NCBI GenBank assembly: GCA_905178155.1 | Contig: CAJINV010000010.1 | Span: forward strand, 1,308,451 to 1,372,450 | Source of the DNA: Amoebophrya sp. A120 | Lineage: Eukaryota > Protista > Dinoflagellata | Direction: 5' to 3' | Length of the DNA: 64,000 bases | Part shown: positions 1 to 64,000 of the stretch, one piece after another | Layout: each line of letters opens with the position of its first letter | Numbering within the stretch: the first letter of the stretch is position 1 | The notes under the pieces: model-generated | What the model saw: the letters and a program-made list of their open reading frames with translations, nothing else | Databases searched by the model: none | Told to the model about the DNA's origin: nothing | Position numbers and translations under genes: made by a program

Positions 1-1794
1 GAAAACGGATCCGAAAACTGGCAACCCGCCGAGCATCGTAACGACTGATTTGCTTACGGTGGAAGACTACATTTGGCGGTGGGACGCGGATTGGTTTTGG
101 TGCACACAAATTTTCCCGGGGCTGCAATTTCAATTCATTCGGTATAGAGGTTAGTAGTCTTGTCTTGATGTTGTATGGCTCTTTTGCGCCTTTTCGGCTG
201 GCAAACTAACTCTCGACTCAGACTAAACGCTGCATCATGACAAGTTTTGTGCAGAAAAAATCGTAAAAATCGTCCAAAATTATCAGGTACCTCTGCGGCC
301 CGCGCCTCCTTCGATCTGATATGTACAAAGTTTTCAACGACAAGTTCACCCGTCTCCTCGCGAAAATCTTCCCGAAAGCGCAGGATATCCCACGAAAAAA
401 CTGCTTCACTGTGATGATTTTGCAAGATCTGCATTACAAGTTTTTTACACATGACACTGCAAATTTGACATGCGCGCTTCCCAAGGGAAAACGCGCCTGA
501 ATATCCCATGCCTTGGAGGTGTAGCAAGACAAATAGTTCTGTGCTCCATTTTCTGCATCACAAGTGCACAGCGCAGCAGTTTTTTCTTGCGATGCAGGAG
601 AACCAGGAGCTGGTGATCCAAGACATTGAGGTTCCGGTGGAAAATTCTGCTCACTGGTATCCACAGTAAATTCGCCGTACACGTACACATGCGGTCTCTG
701 CATGACAAAACTTGATTTCGATCCTAGTCTAGCATGACAAGTTTTACGCTCCAAATTGGTGAAATTTGTGATGCATGTTGTAAATGTACCGGAAATTTGT
801 ATTGCATAACTGGCTCCGTGAGCACTGCCGGATCGTCCGGTCGGATTTGTTCGGAAAAATCAAACTGATATGGATTGCAAAAATGTCTGGGTCTGGAAGG
901 ATGTAACTTGTGATGCTGCATTTGCATGCTACGAAAATCTGTATTGCATGAACAGCAAAAGAGGTCCAGTTTTTGCCATGGCGAGAGGGCATTTCTCATG
1001 CGGTATAGGCATCAGGAAGCCCTCGCAAAATCGGTGATGCTAGGGCATGCATCACAGACGTCAGTAATCATGCAAAACGTGCATGACAAACCTTGCATCC
1101 TGCCAGACCCAGGCATTTTTGCATTTGATAACTGAACTCGGATTACAACGTTGCGGAAACCACGACTACGGATTTGCCATGCAAACTGGAAATAATCGGA
1201 GGCACTACAGCAACTTCTTCTACACCGAATGTTATTGAATCAGGGCAGACACTGCTGGCTGCGGATGTTGAAGATGATGAAAACAAGCCGGCAACAAGTG
1301 GTGCCAACATGATGCGCGAGAGGAAAATTATGAAGGAGTCGACTTCTACTACGACTTGTTCTACGACTCCTCTCAAAAACCCGCCACGCCCGCTGTTCCC
1401 CTTCCACCAGCAGCAGCAAATCAAGAGAACAACCCGGCCCGACACGGTGCCGATCTGGCTATGTCCGGTGCGAGGGACCAGTGCGCCCTTGATGCCGATG
1501 GATGAGAATAAGCTGTACATCAACTTTGGGTTCTGGGACGCGCTGGAAGATACGACCACGAGACCCAAGGAGAGATGTACGACCCTGGGCGGGAACCAAG
1601 CGGGGAACGTGAACAGAGGGCTGGAGGCGATCTGCGACGAAAACGCGGCGATCAAAACGCTGTATTCCACGTGCTACTACACGGAAGAAGAGTTTTACCA
1701 GAAGTACAACGGGGAGCATTACAAGAAGATCAAGGAAAAATACGACGGGAATGGGCGGCTGCGGAGCTGGTTTGCGAGGGTGCGGGGGAGTTGA
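1..1794 (+). CDS. FAD-linked oxidoreductase, Delta24-sterol reductase / actinobacterial Rv3719(TmsA/BfaA)-like; 5' end lies outside the window
   Basis: Joined exons give EDYIWRWDADWFWCT...ELVIQDIEVP...PIWLCPVR...LYINFGFWD...KTLYSTCYYTEEEF...YKKIKEKYD. Removed segments: 142-286 (GT-AG), 386-599, 658-813, 869-1135 (element plus one TSD copy). Stop at 1792-1794. Confidence 0.75.
386..594. mobile_element. Introner family E (209 bp)
   Basis: TSD CAGGA; TIR TATCCCACGAAAAAACTGCT...AGCAGTTTTTTCTTGCGATG; sister copy at 53293 in opposite orientation. Confidence 0.85.
658..808. mobile_element. Introner, singleton (151 bp)
   Basis: TSD ACTGG; TAT...ATA ends; removal restores HW-LREH. Confidence 0.8.
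869..1130. mobile_element. Introner family A (262 bp)
   Basis: TSD ACTGA; TATGGATTGCAAAAATGTCTGGG...CCCAGGCATTTTTGCATTTGATA. Confidence 0.9.
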
Positions 1795-2029
1795 AGGAGG
1801 AGTTTGTGTCAGATTTGACAGTCCTCGCGCGAAAGTGGTTTTGATTTTGATGAAGACAGCACTTGAATTAGAGCCTTTGGCTGAGTCCTCGTCGGTCCTC
1901 GCAGGTTGTGCACTTCGAGGGAGGCCGAAAATGACTATGGCTCACAAAAACTTCTATACTTTTCTCGTCAATTTTCGAAGAGAAGGAATGAAACGAAGAG
2001 CACGATGAATACAATAGAAGACTTCGCCT

Positions 2030-3300
2030 GCGAGCAGTGCGACTTTTGTCGCAGCCCGCGGCCCGCCCGGAAGAGCATTTGTTTCCAGTGTTCAGGAAGT
2101 TTTTAAGAGCAACAGCGTGCCCCGTCGTGGTCCAGATTGGGTTTTTTTCTCTTCGCTTACATCTCGCGCAAGAGAACAGCGCCCCGCTTTTCCGCCGCAG
2201 AGCTACCGGCGCCGCCTGCGAGCGGGGGTTGGTGGGTTGTCTCTCGCCACACGTCCGGGAAATTTTGGCCAGAAGAGCTTTGCTCTCCGCGTTCCGTGGG
2301 CGCATGCCGGCTTGCGCGCAAGCTAACGCGCCGGCCAGGCCGACGCGCAAAGCGGCGGCGCGCAGGCAGTTGGCGCGCCTCTCATGAATGCAGCGCAGTA
2401 TTGCCGGCGGAGCTTCGGCGCCAGCGCGGAACTCCTGCGGAGGGGAACGGAGGGCCGAGACCTCTACACCAAACGCCGAGAGAGAGGCATCCGCGCAGCC
2501 CCCCGCAGTGTCTCCGACTTTCCTGCTTGCCGGCCCGCGCCGCCTGAGTGTGCGCCGAGCGTTTCTGTCTGTCCGTCGTCAATGTATGCCGGGGGGCTGC
2601 CGCCCGGAGCCGCGGGCGCGCCTGGCCGCCAGATCCAGCCAGTGTTCCTTTGCCCGCGTATCGCCGGCATTCCCGCCGAAATCCAGGACACTTCGCCCGA
2701 GGCGGTTCCGAACAACGCCGGCCATGGGGCCCACTTGCTCGCGGACCGCCGTGCGAGCCTCGCCCGCGGCCGGGACGTGCGCAGTTGCGCGGTAGGATTT
2801 TGCAGCGTTTTGCTGGGCCAGCTCGGGCCTTGCCTCGGGCTCCCCCGCCCGCCCCCACATCATGGGCCCTGTCTGTGGCCTGCCCGGGGGCGGGGGCCGG
2901 TCTCTCTCCGCTGGCCTTGCTGGCCCGCCCGCGCGCTAGCTTCATAGTTCTGCACTCGCAGGGTTGGCGATTTATTGGCTGCGCCGCGCCCCGCGGCGTG
3001 TCCGCCGGCCCGCCCCCCGCCCTCGCGCCCCCCGGTCGCACATGCATGATTCCGCTCGCCCGGGTGGCGCCCGCGGGGACTGGGGGTTGGGGCATGGCTC
3101 TTCCGCACATTGGTTAAAGGGCGCCCCCGCCGCCCGTATCCATGGCTCGCTCCCTCGGGCCGGGTGGGATCGGGGCTGCGTGCGCCGCCCAAGGTCCCCG
3201 ATCGAGCTGTATTCGTGAGGCCCGACAGGTGGGGGCAATGGCGTCAGCCATGGGCGGTGAGATGGATGGAAGAGCTCCGGCTGGTCAGTGTCTTTGGTCC
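2030..3300. other. GC-rich non-coding intergenic island
   Basis: Sharp rise in GC content; only overlapping Arg/Ala/Pro/Gly ORFs on both strands; boundaries approximate. Confidence 0.55.
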
Positions 3301-3897
3301 GTTTTGCATGTTTCGTGTTCGCCGATTATTTGATTTTCGATCGTTCACTCACATCATAAGAACTTGGACTAGTGCTCTACCTTTTGTTATTTTGCAAGTT
3401 CATTATTTTCCTCGTGACCAGACAAAGTGTGTCAGCTGGCTCTTCGTGCAGAAGAAAAGGATCCTCCACCTATTTTCGTGCACTTCAATGAAGCGCATGA
3501 AACATGATTATTGAGATATCACCAGTGGAGGCACCAGTTTGGTGCTTGAACTTTACACCGCGTTGTGTTATTCTTGTTGTGGAGGAATATGAATAATGAC
3601 GCATTAAATTACCCCTACGTACGCATCTTCTTTCATACGAGTCGACTCACTATATTATGAGTAAAGAACTGTCCATGTCGGCGTGTTGACTTTTTTGGTA
3701 CTCTGACATCCGGCCAATTCAGATCTAGGCATTACTACACTAGTGTTGCACAGACTTCCACTTTGCGCTTGAGCAGTCATCTCGTTTGTGTTTCACATTT
3801 CATACAATTGCGATCACTACCTACGACGATTTTTCGTTTTTTCCAATTGCGTTCGCCCAAGCCCTTCCTCCTCCAACACTCATTCCCCCAGCGAGCC

Positions 3898-6800
3898 ATG
3901 GCCTCGACGCAGCAGGCCCGGCGTCTTGTCGCGGGCGACGGCCCGCAGATTGCTTCTTCCAAGCTTTTCCCAAACCCAAAGGAGTTCCAATGCGACCAGA
4001 ACGCGGACTACTTGAAGAAGAGGTTGCAGGTGTGGGAAAAGGTGAAGGCCAAACACGAAAAGGCTGTTGCCGCTATTCCGAAAAAGCAAATCACCATCAC
4101 CCTGCCGGACGGGAAGCAGGTGCAGGGAACGAGCTTCGAAACCACTCCTTTAATGATTGCAGAGGGGATTTCCAAGAAACTAGCCGGGGACATTGTGGTG
4201 GCGAAGGTAGTAGAATTGGATAGTTCGTGCAGCTCTTGTATGGTCTGTGCATGACAATGACCAAGCACAACTCTGTTGCGTACTATTGCGCATGAGAAGG
4301 ATGGTTCGTAGTTGTCAACAAACCTATATTATAAGGTCTACTACACCGAGCCCATCGCCTCTTTAACGCAATGCGTCGCCGCGGATGAAGAGCCGGACTC
4401 CGATGCTGACGGATCTGATGACGAAGACGCGAAGGAGGACAAATTTGTTCTGTGGGACATCAGCCGGCCACTGGAGGGGAATTGTACGCCGGTGGTTCTT
4501 TTTGTGTAGTGGATGACTTCTGCAGCTCTTTGCCATTGGTAGCTTGAGGCGCGACCGCCCGTTGCTGTTCATCATGCTTCTGGAGCATGACAATTTGAAT
4601 TTCAACAATTTGCAGGTGCGGAATGTTCTTTGCCAGCATCACTAAATTTTGTTCTATAGGTACTCTCCACCTTTTGAAATTTGAGGACAAGCTTGCCTCC
4701 AACGTGTTTTGGCATAGTTCCGCTCACGTCTTGGGAGAAGCCATTGAGGTCGAATTTGGGGCGCACTTGACCATCGGGCCACCCTTGGAGCGTGGGTTTT
4801 ACTACGACGGCTTTTTCGGCGAGAAGAAAATCTCCACGACGGAAGACTTGCCGAAATTAGAGAAGCGCTGCCAGGAAATCGTGAAGGAGAGCCAGCCGTT
4901 TGAGCGGGTCGCCTTAAGCAAGGAGGACGCTCTGGAAATGTTCGCGGACAACCCGTTCAAGGTGCAGTTGATCACGAACAAAGTCCCGGATGGATCCATG
5001 ACCAGCTGCTACCGCTGCGGGCCGCTAGTCGATTTGTGCCGCGGGCCGCACTTGCCGTCCACGGGTAGATGCAAGTCCTTCTGGATCCACAAAAACAGCG
5101 CGAGCTACTGGTACTGATAATCTTCTATTTTGCATGCGACTGACGCTGATTTTCTACTGTTCCTGGTAAAAATAGTGATTCCATGATACAATGCCTTGTG
5201 ATTGTGTACGTGTACGACCTGCACTTTCAACACTTGGCGTGAAAGATAAAACCAGAAGCACGATTCACCACTTCCACCTAGGTTGGGGAAAGACAAGAAC
5301 GACTCCCTCCAGCGCATTTACGGTGTTTCTTTCCCCTCCGACAAGGAGTTGAAGCAGCACAAACTGATGCTGGAAGAAGCCGCCAAGCGCGACCACCGAG
5401 AAATCGGGCGGAATATGAACTGCAAAAGTATCGTACTAGTATAATTTGCATCACAAATCTTGGCAAGAAGAAGAGTGGAATTTGTAATGCTGTGTTACCT
5501 TAGAAAGGAGATTTGTAATGCATATTTGCAATTAGTACAAGTGCGATAGGTTTACACAGGATACGGAAGCAGGAGCTCTGGTTTTTCTCCGACTATTCCG
5601 CCGGGTCCTGCTTCTGGATGCCGCACGGCGCCCGGATCTACAACAAGTTGGTGAGCTTCATGCAGCGGGAGTACGCCATTCGCGGGTTTCAGGAGGTGAT
5701 CACACCAAACTTGGTGCACGAGAGTCTCTTCAAGGCTTCGGGGCACTACTACAAGTACAAAGACGACATGTACAGTATGAACATCGAGGGGGAAAGGTGG
5801 TTTTTGAAACCGATGAACTGCCTATGAGAGTGCACAACCCTCCCTCCCCCTCATGTGTATGGCATGAACAGCAATACAAGCAACAGCAGAAAATGGGCTT
5901 TCGCATGACAAATCTGCATGCGGATTGTAGTACTATGTATAGTTTGTCATGCTAACAGCGCGTACGAGCAAGGTGCGAGTTTGGTACTTTGCATTACAAA
6001 TGAGGGGGAGGGGGAGATGTGCACTGTAATACTGCCCCGGCGACTGCGTCATCTTCGGGCATCGCGTGCGGAGCTATCGGGAACTACCCTTGCGGATGGT
6101 TTCCTTTGGCGTGCTGCACAGAAACGAAAACAGTGGGGCGTTGAGTGGTAGATCTAAAATGTGCTGGCTTGAGTATTTTCTCTCTGTCAACATGATAAAC
6201 AGAAAACATCATTTGGAATAGTTGCATAGCATGTCGTATAGAAGTCGCGTGATCATGTTTTGATGCTTCAGCCGAAACTAAATAGCGAGATCCCTGTATA
6301 TACGTTTTAGGTCTGACCCGCGTCCGTCGCTTTCAGCAGGATGACGGGCATATCTTCTGCCGGATGGACCAGGTGAAGAGCGAAATCAAGTACGCGCTCG
6401 CTTTCGTGCGGTTTGTGTACCAGACGATTGGCTTGGAATACACGATGGTGCTCTCTACCCGGCCGAAAAAAGCCATTGGCTCTGAGGAGGTGTGGACGTA
6501 TGCGGAGAAGGAGCTTGCCGAGGCTCTGAACGAGAACGGTGAGCCCTTGGGCTTGAACAAGGGCGACGGGGCGTTTTACGGACCGAAGATCGACTTCAAA
6601 GTAGAAAATGAGAAACCGTGAGTTACAAATTTTCTTACCGTGAATGTTGGTAGATGAAGTACAACACGATCTAATTTAGGCCAGTTTCAAGCTTCAAAGC
6701 CGACAATTCCATAGCAAAGCTACTCAAAAAACAAAAAGTTTAAAACCGCACCAAACAACTTCTTTTCGTCATCTTCAGGCAAAAGACGCCCTGGGTCGGC

Positions 6801-9726
6801 AGCACCAATGCGCGACGATGCAACTGGACTTCCTGTTTCCGATGCGATTCAACCTCCAGTTCCGCACACAGGCGGACGAGCAGAAGGAAGCTGGCGAGCA
6901 GGCGGCTTTGGGTAACAAGGAAGGAGACAAGACAACTGCAGTTCCTCCGAAAGGCAAAAACGCCGCTTCTGGTGCCGCTGTTGCCATAAATGGGAACGCG
7001 GCCGCGCTGGCCTCCGCGGACGGGGACTCGGCGGGAACCAAATCCGCTGTCGACAAGGAGAAGGAAAAAGAGGCGAAATTGGATATAACCCGCTCAGGTG
7101 TTACAATCTCAAACGTTGCAATAGAGTATTGAAATCTGTGATGCAAGATTGCATGATCTAGCCAAGTCTCATAGGCTTGCGCATGACAAGTTCCAGAGCC
7201 CCAAGCCCCACTATAATCTCGCGAGATTTGTATTGCAAAAGGTGGAAAGCTGTGCGAGTCTGTCATGCTCATCATGCAGCACAAATTCCACATTCTATTG
7301 TAACGTTTGAGATTGTAACGGTTGAGCAAGTCATATTGGAAGCGTACGGGTTGGAGGGCGTCTTGAAACCGGGGCACGAGCGACCCGTGGTGATTCACCG
7401 GGCGATATGGATTGCAAAAGTGCCTGGGTCTGGAAGATTGCAACTTGTCATGCTAAATCCGAATCATGCAGAAATCTGTGTTGCATGACCGCCAAAAGCT
7501 GCCCACTTTCGACCATCTTTGGAAGAAGTTTCTCATGCAGGATAGGCATGGCAGAGACCTCACAGACTCTGTCATGCTAGGTCCCGCATTCCAGACCTCA
7601 TGGGTCATGAAAAACCTGCATGACAAGTTTACACTTACTTTTCCAGACCCAGACACTTTTGCATTTGATAGGCGATTATGGGATCGGTGGAGAGGTTCAC
7701 AGGTAGGAAATAGCAAGGATTCGAATTCGTACTAGTCCTAGTCGTGCTGCTTTACGGCCTACATTTATTTTGCATCATAAGATGAAATAGAATGAAGATG
7801 AGCATAATCTTCCGACGAGTTGTACCGCAATTTATAGATGATGCATGTTCATCAGCGCGTTCTTTATTTCTATCGCACACAAACACAAACACAAACTCAT
7901 ATAACTCATAAGTACGTACCAAACATACAGGCATCCTGTGCGAGCACTACGGTGGTAAGTGGCCATTTTTCCTCAGCCCGCGGCAGATCTATCCTGAGTA
8001 AAAACGTACCCACCCCAGAGTTGTCATGCAGATTTGCCATGACAGGAACATTTGTGATGCGCAACCCCATGACAGGCATTTTCAATCGTGTTTGGGAACT
8101 TGTAATGCTGTAAACAGGATCAGGAGGTCGATTTGTGATGCGGCTTTCCTTGCTAACTTGCACTACCTTACGGACTGAGACTTGTCATGCGTGACTCCTA
8201 AAGCTCCTAGGTTTGTGTTGCAAAATCCTCATCCTGACTCTGGTGTGGGTGCGTTTTTACTCAGGATAAGATCATGATCGTCCCCACCCACGCCGGCCTG
8301 AACAAGTACTGCGAGTACGTTATGCATTGCAAAAGTATCGTACTTCCAGTAGGTGTAGGAACACTCGCATTACAAATTTCCCCAAGAACAAAAATGGAAC
8401 TTGTCATGCTAGATCAGCTACAAGATTCGATTTGTCATGCAGGACTGCAATTGCCAAGAATCCGATGTTTTTGCGATGTATATTCATCGCGGAGCAGTAC
8501 CGCAACTTTGGTCTTTTCGCCGACGTCGACACCAGCAGTAAGACCATGAACAAGAAGGTCCGGGAGGCCCAGCTGGCCCAGTACAACTACGTTGCGATCT
8601 GCGGGGAGAAGGAGCAGGAAAACTTGTCAGTTAATTTGCGGGACCGGGACACGGGGAAACCGGTCGGGGAGTTCGGCTTGAATGATTCGGTGGACATGTT
8701 TGTCGCGAAATCCAACCCGAACAGCAAACCAGCGAACCAGTTTGACGCGTTTGAGGGACGCGTGCCGAAGCCGGCTAGTGCGGGAAGTAGTAGTTCTACT
8801 TCATCATCTGGAACAGGAACATCAACTGGAACTGCGACGAACTTCTCTGTGCAGAAGACGGACAACGACAAGAAGACATCTGCTGCCACTGCGGAGACCG
8901 CTGGCGCAACATCCACGACGAGCAACAAGAAGGAAAATCAATCCAGTATCAGAGGCAAAAATCCCCCCTCCCCATATCGAACAGGTATGCTTCCGAAAAT
9001 TTGTGTTGCTGATTTGAGGTCACGAATCTCGTTTGTCTTGCAAGAAGACAAGGGCAGAAGCTTCCGCCTCATTATGGAATTGATTTGTCATGCTGTTGGG
9101 CCTAAAGGCAAAGGGGAGGCGTTTGCCATGCTGAACAACTAGAGGACCCATACGCCCCTACCTAGCCTGGGGATCTGGCCGCAGGAGTGCCTCTGTGCAA
9201 TACAAACCGGATTTGCGTACACAAATCCAGCATCAGAAATTCCGTTTTGATATGGGGAGGGGGGATTTTTCCTTTCGATATCCAGCAAGAAAAACTGGGA
9301 GGCGCACTTCGCGGAGTTCCCGTACGCTGAGGGGTTTGAACTGTCTGAGACCGATAAGATATGCATTGCAAACATGTCTGATGAATCTGGAAGGATGCAA
9401 GGGTTGTCATGCTTGTCTAGCATGACTGAAGAGTTTGTGCTGCGTGTCCAAGAAGAGACCCTTTTGTTTGTCATGCAAAACGCAGTTTGTCACGCGGAAA
9501 GCGCAACACTAAGAAGCGCAAATATTTCTCATGCTTCGCTGTGCAATACAAAGAGTTCACTATTCACAATTCAGCATTACAAGTTTCCTTTTCCAGACCC
9601 AGACATATTTGCATTTGATATAAGAAACTCTTCGACGACTGCAACAAATCCGGGATGCCGAGCTCCGAGAATTTTCAGCGGTGGTTCGAGCATGTGGGGA
9701 GCTTGGTGCGGGCGGGACGCTGCTGA
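3898..9726 (+). CDS. TARS: Threonyl-tRNA synthetase, eukaryotic cytosolic type, copy 1
   Basis: TGS domain (ITITLPDGK), editing domain ([17 protein letters not shown]), core motifs [48 protein letters not shown], and anticodon domain ([13 protein letters not shown]). GT-AG introns: 4207-4335, 4484-4659, 5111-5281, 6148-6310, 6601-6778, 7703-7930. Also 8 introners. TGA at 9724-9726. Confidence 0.95.
5414..5563. mobile_element. Introner family B (150 bp)
   Basis: TSD CGGAA; TATGAACTGCAAAAGTATCG...CAGGATA; absent from ThrRS copy 2. Confidence 0.9.
5823..6031. mobile_element. Introner family D (209 bp)
   Basis: TSD CTGCC inside the KPMNCP motif; TIR with AGTGCAC and CTCCCCCTC. Confidence 0.9.
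7084..7335. mobile_element. Introner related to family F (252 bp)
   Basis: TSD TTGGA; ~40-bp imperfect TIR containing GTTACAATCTCAAACGTT. Confidence 0.88.
7406..7670. mobile_element. Introner family A (265 bp)
   Basis: TSD GGCGA inside IHRAI; same TIRs as the element at 869. Confidence 0.9.
7990..8268. mobile_element. Introner family C (279 bp)
   Basis: TSD AGATC; TIR TATCCTGAGTAAAAACG...CGTTTTTACTCAGGATA. Confidence 0.9.
8321..8482. mobile_element. Introner family B (162 bp) with decayed right TSD
   Basis: Left TACGT, right TTCAT; TATGCATTGCAAAAGTATCG start; paralog reads EYVAEQ without interruption. Confidence 0.85.
8947..9280. mobile_element. Introner, singleton (334 bp)
   Basis: TSD TCCAG; TIR AAAAATCCCCCCTCCCCATATC / GATATGGGGAGGGGGGATTTTT. 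Confidence 0.88.
9360..9620. mobile_element. Introner family A, subfamily A2 (261 bp)
   Basis: TSD TAAGA; close sister of the element at 20743. Confidence 0.9.
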
Positions 9727-10978
9727 AACGGAAATGGCAATATGCTGTCTTCTTGGTACAACAACGTCAACAGCTTCGGGTCCTTTGCCTTTCAGATACG
9801 GCAAGGAAAATTTTTACAGCAACTGAAAAACTATGTTAAAAACGAGGGCGCCATGTGGTTGATAGATGAAATGACAGATACGGTTACGGAGAACAACCTT
9901 ACCTAATCATGCAACTTCTGAGGGAGGTGTTGTAGTTGTAGAGCCCCCTTAAAGAAACAGATAGAATGAAATGGTTTTTGACATTCGATGAAAATGAAAA
10001 TTTGTATTCGACCATCTCGTTCTTGAGAGGTTTCCGATGAATGTAAAAGGTAGACTTTCGGTCTTTTTGGTGAATGATATTGATTTTGCTTTGCGGGTTG
10101 CTGACGTGACAGACGCAGCGAAGATCCGAGAAGAATATACTTAGCTTAGTAGAAGTGGCGGATAACTGTAAATACGCAAAATTTCGAATAGAGCAACGAG
10201 CTCCGCATCACATGATAGAGTGGTTTTGTATAAAGTTGATGTCGGACGAAAGTAGTTAGGAAAAAAAAGAATTGAATAAATTTGGTTGACCACACGAGGA
10301 TTTTCCACGAAATGGTTTCGAACGATGATCATGATATCAATGGGAAGAATTAAGTCTCGAGCAAGACAGGCAATTGAAGAGAAACATTTATAGCTGTCCC
10401 GAGAAACAGAAACATGACGAAGCTGTCAGCAAAAATCAAATCAGCCGGTGGCATGCGCTGCTGGTGTTGTTGTTCAGCCACATGTGTATCACTACGAAGG
10501 ATCATCCCGAACAAACTTTTTTACAAGGAAAGATCATCATGTTGATCATCAGATCAGCTTGCATTGTTTCTACTTTTTGCCCGGACAATACATGTAGCGA
10601 ATTTAATCGCATCCAGTAGAAGATCTATTACCATCGCAAGATCGCAATCACTTTATCAAAGCAAGAAATTATTCCTACGTACATGAACATGGAACGCACG
10701 GTAAGAATTGTTCTTTGCGTTCTAAAATCTTCAGGCACTCCGGATTTGCGAAAAGTTAGATTTTTGACCTTTTATTTCGTACCCATAGTACGTTCGACGC
10801 ATTAGCATTACCCATACATTACACTTGCATCCACCCTAAACTTGTGCGTTTGATGTCCTAACAAGAAAATTTCTCAGAAACACCCCACGACATTCACATT
10901 CACCACCAAAGAACCTAAAAGATTCACATTTTCCACCGTCAAAGGCGTTTTTACGTCGCCACCGCACTACAACAAGCC

Positions 10979-13900
10979 ATGGCCACGACGCAGCAAGCCC
11001 GGCGTCTAGTCGCCGGCGACGGGCCGCAGATTGCTTCTTCCAAGCTTTTCCCGGATCCGAAAGAATTCAAATGCGGACAGAATGCGGAATACTTGAAGAA
11101 AAGATTACAGGTGTGGGAGAAGGTGAAGGCAAAACACGAGCAAGCGATCGCGAAAATCCCAAAGAAGGAGATCACGATCACACTGCCGGATGGCAAGCTG
11201 GTAAAGGGGACGAGCTTTGAAACCACGCCAGAATCGATTGCTGTTGGGATATCGAAGAAGCTGGCAGAAAAAATCGTCGTGGCTAAGGTACTGAGTGTTC
11301 GCGAGTAGAATCATGATCTTCACTTTGCTTTATGCAGAAGTGTGCCCGTGATGTGGTCTTCCTTTCAATCGGCGTCTACTACCGAAGAAAGCACGCGTTT
11401 TCATTTTCCGCATGACAAGCTAAATCACATTACAAAATCAGGTCTATTACTCCGAGACCATTGCGTCACTGTCTCAAGTAGTAAACGCCGATGAGGAGCC
11501 AGAGTCTGACGAGGATGGGTCAGATGACGAGGATATCCTGAGTAAAAACGTACCCACACCATAGTTGTCATGCAACTCTGCATGCTTAAAATGTTTCTCA
11601 TGCGGAGCCCCATGAGAAGCATTTTCTAATGCGGTTTTGAAATTTGTCATGCTCCAATCAGCACGAGATACTAGATCTGTAATGCTGCTAAACTAGCTTA
11701 AACAGCACTACACTACGCGGAGAAACTTGTCATGCCAAACAACCAAAGCTGGCTGATTTGTCTAGCAGATTCCCCATCTTGACTCTGGTGTGGGTACGTT
11801 TTTACTCAGGATAGAGGAAGACGCTAAGGACGAGAAATTTGTCCTCTGGGACATCTCGAGACCACTGGAAGGAAACTGTATTCTTGCAGCACTTCTTGTT
11901 TTTCAATTCTAACTCGCGTTGATCACTAAGCTCGGGGGCGTACTCCGCGTTGATCACTAAGCTCGGGGGCGTACTTATTTCCGGCAAGCTTTAATGCATT
12001 TCGCAAAGAAGCGAGCCGCCGGGCATTCAAGCCTGGGGCCTAATTTTTCTGTCCGACTTCCACGATCCTCAAGAGGCGACGGGGATAGTGGTTGTTTTCG
12101 TCGGGGGCTAAGGATTCTCTCCAGCTCTTAGGAAGTATCTTTTGAACGCCAAGCGTGAGGGTGGTAGCGCGAAGCGAACCCCAATTGAACTTCCCTTCAC
12201 TGCTAAAACGGGTGGTGTTGCGTCGTTCGAGATGCCTGGCTCTCAATGCAATCCAGAGCAGATGATTAGCCTTCAGAAAATTTAAGCGGTTATTAGTGCA
12301 GTTTCTGGCTCACCTAGGTAGCTCCTACAGTACCGAAGAAGCTTGTGCTGAATTGTTTTTCAATTCTGCACACCTTGGCTGCGTGACAGAGTTTTTTTTT
12401 GACGTGCATGCATTGCTTCTGGTTCTTTGCACTTCAACAAGCTGCTCTACTTTCTCGAGGCGCCTGTTTGCAGTGCTTTTCTGTAGTAGGTACAACCAGA
12501 TGAATTCATTTGTATTGCAAGACGACCATGAAGATCATGATCAACCGGCACGGAAATCATATCAGGCACCCTCCACCTCCTGACGTTCGACGATAAGCTT
12601 GCGTCCGACGTTTTCTGGCACAGCTCCGCTCACGTGCTGGGGCAGTCGATCGAAGTGGAGTTCGGAGCGCACTTAACCATCGGGCCCTCGTTGGAGAAAG
12701 GGTTCTACTACGACGGTTTTTTCGGAGACAAGAAAATTTCCACGACGGACGACCTGCCGAAATTAGAGAAGCGTTGCCAGGAAATCGTGAAGGAAAACCA
12801 GCCGTTTGAGCGGGTTACTCTGACCAAAGAAGACGCGCTCGAAATGTTCGCGGATAACCCCTTCAAAGTGCAGCTGATCACGAACAAAGTGCCGGACGGA
12901 TCCATGACCAGCTGCTACCGCTGCGGGCCATTAGTCGACTTGTGCCGCGGACCGCACCTGCCGTCCACGGGAAAATGCAAGTCCTTCTGGATCCACAAGA
13001 ACAGCGCAAGTTACTGGTATCATCTTTATATATCACGATGGTGTATGTTGTAGGTTTTTCTTGCAGCGAGTTTGAGACTTGCATGAAACTCAAGATGAAC
13101 ATGAAAGACGAATAAGTTGTTTTACCATCGTACCATCGGCTTCATCGTGTCACATAGGTGTGACGTCAATTATACCGATCTTTGTCAACAACAGTCCTCT
13201 GCGTCTGCGCCATGGCATGCGAGATGCCTATTTGCGTGGCACCGCACGCCTTTTCGCCACCGCACGCCCACGCCCACCCCTGCCGCCCCAGCTGCGCATA
13301 GCATGCTCGTCGCTCCGCTTTACGCCGCGCCGCGCTGTCTAAAACCAAAACCGCAACGCTGCGGTAGCAATATGTGCTTCCCAAAACGAACAAAATGCAA
13401 ACTCTAGGGAAGGAACTACAGCAACAAAACGAAAAGCATCATCTTGTTCCTCCCGATCATCCAAAACAAAAGTAGGCAAGAACCGCCCGAATGATCAAAC
13501 TAACGAACTACACAACTTCACCACAACAGGCTGGGTAAGGATAAGAACGATTCCCTCCAGCGCATCTACGGTGTCTCCTACCCCTCCGACAAGGAACTGA
13601 AACAGCACAAGACACAGCTCGAGGAAGCGGCTAAACGCGACCACCGGGAGATCGGGAAAAAGCAGGAGCTCTACTTCTTCTCCGACTTCTCCGCCGGCTC
13701 CTGCTTCTGGATGCCCCACGGCGCCAGGATTTACAACAAGTTGGTGGAATTCATGCGCCGGGAGTACGCGATTCGCGGGTTTCAGGAGGTGATCACGCCA
13801 AATCTGTACCACGAGTCTTTGTTTAAAGCGTCCTATGCATTGCAAAAGCATCGTACTAGTATAAATCGCAATACAAATTTTCTCAGAAGGAGAAATGGAG

Positions 13901-16381
13901 TTTGTAATGCTGATTTGGCTAAGAAACAAGATTTGTCATGCATGATTGCAATTAGTACTAGTGCGATACTTTTGCAGAGCATACGTCCGGACACTACTAC
14001 AAGTACAAAGACGACATGTACAACATGGACATTGTATCAAACAAAAAAGTGTTAACGTTAACGGTTTTCATAGATTGCAAATATGCATGACACATTTTGC
14101 CTAGCATGCGTGCTATGCATGACAAATTTGGGCGCGTTTTGTGATGCGTTACTGCATCACAAATTCCGTTGACGTTAACGCTTTTTCCTGTGATACCTTG
14201 AGGGGGAAAGATGGTTTCTGAAGCCCATGAACTGCCCAGGGCATTGCGTGGTTTTCGCGCACCGCGTGAGGAGTTACCGGGAGTTGCCGCTCCGGATGGC
14301 GTCCTTCGGAGTCTTGCACAGAAACGAGAACAGCGGGGCGTTGAGTGGTATACTTTTGTAGCCAGGGTTTTTTTTCTTTGACGCGAAGGAATGTGTAGTC
14401 AAATCAAAGTCGTGCACACTGTGCTGCGGTCCAGGAGGGGCTTGTTGAATGCTTGTATTGCGATGCTTTCTCTACTAAGTACGGGAGTACGAAATCCGTC
14501 TCAACATACAACTCGCACACCCAACCAATTACCAGGTCTGACCCGTGTCCGGCGGTTCCAGCAGGACGATGGCCATATCTTCTGCCGCATGGACCAGGTG
14601 AAATCCGAAATCAAAAACGCCTTGAAATTCGTGCAGTTCATCTACGAGACCATCGGTTTGGAGTACACCATGGTCCTTTCCACCCGCCCAAAGAAGGCAA
14701 TCGGCAGCAAGGAAGTGTGGGCCAACGCGGAGAAGCAATTAGCAGAGGCTTTGAACGAAAGCGGACTCCCGTGGGGGCTGAACAAGGGAGATGGGGCATT
14801 TTACGGACCGAAAATCGATTTCAAGGTATGTCGAGTTTTATTGGGATAGATTTTCAGATCCTTTTCGTTACATCACACAACATCTCGTAGTTGCTAAAGT
14901 TACAAGTTAGTATGCTTGTCGTTGTCACGCCGCATGTTGACACCAAAATCGGATTCTCATGATAGTGGCGTCAGGCTCACAAAGAAGATCAATCAATACT
15001 AGCGTCAAATATCATGCTTGTGTACATTCGATTGTGAACTCCCATTACCCCAGGTTAAAGACGCGATCGGGCGTCAGCACCAGTGTGCGACGATGCAATT
15101 GGATTTCCTTTTCCCGATGCGTTTCAACCTGCAGTTCCGCACGCAGGCGGACGAGCAGAAAGAAGCCGAGGCTGCCAAGGCCGAAGGAGAACAAGCACAG
15201 GCAGCAGGAGCTGCTCCGAAGGAAACCAAGGAGAACAAGAAAGACAAAAAAGCCGCTGCTGCTGCCGCTGAGCCGAAGGAACCGCGAGCGTCTGCTACGT
15301 CTGCAGATGGCGGTGCACCAGCGGCGGATGCTGGAAAATCTGCTGCCGACAAGGAGAAGGAAAAGGAACAGAGAATGGAAGCGGTTGGGTTGGAAGGTGT
15401 GCTGAAACCCGGTCACGAGCGGCCGGTCATGATCCACCGTGCCATTCTAGGATCCGTGGAGAGGTTCACAGGTACTGACGTGTAAGGGAGTCATGTAAGT
15501 TAAGATCTAGTGAGGTTTTTTCTTTGATGATGCAATAAACAATGTTGCGCTTCATCTACAACTGAATTGAAAGTGCAAGTGCTGTCTGCATGAAATCCAC
15601 ATCCAAATCAGGTATCCTGTGTGAGCACTACGGCGGCAAGTGGCCGTTCTTCATCTCCCCGAGACAGGTGATGATCGTCCCGACGCACGCTGGTTTGAAT
15701 AAGTACTGCGAGTACGTCGCCGAGCAGTACAAAAACTTCGGCATCTTCGCTGACGTCGACACCAGCAGCAAGACCATGAACAAGAAGGTCCGGGAAGCGC
15801 AGCTGGCCCAGTACAACTACGTTGCGATCTGCGGGGAGAAGGAACAGTCGGCGTTGGCGGTCAACTTGCGGGATCGCGACACGGGCAAGCCGCTCGGGGA
15901 GTTCTCGATTAAAGATTCCGTGGAGATGTTCGTCGCGAAATCCAACCCGAACAGCAAACCTGCGAACCAATTTGACGAATTTGAGGGCCAGAAGCCGGAG
16001 CCAATCGGCGCCGGGAAAAATGGTGCGTCTTCAAGCAGCTCCGCAGCTTCTTCTGCATCAAAACCAGAAAAGTTATCCGCGGAAACAGCAGGTGCGTCGA
16101 GCAAAAACGACTCTACTACTTCGAAGGAGACCACTGCAGCTGCTGGAGGTGCGAAGAACAAGAAGCAGGAACATCAGAATAATGGTGAGAACAACAAGAA
16201 CGGGGCAATAAAGAAGGATTGGGAGTCGCACTTCGCACAGTTTCCGTACGCTGGCGGATTTGAGATGTCCGCGACAGACAAGAAATTGTTCGAGGAGTGT
16301 AAGGGCGGCATGCCGAGTTCGGAGAATTTTCAGCGGTGGTTCCAACACGTAGGAAGCTTGGTAAGAAGTGGGATTGTGTAG
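10979..16381 (+). CDS. TARS: Threonyl-tRNA synthetase, copy 2 (tandem paralog)
   Basis: Same motifs as copy 1, with KPMNCPGHC intact. GT-AG introns at the same codon positions: 11288-11441, 11878-12565, 13017-13529, 14348-14535, 14826-15053, 15472-15611. Three introners. Confidence 0.95.
11534..11813. mobile_element. Introner family C (280 bp)
   Basis: TSD GAGGA; near-perfect TIR TATCCTGAGTAAAAACGTACCCACACC. Confidence 0.9.
11911..12352 (-). mobile_element. Probable 5'-truncated non-LTR retroelement fragment inside a GT-AG intron
   Basis: Exact 15-bp direct repeat TTGTTTTTCAATTCT at 11896-11910 and 12353-12367; ~31-bp tandem repeat at the left end; the equivalent intron in copy 1 is only 176 bp. 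Confidence 0.55.
13834..13983. mobile_element. Introner family B (150 bp)
   Basis: TSD CGTCC inside FKASGH. Confidence 0.9.
14035..14195. mobile_element. Introner, singleton (161 bp)
   Basis: TSD CATTG/CCTTG; TIR with GTTAACGTTAACGG / CCGTTGACGTTAAC. Confidence 0.85.
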
Positions 16382-17089
16382 CTGATGTGGAGAACCGTTG
16401 TCAACAAATGGAGTTGTAGATCTTTGGAGGAGGAACAGTAGTGTAATGCAGCTCTTCTTGTCACACAGAAGTTGAAAATCAAAAAGAACGCTACCTTTAT
16501 CGATGAATAAAGCGCTCGCTTACTCTTATTTCACCAGTCTCTAATTATAGAGGAATATCGCTTACTCACGCTCATATTTCTGATTGTATCTATTGCTTTC
16601 TGCTGGTTCTGGTAGCGAGACGCAAGTCGCAGGATCACGTGTGATTTTTGCGGAAGTAGAGCCTTTCTGGTCACGTTAACACAATAAGCGGTGAAGTGAA
16701 AGAGACGACGCAAACTTTGAATGACTTTGAATCGATATCAGCGACAATGCCACTTCATGTTTCACTTCAAACTGAGGAGAAAGTAGGCTGCGTCATTCAA
16801 AGAGAACGAGAGCCTTTTGGTAGCACAAACGATGATCAGACTTTACGTCGAGACGCGCGGCCAATCTTAAGAAAAAAGATGATAAAAAAGTAGAATGAAA
16901 TTAAAGCGTAAGTGCGAGAGCTTCACCTTCATGCTCGAAGACGAGCTGCGCGAAGAGACTATTGCTGACACTGATCATGGAGTGTGTTCCCCTGGTCTAC
17001 TACATTGGATTTTGCTTTTGTTGTGTCTGTCTTTGTTCTGGAAACAGCAGCAAAACTCTGCGCATCACCAAGCCTACCAGTCCGTAGGC

Positions 17090-18420
17090 GCCAAGGGAGG
17101 AGCTAGCTGCGGGATAGGCTGCGGGCCAGCGCGCTAAGCGGCCGAAAGTTCGGCGGGGTTCTGGGTGGGCGCCTTTCGTGTAGCAAAATAAACGGGGGGG
17201 GCGGCGGTCGCGCAGGCCGGGCAGTGCGTGCGTCGTGGCGCTGGTGTGGCGCCTCGACCCCCGGGGGCTGGTTCGCGCGATCACCGGGAGACGCACGCGC
17301 CCGCCTGCGCTTGTTATTGTTGCCCCGCCGGCGGCGTTGTGCCATGGACCCGGGCGGGCGGGCAGGCGGCAGCCTGGAAAGAGGGCCCGAGCCCTTTGCC
17401 AGAGCCCGAGCCAGGCCATGTGGGCCACGTATGCACCGGGCGCCACGGTAAAGGCGCGCCATGGATGACCCAAGGCCGGACGGGGCCCAAACACTGCCCC
17501 ACCCCCCGCCCTCAGGGCATCCCTGGGCGCACCGGCCTCCGCGCCGAGCCTGGCTGGTGGCGGACGCCGCCGGGCCGCCCTTCTTTGCCAAAGTGCAGGC
17601 CCTGGCTCGTTGTGCAGCGGCGGCGCCGCGTGCGCCCGCGCTAGGCTGCGCCCGCCCCGGGGAGAATCGCCCGAAGGGCCTTCGCGCGGGGCCGGGGGGA
17701 GCATGGCGCGGGCGGCGGGCGAATGGGCGGGGGGCCCGTGGAAGGATGCCTCTTGCGTCCAGCCCCTTCGTCGATGAGGCTCGCCCCGCCGGGAAGCCGT
17801 CGGCCCGCGCAGTGCCCCGCCCCAATACATAGCTAGATGCTCACTGGCGGGGCCGGGCCGCCCCGCGCCTTGCAGGCCGGCGCGGCCGCCGCTTGGCCCC
17901 CCTGCCGACAGGCCGAAGGCCCGCCCGGGCCGCGGTCGCCCAATCGCTTCCCGCCGCCGCCGCGGGGCGGTGGCTTTCGTGGTGTCTTCGGTCGGATGGG
18001 CCGGGCCGGCACCGCGGCCGTAGCGCTGCCGGGGCGCCCGCGTCGCTGCCCAGGTGCCCAGGATCTCCCTTGCCTCGCCCCTGCCCCGGGCCGGCTTGGG
18101 GGCTGGCAGGCAGAGGAGGGAGACTGACCCACCCGGCCGGGTTCCTCGGTTTGATTGGTGGGTGGGCCAGTGCCTATTGTTCTATTTGGCGCGTCGCGAA
18201 GCGCGTGTGGCTGGTGCCATCCGTGTGCGTTGTTAGTTGCAGCGGCCCTACTCGCGTTGACGCTCGCAATGGGTAGCCCCTTGCCGCCGGGCAGGCTCTT
18301 GCAATATTATATTTAGAGAAGGAACTCCAACTCGCCTGCCAGGATGGCCTCGGTGGTCGATGGTAGGTGGCGGCCGCGTAGTGGCTCATTGGGCGACCCG
18401 CCCGAGGTGTTCACCCCGTC
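17090..18420. other. GC-rich non-coding intergenic island
   Basis: GC content jump; no recognisable protein; boundaries approximate. Confidence 0.55.
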
Positions 18421-19632
18421 CGTGATACCGAACCTCGATGCCCGTTCTGTTTGCGAAGCTTTCTTTGTAGTTTTGTTTCGCAATTCTTTCTCTTGGTTTT
18501 GGCGTTGCGTCATCCATGGTTTTGTATCTGTGGAATGCCCGACCTCGACATGGTCTTCCCCGGGATCTCTAAATCGGCGCTATGGCGTATTAATTTTAGC
18601 CGGCAAATGATAGCCAGGCCCCGCGATTTCAATTGTATAGCAAGAACTGTCCTCGCACTAAGGACACGCAGCTCCTTGTGTTGTAGATTGAGAGATGAAA
18701 GCGGCACTTAAAAAACTCAAATTCTTCTTCTGGCAAATAGAGCGTTCTTGCGTACTAACAAAGATTACCTATCCCAAAGGTGAAGATGAAGGTCGAGTTG
18801 ATGTGCTACAGCGACGGCTATCCTTGAAAGTAGAAAATCGGAGCAAATCGAACTCTCCAGCGACTTCCAGCGTGAGGTTGAGAACTCAGTAAGTGAGAAG
18901 TTTGTCATAGAGCACATTTTGATCCATATCCAGCTCTCAGGCCAAGTTGCTGGATTGTTGCGTAACTACACCTAAACTTCTATTGGACGACGAGTCTCCT
19001 TATGTCTCTGGACGATTGATGCGAGCGTGACGAGTGAAGAGACCACAACACACAAGATGGCCAATTTTTTCAGATGACAGTGGTGCCCGAGCAGGAGTCT
19101 GCGTCCGAGACCCGAAAAAAAGTGCTTTGCAGCTAGTAGCACTGGTCCTCGTGGTGCCAGAAGTACCAAGAGTAATTATAACACGCTGACCTACAATAAC
19201 CTCGAAGAACATCAAGCAGTAGACAACTCGAGAAGGACTACCACACTTTCTCGCACTTGACGACGAGGAAAGCAAACGCAACCGCAACCGGCACAGATTC
19301 ACACTCAGGGCTGTCCCAATAAAACAAACTACAAACCACGCACTTGTTGCGTCGAGCGGACGAGTTCGCGGCAGACAGAGGCTCGTTTGCGTTTCCTGCT
19401 CTGTCTCAACTACATCTCCTGGTCCTCCCGAACCGTCGTTACTGACACAGCAAACGACCCTTGCTTGTTTTGTCACGACGACATTGGGATCTTGTCTTCA
19501 ATACGGCGGATTCAAAAGAGCACCTCCTCCTTCCCGACAACACAACAAAAGCGTTAGCTTCACATTGTCAGTAGAACACCAGACCCAGCAGAGGGACAAG
19601 CACCCAGGAGTAACAAAAACCAGCCCTCCCAA

Positions 19633-22600
19633 ATGGACGCTGCCACCACGACCCTCACCCCCGATCAGGAGGAGCAGCTCACCCTGTTCCGGGAGGTGAC
19701 GGCGAACGAGGACCGACAGCGATGTATCCAGTACCTGGAGATGAGCAACTGGAATGTGGAACAGGCCATCAACTTGTCCATGACCGGCGCATTAGACAAC
19801 ACACCAGCAACAGGCTCCGACCACGCGGCCGCCATGAACTTCATAACCGGCGACCACGAACCGGCAATAGGACCACAACAGCAGACCAGGCCGAGTGGGG
19901 GGGTAGAGCAGAGCTTCTTTTTGTTGAGGATGATAGATGCATGATTACTTGTCTTCTAGTTGGAGATCGTTGGATGGGACATACTACCTGTCTTGCGCGA
20001 TCAACATCGGGTCGTGCAGCTGTTCTATAACCCGCCGTGCGGTGCTTCAAAGTAAGTAAATGTAAATCGACACTACAAGAGACAACAATACAATATGCTC
20101 AGTACAAAGAAACAACTCAAACCAGGACCCCGACGCATCCCTCGCCCAAAAAGTGGTCGAGAAGGTCGGCAACGTATCCTGTGCAAAAGTATCGTACTCG
20201 TATTGCAATCATGCATTACAAACTTTTTTCTCAAGGGAAAACAGCATTACAAATTTTATTTCTCATGCTGAGGGAATTTGTCATGCATTTATACGAATAC
20301 GATACTTTTGCAGTTCATACAACGCCGCCAGCAAGGTACTCAACGGCATCGGCGGGTTTCTGCACTCCATGTTGATCCCGGACGAAGTATGAACTGCAAA
20401 AATGTCTGGGTCTGGAACATTCTAAACTTGTGATGCTGTCTCTGGATTCTGAAAAAATTTGTATTGCATGACCAGCAAGAGGGCTCCAGTTTGTGCTACG
20501 CAGAGCGGTCATTTTTCATGCTGTAGAGGCATCACAAAGCGCTCTAAAAATCTGTGATGCTACGGCATGCATCACAGACATCATGAGCCATGGAAAATAT
20601 GCATGACAAATCTAGAAATCTTCCAGGCCCAGACACTTTTGCATTTGATACGATGACGGGTATAACAACAACACCTCCGGCGGAAGTAGTTCCAGCAGCA
20701 GCAGTGGTAGAGCGAACCGGAACAGTTTCAAAGCGTACTACGTATCAAATGCAAATGTGTCTGGGCCTGGCAGATTGTTTGTCATGCTTGTCTGGCATGA
20801 CTGAACAGTTTGTGATGCGTGTCAAAGAAGAGACCCGCCTTGTACAACTTGTCATGCAACAACGCAGTTTGTGTTTGTCATGCGGAAAGCGCAACACTAA
20901 GCAGCGCAGATATTTCTCATGCTTGGCTGTGCATTACAGAGCATCCACTATTCCCAACCCAGCATTACAAGTTTCCAGAACCAGACATATTTGCAATGCA
21001 TACTACGAGCGACAATACAAGACGGACGCTTCGACCGCCTGCCCGGACTTTTTCGACGGAACGTTTCAGCAGGCAATAACGAAAGCGAAGGACAACATGA
21101 AACTCCTTATGGTCTACTTCCACTGCGAAACCGCAAGTTTGACCGACGACTTTTGCAAAAACTGTCTCAACAACGACATCGTGACAGTGATGTTGAGTGA
21201 CACGTGCGTCAGCTTCGGGGCCGACATAAACGACCGGACCAGTTACGACTTGGCAAGGCAGTTTCAGGTATTTGTTTTGTTCTTGTGGACGCGGACGTCG
21301 TCGTGTTTGGCTGCATGACAAAAATGCCAGAATTGACGACCGCCTGCAAAACGAGTCGTGATACATCATGAACGTGAAGGAAAGTAAACAGATTTTTACA
21401 AGCTACACGACTCATGTGCACCATGAATCACACAAACAAACTTCATGACTTTTCAGGTTCAACGCTACCCGTACCTGGCGCTGGTGCTTCCCGTCTCCGC
21501 AACGGACTACAGGATACTTCACAAAGTCGACGGGCAGGTATGAAAATGAAGTTATTTGTGACGTTGCATGACAAAGTGAAGACACAGAAGTGGCGACGAT
21601 AGATTTGCCATGCTATGCTGAAAGAAGAAGTAGATGCAGTGCTGCTCATACGACTTTGATTATTTTGTGATGCAAATCATGTATCCAAACAGCAAGCCGG
21701 ATCAGTTGACGGCCTCGTCGCGCTTTTGACCCAAGCCGCCGACGACCTGGAGCAAAATCGTATCAAGTGTAAAAGTGTCTAGGTCTGGAAGAATGCATGC
21801 TTGTCTGGCATGCTTGTCTGGCATGACTCGAGAATCTGTGTTGCATAGGCACGAAAAAACCCTCTGGCCTGTCATGCAAAAGCGCAGTTTGCCATGCGGA
21901 ATACGTAAGACATGGCAGCCAAAAAAATTGTCATGCATGTTATCATGTCGTACTGCAGTGCGTCTATCATTATTTTTAGCATATACAATTTTCCAGGCCC
22001 AGACATATTAGCAATCCATAAACCGGGCCCAGCTAGTAACGCAAGCGAACCAAGTTCAGCACGACAGGCTTCTGCGCGCCGAGCAAGACAGGGAGTATGA
22101 AGAGGCTTTGGCGAAGGTACAGTGTGGCTGGTTTGTCATGCAGACTGTCAATGCATATACAACAGCGTTGTCCTCCTGCTCCTCACGAGTGCGCAACACA
22201 AGTTTTTTTCTGAAAAGAATCTTCCTTGATAAATTTCATATCACCTCCTCCACAGGACCGCGAAGCCGAGGCCGCACGGCAGCGGGAGGAGGAGGCCCGA
22301 CAGAAGGCGCTGGAAGAGGAAAAACAGGCCCAGCTCGCCAGGGAGCAAGCGGCGAAAGACATCGAGGCGAAAAGGAGAAAACTGGCGACCGAACTTGTCA
22401 CTGTGGACCCAAGCACGACGGAAGCCAAGACGAAGATACAAGTGAAATTCCCGACGGGGCAGAGGGTATCTTTACTTTACTAAAACTAGGAATGAATTTG
22501 TTTCTATTTTCACCACTTGGGTCAACGTCGTCATGCGGTACCAGCATGCTAGGCGAAGTGGAAAGAAATCAGGCTTTGTCTGTTGCAACATGACAAATTG

Positions 22601-22916
22601 CATTCCGTTGTTTTCGTTGCATGACAAACTTCTGAAACTCGGTAGCAATGTCTGATGCATCATCCACAATGCAAATTGCTATCAGGTCAACCGTACGTTC
22701 CTCCAGTCCCACACACTGAAGGACCTCTTCAACTGGGTCGAGGCGGCAGAGTACGCCGAAACGGGGACAAGTATCAAAGTCCCGAGCAAGTTCTCCCTCA
22801 ATACGTCCTTCCCCACGAAGTTGCTTCAGCGCAGCGACGAAAGCCTGAAGGACGCCGGGCTGGTGCCCAACGCGCAGGTTTTGCTACAGGATCTGTCCAG
22901 CGACGACGAAGAGTAA
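19633..22916 (+). CDS. UBX-domain p97/Cdc48 adaptor, FAF1/FAF2-like (UBA-UAS-coiled coil-UBX)
   Basis: UBA-like N-terminus (LEMSNWNVEQAI), UAS domain (PDFFDGTFQQA...KLLMVYFH), LRAEQDREYEEAL, UBX domain (IQVKFPTGQRVNRTF...TSFPT...SLKDAGL). GT-AG introns: 19903-20125, 21268-21456, 21538-21692, 22117-22255, 22466-22685. Four introners. Confidence 0.88.
20175..20319. mobile_element. Introner family B, reverse orientation (145 bp)
   Basis: TSD CAACG; TATCCTGTGCAAAAGTATCG...TTTTGCAGTTCATA. Confidence 0.9.
20388..20650. mobile_element. Introner family A (263 bp)
   Basis: TSD CGAAG/CGATG; family A TIR core. Confidence 0.88.
20743..21002. mobile_element. Introner family A2 (260 bp)
   Basis: TSD CTACG; sister of 9360. 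Confidence 0.9.
21761..22020. mobile_element. Introner family A2 (260 bp)
   Basis: TSD AATCG/AACCG; TATCAAGTGT...GCAATCCATA. Confidence 0.85.
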
Positions 22917-23569
22917 CAAGTTCTTGAGCGGGGAGGAGGAGGTGGTGTTCATAATCGCGGCAAACTACCCGGCGGCTGGGATAGAGCGCACGGTGGTGAT
23001 GGTGCTCCTGTGGGATCATGTTGAGTAGAGGAGCCCCCGGGGGTCATTTTCCGTGGTAGAAGTGCTACGCCTACTGAAAGCCGAGGCTAGTGGAAGGGGG
23101 CTGTTTATTGCTCCATCTTGCGGTAGGGGAGAGTCCCTGATCGTTTTTTGTGACAAGGAGCTGAAGAAGTAGAATGATGAGTGATCGAGAAGGGACTGGT
23201 GGATCGATGATTAGCGATCAACGCGACTGATCATGAAAACTCTACCTAGTGGCATCGTGCTCAGCAGGCGAAGAATAGTCAGTGCAAGCTTCTACGATAG
23301 TCGTGAATGTTGGTAGAACTGCGATTGCGGCTTGATGCTGTGTGTAGGAGCTCGAATCAACCACGACGGTCCGGACGCTACATTGAATCACTTCTACAGC
23401 CACTCAAAGGCGATAGTTTTTTCGTTGTGCTACACGTACAAGGGAGAGCTAAAGCAACAAGAACACGCTGTAGAAACGCAAATCGCTATGGCTGACTTGG
23501 AAGCCTGTGCCATCGAAGCCGTTGCTGTGGTCGTCTGATGTTCTGCCACTTACCTTGCTGGCGCTTTAC

Positions 23570-25000
23570 CATCTGATGCGCAGTGCGAGCTACTCCTACC
23601 ATCATCCGACGTCTCAGGGAGTAGGCCAGGGCGACACGTTCCGCCCGCGCCCGCAAGTGCAGCAGGGCGCGCGGCCTTCGGGCATCATGGGCCGACCGGA
23701 TCCAAGACCCGCCTACAGAGCGCGGCGGCAGTCCAGGCCGGGGCAAAAAGAGCGGGGGCGCCGTTCGCCATGTCGCGGGGCGCAAGCTAGTAGCCATGGC
23801 CAAGCGCTGTGGCCGCCTCGCCCAGCTGCTGAAGCTGGTGGCGATCCCCTTGGCCCGCGTGCTACACTTGCATCAGGCGGCCCGGCCGCATTCGCGCCCA
23901 AGGCCCTTCGCGTTTCCCCTCGGCCCGACTTAGCCGCCGACAGGAATCCGCGACGCGGGGTCCGGGGGCCGGCCTGCGGGTGCTTTGGCGCGCGCTTGGC
24001 TTTTTTTTGGCCGGCGTGCGTGGCGGATGGCGCGCGCCCCCAGTGCAGGCGGCGAAAGTGTCCTTCGAGGCGGGGGAGAAAGCCATGGCGATGAACGTAA
24101 GGCGGGCCCCTTTATTGGGCGGCGCCGGTCGTGTCGTTTCTCCCTCCGGCCGGCGCGCGGGCTTGGGCCTTTGGAGGTGGCGCGGAAAGGAGCGGCCGGG
24201 GCCCCGGGGCAGTGGCGGCGAAGGCAGGGGGGAACCCCTATCCAGCTGACGAGTGCCGCCCTGGGTCGGGGGCAGTTGGCCGCGTCTGAGAAGAGTGACG
24301 GGCCGCCGCCCGCCTTGCCCATGCCGCCCCCCGGCCAACCGATCAAGATCTACTGCAACCACGCGGCGCCCGCCTTGCTTTCTGCCCGCCCGGCATTCTA
24401 AGCAACGCATGGCCGGCCCGCCGGCCCCTCGCTCGCTCTGGGTCGGCCGGCGCGGCTTGCGCTGCCTGCCTGTTTGGGTTTTGCCAATTGCCACCAAGGC
24501 CGGGGCCGCGCTTCGCTTCGGAGTCCGTGAATCCGCTCCCCTTGGGGCATTTCGCGGGCCCTGCTTGCCCGCCCGCCGTGGTTGCAGCTTCTGGGGGCGT
24601 TGATTGTGGCGTTGGGTTTTCTGTGCTGCCGCCGGCTAGCCCCGCCCTTTGGCACGGACGGCGGCGCGCCGGTGCGCCTTGCCCACCATTTGCATGCGCA
24701 GGCCGCGGGCGCCGGCTTTGTTGGCAAGCGTTGGGCGGCGCAGCTCCTCGGCCCGAATGTTGGCGCCGCCCGCCCCCCGGTTTCGCTGCTCTCGCAATGC
24801 CTATGGCCGCACTCTTCCTTCGTTCCACCCTGCTTGCCGCGGCACCAGATAGAACCGCAGCGGGGGGGGGGGGGGCGAGCTACGGAAGCCGGCACGCCGG
24901 CAGGGCCGGAGTTCGCTTGCCCCTAGCGCGCAGCGCTAGCCCGAGCAAGGGGCTTAAAAGAATATACAAGAAAGCGCGTGCACGACGCGAGTGGTGGCGG
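23570..25000. other. GC-rich non-coding intergenic island
   Basis: GC content jump; no recognisable protein; boundaries approximate. Confidence 0.55.
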
Positions 25001-25346
25001 TGTTCCTTTGCGTTGGGCATTTCAGGCCATGACGCAGGGAGTGTGAGTGTGTCTGTTCTTCTCCGATATAAACCATCCAGAGCTCATCTCTGCCTTTCGT
25101 CACAATATTTGCACAGCGTTTTTTGCGTTTGCGTCGTGTCGCCAGCTTTTTCTTCTTGGTTGTCGGTCCTTGCTGTGAGGTTCAGTTTTTTTCTCATGCT
25201 GATGCTGACGCAGCTCCAACTCCCTGTCCTGCCTGTGTATCTACCGCGACCGAGTGAAGCAAGCTAGCAATTAGATAGGAAATCAGAGCTGTTTAGTTCG
25301 CAAGCGAGGCACAACCGTAATAACCTAACAAGCACCCCTCTCCAAA

Positions 25347-26354
25347 ATGGGCAAGAAGCGCATGAAAACCCTCTCCGACCTCAAGGTCGCCATTATCGGA
25401 GATGAACAAACCGTGACCGGGTTGTACGAGAAAGAAAACTTCTTGAGTTCCGGCCGCAAAGTTTGTATCTCTATTGCATAAGCATGACACGCGTTTGTTG
25501 AAGATGATTTAGAGTTGCACCTGCAGAAAAAAGGCATTCCTGAACAAGAACAATTTGTGTGTAGTAGTCCGAGGACTCAAGACTTCGCTTCCATATTCTA
25601 GTCTTGGGCGGTGGTGGCATGGTCGATGGGCAGGGGAAGAAGAATTTCATGGTCGTCGACGGCGCAACGCGGAATCACGAGGTATAATAGAGACAATGTT
25701 TTAATACGACGATACCAAGTACGACTAAACTTGTGATGCAGCACAATCTGAATGACATAGTCATAGAATCGATGCGGATGCCACTTCATTTTCATTCGAA
25801 ACAAAAACCTCAGATCGCCGAGCAGTTTCAGGAGTGGACGACGCGGAAGGATCTCGCCGTGATCCTGATCTCCCAGACGGAGGCGGGAAAGATCCGAAAC
25901 GTCGTCGACGATTTTGCCCGCAGCGGGCAGGTGATCCCCGCGGTGCTGGAGATGCCGACCAAGGACGTCGCTTACGACCCAAAGAAGGACTATGGAAGCG
26001 TCAGGTTTGAAATCGTCAAAGTTAAAATAGTTTGGCACGCATAAAATCGATACCGGTTGGAAGCCCAATTTCCAAGCGGCGCATGACAAATTTTCGGAGT
26101 ACCGGAATCCAATTTGTCATGCTGTTTGGGCACAGAAGACTGCTTTTGTCATGCTTGTTCAGAAGCTCTATCCCAAACCCTAAATAGGCTCACAATCTGC
26201 CTCGCTTGCCTTCCCGGCAAGACAGGCACTTCATGCCTTGCATTTTATGCATGACAAATCATTACAACTTTGACGATTTCAATCCTGACAGATCCATAAG
26301 GACCCGATCATGCAGCGCGTGCAGATGTTCTTCGGAAGCAACCCGGTCATGTGA
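25347..26354 (+). CDS. ATP6V1F: V-type H+-ATPase subunit F
   Basis: MGKKRMKTLSDLKVAIIGDEQTVTGLVLGGGG...KNFMVVD...RKDLAVILISQ...IPAVLEMPTKDVAYDPKKDPIMQRV. Removed segments: 25425-25600 (non-canonical), 25682-25813 (GT-AG), 25991-26303. Confidence 0.92.
25425..25595. mobile_element. Degenerate (old) introner
   Basis: TAC...ATA ends; residual inverted repeat TCTTGAGT/ACTCAAGA; TSD lost (GGTTG vs TTCTA); the adjacent GT...AG join gives the wrong frame. Confidence 0.65.
25991..26298. mobile_element. Introner family G (308 bp)
   Basis: TSD AGGAC; TIR GTCAGGTTTGAAATCGTCAAAGTT / AACTTTGACGATTTCAATCCTGAC. Confidence 0.9.
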
Positions 26355-27249
26355 GGAGGTTCTCCGAAAGAACGACGAGGGAAGGCGAAAACCACTTAAT
26401 TTCCTATCACAAGAACATTTTTTCACCTGCTATTTTTGAGGTAAGTACTACTGTCAGCACCCTGTGCAGCTACAACATTTATCTGGCGCACCAGTTCGAA
26501 GATGTAGTTGCCAGGAACAAGCTGTGACAATTTTTCATCTGATTTCTTAGTTCTCTGTGGTCTGTTAGTATGGTAGAAGTTCTTCATCTCTCACTGATTC
26601 TTGTGCTTACGTCGCGTTAGTCTGCGGGGTAGGGAATGAATCGGAATAAAACATCAATTCGGGTTGACAGCTAAAGAATTCATTGTCGATGTGCTAAAGC
26701 AAAAAAAATTCCTTTATCGAAACAAAAAAACAAAGTAGAGCCGCGACCTTCGCGCGACCAAAGATAGCAATGCAAGCCGCTAAGCATAGCTGGTGAAAAA
26801 GGGTGTTCGATATATCAAAACTTGGCAGTGAAAGAAGATGAAGATCCGAAAAACGACACGCTCTTGTCATTAATACCAACTCGCCTGCGCTTCGCTTTTT
26901 TCGCAGAGAAAATCACTTCTACATAGTGACGTCGCTTTACTGTGTTAGAAGCACCCTGCTCAGGATCAGAAACCAATGTGTCGTCTCTACTGGTAGCCTG
27001 TTTGAATGATTATACCCATACGAAGAGAGCTGCTAGTACGAGTACCTTGGATGGCTATCGCTTTCGATGATGTGAGTAGTACTCAGCGCTACGCATTTGT
27101 TTACCAGGACGGGACACAAACATGGAGCGCGCGGCGTAGTAGTAAAAGTGAAAAAATGTCCACGTGGTCTCCGCAAGAAGTCCGTCTTGAAGAGTTGTAC
27201 ACAAGTGGTCCCAAAGTGTAGCTGACTGCTCTCGACGATTATCCGCCAG

Positions 27250-30200
27250 ATGCGCAACCCCACATCAAGCACGTCCACCGGCAATCCCCGCCTCGGCGGG
27301 GACGATGACGAGGGGCCGATCCTTGTGGACCGCACCGAACATGTCATCGACGAAACCACAACTGCGCTGGAAGACGAGGAGCTGCTGCTCCAGCAGGAGC
27401 GAGAAGAGCGCGAGCAAGAGGAATTGTTTCAGAAACAGCGCTCGGCGGACAGGGGCAGTAGAACTGGTGGCGCACCAGCCAAAGGCCCAGGAGGTACTAC
27501 CAGTGCTTCGGCCTCCAGAGAGTCCTCGAAGCAGTTTCCTACTGGTGGTAGTGCTGTCGGACTCGGGCAGATTTCAGATGGAGACAGTCAGCAGCAGCAG
27601 TTGCAGCAACTATCTCAATCTGGGTCTCCCACAGGGGCACCGGATCACCACCCTCTGCTTGATGGGCAAATAAAACTGACCCAGCAGCCGCTTTCCGACC
27701 ACGATTCAGGTGAGTCTACCACTTCCGAAGACCATTTAAACGATGTTTTTGAAATCCGGGATTTCACCGCCGTGTCGCCGCTGGAAAAACTCTCTCGGGA
27801 GCTGCAACTGATCGTGAAAGGCTGGAGCAGCCACTTCAAATCTACCTCGGGATGTTTGACGTCCGTGGTAGATTGCCGGGATACCGCACAGTGTTTGAAA
27901 TTGTTGGAGCAGATGCGGAGAAATAGTGGCGGAACTTTTAGTGCCGCTGGCGGGAAAACATCAGCAAACATCGCGAAAACAAATCAAAATCTTCCATCGC
28001 CCGCGGCTTCAGTTCTAATCGACCACCAGGAAAAGGAGTTTAAAGCTTTGACCCTGCAATTCCAGCAAGCGCTGCAGTTTTACAGCGAGCACAAGTCGTC
28101 GCAGGGCCGGATGATCGCGAGATTTCGGTTCAACAACATGAAATACCACCTACATGTGTACTACGGCCGCCCGGTACCGCTGAACGTGACGGATGAGCTG
28201 TTTCATCGGTTTACGAATCATATAGCTGGTGGTGGTGGTGGTCTTCGTCTTGTTGTTGGCGGCGGGCCCACAACGACAGGCGCTGCTAAGTCGTCCACTG
28301 GTATAATCGCTGCTAGCTCTAGCGCAACATCAACTGCCCCCGCCTTTCCACCGGTCCTGAAAGAGCTCGCGGACCTACTCGCGCAGGAGCAAAAATTTCC
28401 CGTAAAGTGCCACCCGAATACCCGGAGATTCGGCGTCCGGCAGTTCATCATGGTGACCCGGGAGCGGGTACCAAATGCAAAAATGTCTGGGTCTGGAAGG
28501 TTGGAACTTGTGATGCTAACTTTGGAGTCCAAAAAAATTTGTATTGCATGACCAGCAAGAGGAGTCTAGTTTGTGCTACGCGGCGGGGAGGGCGTTTGTC
28601 ATGCGGAGTAGGCATCAGCAAGCCCTCTAAAAATCTGTGATGCTAGGGCGTGCATTACAGACATCCTGGGTCATGCAAAATATGCATGACAAGTCTCAGA
28701 ATTATCTTCCAGACCCAGACACTTTTGCAATCCATAGAGGGAGTCGCAGGAAATTTCAAACGACTCCGCGAACTTTCTCCTGTCCGCGATGCTGATTGCG
28801 TATGAACGCCTCAGGTTTGAAATCCTGAAAGTGGAAATGATTTGTAATGCAAAAAAACGATTCCAGTTGAAGTGGCATTTGTAGTCGGCGCATGACAAAT
28901 TTCCCGGGCACTTAAAGCGTGTCTGTCATGCAGCTCAAGGCAAGGGGGGGCCCTTCTGTCGTGCTAAGCAGCACTCCAATTCTTGACCCCTAGCAGGACA
29001 ATAGTCAGCCTCCATTGCGTTCTCTGCAATACAGTCTTTTTTGCGTCGCATTTCATGCATCACAAATCATTTCCACTTTGAGGATTTCCATTCTGAGGCT
29101 TTCATATTGCGGTGCGAGCGGCGTTTCCGACCGCCGGGTTCAAGAGCCTGGAGTGCGGGAGGAAGGCAAGGGGTGCAGTACAACTAGCTGCGTCGAGTAG
29201 TCGTGGCCCCGGGGCGAAAGCACTGAATAAGAATAATATTAAAGCGGGTAGAACAAGAACATCTACATCTTCTTCAACATCACCCGCATCAGGAACTACG
29301 ACTATTGCAGTCCCTACTACTTCTTCTTTCTCCGACACTGCCCTGGACATCCCCTGTTTTGTGAACCAAAACCCGGGTGAGGTATGGATTGCAAATATGT
29401 CTGGGTCTGGAAGATTGTCAGCTTTGTCATGCATATTGGGCACGAGGACCCATGACGCCTGTAATGAATGACCTAGCATCACAGAATTTCAGAGGGCTTT
29501 CTGATGCCTTTTCCGCATGAGAAATGCCTTCTCCGCATAGCACAGACTGGACTCCTCTTGCATACAAATGCTTCGCGGGTCCAAAGATAGCATCACAAGT
29601 TGCAACCTTCCAGACCCAGACATAATTGCGATGCATATGAGGGGGTAAATGGCAAAACGATCGGCGAGGGGTTCTTCCTTCTCCCCGACAAGAAGACGGC
29701 TTTGCGTCGGAATTTTCTCTCCTGCGCGCGGTCGAGTAGACACGTAGACCCGCTACTGAAGGACCTACCCGGATTGCTGATCTTCTGGGAAAGTTTGAGA
29801 AATAAGGTGCCGAGGGAGGTCAATTTGAAGTACAGAAAGGACTGCACTTGGACGAAGGCGGAGCATTTGACAGAGCTCTTTCACGCTTGTTCTCGTACGG
29901 ATGTTTCTGGTGCAGCTACGGTTGCATCTTCATCTACTGCTGCATTTATGTTCCCGCAACTGCAGCAACCAGTTGAAAACTATACAGGGAAGACCTCCAA
30001 ATCTCTTACCCCAAGGGAATTAGTCCGCGTCCAGCACGGCCCGCAGATTCGCGCCCGGTTTGTGTACCTTATGGCGCTCTCAACTGTTACATTCTCAACT
30101 GTTACTTACATGAATTCGTGATGCAAGAATGGCAACAGTAAAAGGGGCTAGCTTGCTGCTTTCGCATCACAGATTTGGCACAGATTTAGGCGCTGTTGAG

Positions 30201-33200
30201 TCCTTCGGAAATTTGTCATGCGAAGCAGCTTGATTATCTGTCGGCTTAAGGTAGTTCCGCATGACAAATCATGTAACAGTTGAGAATGTAACAGTTGAGA
30301 ACGCCATATACCTCTGCGAAGAGTTCGACGCCATGAACTATGACCCAATTGTGGGGAAAACTTTGGAATTGATGCAGTTGTTCTGCCTCTGGGGACCGTT
30401 TTCGAAGGGGGACTACTTTGGCACCACGGGCATGTATGATGAGGAAGATGAAGTAGAGCTAGTGCTGTCCTCATCTACGGCCGCGCAGGAGCAGGAGGAG
30501 CCGGGTTCCTCGCCTCAGAAATCACCTGCCGCTGGTCCTGCTGTGGTTCCAGGCGGTGAAGACTTACCCGTAGCACCAGTGCCCGGAATATTAACCACGG
30601 ACAGAGTAGATGAGCAGGATCCAGACCGGGGCTTAGCAAACCACCTGCTGGAAAAAGAAACTACGTCAAAAACCACTTCGAGCAAAGGGAGTGATCCTGC
30701 TGAAACAGTTACACTTACAGCACCACCGGCAGATTTTTCGCCAAATAAACCTGCCCCACCACCACCTCCACCCCCGCCTCCGCCGCCATCGTCCCTCCCG
30801 GCAGCGACGAGAACGAACCAAGATGACACAAAAGAGCAGAGACCGTCCGTCGCGTCTTCTGTGCCCTCAAATTTGAGCAGATCTCAACAGCAACAGCAAC
30901 ACCCTCCCAACACCGACGACGAGGAAGAGGATTTTCTGAACCCGTACAAAGCCCAAGTTTGGCAGTTCCGAGTGACGTGCACGGAGGCGGAGAAACGGCG
31001 AAGTTGGATCCGAGAGCACATCGAGTACTTCCTGGATTTCGAATCGGAAACCTCGGACACAGAATCCCTCACCCAGTTTCTCGGTACGACCACTGGGTCG
31101 ACCGCTAGCGGACAGAGACTGAAGAACCAGAACACCGAGCAGCAAACGGGCTTTGGGTTAACCGCGTTAGGATTGCATCTCGCCAACGCGTACCAGGATT
31201 TCATTTTACCCTCGGAGAACGAGCAGCTGAAGATTTTGGACTCCTGTTTCACGCGGATAAGGTCCAACACGGATGCTATCGTGTATGACCAGGTCATGGA
31301 ATTGTTTCACCAGTATGAGTCACAGTGTATCGACACCCGACGCATCGTGTCCCAGGAAAACCACAACTTCCGCGAATCGGAAAAAACGGAAATCCTGGAG
31401 GACTGGGAGGGACACAGCTACAGGAGTTTCGTCGACGCATTAGAGTCGACCCTTGGGGGACTGTGTATCGAGGCAGATGTTGATAAAGATAATTTGCTTG
31501 AAAAGAGCAGAAGTAAAAGCAATTCACCTTTTGAAAATAGAGCTGAACGAAGTGGAAGTGCACCTCCATCTGCGACAACAAGAGGAGCGAATATGGTGTC
31601 AACATCAACCAGCACTCGCTCTTTCACCAGCACTCTCCGTACCTTGAACGACCTGCACAAGATTACGCAGACTAGTTTGAAGGGCGCGCCGGCGATTCTC
31701 TCCACTTTGTTAGAGGAGATTGTGGTCCGGAAGGGGGTTTTGAATTTCCGTTATGCATTGCAAAAGTATCGTACTCGTATAAATGCATTACAAATCTCCT
31801 CAGCATGAGAAATGAAATTTGCAATGCTGATTTACCTTCGGAACAAGATTTGTATATGCATGACTGCAATACGAATACGAGTACGATACTTTTGCGCAGG
31901 ATATCCGCGCCATCTGCACCATGTACTTCAAATTAGTGCAGAGAATACGGCTTTTCTGGTATCCTGAGCAAAAATGTACCCACCCCAGAGTTGTCATGCA
32001 GATTTGCAGCTACAGGAAGATTTGTAATGCGCATACACATGAGAGGCATTTCCAATCACGTTTTGCGCTTTGCAATGCTGTCGACAGGATGAGTAGATGG
32101 ATTTGTGTTGCGGCTGTGCTTGCTAAACTGCACTACAATACCTCGACGAACTTGTCATGCTGGACCCCCAAAACTTCTCGATGTGTGTTGCAAAATCCCC
32201 ATCTTGACTCTGGGGTGGGGACGTTTTTGCACAGGATATCTGGAACGAACGACTCCTCAACGGGGCCAGCGCTGTCGCGTCGAAAGCTGCAGCAGATGCG
32301 CAGCCGGGGGCTGGAGTGGGAGGAGCGGCAGGTGCTCTTGGTTCCGAGCAGCAGCAATTTTCGCAGCCCTGGTTTGTCACTAATGATCTTGGACAAAGAA
32401 TATCTCCACCGACGTTGGAAATAGATGAAGACGCAGCAGCTGAAGCGAAGCTCACAGCGAAACGGAAGCGCCGCGCTCTCGCGGACTTGGGCTTGCGAAG
32501 GGCAAATGTGACCGATTTCCAGAATTGCTTGCTCTACCAAAAGTTTCACGTCGTTTTCTACTGCATTGAAGCGGAAAAATCAGCTTCGAACAGGAGGGGA
32601 CTGGAAGACTCCGTGGAATTCATCCGGAACTTGTCAGCTACGTCAAGTTCAAGTGGCACGACAACTGGTGCCGGAGGAGCCATATTAAATGGAATACAGA
32701 CAGGACTGAATACGCCAATGTCCAGCACGACTGCGCCCGATACAACACCCGGACGGGAGGAAACAAATTACTCTCCTCCCGTCAGCGAGAGAAGTGACCA
32801 GCATCAGCCGCCGTCGTCCGCGAGTTCTGGCATCGTCCATGTGCAGCATGACAATGTGCCCCCCGGCGGCGGCGGGTTGCAGCTACCGGAAGGAACAAGA
32901 AGCGGAGACAAGAAACAAACCGCAACGACGAGAACCACGACCCCAGAACACCAAAATCGTTCGAAAACGAAAATCGAGGGCGGGATTTTGGAAACTGCAT
33001 TCTTTTCGCACAGTAGTAGTACTACCTCGTCCGGAATAGTGAACGCTACCTCTGGAGCTTCCACCGCGAGAAACAAGCACGACAGAGGTAGCTCCTCGAC
33101 CAGGTCTAGTAGTTCAACGAGCATCAAGCGAATGAATAAGCGAACTGCAGCCCCAGAACAGCAATTTCCAGTAAAAAAATCCACCGACATCCCCATCGCC

Positions 33201-35845
33201 ATAGCCCCCCTGATTGCGGAGGACACGCTCGGCCGGAAGAAGCAGGCGCTGGGGCCTTTGTTAGAAAAAGCGAAAATCGCCCGGGCGAAAACAACGAAAG
33301 CAGCGACTCCGATTCCTTCGCAAAGGACTGATATGATCACCAAAGGAACTTCATCAAGCAGCACAGCGGGCGCGTCTCGGAACTACAAGCTAAGTTTTCC
33401 TGCTAAAAAGCCTGCAAATAAGTTGAGCCGGAGGCAAAGGGAGAATCTCGCGCTACTCGTGAGGCTGCAACAGCAAGTGCCGAAGCTGGACTGTGAGCAA
33501 TTTCTGATGAACTTTGCTGCGAAGACGAAATCACAGACCAGTCCGAACCAGGAGGACTTTGTGAAGTGGTACACTGGCATCTGTGACTTCTTCGACGACC
33601 AGGAGTTGGCGCTGTTAAAAGGTGTTTTCGCGGAAGTCTTGTGCGAGCAGGAATGTCCTTTACCGATTTACAATTTTCCGCAGGAACCAGAGAATCTGGA
33701 CCATCTGGTTGCGCATCCACAAAGCACAACTCTCAGCACAAACAGTTCCGACCCCGATTTAGCGGAGGATAAAGCGGCATCGGAGCACTTGAAGCAAGCG
33801 ATTCAAACGGCGAATAGTGCGAAGATTCAGCACGGGTTGGTGTCGATGAAAAAACCTGAAAGTTTTATGATGGAGAAAGAAGCTGCTGGTGCTCCTGGTG
33901 GAAAGAACAGCAATAGTGGGGAGGTTATCAATAGCTCCCAGGACAGCAGTCCGAGCAGTTCGAGGGTAGTGGTGTCAAAAACTTCTACCGACGCGGGGGC
34001 CACTGCACCGGTCGAAACTACACAGCAAAATGGCAAATCGTCTTCTACTTCCTCGCGAACAGGAGGAGGTGGATTTATTGCTCCTAGTACATCGTCGACA
34101 AAGATTCCGACTTTCATCGAAAACTTAATCGATCCGGCGATTTTTGATCCGGAAAAGGACGCGGAAATGTCGTTGCACTACCTCGTATGCATTGCAAAAT
34201 CATCGTACTAGTAGAAATCGCATCACAAATTTTTCCAGCATGACAAATGGAATTTGTCATGCTGTTTTACCTTGGGATGGAGATTTGTAATGCATGGCTG
34301 CGATAATGGTTACGAGTGCGATACTTTTGCACGGGATACCTCGAGAACGTGCACACGCGGGAGCTCTGGTCGCAGTTGTTTCATGTCGTCGTGCAGGTTT
34401 TGGTGAAGGATCTGGTGCAAAAGCACCTTCGCCTGATCTTGCTCTACGAAGATTTCTTTTTGGAAAAATTTCTTCAACCCTTGAACGAACTACTGCAATC
34501 AATCTTCGAGACCGCAAAGCAGGAATGGAAAAAGCAAAGGCTTCTCAGCATGCGCATGGGGGAAGATAATGATAACGAAATTGAGGACTTGGAGGACACC
34601 GCGTCCTTTGCGTCTGTCAGTTCGGAGGAGGAAAGTAACCTCCAAAACGAGCAGCAAGTAGAAAGGGAAACGGAGAATATTGATGTTGGTACAGCTGTTG
34701 CTCCTGATGCGAAAGTGAAAGACAGTCTCGCAATGCAGCTGGACGACATAGAGAACCCGTTTGATGTTGATGCAGCTCCTGGACGAGGTGTTCTTGAGAA
34801 GAGTTCTCCTGCCGCTGTGTCGTCGCCCACAGAAACTCAAACTCGACCCACCCAGCCAATGCTCGGGATCGTGTCGCCCCCCTCCAAGAAAAACCGCGGG
34901 ACATCATCAGCAGGTGCAACTGCATCATCTTCACTTGGAAGTAACAGTGCGCAGAAGACCAGCACGAGGACTGCTCAGATGAAGAACATTGCGGAGTTTT
35001 TGCCGACTATCTCCAGCAAGGAAGTTCAAGGCCCGTTGTCTTCCTCCGGTGCAAGAGCAAGAGAGCATCATGATGAATCCGACGAGAAGAGAAAAATAAA
35101 CAACGACTCATATAACAACTACACCGAAGGTGACCTCCATGATGACGACGACGACCCCTTTCCAGACGGTTCCTGGGCCGACTCAGGCACAAATCCCGTT
35201 CCGAGCCACCGCGATTTGGAACCTCTGCTGGCGTTGCTCGACAGCTTCTCATTCCATCTGGAATTGTGCGTAGCGCTGGACAACGTCTTTTCCTCAAGTA
35301 GTACAGGAGGGAATATTAACGATTCATCTTTGAGCAACATCAAAACAGCGACGACGAATGGCAGCGCTGGAGGTGGATATAATGATCACGCAGCTCGAAA
35401 CAACACCAGCAAAAATTCCGCCGAGCAACTGGCCAAGAAGCACTTAATCGAGCAAATCCTCCAGAATCCGCAGCGATTGGCAAAGGATCTCGACCCGAGA
35501 AAGGATGTTTTCGCAAGGAAGATACTGGCAAGTTGCTTCTTTCGGAAGAACAGATCTCGCAGCGTCGATTCAACAGCGAGTGGGCTGCAGCATATGGCTT
35601 CTCAGAGCGCTGGAAATTATACTACGACAGCCGGCGCCGGTACTACCCCAGGAACAAGCGGGATGAGCCACACGGCCGCGGAGGATCATTTTCTTCTGCA
35701 GCAGCAGGATGAAGGTAGCCACGACAATATCGTTCTGAAGAAGCCGTTTGTGCAAGAGTTTCTGATCGAGGACCCCTTCACGCGTGTGTACGCGGAGGTC
35801 AGAGATCCCTTCACGCGAGTAGCGACCGCGTATGCGATGGCATAG
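27250..35845 (+). CDS. RAB3GAP1: Rab3 GTPase-activating protein catalytic subunit-like, expanded with Ser/Thr-rich inserts
   Basis: Motifs DVFEIRDFTAVSPLEKL..W, RRFGVRQF, NFLLSAMLIA, DFQNCLLYQKFHVVFYCIE, PLIAED, EDFVKWY, FDPEKDAEMSLHYLE. The frame is continuous once 7 introners are removed; no GT-AG intron is needed. Confidence 0.8.
28469..28736. mobile_element. Introner family A (268 bp)
   Basis: TSD GCGGG/GAGGG; TACCAAATGC...GCAATCCATA. Confidence 0.88.
28801..29106. mobile_element. Introner family G (306 bp)
   Basis: TSD TTGCG; TIR CCTCAGGTTTGAAATCCTGAAAGTGGAAATGA. Confidence 0.9.
29383..29637. mobile_element. Introner family A, reverse internal orientation (255 bp)
   Basis: TSD TGAGG; interior is the reverse complement of the 869/20388 type. 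Confidence 0.9.
30070..30308. mobile_element. Introner family F (239 bp)
   Basis: TSD TACCT; TIR TATGGCGCTCTCAACTGTTACATTCTCAACTGTTAC. Confidence 0.9.
31752..31903. mobile_element. Introner family B (152 bp)
   Basis: TSD TCCGT/TCCGC; TATGCATTGCAAAAGTATCG...CAGGATA. Confidence 0.9.
31960..32238. mobile_element. Introner family C (279 bp)
   Basis: TSD TCTGG; family C TIR. Confidence 0.9.
34186..34338. mobile_element. Introner family B (153 bp)
   Basis: TSD CCTCG inside LHYLE. Confidence 0.9.
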
Positions 35846-36613
35846 TGAAGTAGAGGAAGAGCTGCAGCGAGACACAGATGAATTCGTCCAGATGTGAATG
35901 TGATGAGTTATGATCAAGACAAGGCACCTGCTTGAACTCGACGGAGATGATCATGACAGCGAGTTTCATTTTGAAAGCACGAGACCCATCAACATCCGTG
36001 CGACTTGTTCTTCGCGCGCACTTCTTGTGTGGGGACTACAATCAGAGGTGAGTCGATGCGGCGATGCAGATCATTATAGCGCAGCGATGCGAAAACAAGA
36101 TATCCTCGGTAGTTCCACATCTAGTACCCCGGATGAGCAGTGGTCTTTGCATTTGCTCAGTTGTTGGTCTTTTTTTCGTGTATGCGAAGATCTTGTGCGA
36201 GGACTCTAGTGACCTAGAGATGAACAAGAAGAAGAATGCACAGCACACGATTGTCTGATGAGCAGCGCGGTCTTGTTGTGCAGCCGTACTCAACTTCTGA
36301 TCTCCTTTTCGTATATGATTTGTTTCCTCGTCTTCCTTTTCAGGACAATGTCAAGGAGAAGCATTCGCTTGTAGCTGTTAGCTCCTTTGTTCCGCTTAAA
36401 AAAACAAAAATCATTTATGACCATTGTGGTACTTTTTATTGCTGTTGCAAGTGCAACTCATCCCGAAGTAGCTTCGTATGTGTTTAGTACAAAATTTTTC
36501 TATATCGTATCTACCAAAATTATCACTAACAAAAAGAGAGAGTAATATCTAACACAAGATGAAGAGAAACTCAAGAGAAGATCATTCGGAAAAATAAAAT
36601 ATCGAACAGAAAA

Positions 36614-39600
36614 ATGATGGAAAGAGAACGAATTTTTACGCGAAAAGCGCTGACCGGCCTCTTCCTCCTCCGGTTTCTTGCGGTCCACGAAATAGTTTCT
36701 CCCAGTGCAGCTACGGCAGCTGCCTCGGCAAGTGGAAAGAAAACAACCACTGATGAAGAGACTGGCGGAACAAGTAGAACCAAACGGAAATGGGACGAAG
36801 AAGCTGAAGTAGATCCACCTTACGCAGCAAGAACTTCAACTTCTGACGAGCAGCATCATTATCATACCGAATTCCAATTTTTACCAACTATCTCTAGTGC
36901 AGCGGCTCCTGCGGTGGGGGAACCCGCACCGGCACCATGGTTTTTTGATCAGCCTGATTATCGCGGCCGGTTAGGTAGCTGTAACAACTTCCACTACGTC
37001 GAAAAAGGAGCGACTGATTTTTTGCAGCAAGAAGCCCCTGCGCAGTTCCTGCAAGCCGAGCAACCGCCCCAGCGTGGAAGACCCTCATCTGATGTCTCGA
37101 CGACATTTTTGTACCAAAGAACACGACCAGTGCAGCAGCTGGAGCTGCCCAGCAGCAGTAGCTCAAGCTCTAGCTGCGCTCTCTCGACGACGCGAATAAA
37201 GGAAGATCCACCGCGGCCAGCATCTCACCTTCATCATCCTTATTTGAGCCGTGGACAACATAATTCCACTTCTACGGGGGGGACGAGGTCCTTGTCGGGG
37301 ACGACATCGACGTCGTCCCCCGGGACCACCATGAGCTTCCTAGCTGGAGGTTTTGAACAAAGCACGTTAGGCATGGGTCCCAGCGTTGAAGTTGTTCATG
37401 ATCTACAGTGCGATTTAGACTCTGACACCAAGAGAAACTACCGAGATCATATATTACTGCTGCCAGCGACATCAACTACGGAAGCTTCGTCCACGAGGCC
37501 GGGCGGAGAAGGAGAAGTTTCGGAGACAGTAGGAGGATATTCTAGCGGGAGTGGTAGTTTAGCTACTCTGCTGCATAATCAGGGGATCTACAACATTCTT
37601 GGTGGTGAAAATAATGCGAGGCAGATGAACACGACGACTTTGCGCGGCGAACATCACGGTGTAAAACGATCCGCACTTGTTCTGAAGAGTTGCATTCGTA
37701 AAAATCGTAGCTCCGGCGCTCGAAGCTCCGTTGACTGCATTGGCGGCGAAACTTCGCTCGCTGCGACACCCTTGAAGATGTCGACGTCCCAGCACAAGGA
37801 AGTGGTAGGCGAAGAAGTAGATGACTTATCTACTGCAGGAACAAGAATGCGAGTAAGAACTACTGACCCGCACCACGACCACGAGCAGAGCCGCGCTGAC
37901 CTAGGGTCAAAAGTACTCAAAATCGCTGGGATTTTTTTTGAATTAAAAAATTTTTTTTCCAATGATTCCATACCCGGAGCAGTGGCCGTCCGAGGAAGTT
38001 GAGAGCCGACGGTGGGGAGTGCAGTGGCATATGGTTTAGAGCGGGGGCGAATTCGTCTTGAAGAGTGGGTTTGGGGCTACTGCCTCGCAGCCGGCGCAAA
38101 GAAACTGTAACAGGAGAAAAGCCGGCACACTGTTCAGGGCTTGAGCCTGGCCACTACAAAACAACACCAGCCTCGCCGGGCGAAGCCGCTGGGCCTGGCC
38201 TGAAACGGCCCGGAGTTTGGCTACTGTCTGCGCTGCGGCGTGTTTCCAGGCCGCGCCATACTACAAGGCGCGCCAGTGGAGTTTTTGTGTCAGATCTCTC
38301 TGCTGCGCGTCTGCATGAAAAGAACGTTGCGACGGTGCCACACGACAGGGCCGCCGGCTTTCGTCCGCGCCAGCCCTCACTCGCGGTCCCAGTTTGGGAC
38401 TGGCGCAGCGAAATTGCCTGTACTCCGCGGGGGGGCAAGAGCTGTTTTTCGTGTGTTGTAGATTGTTCCTTTTTTTTGTTCCGTCTGGGTCTACTACTTC
38501 GCCGCCCGATGGTATACCCGACGCGGGCTTGCAAATCTCCGCTGACGCCGGATTGCAAATCTTCGCTGTCCGAGTTCTCATCTCCGCGCCGATCCCCTGT
38601 TCGGATCCCCGGTTCTGATCCATTTTCTATTTGAAATTGGATCAGAACAGGGGATCAGAACAGGGGATCAAAACAAGGGATCAGAACAGGGGATCAGAAC
38701 AGGGGATCAGAACAGGGGACCCGAACAGGGGATCCGGAACCGGCTTGGGAAACGGACATCAAAATAGCACATTTGTGTCGCGGTTTCGGATTTGGTTTTT
38801 TTGCAGCTTGCTGGCCAGCCGCGGTGCCTGGCCTGGCTGATTCTGGCCCGGGGGCCTTCTGCTCGGGCTTCTCGTGTTTTGGAAATTGTCAGCAATCTGC
38901 CATAGCAATAGCGGCGAATCTGGTCGCAGGGGTCATGTTGCTGAAACATGTGCGCCAGTGCCGGCACGCTTTACATACGGGCGCTGCGGCAGCTCGCCGC
39001 CGACCGCATGCGGCGGCTTTTTCCAAAAGGCGTTTGCGGACTTGCGTCGGGCTTGATGCTTTTGAATATGAGTGAAGAGAAGTTGCGTGAAGAGCTTTGC
39101 ATTGCATAGGACAGGGTGGGAGGGTGGTTTGTGTGTGATGATCAGAGCTGACACATGTTGGCAACTAGGCCTCACCCAAGTGCTTTCTTGCTCTTCGTCC
39201 GAGAGCGAAGACGAGCACAAACTCCGCCGGGCATTCTCATGGCTCGGCGCTAACCCTCCGCTTCAGCCACCGAGCAATCTTTCTTTCCGTCTCGGCGCGC
39301 TTGCCGCCTCAAAAAAATTTCAAAAATAAAAAAATCCCAGCGTTTTTGAACGTTTTTGAACACTGGTCATGCGCTAGGGGCCTGCCCAACTTGAGAACTA
39401 CTGACCCGCGCCACGACCACGAGCAGAGCCGCGCTGGCTCGCCATCAAGTAGCCAAGAGAACTATAGTACTTGCAGCAACTAGAGCCAAACCTGGAACCG
39501 AACAAGGCTCAAAGAAGGCTACTTGCTTTATTTCTGAAATCTGCATGCTACTGTGGTGCAGACTAGGCTCAAACCTGGGCCAAGAAGGATCAAATCTCTA

Positions 39601-41728
39601 GAGATGACCTTTTTTTTCCTAATTTTCCTTGGTGAATCACCACGCTCCTGCGAAAAAAGATTGATAACGATTAGGGCGAACGCCTCTAGAGCTCAAAAAC
39701 CTGTAGAGCTCAATCGCTAGAGCTGAATCTCTACAGCTGTTTGGTGATGTTCTAGAGCCTAAGCTCTACAGCTTCCGCCTATAGCGAGCACCTACAGCTC
39801 GACAGCCAAAAGGCTTTTTTATCGTTTCTCACACTAATCAGCTGCAGCTACCCGGCCGGTCTGTTCCTGTTGCCCCTGGTGCTTGCCTAGGAAGCCCAAC
39901 ACCGGGAGCACAGAAGCAACGAACCAAACGCGGTGGGGCTGGGGCTAATTCATCAGAAACAACCAGCCGCATGGCTGTTGCCTCCATGCTGTGAGGCGTG
40001 GCCGCCGGTGCCGAGAGTAAAACTCAAAAACATAAACAGCACTGGCAGGCGTGCCTCTTACTTAGATTTGTTGGGAGGCAACCACCAGCAGCTGCGTGGT
40101 CCTGCTGCTTGCTACAGGGTATCGGGCCAAGTAGCCTCGCCGAAGGGCAGCCCGGATGGAAAAGCATGCACACAACAAGCCCAAGACCATACGCAAGAGA
40201 AACTTTCGGCGCACAGCGGCAGGCTGATGCGAAGGCAACAGATGTGAGCCGCCGCAGAGGTTACGTCCGTGCAGCGGCGCAGGTGCCTTCGGCAGGTTGT
40301 AGCGTTTTCTTTCCACGCCGGGCGGCCACCTGCTACGACGAGTACCAACGCGACGGCCAGGAGCCGCACCTAAAAACAAAAACGCACTTGCGGGCCGCAA
40401 AGGCTCGCTGGCGTTCTCGCCCTAGCTGCCTGCGCTTGCTGGGTAGCTGAAGTAGAAGGAGGGGAGGCCGCCCGGCGCGGGTCTGCTTTCCATTTCCTAG
40501 AAGGCAGACGGCACAACTACGGTGAGGCGCACCAAGCGGAAGCGCGTGCCCTTATCGACCTCTACCATACCTGACCCGGCTTTTGGCACTACAGAGGCCG
40601 GACGGATCTGGCGCGCTAGGCGTTGGGCTGCAGTTGGTGGGCCGGTCGCTCTGCTGGCCGCCTTTTCTTATTCATTTTATGTTCCTGGCTACGCGTGCTC
40701 TTCCTTTTTGTTTTTGTACTTTGTTGCCATCAAGCTGTTTGCCATCATCGCGCGGCGTTAGTGCGTCGGCTGCCCTTCCGGGAACAGTCAGCCCCAAAGA
40801 AAGCACGCTCCAGCTCTTCGGCCAAGCCTCTTCGAACTGTTTCTAGTTGCTGCAGTAGCAGTACTGCTTTTCTATTGTTATGCGCAGATCCCCGCACCAC
40901 GACCACGAGCAGAGCCGCGCTGGCTCGCCATCAAGTACTGCTTCTACTTGTGCCTCTAGAAGGTCCTCTTCCTCACCACGAGAAAAAAAGGTGAGGTTCA
41001 ACGTAGAAGAAGAAGTACAGGATCACCTTCCCGCCGAAGCAGATGAATCACAAACTTGTGCTGCCGGAGCTCCTGCAACAGTTGCGAAAATTAACAGCTG
41101 CGGAAGTAGAACTTTTCCATCCTACGTAGTTTCGTCTTCCTCTTCTTCTGCTTCTAGCAGTTGGGCTGGCGTACTGGCAGGTAGTGGAAGTGAACAAGGT
41201 AGTACTAGTGGAACAGGTGGAGAGAATGAGAACAACCAAGAAACAACCATGTCGCTGTCGAGGATGCAACAAGCATCGCCAACATCATCCGTGTCGTTTC
41301 TTTCTTCGTCCAGAAGTAGTACTACTAAGACCAATACTTCTTCTACTCCTGCTGCTTTTTCCTATTCTGGTTTCCCGCTAAGTTGTCCAGACGTCGATCA
41401 TGCGCGGATCGTTCAAGAAGAAAGCAACCAACGCCTCCTTCTGGCTTCTTTGCAGGATATCACCGTGAAAAATCCAGCTTATGTGAGACCGGAAAAGACC
41501 ATGGCGGAGCGACGCAGGAAGGCGGAGGAAACAGCGGAACAGGAGAAAAAACGGAACGCGATGCTGCAGCAACTCCAGCAGCAGGAATCAGAGGCACAGG
41601 AACACCAATCGTCCCATCCGGTTCTGTCGCCGATGGGAATGCTTCTGCATCCCATGATTGAGATGAAAGATCAGGACCTTTTTTTGAAAGCTGCGCTGGA
41701 AATGGACGGACCAATGCATGGTGCGTGA
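36614..41728 (+). CDS. Orphan Ser/Thr-rich protein with hydrophobic N-terminus, interrupted by a ~3-kb double insertion (possibly a pseudogene)
   Basis: ORFs 36614-38002 and 40880-41728 both encode PHHDHEQSRA; removing 37899-40922 joins them in frame. Confidence 0.55.
37899..39393. mobile_element. Non-coding 1.5-kb insert with subterminal inverted repeats, flanked by a 43-bp direct repeat
   Basis: IR CGCTGGGATTTTTTT (~37924) / AAAAAAATCCCAGCG (~39328); direct repeat at 37856-37898 and 39394-39436. Confidence 0.7.
38590..38740. repeat. ~14-bp GATCAGAACAGGGG tandem array with inverted copies to its left
   Basis: About 7 copies at 38639-38735; reverse-complement copies at ~38591-38621. Confidence 0.85.
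39452..40890. mobile_element. Non-coding 1.4-kb insert flanked by a 47-bp direct repeat
   Basis: 13-bp IR TGCAGCAACTAGA at 39472-39484 and 40842-40854; direct repeat at 39405-39451 and 40891-40937. Confidence 0.65.
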
Positions 41729-42659
41729 TACTATTTTTTCAGGAACAAGAACGAGCCGCGCAGGAGATGGTGACCACACATCAGATAGTACTACATCGTC
41801 TGGAGGCAGTGGAAGTGCCAGTTGCTGTTGCAGCTACATTGTGATAATTTTCGGAGTTACAGGAGGGTGAGGTTCTCGTATCCATTGAAGATTATAATCT
41901 AAAAAGTCAATGAGTTTATTGGGAGGACTCATCAAGAAGAAGAACTGAAGATAGACCGATGGACAGCATTGCTGTCAGTTTGCAGGACTATCCATCGTGG
42001 TTGATAGAAATAAAAGAAAGCTCCCGGCTTCCAGAATGGATTTAATAAGAAAGGATTTCATATTTTCAATTTCAATGACATTGACATGTAAAGCACGACC
42101 ACGACGAACATCACCTCCAATACACCGTAAAAAAAAAAAAAAATGCTAGTCGTCTACTACGTACGATGGAGCTCCTGACGGAAGTGTTGTCATTTTTGTA
42201 ATGTGTTGTTTGGTCATCCTCCAGTTCCAGTTGTCTCGCAGTTCCTCCTTTCCTATTTCGATCATTCCGCACGTAGATCACGAGGCAAACTAAACAGCGA
42301 AAAAAGTTGTATCATCTACTTCGGTCAAATCTAGGGCTTGCTGCATTTTTTTATTTGTGGTACTTACATGACAGATGTTGAGATCAGAACAATTACAATA
42401 GTCTTGTACCAACTATAGATTGTTGACAAACTGAACCGTGCGAAAGAGGACGAAGCGGAGGATCTAGGAAGTAGATTCAAACTACGTCAAGTAGACAACA
42501 CCATCGCAGTATGATGGACGTGCTGCCAAAAGATCCATACTAAACCACTTACATACCATTTTTTTTTTTCTGAAGAAGAAGGGACATTTTGCTGGGAAGA
42601 TGAAGATGAAGATGGAGCTAGACTTCTACCGACCAGCTGCATGGCCGACGACCTTATAA

Positions 42660-43627
42660 TTACAGCACTTTATAGGTTAGGGGCTAGGGACCTTTAGGGA
42701 CCCTTAGGGGCTTAGGGACCTGAGGTCCAGAAAGCAGCCTAAAACGAACTCTAAAACGCATGGTATGCTCGCAAAATGGCCGACCATTTTACCCCCCCCC
42801 CCATTTGGGCCCCCCCAGAGTGCTTCGGCGGCTTCGGGGCTTCGGGGTCCCTTGCCGTCACTTGCCAACAAGTGTGGGCTCTTGATGGTCGAATATAGTT
42901 CGTTAGCCGATAGCGGATGCCACGGACGAGTGGCATCTAGGGGGCCAAAAATTCCCGCATGCGTGTCCTCCACGCGGGCGGCCCCTGGGGCGCTGCTGTC
43001 GTTATCCATCAGGGAAAGTTGAAGCGGGCACTTCGATTTTCCCTCGATGAGGGAAAGTTGAAATGGCCAACTCAAATTTTCTTCGATGAGGGAAAGTTGA
43101 ACTTCAATTTTCCTTCGATGATGGAAAGTTGAAGTGCCCATTTCAAATTTCCTTCGGTCATGGAAAGTTGAAGCGGCCACTTCGAATTTCCTTCGATGAG
43201 GGAAAGTTGCAGCGGCCATTTCAAATTTCCTTCGATGGGGGAAGGTTGAAGCGGTCGCGTCGATTTTCCTTCGATGAGGGAAATGCGAAGTGGCCACTTC
43301 AAATTTCCTTCGAAGAGGGACATTTGAAGTGGCCATCTTAAATTTCCTTGCTTCGATGAGGGAAAGTTGAAATGGCAACTGCGAACTTCCTTTGATGAGG
43401 GAGCGTTGAAGTTAGTGGGCACTTCGATTTTCCTTCGATGGGGGAAAGTTGAAGGGGCCATTTCAAATTTCCTTCGATGGGGGAAAGTTGAAGTGGCCGC
43501 TTCAAATGTCCTTCGATGTGCGGGCGCGCGGTGCTCGTTTGCCTTCGAATCGATGCAACGCCATTGACTGCGTATGAAGTGAGTGAATGCGCGCGCGCAG
43601 CGCGCGCGCGAAATTTTTTTTGGTTCT
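42660..43627. mobile_element. ~1-kb insert with a telomere-like left end and a 39-bp satellite, lying between direct repeats
   Basis: Direct repeat ATGAAGATGGAGCTAGACTTCTACCGACCAGCTGCAT at 42606 and 43628. Confidence 0.55.
43007..43518. repeat. 39-bp palindromic minisatellite, about 13 copies
   Basis: Unit CGATGAGGGAAAGTTGAAGTGGCCACTTCAAATTTCCTT; appears as a 13-aa repeat in ORF 42704-43378. Confidence 0.9.
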
Positions 43628-43664
43628 ATGAAGATGGAGCTAGACTTCTACCGACCAGCTGCAT

Positions 43665-44937
43665 TTACGGTAGCGAAAACTGTCCCCACTACCCCGGTTT
43701 TCCCCAAATCAAAATTTTTTTTTTGAAGTGATGGAATAGCGTTGCCGCCGGCTCCACAACCTAGCCGGTCGGTGTCCGCCATTGGCTCTCCTTCGCAGAT
43801 GGCCTCTGTGGCTGCTATGTAAGCAGAGAAGCTAGCAGGACAACGACGTGGCCAAGGCACTGCACAACCGAACAGGGCGCCAAGATGTGTCAAGGTGTGT
43901 AGCTGCTTCGGTGCTGGCTGCGTGTGGGCTACTGCAACGCGGGACCGCCCCGGTGGCCTTGTTTGTGTGGTCGCGGGCGCGGCGCTGGGGAAGAATGCGT
44001 TGCGCAGTTCCCCCGGACGAAGCGCCCGGACTCTGTTAACGACAATTGAAGAGACCGGGCGCCCAGTCTCCGTTGAAGAGCCCACCGGGGCGCGGCGCTG
44101 CCCTCGGGGGCTGGGCGCCTGGAAGCCCCGCGCGGGCCCGCCCGCGGCCTCGCCCGGCCATGACCCTGGCGAAGGCCCAAATGCCCGCCGGGCCGCGAAG
44201 GCCGCGCCCAGGTTCTGGGACGTCGGCCTCTCCGTTTCCCTGGAGGTCGTGCATGCGTACCTTTTCGGGGGGCTTTCCGGTGCTCGTTTTGATGGCCGAA
44301 AGCCCGTATACAGGTGCTTAGGACCGAAATCCCCAGCATACGTTTTTTTTCTTGCCAGCGTGTGCGAGCATGTACCCAGGGAAACGGTTCCGGCAAGTCC
44401 AAGCTGGAGAAGACAGGCCTTGTCAAATAAGGGGCTTCGGATCCAGCCTGGGCGGCGGGAGCCTGGGCGGACCCTGGTCCTTTTCCTCAAAAACCGGGCC
44501 CGCCCCCTGGCCGCCCTCGGGGCGGCAAAGTGGTTAGGCTTTAGGACTCCGGGCGCAGCGGGTCCTGCGCGACAGAGCTGCTGGCGTATGCGCGCCCCTT
44601 GTTACGCGCAGCGCCAATCTTAGAGAGGCGCAAGGGGGTCCGCCGCGGAGAAAGTCGGCGAGTTGCTCTGCCATGAAGGGTAGGCAGGCAGCTGCGCCCG
44701 GAGTCCGGATCGCAGTGGCCTGTCCTGCGTTGCGCGCATATTTGCCGAGGGGCCGCGAGCGTAATCATGGCGCGCCGTTAGCTAGATAATATCTTTCGTT
44801 ACATTAAGCAGCACACCGAGGGGGGCGGGCGTCTCGGTCTGGCCGTTCGCGGCGTAGGCCGCCAACGCAGGGCCCACCCTGCTCACAGTTGAATCGAAAA
44901 AAAAATTTTGCTTTTGGGGAAAACCGGGGTATATGGG
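43665..44937. mobile_element. GC-rich non-autonomous TIR element between 37-bp direct repeats
   Basis: TIR TACCCCGGTTTTCCCCAAA(T)CAAAATTTTT at ~43690 and inverted at ~44897-44931; direct repeat at 43628-43664 and 44939-44975. Confidence 0.75.
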
Positions 44938-47823
44938 GATGAAGATGGAGCTAGACTTCTACCGACCAGCTGCATGGCCGACGAGCTCATAAGCCAGTAG
45001 CAGCATTGCAGCGAGCGTGGGCGTATTTTTCGCAACGGATGAAGATCTCAGAATCAGATTAGCATTAGTGCCGCGTGGGGAACAAGACAGTTCGGATCAT
45101 GTTATCGTCCAGATTTTTGCGTCGATTTTTGATATCTTCGCGACACTTTTCACATTTGTACTAGATGTGCAAAATGTCGCAGAAAACGAGCAGCGCGGGT
45201 CGGAAGAGCAGAAAACTGATCTCATTATTCATTTGCAGCGCTAGGCTACAGCGCAGTAGCGAAATGTAAAAAGCAAAAAACGGGCTGGCAGCTGGTGGAT
45301 CCGTTCAACGCGCTATTTTTCTATTTGCTTGTAGTTGAGCTATGTGGTCTACCGCTTCTTCATCGACCACGACGAGGATCCTACTACATTTATTCCAGAT
45401 AGAATTTTGCGGGAAGCGAAATTTCATCGTTGTGACACAACAAAACCTGATTGACAGAGACGCTGCCCGTGAGCAGGTTCTTCTGAATAAAGTAGGACCG
45501 CGGCATTGGACAAGAAAGGCAATATTCAGAAACTGAAAGAATATAGTGTAGTAGAAAACTGACTCTCACAATTTCAACATCGGACACAGACCCTGTCTGA
45601 CTAAGAGATAGAACAATTCATCCACTACTTTTGATAGGGGTGATTGCTACGATGAGCGTACGGATACTTCACGCAGGAGTCTTATGTATAGAAAAATACG
45701 TAAATAAGAACCAGAATTATAGACAAGAGCACAAAGTCTATACAAAGCTACGATAACAACGGTAGTCGTAGTGAAGTATGACCCTTTGTCAGCATTGAAC
45801 TTGACCTCACGTCAGAAAGTCGTGGAATGTAAAGGATAGATATGAGGCCAGTTCGGATAGTCTAGGCTTTCATCAATGAAAATTTGTCGTGATAATTTTC
45901 AGCAAACGCACAAGAAGCAAAAGCCGAAGTAAGTAATCCAGGGTGAACGGCGATAAAAAAAGGTAGAAGGGCTTCTGGCGCTAGTCGTGTTTACCACGTA
46001 AGCACATATTGTAAAAAAGCCCAAGTAGTCCTCCTCTACCCGCGAGTAGCCTGTTGGACGACTGTATTTCGGTCTAGCTCTTTGTCTTTCCTCGATTTCT
46101 TGGACGACTTATTTTTAAGATGGTAAAACGAAAAACGGACCACAAAGAAGACAATTTTTGTTTTTCGAAAGCGGACTAGATACCAAGTTTGTGGTAGTAG
46201 CTTGAGAAGCATCAATCTTTACACTTTTTCTTGAGCAGGAATGATGATGACAGCTCAGATGATGTGCTGGTGACTTTTTCTGAGTAGCAACATTTATTTC
46301 CTTTGTTTAGCGGTTGTAAGTAGATAGACTTTCATTATGGTTTTGTGACGACGTAGATATTCAAAAAAGCGGACGACGACGAGACCTGAATGCCTTATAC
46401 GACATCTTTCACACATCATAGTCATACTTTACAACGACACGCTGCTACGCAGCTGCCTGGCAGAGCGCAGCTTCAATAGAGAGCGGCAAAAAATTCTCAC
46501 CAGGTGGAGGTCACCGCAATACCTATTGCCAGAGCTAGACGACCAGCGCTGCCTTCCTCAAGTTGTGAAGGTGGGCGCGAGCAGCTAGTTGTCGTGGTAG
46601 AAGTACTACTATAACGGTTTCTATTATTGGAAAAGCAGGTGCGCGCGCGGGTGCGCTAGCTGTACGAAATCCAAAACTAGCGAGAAATATATCGAAGCGT
46701 TTTATTCAGCACATTCTCGTACATACCTACCACTGAGAACACTTTGACGTGCTGGCATAGCTGCACGATAACAGACCACACGGACCACGCGACCTGTATG
46801 TTTACAAGTCCTGCTTTGCGGCCGAAGATCAAGATTTAAAAAAAAAGAACGATGTAAAAAACGAAGACCTAACAACAGCGAGAACCTGCTTCGAACCAAG
46901 GTAAGTAACAAGATTCGAAATTTATCGTTTCTAGTTCTAGGCGGCAGATGAAGCGGCCGAGTTTTATTTTAGCCATTCAACATCAACATTCATAGTACAC
47001 ACCGACACTCAACATTCATAGTACACACCTACAATTCGACACTCACAACTCGCTTGTTCTGGGCAGCAGAGTCTATCTGTCGTGTCAAACAAGATCTAGA
47101 GGATCTGTTCTTCGCGGCAGATATTGACTTTGCGTGCTAAGGCAAAGCAATAGTACCATTCATATTTTAATACCCAACACAACCCGACCCAACCCAACCC
47201 CAAGAGGCACGCAGCCCACCTCGCCCAAGTAGTAGGTACCTCAATTTTTCAAAACTACCCGATACAACTACGCGTACGCATTGATTCTTTGACTATCACA
47301 AGCTGTTTCTAAATTCATATATACTTTTTTTTTTCTACTTTCACACACCAAAACCGCTCCGGCTGATTACTATTTAATTATCTGCGCTTTAAGAAAGCAC
47401 CCTTCAACATCAAGGGCCTTTTCCTTTATCTTCATCTTTGTTTCGCCTTTGATCAAACACCAGCCGCAAAGGCAGCAGACCTTGGCATTCGGTCAACATT
47501 GTTTTTATTTTCGAAAATTTCTTCTAACAAATTTCATTTTTTTTTTCGACCTGATTTTTAAGGATCCACTTTTTTTTTCAACCAAGTAGAGCGTTGGCTG
47601 TACCACGTTCGAAAATTGTGTATGATCCAGCCCTTCTTGATGATGATCTAGATTTTGCCTGTCTTCTCGACTGTTTCGATTATTATCTTTGAATAACCTG
47701 TCAAGGCTGTAGTACTCATCCAATACCAAAAATTTTCAATATAGGTAACCCGTTCTCTCCGAAAAAATACGGATACGGGGTGGAAGGTTCTTGTTTCCAG
47801 TTTCGCTGTACGAATTTGTGTTC

Positions 47824-50800
47824 ATGATGATCAACTTTTGGTTCTTTTCCTCCGTCGCTCACGCGACAGGAGCCAGCAGCAGCGTTATTTCATCCAGTAC
47901 AACTAGAGCCCCCGCCTACAACACGAGTCCGAGACTCGTAGAAAACGGGGCCGCACCACCAGCAGCAGCACGGTCTCGCTCCTCCAAGACCACATTACGG
48001 CGCATGGGAAAAAGCAGAGGCTCCATGTTGAATTTGGAAGCAGCGGGATGGCACAATAACCTCGGAGCAGGCGGGATGATTAACAACAACTCCGGTAGTA
48101 CTAGTCAAGATCTTCAAGAAATAAGACAAGCTCATCTACCCTCCTCACCTGGGACGTTTACGATGGAACAAATAGGCCCCTCCACTTCATCTGGTGCGGC
48201 GCGGCCGGAAGTTGATGGTGCTGCATCAACTTCAGCAGCGCGGGGAACAGCTTCTGGGGTCGTATTGACCAGCACGCCTACTTCTCCACATCAAGATCCT
48301 GTCGCTTTCCAGCCCCAGAAGAAGTCTCGTCAGCAGCAGAATCTTGATATGATAGTGCACGACTCCTCCTCCACCCTCTCGTTTGTGTTGCATGAACAGC
48401 AACACAAGCGCTGACAAAGATGCAGCTTTTGCATGAGAAATTCCTGGAGGATTTTAGTGCTGTTTTGGATTCCGGATTCTGTCATGCAAACAGTGCTAAC
48501 AGGCATAGGGTGGACTTGGAATTTTGCATGACAAATGAGGGGGAGGGGGAGTTGTGCACTTTCATACTTGAGCGGGCAAATCGACGAAACGTTCCCGGTG
48601 TCCCAAAGCCAGGGGCTCCAATTAATATCGGCGTACAACTACAGGCAGGGCAGTCACGACCCTTCGTGTCCGCAACTTTTCTTCCGATAGGAGATGATGG
48701 TGGGACGACAGCACCCGCTGGTAATACTAATAGCGGAGCGGCACGTCAACCATCGGCTAATTATCATGCGGGTGACGGTGGTGCATATGATTATCCGAAA
48801 AGTGATCCCACCGCTCTTGCTGCTGGTGATTTGGCACACGCACAAGGAAGTGGCGCTGCGCAACAAAGCACCGATCCGATAACTTCACCCAGTGGGGGTG
48901 AACCACGACGAAATACAGGGCCAGCGGCCAGCAGCGGAGCTACTTCAGCAGCCATGCCGCTGAGTCTTGAACAGTGGTGGGATCAGACTACGAGGGACAA
49001 AGACGACACGCTGGCCTCGTCTATCGTGCGGGCTAGAGTATGCAGTGCAAAAGTATCGTACTCGTCGTATAAATGCATTACAAATTTTCTCAGCATGAGA
49101 AATGTAATGCTGATTTACCATAGCATAAGAAGAAGATCTGTAATGCATGATTCTTGCAATTACTACGAGCAGTACGATACTTTTGCACAGGATACAGAGA
49201 GCAGCGCAGCAACATTGGCGGGTCATCGGGGACAGGATCTTCTGCGGGGACCATTGGAAGTACGAACGATGTTGTGGGCGGAGTCTTGTCTCCCCAACAG
49301 AGTTCTGGGGGCGGGTACGCAGCGCTGCAAAGTGGCCAACCCGTGCAGACGTCCTCGCAATCTGCTTTCAGCAACAGCGGTCTTCATGCCCAAGAAATAA
49401 GTCCGATGCAGCGCCGCAATTCTGTCAGCGGACGCCTTTTTGGAGCAGGACAAAATGGAGCATCTACTTCATCTCCATCGCCAACGTCGGTCTTCAACAA
49501 CCACGGCGTCTTCCAGAAACATTTTCATCGGCAGCAAGTGATGTCGAGAAGCGTGGGCAACAGTCCGGCCGCTGGGATGAGATCGGCACAGCAGATGAAG
49601 AACGTAGGACCACAGGCGCAACGACTGTATAGTACAGACTCAAACGACCGTCTTGGGGGCCGCAGTAGAGGAGCTGACTCGACGACAATGCGCCACGTTG
49701 ATGTGACACCACATAGTACTTTAACTGATCAACATCACCTCACCATGAAAGCCTCGAGCGGCCGTGGGCGATCGCTTACGCAGGGCCGCTCCTCCAGGGC
49801 GGGCGCGGGAACAACTACCGGTGGAGCTGGTGCTACGGGGAATATTAACATGCGTGGAAGAGGAAGTTGCGCACAGCAAAATCAACACTATCACCATGCT
49901 CCTGCGTCTCAATACTCCGGATCCTCCTGCAGTCCTGGCGTGACCTCTCCGTTCGCGCCCCACGGGCGCGGCCACGGGCTCATTACCAGAACTCTGTACG
50001 AAAGTCACTTGCAGCAACATCAGCAACAGCTGTACGAGCAGGAGCAGGAAGATGCAAGAAGAAGAGCATTATACATCAACCCATACGGTCGCCCACCAGC
50101 ACCTTACGGACAATCCCCCTCCCCGCCCTCCGATAATATGTCGCAGTCCCTTCCGCGGACGATTGGAACGATCAGCAGTTTTTTGGGTGGCGAAAGCCGC
50201 GCCCCGTCAGGTTGTCGACACGTAAGCAGCTGCGGGAGCATATCTTCTCCGGTGGAGCATGATATTGTGGTGGACGAAGTAGACGATCCGTTTCCGTACA
50301 GCTGCAGGAGGTCTTGTTCCCGTGAGGACCACCCGCTGGGCAGAAGCATGTCCGCGACGTCCCGAGAGGCTGGTGCTGGACCACGGGGGGGCAGCTCTAC
50401 AACTTCCAGAGAAGAAGTAGAAGACGTCGCTTTTGACCTCCGGCCCACCTCTCTTGATGCCCCTGCTGCTGCTCGTCTCGCACGGGCGTCAGCATCTTAC
50501 CATTACCTGATGAGCGGCGGTGATTTGTCGGACGATATTAACAACATTCCCGACGTCGAGAGAGGGAACTCGTCAAGCAATCTATGCATTGCCAAAGTAT
50601 CGTGCGTAGTATGAATCGCATGACAACAAATTACTTTATAAATAGTCTCAAGAAGAAACTTGGAATTTCTCATTCAGGTACGACTACGAGGCCAGATTTG
50701 TAATGCATGACTGCAATTCAATACACGATTGCGATACTTTTGCAGAGGATGCGACTGGTTCCAACAACTGCTCACCTATGGTCCAGGAACTCCATTATCA

Positions 50801-53700
50801 AATGCATATTGCATGTCTGGGTCTGCTGGTGGAAAGTTGTGATGCAAATCGCTGAAGAATGGTGGCCGCGGACTCCTGCAAAGATAAGCAGCCAAGCATA
50901 ACAAATTTTTGAGCAGCTATGTGTTCCGTTTTTCGCATCACAGTCACAAACTGCGTTTTTTCTTTTATTTCTCCTTATGCATCACACAGTTAAGAATTAT
51001 CTCAGCCCGCTCGAACATGTTGAGAAACTTGCACTCTTGTTCCATATTAGTTATCACCCAGACATATTTGCTATGCATATTCCCCGCCAGAGGAAGAGTT
51101 CGCCGATAGCGAGTGCTCGCACAGGAGCAGGGCGCATTCACCGCTAGTGAATCAAAGGGCCAGCTGGGTGGATGAGCGTCATGCTCATGAGGTGTCTGAA
51201 GCCAGCAGCAGAAGCTCCTCGCCGGAACTTCGCCCGGGCGGAGTTGTTGATGGTACTAGATGCTGTATTTTACTTAATACTATGGTGCTCTTGCTGAGGG
51301 ATTCGGTTTACATTCAGCGTTCAGCACTGGTAATGTTATTCTGCAATAAAGTTGCTGACTCTGTTGATGAAGACCGCGACGCGATGAAGATGTTTCAGTT
51401 TCGGCATCGCTTCTTTATTCGTAGGGATTTTTCTGTTTCTATTTAGTTTCTTCAATTTCCTTTCCGTTTCCGGTGTGATTGAATACAATTGACGAGGAAA
51501 ATTTCAACCTCTTATTTCTTCATCAGGTCCTACTATGCAATTGCTGTCCACGGTTGCAGCTACTCCCGCGGGACCACATCCGTTAGCGCCACCGTCCGAT
51601 CCGGAGCAAAGCCGGCGCCAAGAGGTTGAGGTAGTGAGATCTTTACGAGATGTTGCCCTCCTGTGCTGATGTTTGATGTGCAGGCGCACGTAGGTGTAGT
51701 TTCTATCTAAGTAGAACTACTAGAGTTAGGAATTTGTTGTTAACGAAAATCTTACCTTGTTCGCTAAGCAAGCTCAATGGTAATGGACCACTTCACCGAC
51801 CGCTGCATTTGAAAAAAAAAAAATGCTAACAATTTTGTGCAGGCCTCGCCACAGAATCAAGTTTCTTCGGCTAGTAATGCAGGGCATCAAGAACAAGCGG
51901 AGGCTCTTTCTTCCGTGGACGACCGGGATCAACATCTGCAGTTGCTGCAAGTGCTTCCCTATAATCATCCAGACGCTGCATCTGATCGTCGTCCCAGAAG
52001 TAGCATCTTCGTCCCGCCGCGGCAGTTTTCTTCTGAGGGTCGTTGCACGACTGACCCGCCCTTTTCTCGACAGAATACCGTCAGCTCCCAAGAAGAGTCG
52101 TCGTCTGGCAACAGCGGTTCATTGCAGCGCGCAGGAGCGGTCTCCTCTTCGGTTAGTACAGAAGCAGTACGACGAGTGTCCAAACGGGGCTTGCACGACC
52201 AGCACCAGCACGGGACGAGCCAACTGTGCAAGAACAGAGCGGCCTGGGACGATAAAGGGCTGTCGTCTACTCCTGATTCCGCCGACGGGCGGGTGATGAC
52301 GGGCGGTGCAGCTGGCGCTGTCGATGACGGTACTACTCAGATGGAGATGAATGCAGATGCTGGCGATGCAGCTGGTGAACAAGAGTACTATACGGATGAA
52401 AATTCTGACCATGATTCCGTGGTCTCCGGGCCGCAAACCCTCAGCCAGCTTCTGGGATTGCAGCTCCGGAACGACGGAAACAGTAGGAGCTCAAGTAAGA
52501 CACCTTCTTCATCGTCTTCGCAAGAAGAACAACACGATCCAGACGGTGCAGTAGAAGTAGAGGCGGCTCGCCGACGAGACACAGACACCTCAACATCTTC
52601 CCCAGCACATGGATCATATGAAGATCCGAGGGAGATGATGATCTTCCCACCAACTGGCGGTGCTGCCCACACCGGTCCACCACAAATGTTGACAGCTTGT
52701 TCATCTCTCCAGAGAGTCGGATCCTCAGCATCTGCCTCTGCGATGCAGCTGCACCAAAAGGGAATAAATACAAAGGATTTATTGTACTCTACTACTTCTA
52801 CTACACTGAGCTGCACAAGAACTCCTGGTGGTAGTTGTGCCACGAGGACCTCCCAGGAGCCGGCGCGGGGAAGTAGAGAAGTCGGGGATCGTTGTGGTTC
52901 TCATCGTGCAGAGGGGTCAGGAGCGCCTGCTGGTTATGGTTTCCCGCCGAAGACTAGTAGTACATCAACTTCCGGACTACTGATATGGCGTTCTCAAACG
53001 TTACATTCTCAAATGTTGCAGGGATTTGTGATGCAAAGACGGCAAAAGAGAAAGGGGCGAGCTTGCAACTCTCGCATCACAAATTCGGCACAGATGTCGA
53101 TGCTGTCTAGCCTTTAGCCCTTCGAGAATTTATCATGCGAAGCAGCTTGGTAGTCTGCAGGCTCGTGGTCATTTTGCATGACAAATCATGTAACAGTTGA
53201 GAGTGTAAGGCTTGCGAATGCCATAACTGAAAGCGAAGAAAAACTCGACAAGCTTCTCGAGCGGACTATCTGACTACATGCTCAACATGCACTATCGCAA
53301 GAAAAAACTGTTTCACTGTAAACTTGTAATGCAGAAACTGTATCTCAAAAGTGTTTGTCTTGCTACACATGCAAGACAGGCGATTTTTGGCTGTGTTTTC
53401 CCTTAGAAACCTCGCATGGCAAGTTTTCCCTGTCACGTGTAACGAACTTGTCATGCCAAACTTGCAAAATCCTTACAGTGAAACACTTTTTTCTCACGAT
53501 ATGCACACACCGAAATATCAGGCTGAAGAAAATCTTCACCCACAACTTCTGCACCTTCGAGTTGTAAGTAAAGTCATTATGCAAGCTGCATATTTTATAC
53601 CACAAGCATTTGTTTTTGTGCACGTATTTATGCATGCATGATTTGTGCGAGTTGAAAACCGAAATTATCACGGATGGTCGATGAAATAGAAACTGTTGTT
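47824..53700 (+). CDS. Orphan low-complexity (S/G/T/Q-rich) protein with signal-peptide-like N-terminus; 3' end uncertain, possibly extending to 54072
   Basis: ORFs 47791, 48420, 49154, 51147 and 51837 join in frame after removing 6 introners and GT-AG introns at ~51253-51526 and 51631-51842; a further donor GTAAGT at 53564. Confidence 0.6.
48348..48566. mobile_element. Introner family D (219 bp)
   Basis: TSD CTTGA; TIR TATGATAGTGCAC / GTGCACTTTCATA. Confidence 0.9.
49039..49194. mobile_element. Introner family B (156 bp)
   Basis: TSD TAGAG/CAGAG; family B TIR. Confidence 0.88.
50583..50751. mobile_element. Introner family B, degenerate (169 bp)
   Basis: TSD CAATC/CGACT decayed; ends in GGATG. 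Confidence 0.8.
50796..51079. mobile_element. Introner related to family A, degenerate (284 bp)
   Basis: TATCAAATGC...GTCTGGG / CCCAGACATATTTGCTATGCATA; TSD TCCAT/TTCCC. Confidence 0.8.
52984..53225. mobile_element. Introner family F (242 bp)
   Basis: TSD ACTGA; sister of 30070. Confidence 0.9.
53293..53501. mobile_element. Introner family E (209 bp)
   Basis: TSD TGCAC; TATCGCAAGAAAAAACTGTTTCACTGTA...TACAGTGAAACACTTTTTTCTCACGATA. Confidence 0.9.
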
Positions 53701-54667
53701 GAAGCTGAAGTAGTTGTAACTGGTCGTAGTTTTCTTCAGTATACGACGTTTGCCCCGGTCGACAAGCAGGACGTAGTCCCTTCCGCGAGGATCCACGACA
53801 ACCCCTCTCTAGTAGTACTTGAAAGCAGCTTCGCCGGCGGCGGTGTTCGTAAGAACGGATTAGAAGCAGAACAAGATGATGACCGCGTCGATGATCCGCA
53901 GGAGGTGAATTACACCGCAGCGTTTGGTGGTCTTGGTGCCGAGGAGTTATTTTCCTTGCCCCCAGCATTTCCGTATCCGTGTGATGCCTACCTGCTATGC
54001 GCAATTACATCGATTAAAGATGTCAATCTGGGTCTGAAAAAAGATGATTTGCATGCATTTGTTGAACGATAAGTTGTGTCCGTTCTTCCGTTCTTTCCTT
54101 GCCAAATAATGCTATGTTTCTTCCTCGTGTACTAATCTTCTCCGCGAGGCAAAAAGTAAGACTCATCAAACGCATATGGATATAATGCATGTTTGAAAAA
54201 AATAAACGCGCGTCGTTTTCGTTTCTTCAAAAGAAGTCCCAGGTATGTTGCTTTTCCTAAGACTACATACCGCGGGGGGTGATCGTGCTGGACAGTGCCG
54301 TGGCTGTTTCATGAGCGAAAAGTTGCGGCCGCTTGTAGTTCTCGGATGTTGCTTTGTCTTTTTTGCTTGATTTGTTTTCGTCATCATGCGGCAGCCTCCA
54401 GGCAGCATGATCGTTATCATCAAATTAAATTATATTTAGGTACGATGGCAATTTTCTGATGAACTTTTCTAAGCTGTCGAACTACTGAAAAAGCGTCTAC
54501 AAAACTAAGCTACCTATAATGAGGCTACTTCGCGCTAAGTGCGCGATCTCTAAAAGCAGGAGAGCTAGTCACTATCTTCTGAAAGGGAGGCTTCTTGTTT
54601 TTGCAACATTTCACTTTGACAAGTATCTTCTCCATATGCCGTTCCTTCTTTAACCTTACAGTGGTAA

Positions 54668-55195
54668 TGTTAGTGGACTTGAGAACACTCGCACACACTT
54701 ACACACGTTTGCTCCACTGAGCTCGTTATCAACAGCAGTTCAATGAATTCTCTCAATTGCAAGAAAGCAAGCAAGTGACGCAAGTCTCTTGCTACGTTAC
54801 ATCCTGTAGGTTCAATTCATCCAAATTCATCACATTCATATGGACCAAACCTGGTCAGAGTCAAGTGGCCAAACAGCAAGGGAGTCCACTCCTCAACCTG
54901 CTCAGATTGGTGCTCGACCCTGGTGGGAGTCAAGTCCCCCAGGGTTACCATTCTGAACGTCTGGACCGAGCTGAGTCCATTCATTTCACTACGATCCTGA
55001 TGGCTTTGCCTTCGTAGTATTTGGGGGATTCGCGGAACATGGTGAAGAGTTTCCTTTAGGATCTAGATAGATTCTGACCATTTCCCTAAGGATCTAGCTA
55101 GTTCAGGTCATTCAGAGCTGTCATTTCATTGAGGAACAGGCGTCATTTGGGGCGATCGTGTTACGCGTGTGTGGGATCGATTTCCATGACCAACA
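54668..55195 (-). repeat. 3' LTR
   Basis: About 6 mismatches by eye to 60369-60896. Confidence 0.95.
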
Positions 55196-55288
55196 CCCCT
55201 CCTCAATCGCTGCGGCGGTGGTGCTAACCTGGATAACGTCCTACCGCACTCCCCTCCTGAACGCGCTGTGGTAAACTAGCTACCCTCT

Positions 55289-58200
55289 CTAGAAACCAAA
55301 ATAAATCGAATAAGTATAGCCTACTTTAGCCTTGCCCTTGTGATTCCCCTCTATAAACGTTTCTAAATCATCCTCATCGTCAGAGGAGTCACAAATAAAA
55401 GACTTAGGGTCGGGGTTATCAATATGGTGCAAGAGTAAGCGTCTCTGCGGCGCACTACACTCGAGCTTCGTAAGACCGTCTGCCTTCATTAGGTAGGTCG
55501 GGCAGAACATGATCTGGCTCGCTGCGTCTCTCACGCGGAGATATCGCAGTGCGTAGCGCCTCGATTTCGGTTTGTTGTCTGTGCTCTTAGCTGTAGTTGT
55601 CGCGGACTGGTTGCCGATCCACAATATGGCATCACCCAGGGAGGGAGATAAGCCATTCTGCTTTTCCACCATGACAGTGGGTAGAGGTTTGAAGAACTCT
55701 GTTTGTAAAGTCATTTTGCTCGCTAAGCACAATAGTGTCGGAAGCAGCTATATACTCCGCCTCCGCCGTGGAGTACGCCCTCACGGTCTGCCGGTTGCTA
55801 CGCCAACAGATCGGGAAGCCGCGGAAGTACATAACGCTACCACTAGTGCTTCGCATGGTCTTGCAGCAGTTCGCAAAACTAGCATCCGAAAACAGATTCA
55901 CATCAGGCAAGTCTCTCCCTTCGGGCAGTAGCTTGCTGTAGATTCTGTTAAATTCTTCCTCAATTTCCGGACTATACGACAGACCCTGCTCTTTCGTTGT
56001 CAGTAGATACTCCAGAATCTTCTTACAGGCGTTTACGACAGGCCGAGTCGCCGGCTTGCCCACATATCTGGCGACAGTGGCAACCGGGACAACAATGTCT
56101 ACCCTGCAGGTGGTTGCAACCCACTGCAGAGAGCCAGCGACCTCTCGAAGGGGAAAACCTTCAATGACTTTAGCTCCTTCAACTTCTTTAGCGAGTTCAG
56201 ACTCGTCGAGGTTTGGCGAGTGGACCGGCTTGCCCGCTTCTGAGACGTGGAATTTCTTACAAATCTTGGATATGTACTCTGTCATCACGATCCTAGCGGT
56301 TCGTAGATTCCAGTTGTAGTACACTATTGACCCGAGGAAGTCGAACTTCTTGGACACAGAGTTAAACTCCGGAACAAGCTCGACGTCGATCATGCGCCCC
56401 TTGACGTGGTGCAAGATCTCCGCAAGTTTTCCAGCCAACTCGGACCCAGTCGGAGGACCTGTGATAAGATTATCGTCGACATACGCTGCCAACTTCAGAA
56501 ACTTCCCAGGGTATTCCAAGCTCGGTTTCTTCCACAGACCTGGCGCAGAGGGACAGGGTTCCCAGCCTAGCTTGGTCAGTACTTCCTCATACTTCTTATG
56601 CCAGAGCCTGGGGGCGTCTTTCAAGCCGTAAAGCGCTTTCTTGAGCTTGGCGATCTCCACGCCGTGCTTTTTCGCCCAGATGGGTGGCAAGCGGCAGAAG
56701 GCATCGCGATCAAGTAAGGCATTGAGAAACGCACTATCAAGGTCGAGCGGGGTCACATCGTCACCGTCTGCGGCTGCAGCGGCTAGAAGTAACCTGTTAG
56801 CGGCATGGGACACAACAGGAGCGAAAGTGTCCAGCTCGCCCGAACGATCAAGATTACCGAGTGCTACTGCTCGCGCTTTCTTCGTACCGTCACGCTTCTC
56901 GGTAAGAAGGATAGCAATAGGCAAAACCTGCTTTGCGGTCGCTAGCTCCTCGTCAGTAGCTGGCTCCCACACTTTATAGGCTTCAAGTCTACAATCTTCC
57001 TTGTTGGTTGCTGCGTTCCATTCGACTGAGTCTTTGCAACGAGCAGGATCCAACTTGGCCGATGTAGTCAAGTAACACTGGACGTCAAGGAATTCCTCGC
57101 CTTCCTCTCTATCATCCTGTGCTGTTATTGCTGCGGCAAAGGCACTAGCGTCCTTTCTCAATTCTGCGAGCTCTTTCTTAGTACGTCTCGCGCGCTTTGT
57201 CTTGTCCTTTCTCCCCTTGGGACGGCCACGACCTCGCGGCTTGGAGTTGCGGTTGCCAGCCACAATCCTTGCCGGAGACGGACTCGTCTTTCTTGGACTA
57301 GATAAGCTGCTGTGAGTGGGGTGATCGTCCAGATTCCCCTCCTCAGGTTTAACACCTTCAGGCTCGGGATGTATCTGGCCCGGATCATCTTCCCTATCCA
57401 AACTTTCAACCACCAACGTCTCTTCAGGACCGTCAGGCTGCCTACCAGTGTGCTCCGAGACATCCACCCCCAGCCGGTGCACAGCCCTTTTGATCAGACC
57501 GAAACACGGGAGAGATGGCGCACACGACGCTCCACTAGGTAGGGCCTCGATTGCGTCACACTCGACAGAGATACCCTTGGAGTTAGGAGCTAGGTCTTCA
57601 ATATTCTTCACGAGGTACTCCTCACGGAACTTGACGTCGATGGTAGAACACTCCATCCAACGATGTCCCGCGGCGGACCGGCCGTCCGTGACATACGTCC
57701 CAACCCGCCAGCCCGAAGACTTAGGACAAAGGCCGAGAAATACACCACGACGAAATGGCGCGGCCAGCTTTGGAGCAACCACCTCTACTCCCCCCTCAGG
57801 AGCTTCATGAGCTTCGCCTTTCTTGACTTGTTCACGAAAATAAACGAGACAACCAAAACGCCTTAGCATCCTTGTGCCAACTTTTGAGCTGTTTCTTCCA
57901 GTTCTCTCATCCAAAATCTCTGCAGGAGTCTTTCCGTCGTACTCAGGCACTTTGCTATACTTATGCGGAAGGCGGTCCCAGCATGCTGCAGCGTACTCGA
58001 CCGAGTAGCACCACAGACGCTTGCCCACGTTCACCAACATCGCACGCACAGCGCCGAATATGGTCCGCGTAAAGCGTTCGCAGGTTCCGTTCTGCTCTGG
58101 GTTGTGCTCTGGGTTGTAGGGAACCGCAGGAGCATCACCGACCCGCAGCGATTGCATGACCTTGGTCATGGATTCACTGCCCAGAGCTGGCTCATTGTCC

Positions 58201-59123
58201 CAACGGACGAACCATGCCGCTTTGTCCTCGAGGGTCAAAGCGTAGCTCTGGCGAATGCCTTTTGTTACTTCTTCCAAAACCTCAACGCAGTCACTTTTCA
58301 GCTTAAGAGGGACACAGAGACACTTCTTGACGGCATCACAGATGACCACAAGCACGCAGGTGCGTGACCGAATCGATACAGGTTTAATACCTACCGCGAA
58401 ATCCGTCGCTAGTAGTTTCAATGGTTCAGGTTTGTAGTTACTAGTGTCGCGCTCTTTTGCGTGAGAGCTTCTTGCGCCCTTCGCTTTGTCGCATTCGGGA
58501 CACTGGACACTAAGACCATCTACATGAAAGCGCCCGAATCTTCTATGTTGTTCTAGACGCGTAAGATGACAGCTAGCAATACTTTCTTCGATTGTAATGC
58601 ATGCAATATCCTCCGCAGTGTCTCTAGTCGCCTGACCCCGGAGGCCCATCACGAAAAGATCACACCCAAGGACTGGGAGGGTCAACCTCTCGTGGTTCTT
58701 GATTGGTAGCATCTGACCGGATTCCCTGTTGACGAGAGAACCGCCAGAGCTGTTGAAGTTCAGATCCCACCCACGATCACTGAGATTGTCCTCACCGAGC
58801 CACGGAAGAATGCGATCAATATCTCTTGGCAAATGTTTAAAATAGACGCCATAGGGCAAACCTAGAGCGTTTTCCTTCAGTTTTCCTACAAAGCCATCAC
58901 GAGCCCCGGCCGTGCCGTTGATGCGACAGACGTTGCTCGAGATGTCAATAAAATCCGATTTGTGTCTAGATAAATACTTGTTTGCACATGAATCGACCAA
59001 GCTCACTTCGTCCTTGGTCTGTGCAGTAAAACAGCTAGAAGAATCTACATCAGAATCCCCTAAATTCTCGAAATTTAGCACACAACTACCATGCTCCGAG
59101 ATATAAACTCCTCCGTGATCTGG
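55289..59123 (-). pseudogene. pol: copia pol (protease, integrase, RT, RNase H) with a frameshift in RNase H near 55700
   Basis: LVDSCA, HRRFG..CPEC, LATDF/WDNE/QNGTCER, KKALYGLKDAPRLW, YVDD, FSDASFA, STAEAEY; the RNase H end (NQSA...KADGLTK) is in a different frame, ORF 55289-55732. Confidence 0.88.
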
Positions 59124-60311
59124 TCAGGCTGGTCCTTGCCAGACCCAACCGCCCTGCTTTCCACCGGCTCCTTGCCCTTGATTCTGGTTGTTCATCTGGT
59201 TCTGGTTCACCGGCGGACACCACTGCGGCTGCTGGTTTCCCCAGGCACCACCCCACTGACCTTTCCCTTGATTGTTAGGATTCCAGCGGCAGCGGTCCGC
59301 CTTATGGTTTTCCTTGCCACAGATCCAGCATTTGGGTTTGGTCACAGTGTTGTAGGGAGTGCTCTGGTTCCGACCAGTCTTGCCACCACCTTTCTGGCCA
59401 CTTCCACCCTTAGTGTTAGACTTCGGGGGCAGGCCATGGGCAGCCAGGACACTCGCTTCGGTCTGCTTGCGTAGTTTGGCTTTCATGCGTTTCAAGGCTT
59501 TCGCCGAGAACACCTTGCCAGAAGCAGCATTCTGACCATCATCAGCGGAGTCCGGCTCCTCGTCATCGTCGTCATTTTTCTGACGCTTATTTCCCTTCTT
59601 GTTCTTCTTCGACTTCTCCTCAACGACCGGGAAGGCCTTGCCGAAGGACGGGTTCGCAATCTTGTGCGACCCCTCCTTGACCAACTGCGCGAGCTTCTTC
59701 TCGAGACGGTTCCCGATCTCCTGCAAGGTGATGCGATCGGACTCGTCCACGCAGCGGTCGATGGTCTGGCGGAAGGCCGACGCAAACATCTTGGGCAACT
59801 TGTCCAGAATGTTCTTGACATGCTGATCTTCAGCCGGACGCCCGGGCTCCGGGACGTAGACACTCGGCGCCATCTCCATCAAGTCGTGGATCTGGGCCAG
59901 GAACGTCGGAGCATCCTTCGGCGCGTCGCGGTTGTCGAAATGCATGGCGTCGATCGAGGAGGTCTTGATCTGCTGCTGGTCACGGGATGCAACATTGAAG
60001 CGACCCACATCACGAACACGCATGAACAACTGCGCAGCGTCGTCGTTGATGTAGTGCTGACTGTTGACCCACGTGGACACGGACCCGGTGCGCGACTTGT
60101 AGATGGCATCCCTCAGGTCGCGCCACTTCTCCCGGATCGCATTATTGGCAGTATTGTTCGCCTGCGGAATCCCCGGAGGGTTACCAGCAAGACGATTATC
60201 CCAATACTCCTGGAGCCCGAGGCGAGAAACCTCGTTCGTGACCCCGCGATGCCAGGCGCGCCAGTCCTGCGCGCTGGACAGCTTCGCCGTCAATTTCGCC
60301 TCTTGGCCCAT
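59124..60311 (-). CDS. gag: copia Gag with CCHC zinc knuckle
   Basis: CWICGKENHKADRC; ATG at 60311. Confidence 0.88.
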   Translation of the reverse strand: MGQEAKLTAKLSSAQDWRAWHRGVTNEVSRLGLQEYWDNRLAGNPPGIPQANNTANNAIREKWRDLRDAIYKSRTGSVSTWVNSQHYINDDAAQLFMRVRDVGRFNVASRDQQQIKTSSIDAMHFDNRDAPKDAPTFLAQIHDLMEMAPSVYVPEPGRPAEDQHVKNILDKLPKMFASAFRQTIDRCVDESDRITLQEIGNRLEKKLAQLVKEGSHKIANPSFGKAFPVVEEKSKKNKKGNKRQKNDDDDEEPDSADDGQNAASGKVFSAKALKRMKAKLRKQTEASVLAAHGLPPKSNTKGGSGQKGGGKTGRNQSTPYNTVTKPKCWICGKENHKADRCRWNPNNQGKGQWGGAWGNQQPQWCPPVNQNQMNNQNQGQGAGGKQGGWVWQGPA

Positions 60312-60368
60312 CTTCAATCTAACTTATCTGACTAGAAGAGCCGGCTTGAGTCTCAAGGCGTAGCGTAG

Positions 60369-60896
60369 TGTTAGTGGACTTGAGAACACTCGCACACACT
60401 TACACACGTTTGCTCCACTGAGCTCGTTATCAACAGCAGTTCAATGAATTCTCTCAATTGCAAGTAAGCAAGCAAGTGACGCAAGTCTCTTGCTACGTTA
60501 CATCCTGTAGGTTCAATTCATCCAAATTCATCACATTCATATGGACCAAACCTGGTCAGAGTCAAGTGGCCAAACAGCACGGGAGTCCACTCCTCAACCT
60601 GCTCAGATTGGTGCTCGACCCTGGTGGGAGTCAAGTCCCCCAGGGTTACCATTCTGAACGTCTGGACCGAGCTGAGTCCATTCATTTCACTACGATCCTG
60701 ATGGCTTTGCCTTCGTAGTATTTGGGGGATTCGCGGAACATGGTGAAGAGTTTCCTTTAGGATCTAGATAGATTCTGACCATTTCCCTAAGGATCTAGCT
60801 AGTTCAGGTCATTCAGAGCTGTCATTTCATTGAGGAACAGGCGTCATTTGGGGCGATCGTGTTATGTGTGTGCGGGATCGATTTCCATGGCCAACA
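60369..60896 (-). repeat. 5' LTR
   Basis: Direct repeat of 54668-55195. Confidence 0.95.
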
Positions 60897-63807
60897 GGTA
60901 AGGTCTGCGGATATAATTTTTTTTTTTTGGTTTATTTTTTGCGAGGCAAGATATCCAAGCTGCGTCTGCAATGGATAGAAAACTGTGGCTGCTTAAAAAG
61001 TAGGCATATGCAGCAGGCAGGTCTCCAGCTCAGCTCCTCGGAGCGTCAGTTTTAGTTTCTTTAGTTTTAGTCTGCAAAAAGTTTAAGCGTTAGCTATCTC
61101 TCTCTCAGTTCCTGCATTGAAACTTCTGACAAGCGCAAAGCTGTTCTATGGCCGACGTGGTGGTTAGGATTGCCTGACTGCTGCGTTGAGCCCGGCCCGT
61201 TGCCATTTTGGCTCAAGGAGCCTAACTTAGTAGAAACCTGTCGAGGGCGGGGCCCTCTGCACGGGGCCCCTGGAGAGTATGCGTAGGCAGCCGGGTGCAG
61301 CCGGCTGCGCCCTAGATTCATGTAAGCTACGCCTGTTAGTCACCGCCGCCACCACCCAAGTTGGTTCCATCCGGCACCACCGTGCAGCTCAGTGACCCGA
61401 GGGAGAAAGTCACCAACGCCAAACTCCAACCGCCGGCAGCGTCTAGTGCGAGGCCGTGCAGCAACAAGGGCAAGCACGACGCGACCGGTGGGGGTTTCTC
61501 CCTCCACCGCCAGAGGCATTGTGGCGCATACCGACCTCGCCAAGACCTCCGCACACCGCCGGAGGATCTTCGACGACGGACCGCGCCCGAAGCAAGCCGA
61601 CCGCAGAAAGACTAGCTCGTCGTGGTGTTTTTTCAGCGAGCGGCGGAACGTGTGCTCGTGGCAAGGAGTCTCTGTTCGAAAAGCTTCCACAGGCCGCGAT
61701 CGTCCACATTCTGGGCAAGTTGTGGCGCCAAAGATTACGCCTGCACTGTCGTCGGGGGTTTGTATGTGCGTGTGGTTACGGTGGAGTATGGATAAACTTT
61801 TTCACTTACCTATTGTTTGTGTCATGCATAGACTTCATATTCTACAGCACGTCCTCGTCTTCGCCGTTAACTACGCATATTTTGAAGTGTTTGTCTAATT
61901 TGCAGATACATTCGTTGTCGGTCCCCGCGAAGCTGTCCTGTCATCGTTCTGCGCAATTATTAATATCAGGTATACTACATGACTGCGTTGGATTTGGGAC
62001 GAGACAAGCGATGGAACGGCGACGGATGAGCACTGATGCTTGCCGAATAGGGCGACATGGTGTGGCGGGCACCTCGCCGCCATTTGGCTTCCACCAGAAC
62101 ACCCTCGCGCTTCGCGGAGAAAGCCACCCGACCCGTCCTGAAGCACCTCAACAAGCCTAAAAGCCACCGACTGCGGCCCAGGACAGCGAGCCGGGCTTGT
62201 AGTTCATCCAGTAGCGCGGCAGCGCATTAAATGAGGTTGAGGAAGCTGTGGACAGCAGGTTTTTTGTATGTGGCGAAAAAAAAAAAAGCTAGTCTGATGT
62301 TGGTGAAGAACACAGCGAGGCTGAACGCAAAGGAGTGGGGCCAGAGTAACTAAGTTAGAAAGAGCGTTACTAGTTAAAAGACATATACCCGGCGACGATA
62401 TAGTCTAGAAGTTTGTTATACTTAGCGCCCCTGTTGCAGCAGGAGATAAACACGTAAGAACTCATCGACCGGCGTTATTTAGACGGGGATGCCTAGAATA
62501 GGCCTCAAAGGCTTAGCTTATTACATCCCCCGCACTGCTGTTGCATCAGCAGTTGCGGCGACACGCGTGACGTTCGCGGGGCCCACCGAGGTGGCTAAAA
62601 AATTTGCATTGCGGTCCGCGGATCGCTTAACTGCCGTGGCCGTCACCCTTGCGTGATCGTGTAGTACATGCCGCGTAGCGCTAGCGCCCGCCTCGACCTA
62701 ACTCTAGTGGTAGCGCACAAGACCACTGCGCGGCTCGGTGGCACTAGATGGAAAAAGTTCGGTCCTGCGTTTTGTATGCACCTCGGCCACAACATGCATT
62801 CTAACGACAACAAAAGTAGTGCTCGTTCAGAAAAAGAAAAGTCAAGTTTCCAAGGGAAAAAGATAGAGAAGATCCTGCTCCCAGTGCTGTGCATTGCATG
62901 CCGCCTCCGGGCGGTGTGTGTGTGCATGCCCGTGGTGCTACTAATCGGATCCAAATGTTTATCTTCAACAAAAGGGCTCGAAAAGAAAAATGTCAAACAG
63001 GCCGAGGTGAGTGAGATGCATGAAAAAGCAACGCTTTGTATTGTTAGAAGGAAAAACTAGTACGTAAGTGACTGATAACTTAGACAGGGTTTAGGGTTCG
63101 ACGTGTGCTCCCGTCTGGCGCGTGAAGTTATTACATTGGCCAGTATAAGACTCTCGGTGGACCTGCCAGGGTTGGGCTATTTCCCCGTCCCCCCTGTAAG
63201 CATGTTGATCTTAAGCCCGGGGTTTGTATGACACGAGGGAGGGGTGCAGGTTCATCGTTAGCCGCCTCTACTATAGCAGTAAGCGTGGTCAAGCTTAGCT
63301 CATGAAAGCACTCGCCGGAGCTCTTACAGCCCCGAGTGCGCCCCACTCCAACGGCTCCAACGGCTGCGCCACGTGCGCCGACACCTCTGATCTGATCTGA
63401 TCGTGGGAGTGTAGTTTTGTTCTTTGGGTGGACGAGGTATCATGGCCGGAGGTTGACCTATGGCCATGGTCAACTTTCTTGTGTGGAATCGTCCGGAGTA
63501 GTGGTCTTGATTCGTCCGTCGTCGTCGTGTCATGTTCGTGCCATAATTCCTAGCTTCCAGCTCTATCGTATTAAAAGCATCGTCTTTTTCTTGGCCCTGT
63601 CGTGCTGTCGGGAGGCGAGGCTGGGACGAAGTCATCTTCGTACTTATTACGAGCCCTTGGCGCGGGCCCTTCGGGGGCCCGCTGGGCTCGCAAAGTCGAT
63701 TCCTGTAGTGTTGGTAAATACGGCGCTTGGGTGGTGGTGCTTTGGGCTTTGGTCTTGGTTGGTTGCGAGTCGCCAAACTCGCAACCAGCCCGGAAGGTGA
63801 CGGCACT

Positions 63808-64000
63808 AATAGCAAGCAATAGCAAGCCTTTTTTCTTTTCCTTTGCTTTTGGCTCTTTGCTATTGCTTGCTTGCTATTGCTTGCTGGCTATTGCTTGCTT
63901 GCTATTTCTTGCTTGCTATTGCTTGCTTGCCATTGCTTGCTTGCTATTGTTTGCTGGCTATTGCTTGCTTGCTATTGCTTGCTTGCTATTGCTTGCTTGC
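63808..64000. repeat. (GCTATTGCTTGCTT)n simple repeat running off the window end
   Basis: Array from ~63857; short inverted copy AATAGCAAGCAATAGCAAG at 63808-63826. Confidence 0.9.

What the first reader, a model, noticed from the sequence alone, without database searches (positions are those of the whole stretch)
386..53506. 33 TAT...ATA inverted-repeat elements acting as non-GT-AG introns, found only in coding exons
Seen: each element has 5'-TAT...ATA-3' termini (a few decayed), imperfect TIRs and a 5-bp TSD of free sequence. They sit inside conserved motifs of housekeeping genes (ThrRS KPMNC|P and IHRA|I, V-ATPase F KKD|P). Removing the element plus exactly one TSD copy restores the frame every time. 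I count at least 7 families plus singletons and saw none in intergenic DNA. Known: introner elements with inverted and direct repeats are reported from Amoebophrya, but their excision machinery is, to my knowledge, unresolved. Inference: a precise removal system reads the TAT/ATA stem rather than GT-AG. It could be an altered spliceosome, a non-spliceosomal RNA route, or DNA-level excision like ciliate IESs.
Basis: partly seen in the sequence, partly recalled or inferred. Interest (0 to 1): 0.92.

Follow-up and report, generated by a model that had tools for sequence, protein, structure and literature searches.

The report
Amoebophrya hairpin transposon introns
These are already described mobile-element introns of the algal parasite Amoebophrya: small hairpin-ended insertions that sit in coding sequence and are missing from spliced transcripts together with one copy of their 5-base target duplication, likely cut out by a relaxed spliceosome that would need only a U near the start and an A near the end.

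Summary
Real, but known. I find 32 TAT…ATA elements with a 5-bp target duplication (22 perfect; 0 in 20 shuffles) plus one fully decayed copy. All lie in coding frames, in 8 families plus singletons. The exons match public Amoebophrya sp. A120 proteins at 100%, and Farhat et al. 2021 already describe TAT-starting, direct-repeat-flanked introner elements there. Removing the element plus one duplication reproduces three annotated proteins exactly; three RNA-like contigs agree. DNA contigs show no excised form, so DNA-level excision is unlikely. Added here: the duplication is 5 bp (166 of 245 perfect in 71 related loci), 233 of 243 copies there have coding-like flanks, and both orientations occur. 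The cut lies at least 4 bases into the upstream duplication. All 20 canonical donors are GTA. Terminal mutations are strand-biased (13:1), sparing the first T and the third-last A. This points to a U1-less spliceosome using an N-U-A donor and perhaps a branch A at −7; that step is inferred, not shown. The scan noted similar hairpin introns on other genomes before, none on this one.

The parts
386..594 (+). element, 209-bp family b (reverse of 53293); 3' end ATG; duplication perfect
658..808 (+). element, 150-bp family, reverse orientation
869..1130 (+). element, 262-bp family; RNA-like contig resumes at 1130 as one-duplication removal predicts
3898..9726 (+). host gene ThrRS copy 1: 6 GTA-AG introns, 8 elements; model identical to P0002 (943 aa) for cut register 4 or 5
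5414..5563 (+). element, 150-bp family
5823..6031 (+). element, 209-bp family a; empty site in ThrRS copy 2
7084..7335 (+). element, singleton
7406..7670 (+). element, 262-bp family
7990..8268 (+). element, 279-bp family
8321..8482 (+). element, 150-bp family; duplication copies differ at positions 2 and 4; annotated protein keeps upstream bases (register >= 4)
8947..9280 (+). element, singleton
9360..9620 (+). element, 260-bp family; RNA-like contig resumes at 9620 as predicted
10979..16381 (+). host gene ThrRS copy 2: the same 6 intron positions, 3 other elements; model identical to P0001 (961 aa) for register >= 2
11534..11813 (+). element, 279-bp family; RNA-like contig length fits removal of element + 5 bases
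13834..13983 (+). element, 150-bp family
14035..14195 (+). element, singleton; duplication differs at position 2
19633..22916 (+). host gene UBA/UBX (FAF1-like) protein: 5 GTA-AG introns, 4 elements; model identical to P0121 (469 aa) for register 4 or 5
20175..20319 (+). element, 150-bp family, reverse orientation
20388..20650 (+). element, 262-bp family; duplication differs at position 4
20743..21002 (+). element, 260-bp family
21761..22020 (+). element, 260-bp family; duplication differs at position 3 (silent)
25347..26354 (+). host gene V-ATPase subunit F
25425..25595 (+). fully decayed element: TAC..ATA, duplication lost; its last 10 bases are the reverse complement of the first 10 of element 25991; at register 4 the intron starts GTA and ends without AG
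25991..26298 (+). element, 306-bp family
27250..35845 (+). host gene of unknown function: 2302-aa frame after removal of 7 elements, no canonical intron needed
   Evidence: no Pfam hit on 5 exons
28469..28736 (+). element, 262-bp family; 5' end TAC
28801..29106 (+). element, 306-bp family
29383..29637 (+). element, 262-bp family, reverse orientation; reads GT..AG at register 4
30070..30308 (+). element, 240-bp family
31752..31903 (+). element, 150-bp family; duplication differs at position 5 (silent): best site to fix the register from RNA
31960..32238 (+). element, 279-bp family
34186..34338 (+). element, 150-bp family
48025..53563 (+). putative host gene (low complexity, no relatives found): about 1270-aa frame after removal of 6 elements and 2 GTA-AG introns
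48348..48566 (+). element, 209-bp family a
49039..49194 (+). element, 150-bp family; duplication differs at position 1
50583..50751 (+). decayed element, 150-bp family; 3' end ATG; duplication 2 of 5
50796..51079 (+). decayed element, weak match to 260-bp family; duplication 2 of 5
52984..53225 (+). element, 240-bp family
53293..53501 (+). element, 209-bp family b

Best explanation
These are Amoebophrya A120 introner elements, likely non-autonomous DNA transposons, that duplicate 5 target bases inside coding sequence and are absent from spliced transcripts together with one duplication copy; the cut is likely made by a relaxed U2-type spliceosome. Shown: the anatomy, the 5-bp duplication, removal of element + 5 bases, both orientations, and a cut at least 4 bases into the upstream copy. 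Inferred: the cut is at register 4, so the intron reads N-TA(T)…ATA-NNNN. The element's first T would then be the spliceosomal U+2 and its next A the +3 A of this genome's GTA-only donors. The third-last A would sit 7 bases before the 3' cut and could be the branch point. The long stem would bring the two ends together in place of U1 and of AG recognition. Because TAT…ATA is its own reverse complement, either orientation supplies both bases. Copies likely persist only in exons because excision there would leave a 5-base frameshift (inferred, untested).
For: Organism and prior description; PMC7789003 sections read. Exact removal: models identical to P0002, P0001, P0121; the element+2 alternative gives 951 and 964 aa instead of 943 and 961. 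RNA-like run X3 skips canonical introns, and at 3 elements fits element+5 (pieces resume at 1130 and 9620; record 12 holds 151 letters between pieces, where element+2 predicts 154). Paralogs share 6 of 6 canonical intron positions and 0 of 11 element sites. Register >= 4 at 2 sites and >= 2 at 1 site. 20 of 20 canonical donors are GTA with no consensus beyond +3, in line with U1 snRNA not being found. All 9 'predominant' A120 boundary types in Table S4 have T second, and all 9 for A25 start TT. The decayed V-ATPase F element starts GTA at register 4, and this model matches the spacing of one solved homolog (35 residues; the canonical AG alternative gives 41). Strand-biased terminal variants: first T 0 vs last A 6 (p 0.03); third base 7 vs third-last A 1 (p 0.07); pooled 13:1 (p 0.002). 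Stems fold: mean z -6.6 for 32 elements vs -0.2 for 19 other introns. Both orientations about equal in 134 assigned copies.
Against: No lariat, branch point or spliceosome dependence was observed. Register 4 vs 5 is not settled: the informative window sites are silent or have no homolog. The one kinase site favouring 4 (L065) rests on a recalled conserved Gln. The annotated proteins come from the same RNA-guided pipeline as the paper, so they are not independent. Table S4 boundaries may reflect aligner preference. The pooled 13:1 test was chosen after seeing the data, leaves out the middle pair (2 vs 1, which shows the +3 A is not absolute) and includes 5 weak strand calls. No enrichment of G or AG in the duplication at any register in 148 oriented copies: no trace of ordinary spliceosomal preference. 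Canonical introns have no fixed A at -7 (7 of 20). Raw RNA reads of a related strain (X11) carry one element end joined to flank in several hundred reads, so some copies may be retained or DNA was present.
Confidence: 0.55

Rival explanations
1. A separate, non-spliceosomal RNA cut-and-join system, as suspected for euglenid nonconventional introns, measures fixed distances from the paired stem, perhaps recruited by the shared internal GCATNACAA motif.
For: Duplication sequence is free, with no G or AG preference. Strong stems. Same offset geometry as the Euglena code, which has a short 5' and longer 3' spacer around a paired motif (abstract of PMC12501133). All 32 elements carry the internal motif.
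Against: The spared first T matches U+2 of the genome's own GTA donors, and a decayed copy has drifted to a GTA donor. 83 of 89 spliceosomal proteins and U2, U4, U5, U6 are reported in A120. 6 of 32 elements lack the motif on the transcribed strand. A relaxed spliceosome has precedent in Fritillaria (abstract of PMC13326754).
Confidence: 0.25
2. Spliceosomal removal, but at register 5 (intron starts exactly at TAT) or at a loose register within the duplication, guided by the stem alone.
For: All protein-based tests in the window allow register 5. With a perfect duplication every register gives the same product. The paper draws the splice sites as variable relative to the hairpin (legend of Fig. 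3).
Against: Does not explain why the spared bases fall on +2/+3 of a GTA-like donor, or the GTA start of the decayed copy. Three of three informative sites keep the upstream bases, which argues against a loose register.
Confidence: 0.15
3. Programmed DNA excision, like ciliate internal eliminated sequences.
For: Transposon-like ends, TA at the termini, and precise removal with one duplication copy.
Against: DNA-like run X1: contigs run unbranched 22-34 bases into elements at 8 junctions at single-copy depth 23-29 (only 1 of the 8 meets the tool's 31-letter bridging rule, rare variants are dropped, and X1 may be the assembly's own source). None of the 15 joints shown skips an element plus 5 bases (686 not shown). 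Strand bias relative to transcription is not expected of a DNA-level process.
Confidence: 0.03
4. The interrupted genes are silent copies, or use cryptic GT-AG sites.
For: Whole genome not available to search; 2 of 32 elements do have a canonical register.
Against: Both ThrRS copies are interrupted (truncated at 356 and 143 aa if elements stay), the paper's Table S3 lists only two cytosolic ThrRS genes for A120, and spliced RNA-like contigs cover them.
Confidence: 0.02

Closest known systems
Introner elements / non-canonical introns of Amoebophrya sp. A120 (Farhat et al. 2021, PMC7789003; read sections 10, 11, 12, 16, 25, 32 and supplement text parts 2-3; figures not visible)
   Same: Same organism by 100% protein identity; inverted repeats starting TAT, direct repeats of 3-5 nt (5-bp example), about 240 nt, many families, RNA-seq-supported removal, no transposase found, U1 snRNA not found.
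   Different: The paper reports variable splice motifs and repeat lengths. Here the duplication is 5 bp and the geometry fixed. The exon-only distribution, register >= 4, GTA-only canonical donors, strand-biased terminal constraint and shared internal motif were not in the parts I could read.
A120 introners in Gozashti et al. 2025 (PMC12130899; passages on Amoebophrya read)
   Same: Attributes A120 introners to diverse TIR DNA transposons and retroelements; one TIR family has Copia/Gypsy-like frames.
   Different: No coding capacity in any element here; mobilising enzyme not identified.
Euglenid nonconventional introns (PMC12501133 abstract; PMC11282704 passages)
   Same: Non-GT-AG introns whose ends are joined by a terminal stem, cut at fixed spacers, with duplication-like repeats.
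   Different: Paired motif is CAG/CTG with 3 and 5-6 base spacers and a purine at exon start; here TAT/ATA with 0-1 and 4-5 base spacers and no purine rule beyond background.
Fritillaria borealis MITE-derived non-canonical introns (PMC13326754 abstract; PMC11282704 passages)
   Same: MITE-derived introns handled by an altered spliceosome.
   Different: Retain specific end motifs and U1; both intron ends here are free sequence if register 4 holds.
Micromonas / Aureococcus introners (as described in PMC11282704 and PMC7789003 passages)
   Same: TIR- and duplication-bearing non-autonomous elements that create introns.
   Different: They bring or co-opt canonical GT/AG sites; 30 of 32 here cannot.

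Membership tests
Amoebophrya A120 introner elements | Host is Amoebophrya A120 | tested here: met
   exons 100% identical to proteins named A120
Amoebophrya A120 introner elements | Terminal inverted repeat of 8-20 nt starting TAT | tested here: met
   31 of 32 start TAT, 1 TAC; 30 of 32 form >= 10 terminal pairs
Amoebophrya A120 introner elements | Direct repeat of 3-5 nt at the boundaries | tested here: met
   5 bp; 24 of 32 perfect; 166 of 245 perfect in related loci, 4-bp 2, 6-bp 0
Amoebophrya A120 introner elements | Repeated in families | tested here: met
   8 families, 64-84% identity; element bins at depth 5,000-118,000 vs 23-45
Amoebophrya A120 introner elements | Removed from mRNA without GT-AG | tested here: met
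   3 elements in run X3; 15 by identity to annotated proteins
MITE (non-autonomous TIR DNA transposon) | Short, TIRs, fixed duplication, no coding capacity | tested here: met
   111-511 bp, longest stop-free stretch 129 aa in the 4 longest copies
MITE (non-autonomous TIR DNA transposon) | Cognate autonomous element with the same ends and a transposase | tested here: inconclusive
   none in the window; one 2.86-kb copy is a nested insertion with no Pfam hit in 6 frames tested; genome not held
U2-type spliceosomal intron | GT/GC…AG ends | tested here: not met
   2 of 32 in any exact register
U2-type spliceosomal intron | U at +2 of the intron | tested here: inconclusive
   true for all if register 4; register 4 vs 5 unresolved
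U2-type spliceosomal intron | Lariat with branch A; dependence on U2/U5/U6 | not testable with these tools
   no raw reads of this strain covered the genes; snRNA alignments are figures
Ciliate-type internal eliminated sequence | Excised from DNA | tested here: not met
   no excised form in run X1 contigs at 8 junctions (weak for rare or stage-specific forms)
Euglenid nonconventional intron | CAG…CTG paired motif at +4 / -8 | tested here: not met
   terminal logos show TAT/ATA and no such motif

The most novel reading that the evidence does not exclude
A120 runs a second, non-spliceosomal mRNA repair system that recognises its own transposons by their terminal stem and internal GCATNACAA repeats and removes element plus duplication at a fixed register in either orientation, making exons a safe harbour for tens of thousands of insertions.
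Probability: 0.2. Interest if true: 0.9.

Novelty: already known. Interest (0 to 1): 0.45.

Why it matters
The elements and the open question are published; what this window and 71 related loci add is a concrete, testable splice code. If the apparent diversity of A120 splice sites is one geometry seen through a free 5-base duplication (N-U-A donor, A at -7, no G, no AG), it would show how little a spliceosome needs when RNA structure holds the ends. It would also explain how transposons can flood exons in both orientations without harm, and give a simple rule for annotating these genomes. Mismatched duplications let existing RNA-seq fix the register at once.

Tried and rejected
No whole genome held, so no genome-wide search for an autonomous element or intact paralogs. 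No RNA holder was on record in the run search; X3-X6 are guessed RNA, and X3 behaved as spliced RNA. Raw RNA runs X9 and X11 did not cover the genes. The exact register from RNA at mismatched duplications remains open. A Y-N-N-N-R target preference and a lack of T after the duplication, seen in the 32 window copies, did not repeat in 148 oriented copies: rejected as chance. Direction of duplication mismatches (34 elements) was uninformative. Internal GCATNAC as an obligatory branch site: rejected, 6 of 32 lack it on the transcribed strand. No relatives of the gene at 48-53 kb. No match of a family terminus in viral contigs. No Rfam match in the window. Short-exon searches of solved structures gave nothing useful for V-ATPase F exon 2 or the L065 kinase. 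Three long TAT/ATA candidates in the window, 41458-41859 and a candidate near 53970-54184 were rejected as chance; one locus candidate (L012 3428) was dropped before the variant count because it overlaps two other elements. Roy et al. 2023 (Curr Biol) is not held.
Full report
Observation. A scan for a 5-base repeat flanking TAT…ATA gave 26 matches, 22 with at least 12 of 20 terminal bases complementary. Twenty shuffled windows gave none of the latter; with one defect allowed, 29 real matches stood against a shuffle mean of 0.25. Self-BLAST added three decayed copies and one was read by eye (8321), giving 32 elements of 145-334 bp. A 33rd, fully decayed copy is the first V-ATPase F intron. I rejected 41458-41859. 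The copies fall into 8 families at 64-84% identity plus 3-4 singletons, and members of three families lie in both orientations inside + strand genes.

What it is. Two window exons are 100% identical to proteins that the sources name Amoebophrya sp. A120. Farhat et al. 2021 (PMC7789003; sections read; supplement text; figures not visible) describe exactly this: 65% non-canonical introns, inverted repeats starting TAT, direct repeats of 3-5 nt with a 5-bp example, 29,850 repeated copies, no transposase found, U1 snRNA not found, most other spliceosome parts present. The class is therefore known and the mechanism is stated there as open.

Exact removal. Removing each element plus five bases gives proteins identical to the public ThrRS (943 and 961 aa) and UBX (469 aa) records. 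Keeping the elements truncates the ThrRS copies at 356 and 143 aa; removing element plus two bases, which also keeps frame, gives 951 and 964 aa. These records come from the paper's transcript-guided pipeline, so they are supportive but not independent. The two ThrRS paralogs share 6 of 6 canonical intron positions and none of 11 element sites, so the elements arrived after the duplication. In one search, run X3 (guessed RNA) skips canonical introns. Its pieces resume at 1130 and 9620, the positions predicted by one-duplication removal, and record 12 holds 151 letters between two pieces, which equals the exon minus element 11534 minus five. The joints table was filled by repeat copies and showed 15 of 701 rows, so only these 3 of the 14 elements in that stretch could be read.

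DNA or RNA. In the same call, contigs of the DNA-like run X1 pass 22-34 bases into elements at 8 junctions without branching, at single-copy depth. Only one meets the tool's 31-letter rule, rare variants are dropped and X1 may be the assembly's source, so this is moderate evidence against DNA excision. Raw RNA runs X9 and X11 did not cover the genes. X11 put 458 reads on the ends of the 279-bp family, joined to one foreign flank; that may be a retained copy or DNA in the library.

Wider sample. A 24-base terminus matched 71 loci (304 kb) of one metagenome assembly; whether it is the same strain is unknown, as only repeats matched the window. A detector that did not ask for a duplication found 245 elements: 166 with a perfect 5-bp repeat, 36 with one mismatch, 43 worse (some are inner false ends, as 2 of 30 window calls were); 4-bp repeats occurred in 2 and 6-bp in 0. 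With a coding model trained on the window genes, 233 of 243 element sites scored as coding, against 234 of 240 coding controls, 36 of 240 non-coding controls and 187 of 316 random locus positions. In the window, 32 of 32 in coding sequence has a chance of about 2e-11 even at a generous 46% coding share. The exon-only claim thus holds well. Orientations were about equal (69 same, 65 opposite; 48 unassigned). The duplicated bases are close to coding background in 148 oriented copies, with no G or AG excess at any register.

Where the cut lies. Where the two duplication copies differ, the annotated proteins keep the upstream base at positions 2 and 4 (8321), 4 (20388) and 2 (14035), so the cut is at least 4 bases in. 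Four leads favour exactly 4. First, 20 of 20 canonical donors in the window are GTA with no consensus further in, and register 4 makes every element start N-T-A. Second, the 9 predominant A120 boundary types in Table S4 all have T second (may be aligner bias). Third, the decayed V-ATPase F copy starts GTA at register 4 and ends without AG; this model puts 35 residues between two landmarks, as in the one solved homolog found (E 1.2), while the nearest in-frame AG gives 41. Fourth, a kinase site in L065 gives Gln only at register 4 or less; that Gln is usual there is recalled, not tested. Register 5 is not excluded.

Which bases matter. Of 17 single terminal variants (14 in loci, 3 in the window), oriented by host strand: first T 0 against last A 6; third base 7 against third-last A 1 (strand uncertain); second base 2 against second-last 1. 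The two outer pairs pooled give 13:1, p 0.002 (chosen after seeing the data; five strand calls are weak). A DNA-level or pure pairing process would be symmetric, and tolerated variants such as TAC and ATC break pairs. The spared bases are the intron's +2 U and an A seven bases before the 3' cut, if register 4 holds. That U+2 and a branch A are the least replaceable intron bases for spliceosomal chemistry is established knowledge, recalled. Elements fold into long stems (mean z -6.6 vs -0.2 for 19 other introns).

Mechanism. Shown: insertion with a 5-bp duplication, removal with one copy, both orientations, register at least 4. Inferred (about 0.55): a U1-less spliceosome takes N-U-A as donor and the third-last A as branch point, with the stem replacing end recognition. 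Rivals: a non-spliceosomal route as suspected in euglenids (0.25), register 5 or loose (0.15), DNA excision (0.03), silent copies (0.02). The exon-only pattern may come from insertion preference or from loss of non-coding copies by excision, which in exons would frameshift; neither was tested. All 32 elements carry GCATNAC repeats (52 and 60 on the two strands vs about 3 expected), often 35-50 bases from an end, as expected of transposase-binding repeats (recalled); a weaker excess in canonical introns (7 vs 1.4; 1 of 200 shuffles) is unexplained. No autonomous partner was found.

Novelty. Already known as a class and in this organism. Literature searches found no paper stating the fixed register, the GTA-only donors or the strand bias, but Roy et al. 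2023 is not held and the figures of Farhat et al. (Fig. 3, S14-S25) could not be seen and may contain part of this. Of other papers I saw passages (PMC12130899, PMC11282704, PMC11453091, 10.1101/2024.09.05.611473) or abstracts (PMC12501133, PMC13326754). The scan noted similar hairpin introns on four other windows of other genomes and none on this genome. Interest 0.45: not surprising to a specialist, but it makes an open question directly testable.

Noticed in passing
window 54668-60896: Young Copia LTR retrotransposon on the - strand: 528-bp LTRs about 99% alike, TG…CA ends, 5-bp target duplication, frames of 399 and 1163 aa separated by one stop, RVT_2 hit. No introner inside. Same duplication length as the introners, different ends.
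   Followed up: partly
window 25424-25599: V-ATPase F intron 1 starts GTA but appears to end without AG; it keeps one arm of the 306-bp family terminus, suggesting that old elements decay into ordinary-looking introns.
   Followed up: yes
canonical introns, window 4207-51842: All 20 donors are GTA with no consensus from +4; GCATGAC is enriched on the transcribed strand (6 vs 0.4 expected).
   Followed up: partly
L065 3001-5860: A 279-bp-family element split by a 2.6-kb nested insertion ending in a run of A, inside a kinase exon, with both ends and the duplication intact; whether it is still spliced is unknown.
   Followed up: partly
L065 about 2790-2955: An intron read by eye that starts GTA and has ATA four bases before its likely non-AG end, with a 3-of-5 duplication: another decayed element.
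   Followed up: no
window 11942-12316: A different repeat inside the 688-bp ThrRS copy 2 intron: raised depth in X1 and an 84% match in L037.
   Followed up: no
window 11534-11813: Run X11 (related strain, RNA library) has hundreds of reads joining this family's end to one AT-rich flank: possibly an unspliced copy in an untranslated region.
   Followed up: no
window 19960-20051: An AG…GT-bounded stretch inside the first UBX intron that the public protein skips; including it shifts the frame.
   Followed up: no
window about 43200-43520, 38640-38740 and 63815-64000: Tandem repeat arrays (about 39-bp palindromic units; 14-15-bp units; 14-bp units).
   Followed up: no
window 36563-38002 and 40859-41728: Low-complexity open frames of 479 and 289 aa without elements or Pfam hits.
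   Followed up: no

Follow-up and report, generated by a model that had tools for sequence, protein, structure and literature searches.

Why should two kinds of intron in Amoebophrya sp. A120, the hairpin introners and ordinary GT-AG introns, share one short internal word? An earlier note on a 64,000 nt stretch of contig CAJINV010000010.1 (termed the window) had described such a 9-mer, recurring in both orientations in nearly every introner and otherwise rare outside introns, and had offered several readings of it.

Abundance and distribution of the word

Searched on both strands, the window gave 94 matches to TTGTNATGC against 2.30 +/- 1.48 expected (100 dinucleotide shuffles, maximum 8), with 51 on the forward and 43 on the reverse strand, which bears out the description of both orientations. 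The commonest 9-mer in the window was GCATGACAA (52 copies), and the letter at N was C in 52 copies, A in 20, G in 20 and T in only 2, in agreement with the C, G or A written previously. The word was sharply delimited in sequence, with 94 exact copies compared to at most 19 for each single-mismatch variant in the window.

Hairpin introners held 81 copies (7.4 kb, 12 BLAST groups), with at least one exact copy in 32 of the 33 elements, and a further 9 copies lay in GT-AG introns, leaving only 4 in the remaining 51.6 kb; both the near-universal presence in introners and the rarity elsewhere were thus as first described. Divided by the support for each element, there were 32 copies in 3019 bp of RNA-supported non-canonical introns (12 of 13 bearing the word), 49 copies in 4392 bp of further introners set by their ends or by hand (20 of 20) and 7 copies in 2891 bp of RNA-supported GT-AG introns (6 of 12). 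Low-GC unannotated DNA, used as a control (GC 0.44), had 2 copies in 25,331 bp and the rest of the window, of higher GC, 2 copies in 26,312 bp. The earlier note would have been contradicted by canonical introns no richer in the word than a composition-matched background, but a 30-fold higher density than in composition-matched non-intron DNA was found in the RNA-supported canonical introns (Fisher p = 3.5e-6). Among unique introner copies at other loci, chosen independently of the scan pattern, 52 of 58 carried the word, with 105 copies over 13.7 kb. The word is intron-specific.

Introner ends, target duplications and removal

The introners of the window are as follows.

380..593, +, introner (non-canonical intron); RNA joint 379>594; TIR; 5-bp repeat CAGGA; 2 exact copies (431-, 555-)
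653..808, +, introner; RNA joint 652>809; 3 copies (700-, 732-, 766+), spacings 32, 34
863..1129, +, introner, family TGGGTCTGG; RNA joint; TAT..ATA; TSD ACTGA; long hairpin z -9.0; 2 inverted subterminal copies (908+, 1081-)
5414..5563, +, introner, family GTATCGTACT; TAT..ATA; TSD CGGAA; 3 copies
5823..6031, +, introner; TSD CTGCC; 3 copies
7084..7335, +, introner; TSD TTGGA; 1 copy
7406..7670, +, introner, family TGGGTCTGG; TSD GGCGA; 2 copies
7990..8268, +, introner, family CCTGAGTAAAAAC; TSD AGATC; alignment; 5 direct copies, spacings 31/48/33/49
8319..8484, +, introner, hand-set ends; 3 copies
8941..9279, +, introner; RNA joint; TSD TCCAG; 1 copy
9360..9620, +, introner; TSD TAAGA; 3 copies
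11529..11813, +, introner, family CCTGAGTAAAAAC; RNA joint; TSD GAGGA; fold z -9.5; 3 direct copies
13829..13983, +, introner, family GTATCGTACT; RNA joint; TSD CGTCC; fold z -7.3; 2 copies 31 apart
14032..14197, +, introner; RNA joint; 3 copies, including a perfect TTGTGATGC-N6-GCATCACAA hairpin
20170..20319, +, introner, family GTATCGTACT, opposite orientation to relatives; RNA joint; 3 copies
20387..20654, +, introner; RNA joint 20386>20655 (GT..AT, both=1); 3 copies
20736..21000, +, introner; RNA joint; TSD CTACG; 5 copies
21759..22023, +, introner; RNA joint; 1 copy
25423..25598, +, non-canonical intron, zero exact copies (one 1-mismatch); RNA joint; weak terminal pairing
25985..26297, +, introner; RNA joint; TSD AGGAC; 4 copies
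28469..28735, +, introner, hand-set ends; 3 copies
28801..29106, +, introner; TSD TTGCG; 3 copies
29383..29637, +, introner, opposite orientation to relatives; TSD TGAGG; 2 copies
30070..30308, +, introner; TSD TACCT; 2 copies
31752..31903, +, introner, hand-set ends; 1 copy
31960..32238, +, introner, family CCTGAGTAAAAAC; TSD TCTGG; alignment; 3 copies
34186..34338, +, introner; TSD CCTCG; 4 copies
48348..48566, +, introner; TSD CTTGA; 1 copy
49040..49195, +, introner, hand-set ends; 1 copy
50583..50750, +, introner, hand-set ends; 2 copies
50796..50960, +, truncated introner, hand-set ends; 2 copies
52984..53225, +, introner; TSD ACTGA; 3 copies
53293..53501, +, introner; TSD TGCAC; 2 copies

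A window scan for TAT...ATA ends returned 19 elements, each with a 5-bp flanking repeat (in three shuffles, candidates whose repeat reached at least 3 bp numbered 0, 1 and 2), and a search seeded on 5-bp repeats, which found 5, 8 and 7 raw candidates in shuffled sequence, added three more; all 22 intact elements start with TAT, end with ATA and have a repeat of exactly 5 bp. An A run following TAT and some 7 variable letters was seen in about 15 of the 22, by reading of the element lists. Because these ends and the 5-bp target duplication are common to all intact copies, the families are not the unrelated ones that the earlier note took them to be.

Removal without GT-AG ends was seen as 13 non-canonical joints in transcript-like contigs, from runs whose RNA nature is a guessed label (“RNA?”) backed by the exactness of the exon joints and by low depth between genes. 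At 20387..20654 an imperfect target repeat shows that 1 nt + element + 4 nt is cut out. The terminal duplex had z of -4.4 or below in 11 of the 13 non-canonical introns (range -1.7 to -11.8), and whole-element folds gave z from -7.3 to -9.5 (863..1129, 11529..11813 and 13829..13983).

Canonical introns carrying the word

The word-bearing GT-AG introns are listed here.

4209..4336, +, GT-AG intron inferred from paralogue only; GCATGACAA at 4249
4496..4660, +, GT-AG intron inferred from paralogue only; GCATGACAA at 4585
11288..11441, +, canonical GT-AG intron; RNA joint; GCATGACAA at 11410
21268..21456, +, canonical intron; RNA joint; GCATGACAA at 21313
21538..21692, +, canonical intron; RNA joint; copies at 21566 (-), 21665 (+)
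22117..22255, +, canonical intron; RNA joint; TTGTCATGC at 22133
22466..22685, +, canonical intron; RNA joint; GCATGACAA at 22619, ACATGACAA 31 nt upstream
25682..25813, +, canonical intron; RNA joint; TTGTGATGC at 25731

All nine canonical-intron sites reported earlier exist, seven of them in introns with GT..AG joints in transcript-like contigs and two (4249, 4585) in the paralogue-inferred introns. The nine donors reported as GTAT all have RNA support, and the other 3 of the 12 RNA-supported donors are GTAC. Canonical introns may be old, domesticated introners, as the earlier note proposed, but the word-bearing ones had no terminal hairpin (z -2.0 to +1.9) and, with the word masked, resembled none of the window's introners, nor were relatives of them found in 97 kb of further loci.

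Conservation, spacing and orientation

In alignments of five families, with 67 copies, the majority base had a frequency of 0.93 over the 8 fixed letters and 0.77 at N, the terminal 25 nt reached 0.90 and all other positions 0.79 (Mann-Whitney p = 5e-18), and variants shared between copies occupied 3.8% of motif cells compared to 16% of flank or other cells. The word equals the terminal repeats in its degree of conservation, apart from N, which drifts.

Adjacent pairs (at most one mismatch) lay 30-34 bp apart in 44 of 122 cases against 7.4 +/- 2.6 at random placement, and a lattice of about 16/32 bp was seen in 10 of 11 families, with spacings of about 16, 31-34 and 48 bp and mostly 31-52 bp from element tip to first copy. 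The spacers between copies are unlike, yet word and spacing are kept. The orientation of the word relative to the element tip varies between families, and the oppositely oriented relatives at 13829-13983 and 20170-20319 are both removed from RNA. A codon-usage strand classifier, which is weak (9 of 13 test exons right; + called for 24 of the 33 window elements), placed copies per orientation at 6:6 in family 1, 10:12 in family 2, 2:6 in family 3 and 2:6 in family 6.

The earlier note had called the word a strand-symmetric intron-marking signal spread over unrelated introner families; its restriction to introns, its symmetry, its occurrence across the 12 BLAST groups and its enrichment in canonical introns stand, but the lack of relationship does not, as judged by ends and target duplication. 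As for what the signal might be, pairing in RNA was one option put forward, but an inverted partner (at most 2 mismatches, within 11-25 nt) accompanied only 19 of the 94 copies, facing N letters do not pair in 5 of 6 motif-bearing members of a palindromic family (7 aligned), and one family has direct copies only. The same 8 letters are kept across all families. A structural RNA stem has little support, as neither nearby partners for most copies nor compensatory change at N was found. Binding by a protein fits best among the options first proposed, given fixed letters with drift at N, regular spacing and indifference to orientation.

A possible protein site of one introner superfamily, and rival readings

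Our leading, though tentative, reading is that the word may be a sequence-specific protein site on DNA, common to one introner superfamily, and that the word-bearing canonical introns may be introner-derived. Transposases of TIR elements bind subterminal sites that are short, repeated and oriented both ways (Ac/Ds, En/Spm, Hermes). On this reading TTGTNATGC is the shared internal repeat of a single superfamily of hairpin introners (TAT...ATA, 5-bp target duplication), probably recognised as double-stranded DNA by a sequence-specific protein whose task would be to mobilise or escort them in transposition, and the word-bearing GT-AG introns would be their descendants.

Several observations sit awkwardly with this. 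Word-bearing canonical introns lack terminal pairing, masked likeness and relatives at further loci; as neutral relics they should have lost the word along with the rest, and a site used only in transposition has no reason to last in elements without ends. No transposase was found in the window, and the published text reports none for strain A120 (PMC7789003). No introner lies in some 25 kb of DNA that is just as rich in AT but not intronic, which is odd for a cut-and-paste element. The orientation of the word to the tip differs by family, and the strand classifier is weak.

The main rival, somewhat doubtful, is that the word marks introns for the host: one of the host's own factors would recognise it, as DNA or structured RNA, and aid recognition or processing of both kinds of intron, introners carrying it since only word-bearing copies are tolerated inside genes. 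In its favour, half of the RNA-supported canonical introns have the word, at the 30-fold density given above, and no other introner trait; GCATNACAA is their top gapped 9-mer and CATGACAA their top 8-mer; the first introns of paralogous ThrRS genes are unalignable but both have the word, at different places; private substitutions are fewer in motif columns (0.030) than in flanks (0.052, p = 3e-4), though “private” substitutions may be common to unsampled copies; and the published analysis detected no U1 snRNA in the genome and did not establish the removal route of non-canonical introns (PMC7789003). The word cannot be required, however, because 6 of the 12 canonical introns have no exact copy and 2 of the 12 have not even a 1-mismatch copy. 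One non-canonical intron is removed without an exact copy, and the canonical matches are clustered, in 5 of 5 introns of two genes compared to 1 of 7 in the ThrRS gene. Bolder still, and unlikely, is the idea that the lattice acts in cis as the signal for a new system of intron definition, in which a dedicated factor would read it and let a parasite whose U1 snRNA is not detectable find and cut out hairpin introners and some ordinary introns, and marked transposons would therefore colonise coding sequence freely.

It is improbable that the word is a passive relic of an ancestral repeat unit of about 32 bp, functionless now and kept by recency or direct-copy deletion, with the canonical-intron copies being fragments of unsampled families. 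A tandem unit would agree with the spacings of 16, 32 and 48 bp, and with about 1954 families described in the published text (PMC7789003) against 12 groups sampled in the window, parent families could have been missed; but the spacers are unlike while word and spacing are kept, variation at the fixed letters is a quarter of that in the flanks, with N at the background rate, and exact copies outnumber each 1-mismatch variant. Very improbable is a single-stranded element of the pre-mRNA, whether a GCAUG-type splicing enhancer or a branch-site-like UGAC, for although one orientation reads GCAUGACAA, containing GCAUG and UGAC, and the word is restricted to introns, the RNA-supported canonical introns have no strand bias (3+/4- exact, 6+/5- with one mismatch) and no fixed distance from word to either splice site, the direct-only family lies both ways relative to the inferred coding strand, N is A on the GCATNACAA strand in only 2 of 94 copies even though UAAC would be the best branch site, and regular steps of 31-34 nt are unexpected in flexible RNA.

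What moves introners and how they are removed without a splice-site consensus is the gap that this word may help to close. Sharply defined, with fixed spacing, and present in nearly all introners and in ordinary introns, it offers a bait and a genome-wide test variable; should it serve transposition, it would reveal the missing protein that mobilises these elements, and should it be read by the host, it would indicate a new mode of intron definition. As the probable docking site of a protein, it would offer a first way into the question of how these introns spread or come to be recognised.

Comparison with known systems

(U)GCAUG is a type of intronic splicing enhancer, and the word resembles it in intron enrichment, exon rarity and GCAUG on one strand, but is strand-symmetric, multi-copy, regularly spaced and unlinked to splice-site position; sense-strand specificity was not seen (3+/4-, with elements both ways round). 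The transposase-binding subterminal repeats of TIR transposons and their MITEs (Ac/Ds, En/Spm, Hermes) likewise consist of a short word that recurs in either orientation within the ends and is common to otherwise differing non-autonomous elements, as found here. They differ in that here the transposase is not known, a 16/32-bp lattice is present and the elements are confined to genes, and the word is not confined to elements, with 7 copies in 6 canonical introns having neither ends nor element likeness.

In other protists, introners (Gozashti et al. 2022, PMC9860276; Gozashti et al. 2025, PMC12130899) are likewise transposon-made introns, and PMC12130899 lists the A120 families as TIR DNA elements of unknown superfamily; in passages of that paper introners carry or co-opt canonical splice sites, and those passages report no shared internal word. 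The window sequence fits the introner elements (non-canonical introns) of strain A120 as described in the text of Farhat et al. 2021 (PMC7789003), being alike in inverted repeats starting with TAT, about 7 variable letters and an A run, in direct repeats at the borders, lengths of about 150-340 nt and hairpin-pairing ends, and in removal without GT-AG ends, siting inside genes and many families, although the direct repeats are 3-5 nt there and exactly 5 in 22 of 22 intact elements here. Passages of that paper and its supplement text describe the terminal repeats only and mention neither a 9-mer inside the elements nor how it is spaced, nor that canonical introns contain it (the logo Figures S19-S25 aside). 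The introners of this parasite lineage are already known, and the sharpness, conservation, lattice and lack of strand bias of the word are new.

The window and its intron joints

The window is eukaryotic, with dense genes on the plus strand. Between 45 and 46% of sampled words of a 9.9-kb stretch were present in contigs of four sequencing runs (X3-X6), which were taken as transcripts from an "RNA?" label, exact exon joining and depth, none of the listed runs that contain the stretch being recorded as RNA; over 20101-27000 contig depth was 0-2.6 in intergenic bins compared to 20-470 in exons, which fits transcripts. In 1-20000, where 15 of 33 joints were listed, seven of those listed skip GT..AG introns and seven others skip stretches that cannot be read as GT-AG and that have 3-6 letters repeated at both borders. 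In 20101-27000, 15 of 17 joints were listed; five are GT..AG and six non-canonical, the other four being weak and linking one repeat copy to another. Three runs of raw RNA under the same species label (X9-X11) matched in part and on repeat sequence alone, with 4, 42 and 92 reads; those of X10 and X11 match only copies of one introner family (8005-8671 and 11340-12006), 95-99% alike with long unmatched ends, so the RNA of that other material has related elements and not the window's genes.

Other features of the window are as follows.
2000-3300, 17000-18200 and 23500-25200: gaps between genes, GC 0.60-0.75 (introns 0.43-0.44), without introner
3894-9000 and 10975-16400: tandem paralogous threonyl-tRNA synthetase (ThrRS) genes, HGTP_anticodon match at 15566-16381; canonical introns at common positions, introner complements differing
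27226-53117, plus strand: long open frames of 289-667 aa (ten tested), interrupted only by introners
43011-43518: a 39-bp unit, itself palindromic, repeated 13 times in tandem (76% matches), with open frames on both strands
54664-60896, minus strand: Copia-type LTR retrotransposon, 532-bp LTRs, TG..CA ends, target repeat GGTAA, RVT_2 domain in a 1163-aa frame

None of the ten tested frames in 27226-53117 had a Pfam match, in agreement with the many orphan genes reported in this lineage. The 39-bp tandem unit does not contain the 9-mer discussed below.

A 9-mer concentrated in introners and in canonical introns

The word TTGTNATGC (eight fixed letters and one variable letter, N) has 94 copies in the window, compared to 2.30 ± 1.48 in shuffles; its commonest form, GCATGACAA, is also the top 9-mer of the window, and the word is sharp in that every single-mismatch variant has 19 copies or fewer. 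N is C in 52 copies, A in 20, G in 20 and T in 2. Copies were mapped onto an annotation made from RNA joints, from a search for flanking repeats next to TAT...ATA ends, and from six elements whose limits were set manually.

Table. Copies of the 9-mer by class of DNA (class; copies; length; members carrying the word)
RNA-supported non-canonical introns; 32; 3019 bp; 12 of 13
Other introners; 49; 4392 bp; 20 of 20
RNA-supported canonical introns; 7; 2891 bp; 6 of 12
Introns inferred from the paralogue; 2; 293 bp; 2 of 2
Low-GC unannotated DNA (GC 0.44); 2; 25,331 bp
Remaining higher-GC DNA; 2; 26,312 bp

The earlier note had reported the word as recurring in introners, in both orientations, and this was borne out, as 32 of the 33 introners carry at least one copy and the copies divide 51 to 43 between the two strands. 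Its further claim of occurrence in ordinary GT-AG introns also survived comparison with a composition-matched control (odds ratio 30.7, Fisher p = 3.5e-6), and in Markov simulations 0.23-0.53 copies were expected for the canonical introns, with a maximum of 3 in 300 runs. A prior-free count in the 12 canonical introns returned GCATNACAA as the top gapped 9-mer and CATGACAA as the top 8-mer; this sample represents four genes, and its motif-bearing introns are clustered, with five of five in two neighbouring genes compared to one of seven in the second ThrRS gene. The nine donors listed in that note as beginning GTAT are all RNA-supported, the other three of the 12 being GTAC. The 9-mer is thus found in all introner families of the window and in six of the 12 canonical introns sampled, and equally AT-rich DNA outside introns is nearly free of it (2 copies in 25,331 bp).

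Introner ends and excision

Introner elements themselves are already published. Those of Amoebophrya sp. A120 are described, in the parts of PMC7789003 covered, as having inverted repeats that start with TAT, followed by about seven variable letters and a run of A, and as bordered by short direct repeats; they average about 240 nt and are excised from RNA without consensus ends, and the non-canonical introns of the window match that description. Each of the 19 elements bounded by TAT...ATA is flanked by a 5-bp repeat, compared to 0, 1 and 2 candidates having a repeat of at least 3 bp in three shuffles of the search, and a search seeded on the 5-bp repeat added three further elements, giving 22. 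The families had been called unrelated, which stands for the interiors (the 33 elements form 12 BLAST groups with no likeness between groups) and does not stand for the ends and insertion chemistry, where TAT...ATA and the 5-bp repeat are common. On these sequence features the introners of the window are one superfamily.

Because the two target repeats of 20387-20654 differ (CGAAG / CGATG), the position of the cut can be read from the RNA joint: 1 nt of the left repeat, the element and 4 nt of the right repeat make up the intron, which reads GTAT...CGAT. Two elements with short joint ambiguity (14032-14197 and 21759-22023) are compatible with the same cut, from which introner RNA would begin NTAT, near the GTAT or GTAC of all 12 canonical donors. 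One RNA-supported non-canonical intron, 25423-25598, lacks an exact 9-mer and its ends pair weakly (z -1.7); a one-letter shift gives GTAC...CT, in which the donor looks normal and the end is not AG.

Spacing, pairing and conservation of the 9-mer

The first copy lies mostly 31-52 bp from the element tip, and 44 of 122 adjacent pairs (allowing one mismatch) are 30-34 bp apart, compared to 7.4 ± 2.6 by random placement, an excess present in 10 of 11 families. The commonest distances are 31-33 bp for copies pointing the same way, and 16-17 and 45-49 bp for convergent copies; the spacers between copies are not alike in sequence. In some families the element is a long palindrome with its two subterminal copies facing each other, and one family has five to six direct copies.

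A local hairpin was rejected as a general unit, since only 19 of the 94 copies have an inverted partner within 11-25 nt at up to 2 mismatches. In a palindromic family (seven aligned, six motif-bearing) the facing N letters cannot pair in five of the six. The same eight letters are kept in all families, where a structural stem would drift, which argues for recognition of the 9-mer as sequence and not as stem.

Across five family alignments (67 copies) the majority-base frequency was 0.93 for the eight fixed letters and 0.77 for N, compared to 0.90 for the terminal 25 nt and 0.79 for other columns (motif against other columns, p = 5e-18). The word is conserved like the element ends, and it is sequence-specific, orientation-free and regularly spaced. 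Variants common to several copies make up 3.8% of motif cells, compared to about 16% in flanks or other columns. Private substitutions were fewer in motif columns than in flanks (0.030 against 0.052, p = 3e-4; terminal repeats 0.024); as the sample is small and "private" changes may occur in unsampled copies, this gives only a hint of constraint after insertion.

Orientation relative to transcription

A codon-usage classifier trained on window exons gave the correct strand for 9 of 13 short exons held out from training, and called 24 of the 33 elements plus, 6 minus and 3 undecided. On other loci it placed family 1 (6:6) and family 2 (10:12) both ways round, and gave 2:6 each for family 3, which has direct copies only, and family 6. 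A cruder purine-skew call agreed with it, leaving half of cases undecided; reading the gene strand from an open frame across the excised element proved unreliable. Two relatives in opposite orientations (13829-13983 and 20170-20319) are both excised from RNA. The classifier and skew calls are weak evidence that element copies lie both ways relative to the coding strand. In canonical introns exact copies were 3 plus and 4 minus, and one-mismatch copies 6 plus and 5 minus; taken with the elements lying both ways, this balance makes a single-stranded RNA signal unlikely. A branch site was rejected, as A is all but missing at N when the GCATNACAA strand is read.

Canonical introns carrying the 9-mer

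Canonical introns show no pairing of their ends, with z from -2.0 to +1.9 in 14 of them, compared to -1.7 to -11.8 in 13 non-canonical introns. With the 9-mer masked, the best local alignment of motif-bearing canonical introns to the 33 introners was within the shuffle range. The exons before the first introns of the two ThrRS genes are alike in 247 of 315 columns and the first introns cannot be aligned, and both of these introns carry GCATGACAA, at different places.

Copies in metagenome contigs

Scanning metagenome contigs for two copies at the window's spacing gave at least 130 stretches. Among those listed, introner-type matches were confined to contigs of one assembly (prefix JACKZZ01; at least 49 loci, 97 kb), which hold the window's introner families at 75-94% identity and so come from elsewhere in the same genome or in a very close one. 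Seven further multi-copy loci inspected among those listed are simple satellites, and the remaining stretches listed contain no copies besides the two that were matched. The 9-mer is carried by 52 of 58 unique element copies that do not themselves contain the scan pattern (105 copies in 13.7 kb). The JACKZZ01 loci yielded no relatives of the motif-bearing canonical introns beyond short matches around the 9-mer; they do include several GT...AG intron-like stretches (no RNA support) with two copies 31-33 bp apart, some of which had been selected by the scan pattern itself.

The 9-mer is not mentioned in the portions of text and supplement text of PMC7789003 covered, where the logos of figures S19-S25 may show it, nor in those portions of text and supplement rows of PMC12130899. 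No paper linking it with Amoebophrya or introners was among the literature matches listed.

What the 9-mer may do

The best-ranked explanation, which we favour tentatively, is that a sequence-specific protein would bind the 9-mer on double-stranded DNA and would serve the spread of introner elements, the motif-bearing canonical introns then being introner-derived. Several points weigh against such a site: the copies in canonical introns are too well kept to be old relics, intergenic DNA is avoided by the elements, and no transposase is present in the window or reported for A120 in the parts of PMC7789003 covered. The main rival, somewhat less probable, is a host factor that marks introns via the 9-mer; this accounts for the copies in canonical introns and for the restriction to genes, but half of the canonical introns lack the word, which therefore cannot be essential. 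A passive relic fits worse and is improbable, and a single-stranded RNA enhancer, given the strand balance, is more improbable still.

Four known motifs were rejected as readings of the 9-mer: the RFX X-box, PUF-type UGUANAUA, m6A DRACH and apicomplexan TGCATGCA each resemble it in part, and none accounts for all eight letters or for both strands. The window's Copia element has a duplication of the same 5-bp length as the introners, but its ends are TG..CA and not TAT..ATA, and a link between the two was rejected. The subterminal repeats of other TIR transposons serve transposition, and it is on these that the proposed double-stranded DNA site is modelled.

Follow-up and report, generated by a model that had tools for sequence, protein, structure and literature searches.

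Introner-type hairpin elements in a tandem pair of threonyl-tRNA synthetase genes of Amoebophrya sp. A120, probably acquired after gene duplication

The origin of introns is an old question, and Amoebophrya presents an extreme case in which splice-site sequences are missing from most introns and many introns are transposons. The closest described systems are the introner elements of A120 itself, for which we draw on portions of the study by Farhat et al. (2021, BMC Biol 19:1; PMC7789003). These portions describe A120 inverted repeats that begin with TAT, followed by 7 nt and a run of A, and direct repeats 3-5 nt long, with a 5-bp example in their Fig. S19. Introns at positions common to A25 and A120 are 98.6% canonical, and the introner elements are described as strain-specific, having spread after speciation. 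The same portions state that no transposase was found in A120 and name euglenoids among the lineages with non-canonical introns (PMC7789003). A120 is also listed among introner-rich species in the part of Gozashti 2025 that we used (PMC12130899).

Two tandem neighbours encoding threonyl-tRNA synthetase (ThrRS) lie on the + strand of the window analysed here, a stretch of 64,000 nucleotides from Amoebophrya sp. A120, a dinoflagellate parasite. Copy 1 (3898..9726) encodes 943 amino acids in 15 exons and is interrupted by six GT-AG introns and eight introner elements; copy 2 (10979..16381) encodes 961 amino acids in 10 exons, with six GT-AG introns and three introner elements. Each spliced model forms a single open frame, as the first-pass annotation of this DNA had stated, and is letter-for-letter identical to a database protein (P0002 for copy 1, P0001 for copy 2), both titled 'unnamed protein product [Amoebophrya sp. 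A120]'. Comparison of the models with these database sequences showed that the deposited proteins require removal of all 11 elements. The TGS, tRNA_SAD, tRNA-synt_2b and HGTP_anticodon domains are found in both copies above the Pfam cut-offs, which gives each the TGS domain, second additional domain, class II core and anticodon-binding domain of a class II threonyl-tRNA synthetase. Among 196 near-invariant columns (conservation of 95% or more across 151 other ThrRS sequences), 191 are kept in copy 1 and 192 in copy 2, corresponding to five and four departures. Copy 1 carries H434D in the conserved MNCPGH stretch. Both enzymes are probably functional.

The six GT-AG introns occupy identical alignment columns in the two copies (103, 153, 303, 469, 566 and 707) with identical phases (in the same order 0, 1, 2, 1, 0 and 1), which confirms the earlier claim that they are shared at the same codons. 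Intron 1 (4207..4335 in copy 1, 11288-11441 in copy 2), intron 2 (4484..4659 and 11878-12565) and intron 3 (5111..5281 and 13017-13529) are skipped in RNA contigs of copy 2, by 154, 688 and 513 nt, respectively. In one record (run X3, record 9) position 4203 is joined to 4660 across 151 intervening record letters, consistent with exon 2 of copy 1. Intron 4 (6148..6310 and 14348-14535), intron 5 (6601..6778 and 14826-15053) and intron 6 (7703..7930 and 15472-15611) complete the set, and RNA contigs skip the copy 1 version of intron 6 (228 nt).

The ThrRS duplication is old, and synonymous sites are near saturation. The proteins are identical at 766/940 positions, and about one nucleotide in five is different between the genes. 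The dS and dN/dS comparison proposed in the first-pass annotation gave a dN of 0.11-0.13, a dS of 1.04-1.81 and a dN/dS of about 0.06-0.12. Along the gene, dS ranges from 0.5 to saturated: in sliding windows of 50 codons no defined value fell below 0.5, and saturation left 11 of the 36 windows without a value. In a ThrRS tree of 60 sequences the copies are sisters (SH-aLRT 100) on a stem of 0.5, with tips of 0.11 for copy 1 and 0.065 for copy 2. BLAST gave no alignment between corresponding shared introns of the two copies for any pair.

The unshared insertions, 150-334 bp long, number eight in copy 1 (columns 347, 432, 676, 698, 727, 742, 906 and 931) and three in copy 2 (columns 133, 405 and 420). 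These 11 columns are distinct and none meets a junction in the other copy, so that the paralog is uninterrupted at every site, and there it holds a single copy of the 5-mer; the count, the lack of sharing and the empty paralogous sites are thus as first annotated. All elements lie on the + strand, and each interval given here comprises the element and its downstream repeat. IE1 (5414..5568) consists of a 150-bp element (5414-5563) with repeat CGGAA and belongs to the same family as IEB (79.5% identity), and IE2 (5823..6036) of a 209-bp element (5823-6031) with CTGCC. They are followed by IE3 (7084..7340; 252 bp, 7084-7335, TTGGA), IE4 (7406..7675; 265 bp, 7406-7670, GGCGA) and IE5 (7990..8273; 279 bp, 7990-8268, AGATC), which is of the IEA family. 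IE6 (8321..8487) has a 162-bp element (8321-8482) and a decayed downstream repeat, TTCAT, facing TACGT upstream. IE7 (8947..9285; 334 bp, 8947-9280, TCCAG) and IE8 (9360..9625; 261 bp, 9360-9620, TAAGA) are the last in copy 1. Copy 2 contains IEA (11534..11818; 280 bp, 11534-11813, GAGGA), IEB (13834..13988; 150 bp, 13834-13983, CGTCC) and IEC (14035..14200), a 161-bp element (14035-14195) with CCTTG downstream and CATTG upstream.

In structure the elements follow the A120 pattern. All 11 start with TAT and end with ATA, and AAA stands at positions 11-13 in nine of them, being absent from IE2 and IE3 (the A120 repeat starts with TAT, about 7 variable bases and at least three A). A 5-bp flanking duplication is present at all 11, perfect at nine (the exceptions being IE6 and IEC) and identical at 52 of 55 positions, which bears out the 5-bp target-site duplication of the first-pass annotation. 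The term 'introner' used there holds for the element class and fails in the GT-AG sense: GT..AG was found in none of the 11 elements in any of the eight registers examined, a point on which that annotation had made no remark. Identity with canonical spliceosomal introners was rejected on this ground and because the RNA joint of IE6 is not GT-AG. In every element 15-25 pairs form a hairpin between the 25 nt at the start and the 30 nt at the end, the outermost pair joining the first and final bases in seven of the 11; over the first 30 nt, 17-29 positions are complementary without gaps. Fold z-scores are -2.7 to -11.0 for the elements versus -1.3 to +1.1 for the canonical introns (10 of 12 folded). 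A strict scan of the window for TAT...ATA ends, a perfect 5-bp repeat and at most three mismatches in a 14-nt inverted repeat returned 16 elements, against none in each of five shuffles.

The elements are also repetitive. The window contains further, related copies of 8/11, only 68-83% alike, so that the youth of these copies is not evident from the window alone. Element stretches draw 11,845 DNA contigs at a likeness of at least 95%, and the summed DNA word depth of all element bins is 10^3-10^5, compared to about 45 in unique parts. The 9-mer TTGTCATGC is common to otherwise unrelated elements. Terminal inverted repeats, a fixed-length target duplication and the lack of an open reading frame are the features of miniature inverted-repeat transposable elements (MITEs), and at 150-334 bp the elements are too short to encode a transposase. 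A Pfam comparison of 16 further long frames in the window identified a single mobile-element protein, a Copia-type reverse transcriptase.

Removal of an element together with one copy of the duplication is seen exactly in transcript contigs for 8/11 elements, the contigs being from all four runs X3-X6 of one sample whose RNA label is a guess. The skips measure 257 nt for IE3 (in 4/4 runs), 270 for IE4, 284 for IE5, 167 for IE6, 339 for IE7, 266 for IE8, 285 for IEA and 155 for IEB, and contigs that skip elements also skip GT-AG introns. IE1 and IE2 lie outside the stretch covered by the transcript-contig comparison, and no RNA joint was seen for IE1. For IEC no joint is listed, with bin 14117-14347 lacking cover at 99% likeness; the deposited protein reads ...MDIEG... 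at this site, which requires the upstream repeat copy. Removal of IE2 has no listed joint and rests solely on an assumption-dependent reckoning from a 1094-nt contig: a backward joint (14032 to 6780) is taken to reflect the placing, on the paralogous site, of 40 letters from a copy 1 contig, and if those letters are the start of the contig (a placement that is assumed), the letter count agrees with the loss of IE2 along with introns 4 and 5. Two further runs under the same species label (X9 and X10) gave 4 and 40 matched reads, each of them a partial match to element sequence, and are uninformative on expression.

The decayed repeat of IE6 fixes the cutting register. The skip covers 8320-8486 or 8321-8487, with joint TT..CA or TA..AT, from which it follows that the upstream duplication copy is kept in the mRNA. 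The 5' cut therefore coincides with the element's first base or lies one base before it, and the 3' cut lies after the downstream copy or one base before its end. Internal GT...AG splicing was rejected for IE5, where it would leave 17 extra bases, and for IE8, where it would leave an in-frame stop. It is conceivable, if doubtful, that the hairpin serves as a ruler for the removal machinery, with one cut at the first stem base and the other five bases past the last. An RNA cut that mirrors the 5-bp stagger of DNA insertion, with the intron always being element plus downstream repeat, would be a tentative extension of this reading, and an element-specific factor would then recognise its site in TTGTCATGC. 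Were this true, introns would be removed by a structure-guided route that needs no splice-site sequences.

The insertions are very probably non-coding, hairpin-forming inverted-repeat transposons of the A120 introner element type, inserted after the duplication, eight of which are excised exactly although they lack GT-AG ends. According to this scenario the ThrRS gene would have duplicated first, with the six GT-AG introns retained in both copies, and short inverted-repeat transposons would then have inserted into coding exons, each with a 5-bp target duplication. The terminal hairpin, as proposed by Farhat et al., may draw the exon ends together and guide the cut, and the transcript would lose the element plus one duplication copy.

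The reverse polarity, in which the single ancestor gene carried the elements and one of its two descendants lost each of them precisely, through transposon excision, paralog conversion or cDNA recombination, is improbable. Precise loss likewise leaves one 5-mer, so that the empty sites alone give no polarity, and a dS that runs from 0.5 to saturated is compatible with ancient conversion tracts; Farhat et al., in the portions used here, could not separate gain from loss between orthologs either. However, 11 precise and reciprocal losses are needed, with no element left in both copies, and cDNA-mediated loss should have taken adjacent canonical introns too, whereas all six are kept in both copies. 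The duplications are nearly intact (52/55) while silent sites are near saturation and BLAST aligned no pair of corresponding shared introns, no window of low dS signals recent conversion, and the elements are strain-specific genome-wide according to the same portions of Farhat et al. (2021, PMC7789003). These observations favour later insertion as first annotated, and the polarity is accordingly best read as gain, with the reservation that the intact duplications may be under selection if excision needs the repeat, in which case they are no measure of age. An outgroup was sought by protein search, where no ThrRS of Amoebophrya A25 or AT5 was present among the best 120 of 6125 matches (restricted to 262-2000 residues) and the best 120 of 7959 (528-1682 residues). 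A metagenome scan for a close outgroup locus gave 13 loci, none taken as a close genomic relative; the best of them reaches 62% identity in its top segment, and its match runs gap-free over a whole 3-kb contig, which we read as a transcript. The pair was first annotated as dating the invasion: it gives the relative order, after an old duplication, and no date.

Two other readings concern the material itself. Ciliate internal eliminated sequences resemble the elements in their TA-rich ends and in exact excision with one repeat copy retained, and with the RNA label of X3-X6 being a guess the elements might have been cut from the DNA of an expressed nucleus instead of from RNA. This is very unlikely, since the contigs free of elements are equally free of GT-AG introns and almost no coverage falls on the long canonical introns of copy 2, which indicates that the contigs derive from mRNA. 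Moreover, DNA contigs of single-copy depth (42-47) cross element-exon borders at 5998-7109, 9594-11557, 12900-13860 and 14166-14807, in a run that is possibly the same data as used for the assembly and with a DNA joint table so filled by repeat joints that rare excised DNA would not show; in the portions of Farhat et al. used here, such introns were validated by RNA-seq against the genome. There is similarly scant probability that the adjacent arrangement arose in the assembly, or that either gene is a decaying pseudogene, in which case the comparison would carry little weight. Copy 1 has more elements (8 versus 3), the longer tip (0.11 versus 0.065) and the H434D exchange, all of which would suit decay. 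Against this, a difference of about one nucleotide in five is incompatible with one locus assembled twice, and the contig at 9594-11557 links both genes with 0 mismatches, so that the tandem order is very unlikely to be the artefact that the first-pass annotation had considered. Expression of both copies, a check it had also proposed, was found as spliced transcript contigs covering each gene (one sample, with the guessed RNA label), separate for the two and with their own 3' end at about 10396-10400 and own 5' end at 10733-10740. The dN/dS of about 0.06-0.12 and the retention of 191/196 near-invariant columns in copy 1 also speak against a pseudogene.

With insertion after duplication as the preferred reading, the gene pair serves as an internal control in which old shared GT-AG introns stand beside 11 private elements with empty paralogous sites. 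It is also a compact, expressed test locus for the mechanism of RNA removal, with 11 elements from several families and with IE6 fixing the register. A literature search on this gene pair found nothing for Amoebophrya introners in paralogs or for Amoebophrya threonyl-tRNA synthetase. The gain in knowledge is incremental.

Compared to known systems, the elements are like MITEs in their length of 150-334 bp, lack of coding capacity, terminal inverted repeats, fixed-length duplication and many copies. Unlike MITEs generally, the 11 elements lie inside coding exons, where they are tolerated because they are removed from the RNA, and no transposase partner was identified here. Euglenid non-conventional introns have no conserved border dinucleotides and their ends are paired in a stem. 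In these two respects, compared by description only, they are similar to the elements, but we know of no report of euglenid introns as transposons with target duplications. The spliceosomal introners of Micromonas, Aureococcus and Polarella are, according to the portions of Gozashti et al. (2022, 2025; PMC9860276, PMC12130899) used here, also non-autonomous inverted-repeat transposons with target duplications that create introns in coding exons; they carry or co-opt canonical splice sites, as cited from portions of Farhat et al., whereas none of the 11 elements has GT..AG. The A120 introner elements of Farhat et al. (2021) agree in organism, ends, 5-bp repeats, hairpins, lack of GT-AG and many copies, are likewise absent from conserved canonical intron positions, and differ in nothing of kind. 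Earlier work has thus already described this class together with its 5-bp repeat, its hairpin and its recent, strain-specific spread, and the ThrRS pair is a local, well-resolved instance. To that class it adds paralogous empty sites for 11 elements, the argument for gain from intact duplications versus saturated silent sites, the decayed repeat of IE6 that fixes the cutting register, and the 9-mer across unrelated elements.

The two threonyl-tRNA synthetase (ThrRS) genes lie head-to-tail on the + strand, copy 1 at 3898-9726 and copy 2 at 10979-16381. Removal of six GT-AG introns and eight insertions from copy 1 leaves one open frame of 943 codons, and removal of six GT-AG introns and three insertions from copy 2 leaves one of 961 codons. 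The encoded proteins are letter-identical to two database proteins of the dinoflagellate parasite Amoebophrya sp. A120, each annotated as 'unnamed protein product' and both placed on a single contig of 3.95 Mb; the gene models of both copies are already public. In both copies all four ThrRS domains (TGS, second additional, class II core, anticodon-binding) score above the Pfam cut-offs. After a low-complexity linker, both enzymes end in a conserved C-terminal tail (copy 1 residues ~885-943, window 9286-9723; copy 2 residues ~905-961, window ~16200-16378), for which no Pfam match was found and which is reminiscent of the N-terminal part of elongation factor 1-beta and of GST-like domains appended to some synthetases. 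A metatranscriptome contig, the best locus of the metagenome scan, matches ThrRS residues 8-955, so that relatives may share this tail.

Comparison of the spliced coding sequences, as proposed in the first-pass annotation together with a check on expression, showed that 766 of 940 aligned residues are identical. The dN between the copies is 0.11-0.13 and the dS is 1.04 (LWL85), 1.53 (NG86) or 1.81 (ML), which gives a dN/dS of ~0.06-0.12. In windows of 50 codons dS is never below 0.5 where it is defined (11 of the 36 windows are too saturated for a value), and thus no recent conversion tract is visible. BLAST alignments of copy 1 with copy 2 are confined to exons; none was obtained for any pair of corresponding shared introns or for the upstream regions. 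A tree of 60 ThrRS sequences (the first 60 by identifier among 94 hits of 700 residues or longer) groups the copies as sisters (SH-aLRT 100); their stem has a length of 0.5, and the terminal branches measure 0.11 (copy 1) and 0.065 (copy 2). Of the 196 columns with a conservation of 95% or more in 151 other ThrRS, five are altered in copy 1 and four in copy 2, with three departures common to both. Given the low dN/dS and the retention of conserved columns, both copies look, from their sequences, like working enzymes under purifying selection. Residue 434 of copy 1 (window ~6040-6042), in the MNCPGH stretch, is D, where copy 2 and 96% of the 151 other ThrRS have H. Besides this H to D change, copy 1 has the longer branch and more elements (eight versus three), which fits, as a single case, the remark of Farhat et al. 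(2021, PMC7789003) that genes of lower conservation are preferred by non-canonical introns.

The six GT-AG introns of each copy coincide between the copies in alignment column and phase. The 11 further insertions, introner elements private to one copy (IE1-IE8 in copy 1; IEA, IEB and IEC in copy 2), occupy 11 different columns, and since no junction of the other copy coincides with any of them, each has an uninterrupted paralogous site. All 11 start with TAT, end with ATA and measure 150-334 bp. A 5-bp direct repeat, present once in the paralog, borders each of them; the repeats are perfect in nine elements, the exceptions being IE6 (8321-8482; TACGT/TTCAT) and IEC (14035-14195; CATTG/CCTTG), and 52 of 55 repeat positions are identical. 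The open frames, the common introns, the eight plus three private elements with empty paralogous sites and the 5-bp target duplication had all been described in the first-pass annotation, and all are borne out. Every element contains a long hairpin with paired ends (fold z -2.7 to -11.0), and the canonical introns that were folded (10 of 12) have z values of -1.3 to +1.1. The pattern TAT, seven bases, AAA is found in nine of the 11. Assignment to a GT-AG class of introners was rejected, since GT..AG is present in no register across the repeat in any of them; if internal GT and AG dinucleotides were used as splice sites, the frame would be disrupted or a stop retained.

At the insertion site of the 280-bp element IEA (window 11529-11533, copy 2 codon 133-134) there is a one-codon indel exactly at the element (DDEEDA in copy 2, DDEDA in copy 1), the sole one of the N-terminal acidic stretch; the coincidence may be due to chance in a low-complexity run. 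The 688-bp canonical intron 2 of copy 2 contains a ~30-bp tandem duplication, with GCGTTGATCACTAAGCTCGGGGGCGTACT present twice (window 11915-11975).

For eight of the 11 elements relatives with 68-83% identity occur elsewhere in the window, and a strict scan of the window found 16 such elements versus none in five shuffles. Another 11 elements, bounded by TAT...ATA and by perfect 5-bp duplications, are located at 869-1130, 20743-21002, 25991-26298, 28801-29106, 29383-29637, 30070-30308, 31960-32238, 34186-34338, 48348-48566, 52984-53225 and 53293-53501, most of them between or within long + strand open frames without Pfam match. The element families are evidently very abundant, since in a DNA-like sequencing run, with a word depth of ~42-51 in unique parts, bins with elements sum to 10^3-10^5, and 11,845 contigs match the 13.5-kb stretch with a likeness of at least 95%. 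The borders between elements and exons are crossed by DNA contigs at single-copy depth, and one contig (9594-11557, no mismatch) bridges the two genes, from the 3' end of copy 1 into the first exons of copy 2; this run is possibly the source of the assembly and therefore does not count as independent support.

A search for sequencing data yielded two DNA-like sources and four RNA-like runs of one sample, the latter containing ~45% of the words, as expected of spliced transcripts; removal of the elements from RNA was followed in these four presumed RNA runs. In all four, contigs aligned to 6780-14347 at 99% likeness skip 257, 270, 284, 167, 339, 266, 285 and 155 nt, which is exactly IE3, IE4, IE5, IE6, IE7, IE8, IEA and IEB plus one repeat copy. 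GT-AG introns of 228, 154, 688 and 513 nt are likewise absent from these contigs, which hence derive from mRNA. IE1 and IE2 lie outside the aligned stretch, and no IEC joint is listed among these contigs; for these three elements removal rests on the restored frame and on identity to the deposited proteins, which the authors' methods describe as derived from transcript data (Farhat et al. 2021, PMC7789003). Both genes are expressed as judged from these presumed RNA runs of a single sample, each being covered by spliced contigs with ends of its own (copy 1 to ~10396-10400, copy 2 from 10733-10740). A perfect repeat makes the joint ambiguous over 5-6 bases; at IE6, where the two repeat copies are not identical, it can be placed to within one base. 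The part skipped there is 8320-8486 or 8321-8487, so that the upstream copy TACG(T) is kept and the downstream copy is lost with the element. At IEC the deposited copy 2 protein reads ...MDIEG..., which needs the upstream repeat copy. IE6 and IEC are thus two informative cases for the cut position, the latter an indirect one.

The best reading of the private elements is insertion after the duplication with a 5-bp target duplication, as the first-pass annotation had held. It is favoured by the 11 unshared elements with none shared, and by the lack of a low-dS tract that would mark recent conversion. Loss through a cDNA intermediate is argued against by the retention of all six canonical introns. 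Insertion is further favoured by repeats that are almost intact beside near-saturated silent sites; this argument presupposes that the downstream repeat copy can vary freely, whereas a repeat required for excision would stay intact whatever its age.

The 9-mer TTGTCATGC occurs 52 times in the whole window on both strands (28 +, 24 -) versus 0.68 expected, for example at 5944-5952, 7445-7453, 8021-8029, 8401-8409, 11565-11573 and 13933-13941. A degenerate form has 39 occurrences in the 2.5 kb covered by the 11 elements, also in elements otherwise dissimilar to each other; in coding sequence (5.7 kb) it has none and in canonical introns (3 kb) four. The exact 9-mer is present in three canonical introns (introns 1 and 2 of copy 1, intron 1 of copy 2), once in each. 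The string is absent from the main text of Farhat et al. (2021), and it may represent a binding site or a building block of internal hairpins. The window also harbors a Copia-type LTR retrotransposon (54669-60896, - strand) with a 1163-codon frame matching RVT_2 (E 2.7e-26). Its two direct repeats of ~530 bp differ at seven positions, a number that drops on trimming to TG...CA ends, and its flanking duplication, GGTAA, is equal in length (5 bp) to that of the introner elements.

More than 60% of the introns of strains A25 and A120 are reported as non-canonical, and 17% of the A120 assembly consists of 29,850 repeated introns (Farhat et al. 2021, PMC7789003). The 'introner elements' in that paper are a subset with inverted repeats of 8-20 nt and direct repeats of 3-5 nt (a 5-bp example is in its Fig. 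S19), the A120 repeats opening with TAT, followed by seven variable positions and an A-run. Introns at positions common to both strains are 98.6% canonical; introner elements are described as strain-specific and probably spread after speciation. From orthologs, gain was not separable from loss, and exact borders were reported as unknown owing to the repeats (same source). Gozashti et al. (2025, PMC12130899) place A120 among the richest introner genomes and describe families that have inverted repeats as well as ORFs with a relationship to Copia/Gypsy integrases. No literature on this A120 ThrRS pair was found. The pair is a well-resolved local instance of the published phenomenon, to which it makes small additions: empty paralogous sites as an internal polarity control, intact repeats contrasted with saturated silent sites, eight elements whose exact removal is directly evident in transcripts, the cutting register at IE6, and a 9-mer common to unrelated elements.

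Follow-up and report, generated by a model that had tools for sequence, protein, structure and literature searches.

Short transposon-derived elements in the coding exons of Amoebophrya sp. A120 are bounded by inverted TAT...ATA ends and a 5-bp duplication, lie in either orientation relative to their host genes, and are removed exactly from transcripts in both, with no need for a G at intron position +1 or for a terminal AG. They are the published introner elements of this strain; their mode of excision, in contrast, is unpublished, and the text of PMC7789003 states the removal of tens of thousands of non-GT/AG introns in Amoebophrya, a marine parasite, as an open question. We analysed one stretch of 64,000 nt, hereafter the window, together with loci outside it.

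Elements, families and host genes

In the window, 22 elements have TAT...ATA ends along with an inverted repeat and are flanked by a 5-bp duplication that is perfect, compared with 0–1 in 30 dinucleotide shuffles (Table 1). Among 233 elements from scans that required TAT-like ends, A occupies repeat positions 11–13 in 204–217, giving the pattern TAT + 7 variable nt + AAA, and 177 have a perfect 5-bp duplication, in agreement with the 3–5-nt direct repeats of A120 introners. Eleven families have at least three copies and, with 11 of 13 elements showing RNA joints (see below), form repeated families of RNA-supported non-canonical introns. The introners described for the same organism in the text of PMC7789003 are alike in the TAT + 7 nt + AAA inverted repeat of 8–20 nt, the 5-bp direct repeat, a length of ~240 nt, the hairpin, the many families and the RNA-supported non-canonical introns.

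The elements are short, non-coding and present in high copy number, with terminal inverted repeats (TIRs), a target-site duplication (TSD) of fixed length and a palindromic target preference, all features of MITEs or other non-autonomous TIR transposons. Letters of the 177 perfect duplications are mirror-symmetric (G at position 5 in 61 vs C at position 1 in 58; AG in 14 vs CT in 15), so that the excess of G is matched by C on the opposite side, as expected of a palindromic target preference. DNA depth, a rough estimate summed over contigs, is 10^3–10^5 over elements vs ~25 on the flanks, and an empty site for element 5414 lies near 13660 in the paralogous threonyl-tRNA synthetase (ThrRS) gene. 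A transposase is not reported for A120 in the text of Farhat et al. 2021 (PMC7789003). Rfam covariance models gave no match in the window at gathering score, group I and group II self-splicing introns included.

All host genes lie on the + strand, as an earlier note on this DNA had it. This is indicated by Pfam matches for the ThrRS, UBX/FAF1 and V-ATPase F genes (five of nine exon pieces), by the 2310-codon ORF, which had no Pfam match in the three pieces searched, and by coding scores; the score is clearly + for the host of element 386 and weak (+3.0 and 0) for that of 53293, which is placed by a 455-codon ORF and GT-AG introns on +. The spliced translations of ThrRS 1 and ThrRS 2 equal, residue for residue, records P0001 and P0002, both named Amoebophrya sp. 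A120.

The element coordinates and terminal sequences quoted in the note proved exact, and the opposite orientations that it described in families A, B and E are borne out by global identities, which are higher for the reverse complement than for the same strand in 5414/20175 (77.9% vs 61.7%), 869/29383 (74.4% vs 60.9%), 20388/29383 (73.7% vs 59.6%) and 386/53293 (76.6% vs 58.1%). Scores for the interiors, with 35 nt taken off each end, agree, and thus the reversed relations are not an artefact of the symmetric ends.

Table 1. Host genes and elements of the window
Feature	Position	Strand	Remarks
ThrRS 1	3898..9750	+	943 aa; 8 elements, 6 GT-AG introns
ThrRS 2	10979..16382	+	961 aa; 3 elements; shares the 6 GT-AG introns of ThrRS 1
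UBA-FAF1-UBX protein gene	19633..22916	+	469 aa; 4 elements, 5 GT-AG introns
Host gene	27214..35846 (start approximate)	+	2310-codon ORF once 7 elements removed
Family E element	386..594	.	TSD CAGGA; ends GATG; opposite to 53293
Diverged family B element	658..808	-	TSD ACTGG; oriented like 20175
Family A element	869..1130	+	TSD ACTGA
Family B element	5414..5563	+	TSD CGGAA; in ThrRS 1
Family D element	5823..6031	+	TSD CTGCC
Element	7084..7335	.	TSD TTGGA
Family A element	7406..7670	+	TSD GGCGA
Family C element	7990..8268	+	TSD AGATC
Family B element	8321..8482	+	Imperfect TSD TACGT/TTCAT; of the TSD positions, protein record fits 4 and 5 as cut sites and no others
Element	8947..9280	.	TSD TCCAG
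Family A2 element	9360..9620	+	TSD TAAGA
Family C element	11534..11813	+	TSD GAGGA
Family B element	13834..13983	+	TSD CGTCC
Element	14035..14195	.	Imperfect TSD CATTG/CCTTG; protein record fits cut after position 2 or later
Family B element, reversed	20175..20319	-	TSD CAACG; inferred intron 20174-20323, GT..AC
Family A element	20388..20650	+	Imperfect TSD CGAAG/CGATG; RNA joint restricts cut to positions 4 and 5
Family A2 element	20743..21002	+	TSD CTACG; RNA joint
Family A2 element	21761..22020	+	Imperfect TSD AATCG/AACCG; RNA joint allows cut positions 3-5
Degenerate element, V-ATPase F gene	25425..25595	.	TAC..ATA; terminal stem not predicted; TSD GGTTG/TTCTA; allowed cut positions 3 and 4, reads GT..CT at 4
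Family F element	25991..26298	+	TSD AGGAC; RNA joint
Family A element	28469..28736	+	Starts TAC; TSD GCGGG/GAGGG
Family F element	28801..29106	+	TSD TTGCG
Family A element, reversed	29383..29637	-	TSD TGAGG; inferred intron 29382-29641, GT..AG
Family G element	30070..30308	+	TSD TACCT; RNA joint; no G-starting cut allowed
Family B element	31752..31903	+	Imperfect TSD TCCGT/TCCGC; RNA joint allows cut after position 0-4, not 5
Family C element	31960..32238	+	TSD TCTGG; RNA joint
Family B element	34186..34338	+	TSD CCTCG; RNA contig joins 34178 to 34337
Family D element	48348..48566	+	TSD CTTGA
Family B element	49039..49194	+	TSD TAGAG/CAGAG
Diverged family B element	50583..50751	+	Ends GATG
Diverged A2-like element	50796..51079	-	Opposite to 9360/20743/21761; frame restored by removal
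Family G element	52984..53225	+	TSD ACTGA
Family E element	53293..53501	.	TSD TGCAC; opposite to 386

Removal from transcripts in both orientations

Contigs X3–X6 were taken as probable RNA because GT-AG introns are removed from them and because X3 and X4 have zero depth at 23825–25057; all RNA evidence consists of such cDNA-derived contigs, of poly(A) type, from one study. At least 11 of 13 elements in the stretch compared are missing from these contigs together with one duplication, and each RNA joint skips exactly the element plus 5 nt, with at least 10 element joints among the 15 of 16 joints listed and one more, at 34186, found separately. Elements 28469 and 28801 have no joint among those listed; cover is low there, and they were not counted as evidence. 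The reversed family B element at 20175 (150 nt with its duplication), which is in frame and stop-free, so that its removal is not forced, is removed in X3, X4 and X6 and, judged by length, in X5. The reversed family A element at 29383 (260 nt with its duplication), which would break the frame if retained, is removed in one contig (X3, depth 6.7). Even the degenerate element 25425 is removed exactly, despite a duplication that matches at one of five positions.

Outside the window, an independent-frame test found that frames rejoin at 93 of 110 sites passing filters, in both orientations (25/27 and 25/31); it was used in place of an open-frame test that lacked discriminating power (of 214, 202 in sense and 175 in antisense). 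Orientations relative to host genes are balanced in the outside loci: family B, counted in loci of another assembly, stands at 60:50 at a strand margin of at least 5 and at 34:34 at a margin of at least 20, family A at 14:10 and family E at 4:7, no family reaches p < 0.17, and same-locus pairs divide 37:35. A bias suggested by the window, where the majority orientation holds for 24 of 28 family members (p ~0.01, post hoc), is absent from these loci and thus local or due to chance. Orientation-independent removal, as proposed in the earlier note, is therefore supported by the family counts, by frames that rejoin both ways and by the RNA-type contigs, in which removal is seen for both orientations of families A and B.

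A hairpin between short direct repeats is a classic substrate for template switching, and all the RNA evidence being cDNA-derived contigs of one study, the joints could in principle be reverse-transcriptase artefacts, with the elements staying in the RNA. This is very unlikely, as retained elements would break both ThrRS genes, the V-ATPase F gene and the 2310-codon ORF, the joined form is the main path of the contigs at full gene depth beside GT-AG joints, 25425, with one matching position of five in its duplication and no stem predicted, is joined, and frames rejoin at most outside sites. Excision from DNA in an expressed subset of nuclei is a comparably slight prospect. It would liken the elements to the IESs of ciliates, which are TA-bounded, transposon-derived and orientation-free, and the list of DNA joints is long, with 470 beyond the 15 listed for the DNA-type contigs (X1); however, none of these 15 skips an element, X1 runs from exons into elements at flanking depth (22–26x), all copies are kept in the assembly, and the directional conservation of the ends described below fits a step at the level of the transcript.

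Cut register and excision machinery

The cuts allowed by the RNA joints at 20388, 21761, 25425 and 31752 have only position 4 in common, and P0001 and P0002 equal the spliced translations only for registers 4–5 and 2–5, respectively. A single register, with cuts 1 nt upstream of TAT and 4 nt downstream of ATA, is therefore likely, from four RNA joints and two protein records; these informative sites are few, come from one study's contigs and include no clearly reversed copy. In this inferred register, all 32 window elements read N-T-A-T/C and share the U+2/A+3 donor core with all 18 canonical introns of the window, whose donors read GTA followed by T, G or C (8, 5 and 5 introns), so that TAT falls at +2 to +4, where the canonical donors read TAT, TAC or TAG. 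G+1 is absent from 18 of the 32, and GT..AG is found in only 8 of 233 elements, so the GT/GC donor and AG acceptor of U2-type introns do not characterize them; the reversed element 29383 reads GT..AG by chance and is a weak example. Selection for a GT donor or AG acceptor within the duplication was rejected, given matching mirror counts and no drift to G or AG at 59 mismatched positions. Table S4 of PMC7789003, whose motifs may carry aligner bias, gives NT-NN for all nine top A120 non-canonical sites, CT-, AT- and TT- among them, and TT-NN for all nine A25 sites; the A25 repeat starts with TTA, which places UA at +2/+3 in both strains.

The earlier note had reasoned that, with no strand-specific donor, branch point or pyrimidine tract required, the symmetric stem is the signal. 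This does not follow, because an inverted repeat reads identically at the transcript's 5' end whichever way a copy is inserted: both orientations show the same 5' TAT and the same 3' TTTT-N7-ATA. Further against the stem as the signal are the position of TAT at donor +2 to +4, the exact removal of the stemless 25425 (predicted terminal pairing 0.00) and the direction-specific pattern of the rare end mutations. In 252 elements, TAT positions 1, 2 and 3 are changed 1, 1 and 7 times at 5' ends vs 6, 4 and 1 times at 3' ends (Fisher p 0.0045; a post hoc comparison of 20 changes, the two analyses behind it using largely the same DNA), whereas changes in the inner AAA, taken as a control, are symmetric. 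An internal motif, GCAWNACA, is not supported as a strand-specific branch point, since its counts on the two strands are 44 and 61 in elements and 7 and 6 in canonical introns, and its distances are scattered.

We consider it somewhat probable that a relaxed spliceosome reads a donor supplied by the TIR, with the hairpin helping. Short transposon copies would be landed in coding exons either way round by a DNA transposase, the U-A of the inverted repeat would be read as intron +2/+3, with N-U-A as putative donor, and the predicted hairpin might hold the two intron ends together. The candidate branch point is the first A of the terminal ATA, at -7; an A stands there in only 7 of 18 canonical introns, so that such a branch point would not be common to both intron kinds. 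The frequent lack of G+1 and the rarity of GT..AG are hard for a standard spliceosome, which counts against the spliceosomal reading. For A120, the text of PMC7789003 lists the snRNAs U2, U4, U5 and U6 together with 83 of 89 spliceosome proteins; U1 is given there as undetected, which again counts against this reading. More specifically, a U1-less spliceosome that dispenses with G+1 and AG, using an N-U-A donor, the -7 branch and a 3' cut 4 nt past the hairpin, is a tentative possibility. Any TAT-ended transposon would then be a scar-free intron at any exonic site and in either orientation, and strain A25, whose repeat differs, would have arrived at UA in +2/+3 as well.

The main alternative, which we regard as possible but doubtful, is a non-spliceosomal endonuclease and ligase, as in Euglena, that would recognise the terminal hairpin, make a staggered cut outside the stem, at distances of 1 nt and 4 nt, and join the exons, with donor, branch point and tract playing no part, as in the mechanism of the earlier note. 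Most RNA-confirmed elements have strong predicted terminal stems (mean -26 kcal/mol for the terminal duplex in elements vs -1.9 to -11.9 for the 18 canonical introns), the cut offsets are fixed relative to the stem, neither G+1 nor AG is selected, and U1 is undetected; the nonconventional introns of Euglena use a paired motif with spacers of fixed length (text of PMC12501133) and are released as circles (text of PMC11282704). Yet A-C is about as common as G-U in the stems of the 233 elements (136 vs 143), which gives no signature of RNA pairing, pairs 4–7 are unpaired in 71–131 of the 233, 25425 is removed with no predicted stem, the end mutations follow the pattern of a GTAY donor, and UA at +2/+3 recurs in canonical introns and in elements of both strains. 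The strong predicted duplex of most elements fits a stem-led route and a hairpin-assisted spliceosome equally well. It is unlikely that the cut is not fixed and that the spliceosome takes any G-starting donor (GT, GC or GA) in or beside the duplication, with the variable frames described for Polarella (text of bioRxiv 2020.10.14.339549). At least one G-starting intron is allowed at 10 of 11 RNA joints, and G stands at position 4 or 5 in 23 of 31 upstream duplications of the window, but no allowed cut at 30070 begins with G in X3 or X4, which both carry that joint, the G excess is mirrored by C, as a palindromic target preference predicts, and the top A120 sites of Table S4 include CT-, AT- and TT-.

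Comparison with known introns and implications

Introner-like elements in either orientation were reportedly described by Huff et al. 2016, known to us through Roy et al. Those of Polarella glacialis and Aureococcus anophagefferens (Roy et al., text of bioRxiv 2020.10.14.339549) are likewise TIR transposons that serve as introns in either orientation, with splice sites made from element end and target duplication; they differ in using GT/GC/GA donors and AG acceptors, neither G+1 nor AG being selected here, and in Polarella all classes are biased to one orientation, a bias not seen here. Euglenid nonconventional introns (Nomura et al. 2025, text of PMC12501133; text of PMC11282704) share with the A120 elements a MITE-like nature, terminal pairing (predicted in A120), borders marked by direct repeats, ends other than GT/AG and splice sites that lie a fixed distance beyond the stem. 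However, the Euglena code N3CDG...CHG N5-6|R, with a stem from +4 (text of PMC12501133), is not found here: the ends read N-TAT...ATA-N4, and TAT at +2 opens a stem that stops 4 nt short of the 3' site and whose first letters are those of the host canonical donor. In Fritillaria borealis (Soo et al. 2026, text of PMC13326754), too, canonical introns are accompanied throughout the genome by non-GT/AG ones that are likely derived from MITEs and are handled by a modified U2 spliceosome; its spliceosome adaptation has been studied (U2AF paralogues, m6A pattern).

For Amoebophrya itself, the text of PMC7789003 describes the borders as variable or unknown, with no clear splice signature, whereas one register fits all informative sites here; that text speaks of orientation only with respect to gene order, and relative to host genes we find about 50:50. 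Figs 3 and S19–S23 of that paper may show part of the orientation and register findings. Our literature search, mostly of papers outside subscription, found none that states how the Amoebophrya elements are oriented or that assigns them a fixed register.

A fixed register yields exact predictions for the 5' end of the excised intron, for the branch candidate at -7 and for which duplication letters are exonic, and it separates a relaxed spliceosome from a second, Euglena-like machinery. Removal that is free of orientation, site and scar explains how transposons could spread through the coding exons of this parasite, core genes included.

Introner elements in both orientations

We identified 33 elements in the window, 145-334 nt long, with TAT...ATA inverted ends and a flanking 5-bp duplication; they are named here by start position and family letter. 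A strict scan recovered 22 elements in the real window and 0-1 per shuffle (30 shuffles). All 33 lie in coding exons, a placement that reflects either a strong exon preference or a retention bias. The intergenic stretches at 1.8-3.8, 9.8-10.9, 16.4-19.6, 22.9-25.3, 36-47.7 and 54-64 kb yielded no element.

The earlier note had proposed that families B, A and E occur in opposite orientations within host genes that are all on the plus strand, and both points hold, the host of 53293 being the least secure. In family B, 20175 matches 5414 with 77.9% identity as reverse complement and 61.7% directly; in family A, 29383 matches 869 and 20388 with 74.4 and 73.7% as reverse complement and 60.9 and 59.6% directly; in family E, the values for 386 and 53293 are 76.6% versus 58.1%. 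All three reversals persist once the symmetric ends are trimmed away.

Published introner elements of Amoebophrya sp. A120 have a TAT-initial repeat with seven variable bases and AAA, carry 5-bp direct repeats and are non-canonical introns with RNA support, according to the text of PMC7789003. The window elements agree with this anatomy and are members of that class. A search with one exon of the first threonyl-tRNA synthetase (ThrRS) gene gave 2 hits from 63 candidates, both protein records named Amoebophrya sp. A120. At every residue (943 and 961 aa), they equal the spliced translations of the two tandem ThrRS genes. These paralogues have six GT-AG introns in common and no elements in common (8 versus 3), so that each supplies the empty sites of the other as natural controls; the comparison reveals that the element plus one duplication is what goes. 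Because the GT-AG introns are all shared and the elements are not, insertion postdates the gene duplication.

Elements, including those of unrelated families, contain the motif GCAWNACA/TGTNWTGC, often paired about 31 nt apart (for example, 7990-8268 and 20388-20650). In the first 36 kb, element sequence (6184 bases) holds 105 copies, canonical introns (4014 bases) 13, exons (15815 bases) 4 and other sequence (9986 bases) 3. The motif may be a transposase binding site, and its traces within GT-AG introns hint that some of these are old converted elements.

Among the other features of the window, the repeats of the LTR retrotransposon-like element flank a long coding-like stretch on the minus strand, and no TAT..ATA element was found within it. 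The two GC-rich segments have inverted repeats at their borders, together with short direct repeats of the flanking DNA, and are possibly larger DNA transposons of a different kind. The 39-bp tandem unit is partly palindromic.

Features of the window other than intact introner elements
Feature	Coordinates	Details
ThrRS paralogue, tandem	3898-9750	
ThrRS paralogue, tandem	10979-16382	
Degenerate old element in V-ATPase F	25425-25595	now GT..CT intron; 1/5 duplication; predicted stem absent; removal exact
Longer GC-rich intergenic segment	37897-39369	
Tandem array	38626-38767	13 bp
Tandem array	42984-43518	39 bp
Longer GC-rich intergenic segment	43683-44939	
LTR retrotransposon-like element	54664-60896	two 532-bp repeats, 98.7% identical
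Tandem array	63815-64000	14 bp

Removal from transcripts and orientation at scale

Contigs from runs guessed to be RNA (two samples, one study) were aligned to 19500-36000 and 20126-32450. These RNA-type contigs lack the GT-AG introns, and those of runs X3 and X4 show zero depth between genes. At least 11 of the 13 elements in the stretch have a joint skipping exactly the element plus 5 nt; for 28469 and 28801, no skipping joint was present among the joints listed. For the reversed B element 20175, skipping is seen in X3, X4 and X6, and for X5 it follows from length arithmetic. As its 150 nt are stop-free and in frame, its absence is not explicable by decay of retained transcripts. The reversed A element 29383, skipped in a single contig with a depth of 6.7, is the weaker example because it is also readable as GT..AG. 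The proposal that removal is independent of orientation is supported for families A and B.

The pattern of both family B ends retrieved 126 stretches with 298 elements from one other assembly (accession prefix JACKZZ01). Host strand was taken from a coding model that, of 38 held-out window chunks, called 37 correctly and tied on one. Orientation relative to the host gene was 60:50 for B (34:34 at a strict margin), 14:10 for A and 4:7 for E. Same-family pairs within one locus were in the same orientation in 37 cases and opposite in 35. A skew within the window (24/28, p ~0.01) was not reproduced in these loci. With the element plus 5 nt subtracted, independently called flank frames rejoin at 93 of 110 sites, and for family B at 25/27 and 25/31 in the two orientations; removal at these loci is inferred.

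Position of the cut

Perfect duplications mask the cut and imperfect ones reveal it. From the RNA joints, the cut can follow duplication position 4 or 5 at 20388, 3-5 at 21761, 3-4 at 25425 and 0-4 at 31752; from the protein records, it can follow 4-5 at 8321 and 2-5 at 14035. Given a uniform register, position 4 is the sole value common to all informative sites, and the intron would take in 1 nt ahead of TAT and 4 nt beyond ATA. Table S4 of PMC7789003 fits this register, although aligner bias may influence the table: in A120, the nine non-canonical sites listed as most frequent all read NT-NN, and in A25 all nine read TT-NN, the A25 repeat beginning with TTA. All 18 predominant sites have T at +2, though the text states no clear signature.

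In this register, the first intron base is G 14, A 9, C 6 and T 3 times (n=32), the last two bases can be anything, and GT..AG occurs in only 8 of 233 elements. Variable donors seeking a G are an improbable explanation: G and AG in the duplications number 61:58 and 14:15 against their mirror images, and represent a palindromic target preference, not splice selection.

Removal signal and mechanism

From orientation-independence, the earlier note had concluded that no strand-specific donor, branch point or pyrimidine tract is needed and that the stem is the likely signal. This does not follow: the inverted repeat gives the same 5' letters to the transcript either way, so that sequence signals cannot be excluded on this ground. 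In register 4, the repeat provides U+2, A+3 and Y+4, and 18 of 18 canonical introns here begin with GTA and have T, G or C as the fourth base. Among 252 strand-called elements, for which TAT was not a search requirement, changes at the three terminal bases numbered 1, 1 and 7 at 5' ends versus 6, 4 and 1 at 3' ends. This post hoc comparison of 20 events gives p 0.0045, and the inner AAA control was symmetric. The 5' changes mainly yield TAC, TAG and TAA, near the canonical donor spread, and the two at T or A are both preceded by G, giving GC and GTG starts. No U-rich tract was found in the canonical introns here either, so its lack is not peculiar to the elements.

We consider it somewhat better than an even chance that a DNA transposase inserts the copies, making the 5-bp duplication, and a relaxed spliceosome excises them. 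The donor would be the N-U-A of the repeat, and a hairpin would bridge both ends and place the 3' cut 4 nt past itself. Four upstream bases and one downstream base would then reconstitute one duplication, leaving the protein unaltered. Counting against this donor reading are the strong terminal stems predicted in most elements, U1, not found in A120 according to the text of PMC7789003, and the A at -7, shared by just 7 of 18 canonical introns. The stems and the undetected U1 speak for the main rival, a Euglena-like nuclease/ligase guided by the stem, which we regard as less likely; against it, 25425 is removed exactly with no predicted terminal stem. Euglena introns have a different code, according to PMC12501133. 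No RNA-level pairing signature was found in the stems: G-U numbers 143 against 136 for A-C, and the sense duplexes equal the antisense ones. Pairs 4-7 are frequently open. DNA-type contigs (X1) continue into the elements at the depth of the flanks; excision at the DNA level is very unlikely, as is an RT artefact.

In families B and A, positions 4-7 differ between left and right ends (TATCCTG and TATGCAT, respectively, in the B consensus), creating a conserved internal loop immediately inside the 3-bp terminal helix. The degenerate element in V-ATPase F is possibly an intermediate on the way to a canonical intron.

Either-orientation introners are known from Polarella and Aureococcus, according to the part of bioRxiv 2020.10.14.339549 consulted. 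However, those have G donors and AG acceptors, for which no selection is seen here, and Polarella introners are orientation-biased, whereas family B in the second assembly is not. In the literature searched, chiefly open-access papers, and in the text and supplement legends of PMC7789003, no statement of element orientation or of a fixed register for Amoebophrya was found. The system itself is already known; the reading of its splice code is new and testable.

Follow-up and report, generated by a model that had tools for sequence, protein, structure and literature searches.

The window analysed here, that is, the whole 64-kb stretch of DNA presented above, contains 31 elements with terminal inverted repeats (TIRs). 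These are published MITE-like introner elements, which are absent from transcripts as non-canonical introns, and on balance the cuts that remove them are probably placed at fixed distances from the paired ends of the element and are dictated neither by the flanking repeat nor by GT/AG. The one junction that can be read base by base suggests that the cut likely lies 4, and not 5, bases past the element end. For this genome, both the elements and the fact that they are removed non-canonically are already known; the register of the cut, counted here as the number of nucleotides between the terminal ATA and the 3' cut, is a modest and testable refinement.

The introner elements and non-canonical introns of Amoebophrya sp. 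A120 were described by Farhat et al. 2021 (BMC Biol 19:1, PMC7789003). According to the accessible portion of that paper, the inverted repeats consist of TAT, about 7 variable nucleotides and then at least three A, and the direct repeats are 3-5 nt long. A hairpin, the lack of GT-AG, removal supported by RNA-seq and strain-specific proliferation are also reported for A120 in this portion. Repeated introns number 29,850 in the count of the paper. The position of the intron border is called unknown there, the distance between inverted repeats and called splice sites is given as 1-5 nt, apparent 'RNA editing' of 2-4% is described near the intron borders, and U1 snRNA is stated not to have been detected. 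The elements of the window have the TAT and the A-run, the short direct repeats, the hairpin ends and the removal without GT-AG. Compared with the same portion of the paper, the organism is the same, the elements are the same and there is no difference in kind. What the present analysis adds to it is a narrower register: 3-4 at one site read in RNA, or 4 should one rule apply throughout. No later paper fixing the border position was found in a literature search to which subscription journals were mostly closed.

The hallmarks of MITEs are all present in the window: the elements have TIRs, occur in several copies and are flanked by a 5-bp target duplication, and at empty sites a paralogue carries the unduplicated target. 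TAT stands at the start of 29 of the 31 elements, and ATA at the end of 30. The motif TAT-N6-8-AAA is found at 21/31 of the 5' ends and 20/31 of the 3' ends; the elements without it represent other TAT-initial families. TAT is paired with ATA in 24 of 30 minimum-energy folds. The 5-nt flanks are identical in 22 of the 31 elements and, as a perfect 5-mer is expected by chance with a frequency of about 1/1024, these 22 pairs are not fortuitous. The other 9 elements have mismatched flanks (4/5 matched in six, 3/5 in one and 1/5 in two), a count close to the 'about 10 of 33' of an earlier note on this DNA.

Two tandem paralogues of threonyl-tRNA synthetase (ThrRS), T1 and T2, carry 11 of the elements, and none of the 11 occupies a position common to both genes. 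The genes and four of their elements with identical flanks are as follows.

3898 to 9723, plus strand: T1, threonyl-tRNA synthetase paralogue (protein P0003, 943 aa), with 14 introns, of which 6 are GT-AG introns and 8 are introner elements.
8947 to 9280, plus strand: introner element in T1, flanks TCCAG/TCCAG.
9360 to 9620, plus strand: introner element in T1, flanks TAAGA/TAAGA.
10979 to 16378, plus strand: T2, threonyl-tRNA synthetase paralogue (protein P0002, 961 aa), with 9 introns, of which 6 are GT-AG introns and 3 are introner elements.
11534 to 11813, plus strand: introner element in T2, flanks GAGGA/GAGGA, with TIRs complementary at 20/20 positions.
13834 to 13983, plus strand: introner element in T2, flanks CGTCC/CGTCC.

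The exon chain of T1 translates exactly into P0003, and the splicing of T2 is found as modelled in one record of the RNA-like run X3. P0002 is 100% and P0003 91% identical to the query exon; both are named as proteins of Amoebophrya sp. A120, as is P0123, the product of a UBX/UBA gene described below. A first reading of the elements as nonconventional introns of a euglenid or a hemistasiid diplonemid is set aside by this identity.

Removal was examined for 20 of the 31 elements, 5 of them by means of RNA-like contigs and 15 by means of annotated proteins. The elements at 25425 and 25991 are missing from the RNA-like contigs in 4/4 runs, that at 34186 in two runs, and those at 30070 and 31960 in one run each. 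The same contigs also lack a GT-AG intron. The further 15 elements are missing from three annotated proteins, each of which is the exact translation of its exon chain. The raw RNA runs X9 and X10 yielded 4 and 40 reads on 6500-26499, all of them partial and mostly on repeats. In every possible register, the 11 element introns of T1 and T2 lack GT-AG borders. An apparent CT..AC (cut +3) at 30070 and 34186 was considered as a GT-AG intron of the minus strand and rejected as a chance product of the flank sequence, the gene being on the plus strand.

The gene for V-ATPase subunit F, identified by a PF01990 match on the exon 25814-25990, contains the sole site that is resolved by RNA at the nucleotide level, a decayed copy that may be atypical, together with a second element.

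25425 to 25595, plus strand: decayed introner element (TAC...ATA) in the V-ATPase subunit F gene, left flank 25420-25424 GGTTG, right flank 25596-25600 TTCTA.
25991 to 26298, plus strand: introner element in the same gene, flanks AGGAC/AGGAC, RNA joint 25984->26298 with 6 nt of slack in 4/4 runs.

The flanks of the element at 25425 are matched at only 1/5 positions. RNA-like contigs from the runs X3, X4, X5 and X6, at a depth of 21-472, join 25422 to 25599 with 1 nt of slack (25422/25423 to 25599/25600). These four runs are one sample, and they are taken as RNA from the introns that they lack. The skip is 176 nt in all four, exactly the element (171 nt) plus 5 nt. The mRNA has GGT(T) from the left copy followed by (T)A from the right copy, that is, 3-4 plus 1-2 bases. 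The 5' cut consequently falls 1-2 nt before the element and the 3' cut 3-4 nt past ATA, which corresponds to registers 3 and 4. The possible intron borders are TG..TC or GT..CT, and the intron in register 4 starts with GTAC, like the GT-AG introns of the window. The AG at 25600-25601 is unused in the RNA, and its use would shift the frame. A DNA-like contig from run X1 spanning 24862-26014 is unspliced, has 25425-25595 in place, shows no difference from the window and reads G at 25424. This copy of the element starts with TAC, has an indel in an arm and forms a terminal hairpin that is not significant (z = +0.67), yet it is absent from transcripts. Measurement of the cuts from the inner helix was also considered at this site and rejected: the arms differ by 2 nt and, on an informal reading, the cuts fit the termini instead.

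The main inference of the earlier note, that removal does not need the direct repeat and that the acceptor is not read as AG, is supported. The element at 25425 is removed exactly although its flanks hardly match, the AG behind it is skipped, and the 11 element introns of ThrRS offer no GT-AG register. Junction reads at sites with mismatched flanks had been proposed in the note as a check; at 25425 the RNA-like contigs show the loss of exactly the element plus 5 nt, but right-copy bases are retained. The 3' junction, expected at about 5 nt past ATA, is thus placed by the RNA at 3-4 nt at this site. The V-ATPase F gene had been cited as agreeing with the retention of the left copy, which is correct at the protein level but not at the RNA level, where the last 1-2 bases are those of the right copy.

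Three other sites constrain the register through annotated proteins.

8321 to 8482, plus strand: introner element in T1 with decayed flanks, left 8316-8320 TACGT, right 8483-8487 TTCAT.
14035 to 14195, plus strand: introner element in T2, left flank 14030-14034 CATTG, right flank 14196-14200 CCTTG, mismatched at position 2.
20388 to 20650, plus strand: introner element in the UBX/UBA gene (protein P0123), flanks CGAAG/CGATG, mismatched at position 4.

The flanks at 8321 are matched at 3/5 positions, the mismatches being at positions 2 and 4. Only the junctions (8319|8487), (8320|8488) and (8321|8489) fit the protein, and they represent registers 4, 5 and 6. The homologous empty site in T2 reads TACGTC and has no insertion, and the corresponding column of 101 ThrRS homologues has V in 84 as against I in 8. 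The terminal hairpin of this element has a z of -3.1. At 14035, the junctions from (14031|14198) through (14034|14201), or registers 2-5, are allowed. T1 has ATC (Ile) at the homologous site; among the 101 homologues this column has V in 64 and I in 31, and L is outside the six commonest residues. The flanks and paralogue residues at both ThrRS sites are those recorded in the earlier note. At 20388, the annotated protein reads PDEDG, and only (20386|20655) and (20387|20656) fit, giving register 4 or 5.

The evidence at 8321 and 14035 consists of annotated proteins, the paralogue and homologue conservation. The left-copy bases are favoured at both sites by the annotated proteins and the 101 ThrRS homologues. 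At 8321, 20388 and 14035, the lower limit of the register depends on annotated proteins, which derive from transcripts aligned by BLAT at an identity of at least 90%, and single-base flank differences, as at 20388 and 14035, could therefore be misplaced, while 8321 with its two differences is safer. The proposal that the left copy is kept holds as a left bias at 8321, 14035 and 20388, but the whole copy is not kept at 25425. As all the sites that are informative about the register lie in plus-strand genes, 'left copy' is here indistinguishable from '5' copy in the transcript'.

The registers allowed are thus {4,5,6} at 8321, {4,5} at 20388, {2-5} at 14035 and {3,4} at 25425. Register 4 alone is common to the four sites, so that, if one rule holds, the intron consists of 1 nt, TAT...ATA and 4 nt. 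The removal of the elements might then be described as follows. All elements would be cut in one register. The upstream exon would end after base 4 of the target duplication, and the intron would be composed of base 5, the element from TAT to ATA, and the first four bases of the downstream copy, so that 1 nt would separate the 5' cut from TAT and 4 nt the 3' cut from ATA. By analogy with the experimentally demonstrated spacer code of Euglena, the terminal TAT/ATA helix may act as a ruler that unites both cut sites. The cuts may be the work of a modified spliceosome or of some other machinery. The intron in register 4 starts with N-UAU, as against G-UA in the GT-AG introns of the window.

It is rather unlikely, though conceivable, that there is no fixed register at all, and that the element plus 5 nt is always lost while the pair of cuts slides within six registers, for example with local pairing. 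The accessible portion of Farhat et al., with its 'unknown' border and its distance of 1-5 nt between inverted repeats and splice calls, would fit such sliding, as would the tolerance of the Euglena acceptor spacer for one extra nucleotide in the accessible portion of PMC12501133. Register 3 is moreover allowed at 25425, while 8321 and 20388 need a register of at least 4. However, the published spread is the outcome that an aligner gives with identical repeats and is not evidence of real variation, and register 4 on its own satisfies 4/4 informative sites.

A fixed register of 5, which is the rule of the earlier note, is improbable. By this rule the upstream copy is kept whole, with the cuts immediately in front of TAT and 5 nt past ATA. 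Such cuts are allowed at 8321, 20388 and 14035, and at positions 2 and 4 the paralogue and the homologues speak for the left-copy bases. At 25425, however, the RNA-like contigs of 4/4 runs read A, as in the right copy, instead of the G of the left copy. A rescue of the rule needs a G-to-A RNA edit or a polymorphism at 25424, and the DNA-like contig has G at this position. The use of diverged flanks, as devised in the note, does work, but the answer that it returns at the one RNA-read site (25425) is 4 + 1 and not 5 + 0.

Removal at the DNA level, by ciliate-like excision or by deletion between the flanking repeats such that some nuclei carry the joined gene, is extremely improbable: TIRs with a target duplication are the anatomy of a cut-and-paste DNA transposon, and a rare joined form could hide in the DNA-like run, the joints table of which is swamped by repeat joints, but the elements are still present in the DNA-like contigs (X1, 24862-26014), GT-AG introns are missing from the same RNA-like contigs, removal works with flanks matched at 1/5, and precise excision by a transposase would leave both copies of the flank, not one. 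The earlier argument against recombination between the target duplications is supported by the same contigs, the DNA-like one being unspliced and the RNA-like ones being without both the element and GT-AG introns.

Cuts at 1 nt before and 4 nt after the paired ends thus remain the preferred reading, and a further site would be decisive between registers 4 and 5.

31752 to 31903, introner element in a plus-strand open reading frame, flanks TCCGT/TCCGC, mismatched at position 5, a synonymous difference (CGT/CGC).

None of the RNA-like contigs bridges 31752, 28469 or 29383. The flank differences at 21761, 28469 and 31752 are synonymous, so that proteins cannot resolve the register at these sites. 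For the gene at 48-52 kb, which contains the sites 49039 and 50583, no annotated protein of 264-2000 aa was matched at E <= 1e-20. The idea of the earlier note, that elements with diverged flanks reveal the border, turns the question of the border into a simple count on existing RNA-seq. With a fixed register, gene finders would have a model to work with for more than 60% of the introns of Amoebophrya, and it would become clear whether the published 2-4% 'RNA editing' near the borders is partly due to misplaced junctions.

The introners of Micromonas and Aureococcus are likewise non-autonomous TIR elements that make target duplications and create an intron on insertion, as cited in the accessible portions of PMC7789003 and PMC11282704. 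According to the same portions, they have canonical splice motifs, which come partly from the element or the duplication. Unlike these, the 11 element introns of ThrRS in A120 have no GT-AG register.

The closest mechanistic analogue is found in Euglena. In the accessible portion of Nomura et al. 2025 (PMC12501133), splicing of Euglena nonconventional introns is lost when their 3-nt donor spacer is changed by 1 nt, and their acceptor spacer measures 5-6 nt. Circles of Euglena introns, which are products of excision, are reported in the accessible portion of PMC11282704. The ambiguous borders of Euglena introns were fixed with the help of repeat-less introns (Milanowski et al. 2014, PMC3935182, accessible portion), which is the logic that the earlier note applied to diverged flanks. 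The Euglena signature, in these accessible sources, is N3-CAG...CTG-N5-6 followed by a purine, whereas the Amoebophrya elements end in TAT/ATA and would have spacers of 1 and 4 nt. The elements of the window do not conform to the Euglena code (CAG at +4..+6 with CTG at -8..-6, spacers of 3 and 5-6 nt). The likeness is confined to the mechanistic principle. A euglenozoan and an alveolate belong to unrelated lineages.

It is possible, although this must be regarded as tentative, that in Amoebophrya introns derived from transposons are removed, by the tens of thousands, with a sequence-blind ruler, which recognises nothing but the paired TAT/ATA and places its cuts 1 nt upstream and 4 nt downstream of this helix, and that a logic of the Euglena type has arisen independently in an alveolate. 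If such a ruler exists, hairpin-measured splicing would have recurred among eukaryotes as a second splicing code, fitted in this case to the stagger of a transposase that duplicates 5 bp. A fixed register would place Amoebophrya beside Euglena as a second case of helix-measured splicing.

The introner elements with TAT...ATA ends are removed from RNA, and the piece removed is the element together with five bases. Run X1 behaves as genomic DNA: it covers 0.86 of the sampled words, and its contigs are long, cross introns and spacers, and do not differ from the window. The RNA-like runs X3-X6, all from one sample and covering 0.46 of the sampled words, give contigs without introns. When these contigs were aligned to 25300-34499 at 98% likeness, six joints were found, one at a GT-AG intron (25682-25813) and five at elements. 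The elements at 25991, 30070, 31960 and 34186 are spliced out, their identical flanks leaving 5-7 nt of slack. The fifth has unlike flanks:

25425-25595, + strand, decayed element in the V-ATPase F gene (PF01990), flanks GGTTG and TTCTA

In 4/4 of the runs X3-X6, at depths of 21-472, the joint at this element links 25422 and 25599; its slack is 1 nt, and it skips 176 nt (171 + 5). The mRNA across the junction reads GGGTTAGTC, in which GGT(T) is upstream-flank sequence and (T)A downstream-flank sequence. None of these junctions has its acceptor at the AG of 25600-25601, and the 25425 copy shows no significant terminal hairpin. Neither identity of the flank repeats nor an AG is needed for removal, as the earlier note had proposed, and its main inference, that the cut is measured from the ends of the element, is supported. 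Its argument against simple recombination between the repeats very probably also holds, because removal is from RNA and the DNA-like X1 contig 24862-26014 retains the element, identical to the window. The whole upstream copy, however, is not kept at 25425. At this site, the single one whose junction could be read base by base, the cuts lie 1-2 nt before the element and 3-4 nt past ATA; the 3' junction, placed by the note about 5 nt past ATA, is off by one here, and the transcripts retain the right-copy base(s) (T)A.

Three further sites are constrained by annotated proteins, two of them in tandem threonyl-tRNA synthetase (ThrRS) paralogues and one in a UBX/UBA protein, P0123:

3898-9723, + strand, ThrRS gene T1, tandem paralogue of T2
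8321-8482, + strand, element in T1, flanks TACGT/TTCAT
10979-16378, + strand, ThrRS gene T2, tandem paralogue of T1
14035-14195, + strand, element in T2, flanks CATTG/CCTTG
20388-20650, + strand, element in the P0123 gene, flanks CGAAG/CGATG

The coordinates and flank strings of the two ThrRS elements in the earlier note were confirmed, as were its readings of the paralogues: T2 has TACGTC at the site homologous to 8321, and T1 has ATC (Ile) at the site homologous to 14035. The annotated ThrRS proteins read CEYVAEQ and MDIEGE at the two sites. Requiring the exon chains to translate exactly to the annotated proteins leaves only the junctions (8319|8487), (8320|8488) and (8321|8489) at the first site, and those from (14031|14198) to (14034|14201) at the second. 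Among 101 other ThrRS of at least 600 aa, the column at the 8321 site has V in 84 vs I in 8; that at the 14035 site has V in 64 and I in 31, with Leu outside the six commonest residues. Taken together, the protein junctions, the paralogues and the homologue columns point to the upstream copy as the source of the bases expressed at flank positions 2 and 4. The proposal that the left copy is kept thus stands for these positions at 8321 and 14035, and fails at 25425 for the last 1-2 bases, which come from the downstream copy. The gene models were built from BLAT alignments of transcripts and are indirect RNA evidence; junctions based on annotation are weaker where the flanks differ by one base. 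At 20388-20650, P0123 reads PDEDG, which restricts the register, the number of upstream-flank bases kept, to 4 or 5. The flanks at 31752 (TCCGT/TCCGC), whose difference is synonymous, would be enough on their own to tell register 4 from 5; none of the RNA-like contigs spans this site.

The registers allowed are 4, 5 or 6 at 8321, 4 or 5 at 20388, 2-5 at 14035 and 3 or 4 at 25425, the last set coming from RNA of one sample at an atypical decayed copy and the lower bounds from annotation, with all genes on the + strand. Register 4 is the only one common to the four informative sites. A single rule would then suffice, in which the intron consists of flank base 5, TAT...ATA and flank bases 1-4. 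A register that slides from site to site would also fit the four sets, but is less likely given the value they share. An edit at 25424 may instead account for the base seen at the junction of the 25425 element. With the fixed register 4, the 25425 intron would start with GTAC and every element intron with N-TAT. The GT-AG introns here start with G-TA(C/G/T), which is at most a hint that one 5' site reader may act on both kinds of intron.

Exon 12568-13014 is 100% identical in protein comparison to a 961-aa Amoebophrya sp. A120 protein and 91% identical to a second A120 protein (943 aa) of the same 3.95-Mb contig, both threonyl-tRNA synthetases. This match makes the window nuclear DNA from a dinoflagellate parasite. 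The GT-AG introns of T1 and T2 are homologous in position in 6/6 cases, and 0/11 element introns are common to both genes, the unduplicated target being seen in the other paralogue. This distribution makes the insertions younger than the T1/T2 duplication and dates them relative to it.

Inverted-end scans and similarity searches found 31 elements of 145-497 nt in the window. They start with TAT (29/31) or TAC (2/31) and end with ATA (30/31) or ATG (1/31), the ATG belonging to 386-594, which has perfect CAGGA flanks. The published TAT-N6-8-AAA motif is present at the 5' end of 21/31, and the terminal TAT is paired with the terminal ATA in 24/30 minimum-energy folds. The 5-nt flanks are identical in 22/31, match at four of five positions in six, at three in one and at one in two. 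In the small sample of 22 identical repeats, T is scarce at flank positions 4 and 5 (1/22 each), and 16/22 have a purine at position 5; this bias could stem from the transposase's choice of target or from a constraint on the first base of the exon, like that in Euglena. At 50583-51079, two different element halves stand between unrelated outer flanks (CAATC/TTCCC), and the stretch would be a single composite intron or a pair of introns; with internal termini at ~50751 and ~50796, as we read them, a 39-nt in-frame micro-exon would result. A nest of three or more elements (28469-28736, 28801-29106 and 29383-29637) occupies 28469-29637; it bears long inverted repeats on its outside (I2 and I7), and RNA-like cover is patchy there.

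The 9-mer TTGTNATGC or its complement GCATNACAA occurs 94 times in the window (example sites are 4249, 4585, 11410, 21313, 21566, 21665, 22133, 22619 and 25731). Of these occurrences, 78 fall within the 31 elements, whose share of the window is ~11%, and nine of the other 16 lie in GT-AG introns of the four modelled genes. The 9-mer may serve as a signal associated with introns, or it may point to an origin of the GT-AG introns from old elements. Dense inverted repeats of 70-108 nt, 70-78% complementary (I1, I3-I6, I8, I14) and unlike the TAT...ATA elements, occupy 43013-43514, and a near-perfect palindrome (I19; two 37-nt arms, 92% complementary, 5 nt apart) lies at 38591-38669.

The elements are already known, being the "introner elements" of the same Amoebophrya genome described by Farhat et al. 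2021 (PMC7789003). That report gives more than 60% of Amoebophrya introns as non-canonical, lists U1 snRNA as not detected, and counts in A120 29,850 repeated introns, hairpin-forming, with direct repeats of 3-5 nt and inverted repeats of TAT, about seven variable bases and at least three A. In its splice-site calls the inverted repeats are "1-5 nucleotides" away from the sites, and it states that "Intron border position ... remains unknown"; the rule proposed here offers a concrete, cheap and genome-wide test of that position. Fixing borders by mismatched flanks, the method of the earlier note, is sound and has a precedent in Milanowski et al. (PMC3935182), where ambiguous borders were fixed via repeat-less introns. 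The nearest mechanistically tested case is Euglena, in which knock-in mutagenesis defined N3-CAG...CTG-N5-6|R and one-base changes in the donor spacer were reported to abolish splicing (PMC12501133). Since the Amoebophrya introns have TAT/ATA ends and would have spacers of 1 and 4 nt, whereas those of Euglena have CAG/CTG with spacers of 3 and 5-6 nt, the likeness is one of analogy and not of membership.

Follow-up and report, generated by a model that had tools for sequence, protein, structure and literature searches.

Introner ends appear to be inherited apart from the interiors they enclose in the dinoflagellate Amoebophrya sp. A120

Introduction

The genome of Amoebophrya sp. A120 harbours tens of thousands of non-canonical introners, which poses the question of how these elements move. 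The original account, as far as its consulted text goes, found neither a candidate transposase nor an inverted repeat specific for a family (PMC7789003). A stretch of 64,000 nucleotides of this genome, here called the window, raises the question in a particular form, as introner copies with the same interior in the same orientation carry their outermost bases, the caps, on exchanged sides. The preliminary description of this flip-flop considered inversion of the interior within the terminal inverted repeats (TIRs) or exchange of ends through a circular or hairpin intermediate, with one mobilising enzyme probably shared among families. Do ends and interior of an introner then descend together or apart? 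The flip-flop itself is confirmed and its earlier interpretation partly supported, and it is one part of a wider pattern of ends versus interiors. The new aspect, apparently undescribed, is the separate, modular inheritance of introner ends and interior.

Materials and methods

The window was scanned for TAT...ATA segments that measure 100-700 nt and have a direct repeat of 5 bp, which gave 27 elements, 22 of them with a perfect repeat; five additional elements (386, 8321, 28469, 50583 and 50796) were recovered via similarity or as inverted repeats. A larger sample was obtained by a metagenome scan with the inner TIR, which identified at least 169 loci, all on contigs of one prefix that represent a second assembly, and most statistics are based on this one assembly. 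The flanks of these loci are unlike the window, and the elements reach up to approximately 90% identity to window copies. Detection of 214 elements among the matches listed, together with 29 window copies and minus two duplicates, gave a set of 241 in which the near-duplicate locus L026/L093 was kept. Interiors clustered into groups of 85 (A1), 34 (A2), 24 (B), 18 and 11 members with zero orientation conflicts. Family A comprises two interiors, A1 and A2, on one common TIR, which is carried by 159-166 of the 241 elements depending on the filter. Linkage between the two ends was assessed in 166 elements with the family-A TIR against an ascertainment-constrained null, which respects how loci were found.

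Results

[quoted passage not shown] Two tandem threonyl-tRNA synthetase (ThrRS) genes (approximately 3661..16858, + strand) host several elements and provide each other's empty sites, and a protein of Amoebophrya sp. A120 that has threonyl-tRNA synthetase domains matches one exon of this tandem gene with 100% identity. Inverted repeats of A120 introners are given, by the consulted text, as TAT followed by seven less-conserved bases and AAA, and the introners as having direct repeats of 3-5 nt and non-canonical splice sites without an internal transposase (PMC7789003). Equally, the present elements are built of TAT...ATA ends, TIRs of approximately 30 bp and a 5-bp target site duplication (TSD), and are spliced out. 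Over 482 ends, T, A and T occupy the first three positions in 100%, 99% and 98% of cases with a TAT start in 470, frequencies that are partly circular as TAT-like ends were demanded by the detector. Position 4 is C or G, and positions 11-13 are AAA, with A in 91-95%, partly fixed by the scan pattern for family A, and in 67-90% of the 102 ends belonging to neither A nor B.

Deletion of the element plus 5 nt yields an ungapped junction against the empty site of the paralog in six of seven cases, the seventh (8947) lying within a gapped, diverged stretch, and regains open frames of 6930, 2847 and 1365 nt. One contig of run X3 lacks the elements at 8947 and 9360, and the 74 letters that lie between them agree with the prediction. 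The A1 introner at 20388..20650 (+; caps TATGAACTGC / TATCAAATGC) is skipped as 268 nt (element plus 5), GT..AT, as contigs of runs X5 and X7 show by the joint 20386-20655; these three runs are all of one study and their RNA label is a guess. Run X11 (2026 RNA reads), from which only 65 partial reads could be placed, was uninformative. [quoted passage not shown] Neither a transposase nor an autonomous element with the same ends was found among the open reading frames of 35500-64000, and viral contigs gave 0 matches. The window also contains a Copia-like element with TGT...ACA ends and a 5-bp duplication. An internal motif of the TYGTVATGC type occurs 1.1-2.9 times per 100 nt in all families and 0.023 times outside, approximately 50 times the background. 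The TAT-S ends, the AAA at positions 11-13, the 5-bp duplication and this motif, being common to all families, suggest one trans-acting factor, mobilising or splicing; the mobilising enzyme assumed in the preliminary description is thus plausible from the common ends and motif, and none was found.

The exchanged caps are seen in both A interiors. The A2 introner at 9360..9620 (+; TSD TAAGA), located in ThrRS copy 1 and recognized by the empty site in the paralog and by its lack in an RNA contig, carries TATGCATTGC left and, as reverse complement, TATCAAATGC right, and the A2 introner at 20743..21002 (+; TSD CTACG), of which the right 30 nt are matched by a DNA contig with zero differences, carries the reciprocal caps TATCAAATGC / TATGCATTGC. 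Their interiors score 251 on the same strand versus 26 reversed, and the alignment agrees. The A1 introners at 869..1130 (+; caps TATGGATTGC / TATCAAATGC; TSD ACTGA) and 28469..28736 (+; caps TACCAAATGC / TATGGATTGC; TSD GCGGG/GAGGG), the excision of the latter contributing to the regained 6930-nt frame, score 211 versus 46, and the latter is equally reciprocal to 7406..7670 (+; caps TATGGATTGC / TATCAAATGC; TSD GGCGA). The designation as sister copies does not hold for 869 and 28469, which have an interior score of 0.55 and are far apart in the tree. If ends were drawn independently, the chance of an exact reciprocal pair would be 0.11 among the five A1 copies, 0.07 among the four A2 copies and 0.007 for both. 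In the larger set, one well-supported sister pair, L106/L165 (support 99/96) has sites 4-7 swapped with site 10 staying on its side.

A non-reciprocal copy is present already within the window, as the A1 introner in reverse orientation at 29383..29637 (-) carries TATGCATCGC / TATGGATTGC, both G-type. Further A2 copies are located at 21761..22020 (+; caps TATCAAGTGT / TATGGATTGC), where the first 51 nt, consisting of cap, TIR and 21 nt interior, equal one DNA contig with zero differences, a confirmation from reads of how cap and interior are joined at one end only, and, as a degenerate A2-like introner, at 50796..51079 (-; caps TATGCATAGC / TATCAAATGC). A rare C at TIR position 24 is common to 20388, 20743 and 21761.

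Sharing of caps between families was also confirmed, with TATGCATTGC and TATGAACTGC found in A and B and TATCCTG in B and C. Family B introners of approximately 150 nt are represented by 20175..20319 (-; caps TATGAACTGC / TATCCTGTGC) and further copies at 5414, 8321, 13834, 31752, 34186, 49039 and 50583, and family C introners of approximately 280 nt by 7990..8268 (+), with TATCCTGAGT as both caps and an empty site in the paralog, and further copies at 11534 and 31960. Free exchange of caps between A and B is so far unsupported, with no CAAA or GGAT cap among 48 B ends: four B-right-type caps are found on A TIRs and no A-specific caps in B. Family B is polar, with A at site 6 in 23/24 versus 1/24 ends, and barely flips. 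In A1, G at site 4 is found at 42/85 left versus 13/85 right ends (p=3e-6), and this bias together with the near-full polarity of B indicates that flipping is family-dependent or selected against.

Throughout the larger set, ends do not follow the ancestry of the interior. On the interior tree, almost no signal comes from the variable TIR sites 4, 5, 7, 10, 14 and 15; among 24 tests of these six sites in A1 and A2, only one gave a number of changes below that of shuffles at p<0.05. The left and right caps are found in all four class combinations, with site-4 pairs in A1 of G/C 37, C/C 32, C/G 8, G/G 4 and other 4, and in A2 of C/G 12, C/C 11, G/C 7, G/G 3 and other 1, so that C/C and G/G account for 36/85 and 14/34, respectively. 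Caps thus ignore interior subfamilies and reciprocals occur, the opposite of caps tracking separate subfamilies. Interior columns, each left out of its own test, have a median nearest-neighbour signal of 0.59 and 0.64. By distance from the tip, this signal is -0.03 over bases 1-20 (21 columns), -0.14 over bases 21-30 (1 column) and, beyond a step near base 30, 0.42-0.59 for base 31 and further in; in two smaller families the interior signal (0.17, 0.27) is too low for the contrast to show. The swap of the outer 10 bp noted previously is real and its 10-bp limit is not, since positions 14-15 vary alike and the uncoupling from the interior extends over the whole TIR of approximately 30 bp.

In 50 independent close pairs with a mean interior distance of 10%, the six variable sites differ in 26-62% of cases versus 28-64% in random pairs, and for the remaining positions of the TIR, as far as 28, the difference amounts to 0-9%. 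A cap change at one end was observed in 12/50 of these pairs versus a reciprocal change in 2/50 (1.8 reciprocal expected), and L004 and L139, with an interior difference of 2%, have only one cap class in common. In one family (p=0.027), nearest relatives tend to keep the same unordered cap pair, which is not the case in the two largest (p=0.10, 0.14). General mosaicism of the interior itself was rejected in three of four families (half-versus-half 0.70/0.52/0.50 versus random split 0.72/0.49/0.52), A2 being somewhat below its control (0.49 versus 0.62). Only two duplicated loci were found, both unchanged, and no locus was caught in two states.

Variation in the ends is block-wise. Linkage is tight among sites 4, 5 and 7 (Cramer's V 0.58-0.77), weaker between sites 4 and 14 (0.37) and absent between site 4 and sites 31-32, and all three cap sites differ in 26 of 100 close-pair ends versus 10.7 expected under independent site change. 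Multi-base variants of the TIR core, TCCCTGGATGTCTGG on 3 ends and TCTCCTGG on 4 ends, occur on both sides, on unrelated interiors and with different caps. Block changes and travelling multi-base variants favour transfer over point mutation as the probable source of this variation.

The two ends of one element are linked. Identical 10-mer caps are found in 10/166 elements versus 19.1 expected, and exact reciprocal 10-mer caps number 61 versus 31.5 expected (p=0.001; n=166), a result among ten site sets tested, of which sites 4, 5 and 7 only gave 75 versus 59.8 (p=0.16) and sites 1-15 p=0.055. Base 14 agrees between ends in 116/166 versus 80.1 expected, and the reciprocal excess holds inside the A14/A14 (p=0.004) and T14/T14 (p=0.021) strata. 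The recurrent end pairs are TATGCATTGCAAAT with TATCAAATGCAAAT, TATGGATTGCAAAA with TATCAAATGCAAAA and TATCAAATGTAAAA with TATCAAATGCAAAA; these top three types comprise 36/166 elements versus 24.6 under the null (p=0.0006), each sits on one or more further interiors besides A1 and A2 and, within A1, is found in both orientations. The examples 9360/20743 and 869/28469 are the first two end-pair types or one-base variants of them.

The base-14 type tracks TSD decay (12/45 versus 6/71, p=0.016; mixed types 32% and 0%), and closeness of the interior is unrelated to this decay (0.778 versus 0.772, p=0.81). Judged by the decay of TSD and TIR and by interior distance, T14/T14 elements seem to be the older ones, and as their interiors are more diverged (0.70 versus 0.79, p=0.0004), the uncoupling of ends and interior is incomplete with respect to age. 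T at 10 and T at 14 exclude each other (46:0).

Among neighbours within 6.5 kb, a rare TIR variant is shared in 9/69 cases versus 2.3 expected, and without the window in 6/64 versus 2.0 (three rarity thresholds, p=0.04, 0.001 and 0.02, and without the window 0.028, 0.018 and 0.135). This modest sharing, which is absent for common alleles and across families, indicates events after insertion. Local hopping was rejected, as neighbours are without shared interiors (p=0.895), as was a transfer of caps between adjacent A and non-A elements, for which none of 12 tests gave an enrichment, the match of 20175 and 20388 being a single case; facing ends of neighbours are not alike at common sites. Adaptation of caps to splicing is contradicted by caps following the side of the interior and not the transcript, with 39 A1 copies sense and 33 antisense, and 31 C/G versus 28 G/C among 121 elements without a link to transcription direction, strand calls being derived from a codon model in which neighbours agree in 33/37 cases and 10/12 window test sites fall on the expected + strand. 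Guidance of caps by the target site found an association with flanks in 0/48 tests at p<0.02. Homogenisation of the two arms was observed only in the 18-member family (p=0.007) and not overall, and a higher indel rate of the TIR was not seen (0.31 insertions per 100 nt versus 0.35-0.61 inside).

Discussion

To a large extent, the paired end repeats of an introner and its interior are inherited separately. The likely cause is that, in the conserved TIR core, recombination or gap repair turns the interior around or substitutes it in place between retained ends, accompanied by patch conversion; to this reading we assign a probability of approximately 0.5. Upon a break or excision, the outer ends and the target duplication would stay at the site. 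A flip would result if the retained ends paired in reverse with the element's own core TGTCTGGGTCTGGAA, and a different interior would be delivered if they paired with the core TGTCTGGGTCTGGAA of another copy. Short patches that alter one end only could be left by mismatch repair where the TIRs are paired, and new insertions would be made by a common trans-acting enzyme. Against this mechanism speaks that a homology of approximately 20-30 bp is short for ordinary recombination and that the side bias in A1 and B persists where frequent flipping should erase it.

Inversion alone is insufficient, given the C/C and G/G classes, the one-end changes and the same end pairs on unrelated interiors. A strict flip-flop, with both caps retained in each lineage and nothing but inversions of the interior, would agree with the reciprocal excess, with L106/L165 and with the one family that conserves unordered pairs; the two largest families, the pair L004/L139 and those same classes contradict it as the sole mechanism, and it is the least probable of the explanations weighed here. 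Patches without any entry of interiors into old sites, namely short ectopic gene conversion among thousands of TIRs as in concerted evolution, with time-varying allele pools and occasional flips, would be compatible with the dominance of one-end changes in close pairs, with a TIR core that diverges less than the interiors and with rare variants that travel without their caps, are locally shared and ignore family and side (72/488 in the same family and side, 14.8% versus 15.5% random), and the base-14 concordance could stem from shared age. Such conversion alone accounts neither for the shortage of identical caps nor for the reciprocal excess, both persisting inside base-14 strata, and B and A1 retain their side bias; this alternative has a fairly low probability. 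An excised circle, in which the joined ends form a junction cassette that is exchanged between circles of different interiors in either orientation before insertion, would explain why end pairs are linked and occur in both orientations, why the signal steps at base 30 and why TSDs are clean, and TIR introns of euglenids are released as full-length RNA circles (PMC11282704, consulted in part). A zero-spacer end-to-start joint was absent among the 15 rows listed of 42 joint rows, a weak test since contigs drop rare molecules, and neither the local sharing of rare variants nor one-end patches would follow from circles. The circular or hairpin intermediate of the preliminary description is thus unsupported so far and appears improbable. 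The nine rows that do have letters between show 20-39 of them at single-copy depth; in one other case 5 letters separate an A end from a B start, perhaps owing to an adjacent insertion.

Two explanations dispense with exchange altogether. The six TIR positions could be fast-mutating or unconstrained, with selection for enzyme binding or splicing keeping few combinations, in agreement with the seven less-conserved bases in the consulted text on A120 (PMC7789003), with the side bias and family-specific cap pools, which suggest selection, and with the mutual exclusion of T at 10 and T at 14. The excess of triple differences, identical multi-base variants on unrelated interiors and caps unlinked to transcription direction or flanking bases make this quite unlikely. 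Errors of assembly or polishing at the shared TIR could have joined wrong interiors to correct ends, as the signal steps at the repeat boundary, contigs of public runs break in TIRs and mis-mapped reads could produce local sharing of rare variants. Ordinary reads, however, span a 30-bp repeat, window and second assembly give the same combinations, a contig passes through cap, TIR and 21 nt of the interior of 21761 with zero differences, and mis-joins should not yield the base-14 concordance, the link to TSD decay or the side bias; such errors are very improbable as the cause.

The reading by recombination or gap repair in the TIR core has counterparts in known systems. Replacement among P elements is known from laboratory events with a known transposase and an 8-bp TSD, where the 17-nt staggered cut leaves TIR stubs. 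The A120 introners differ by an inferred natural, genome-wide pattern in 260-bp introners with a 5-bp TSD. Like the mechanism proposed here, end homology lets one P element of Drosophila replace another at a site by gap repair, and one end can be replaced by the other, according to the consulted part of PMC3887531. In ISWpi1 of Wolbachia (PMC3004938, consulted in part), the interior is likewise turned around between asymmetric TIRs that are short (23 bp), and a mismatch is converted; ISWpi1 is bacterial, the event concerns 2/22 loci and the ends became identical, whereas ends of A120 introners are identical less often than by chance and their end pairs recur on unrelated interiors. MITE-derived introners in Polarella, Symbiodinium, Micromonas, Fritillaria and euglenids are, like those of A120, short, spliced and equipped with TIR and TSD, some in either orientation, and shuffling of ends is unmentioned in the text consulted (bioRxiv 10.1101/2020.10.14.339549; PMC12130899; PMC11282704). 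Polarella classes recruit splice sites from the TSD or the element ends, as the same partially consulted sources describe, whereas in A120 neither TSD base content nor cap follows the direction of transcription. For the same organism, the account by Farhat et al. (2021; PMC7789003) shares the inverted repeat pattern, the repeats and non-canonical splicing with the present elements and notes that a family-specific inverted repeat motif was not found, and block-like cap alleles, linked end pairs, flips and uncoupling are absent from the text consulted. A literature search, with articles mostly judged by listing, gave no description of the uncoupling of ends and interior in introners, and figures and datasets on A120 may bear on it.

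On a tentative note, it is conceivable that introners are two-part elements in which the end pair marks and keeps the site and the interior is swapped or flipped so often that the ends have their own lineages across families, with a single integrase-like enzyme that makes 5-bp duplications serving all TAT...ATA families. If ends and interior are indeed inherited separately, this would account for the lack of a family-specific inverted repeat in A120, families and ages defined from whole elements or from TIRs would mislead, and the interior of an intron would be exchangeable without disturbing the exons.

Splicing and sequence variation of introners

Splicing at window 20387-20654, where a family A1 introner is removed from transcripts, is fixed to GT..AT (or a one-base shift) by the imperfect target site duplication, and the intron consists of the element together with most of the downstream duplication copy. 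Within the tandem of threonyl-tRNA synthetase paralogs on the forward strand (~3661-10400 and 10745-16858), the exons of which are ~80% alike, all seven introners checked (7/7) occupy one copy only. In a contig of run X1, a public sequencing run, an A-type end is joined to a B-type start with five letters between them at ~3x single-copy depth; this joint probably represents an insertion beside an existing element.

When family A copies are aligned, the commonest insertions measure exactly 3 nt (and 6 nt), both in the terminal inverted repeats (16/28) and in the interiors, where A1 has 46 of them. This length pattern in family A is observed despite the elements being introns. The internal motif T[TC]GT[ACG]ATGC is present two to three times per element in all introner families and in both orientations. 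Thirteen further matches in the window lie outside catalogued elements (for example, at 1716, 4249, 4585, 11410, 21313-22619, 25731 and 32846) and probably indicate older, uncatalogued introner copies.

Other repeats and a candidate lead to the mobilising enzyme

Tandem arrays are composed of internally palindromic 39-bp units (42993-43539), of 14-bp units (63815-64000) and of 13-bp units (38626-38767), the last falling between 59-bp inverted arms (37897-39369; 73%, ~1.4 kb apart), which differ in their ends from the TAT introners.

On the reverse strand, window 54668-60896 is occupied by a young Copia-like LTR retroelement with LTRs of ~530 bp (98.7% identity between copies), ends of the form TGT...ACA and a flanking 5-bp duplication, GGTAA. 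The element possesses an RVT_2 domain, and its 399-aa ORF and 1163-aa pol ORF share a frame with a single TGA between them. Its duplication is equal in length to that of the introners (5 bp), and a TGT start occurs in 3 of 482 introner ends (window copies and a second assembly). The Copia-like element is proposed as a candidate lead to the introner-mobilising enzyme.
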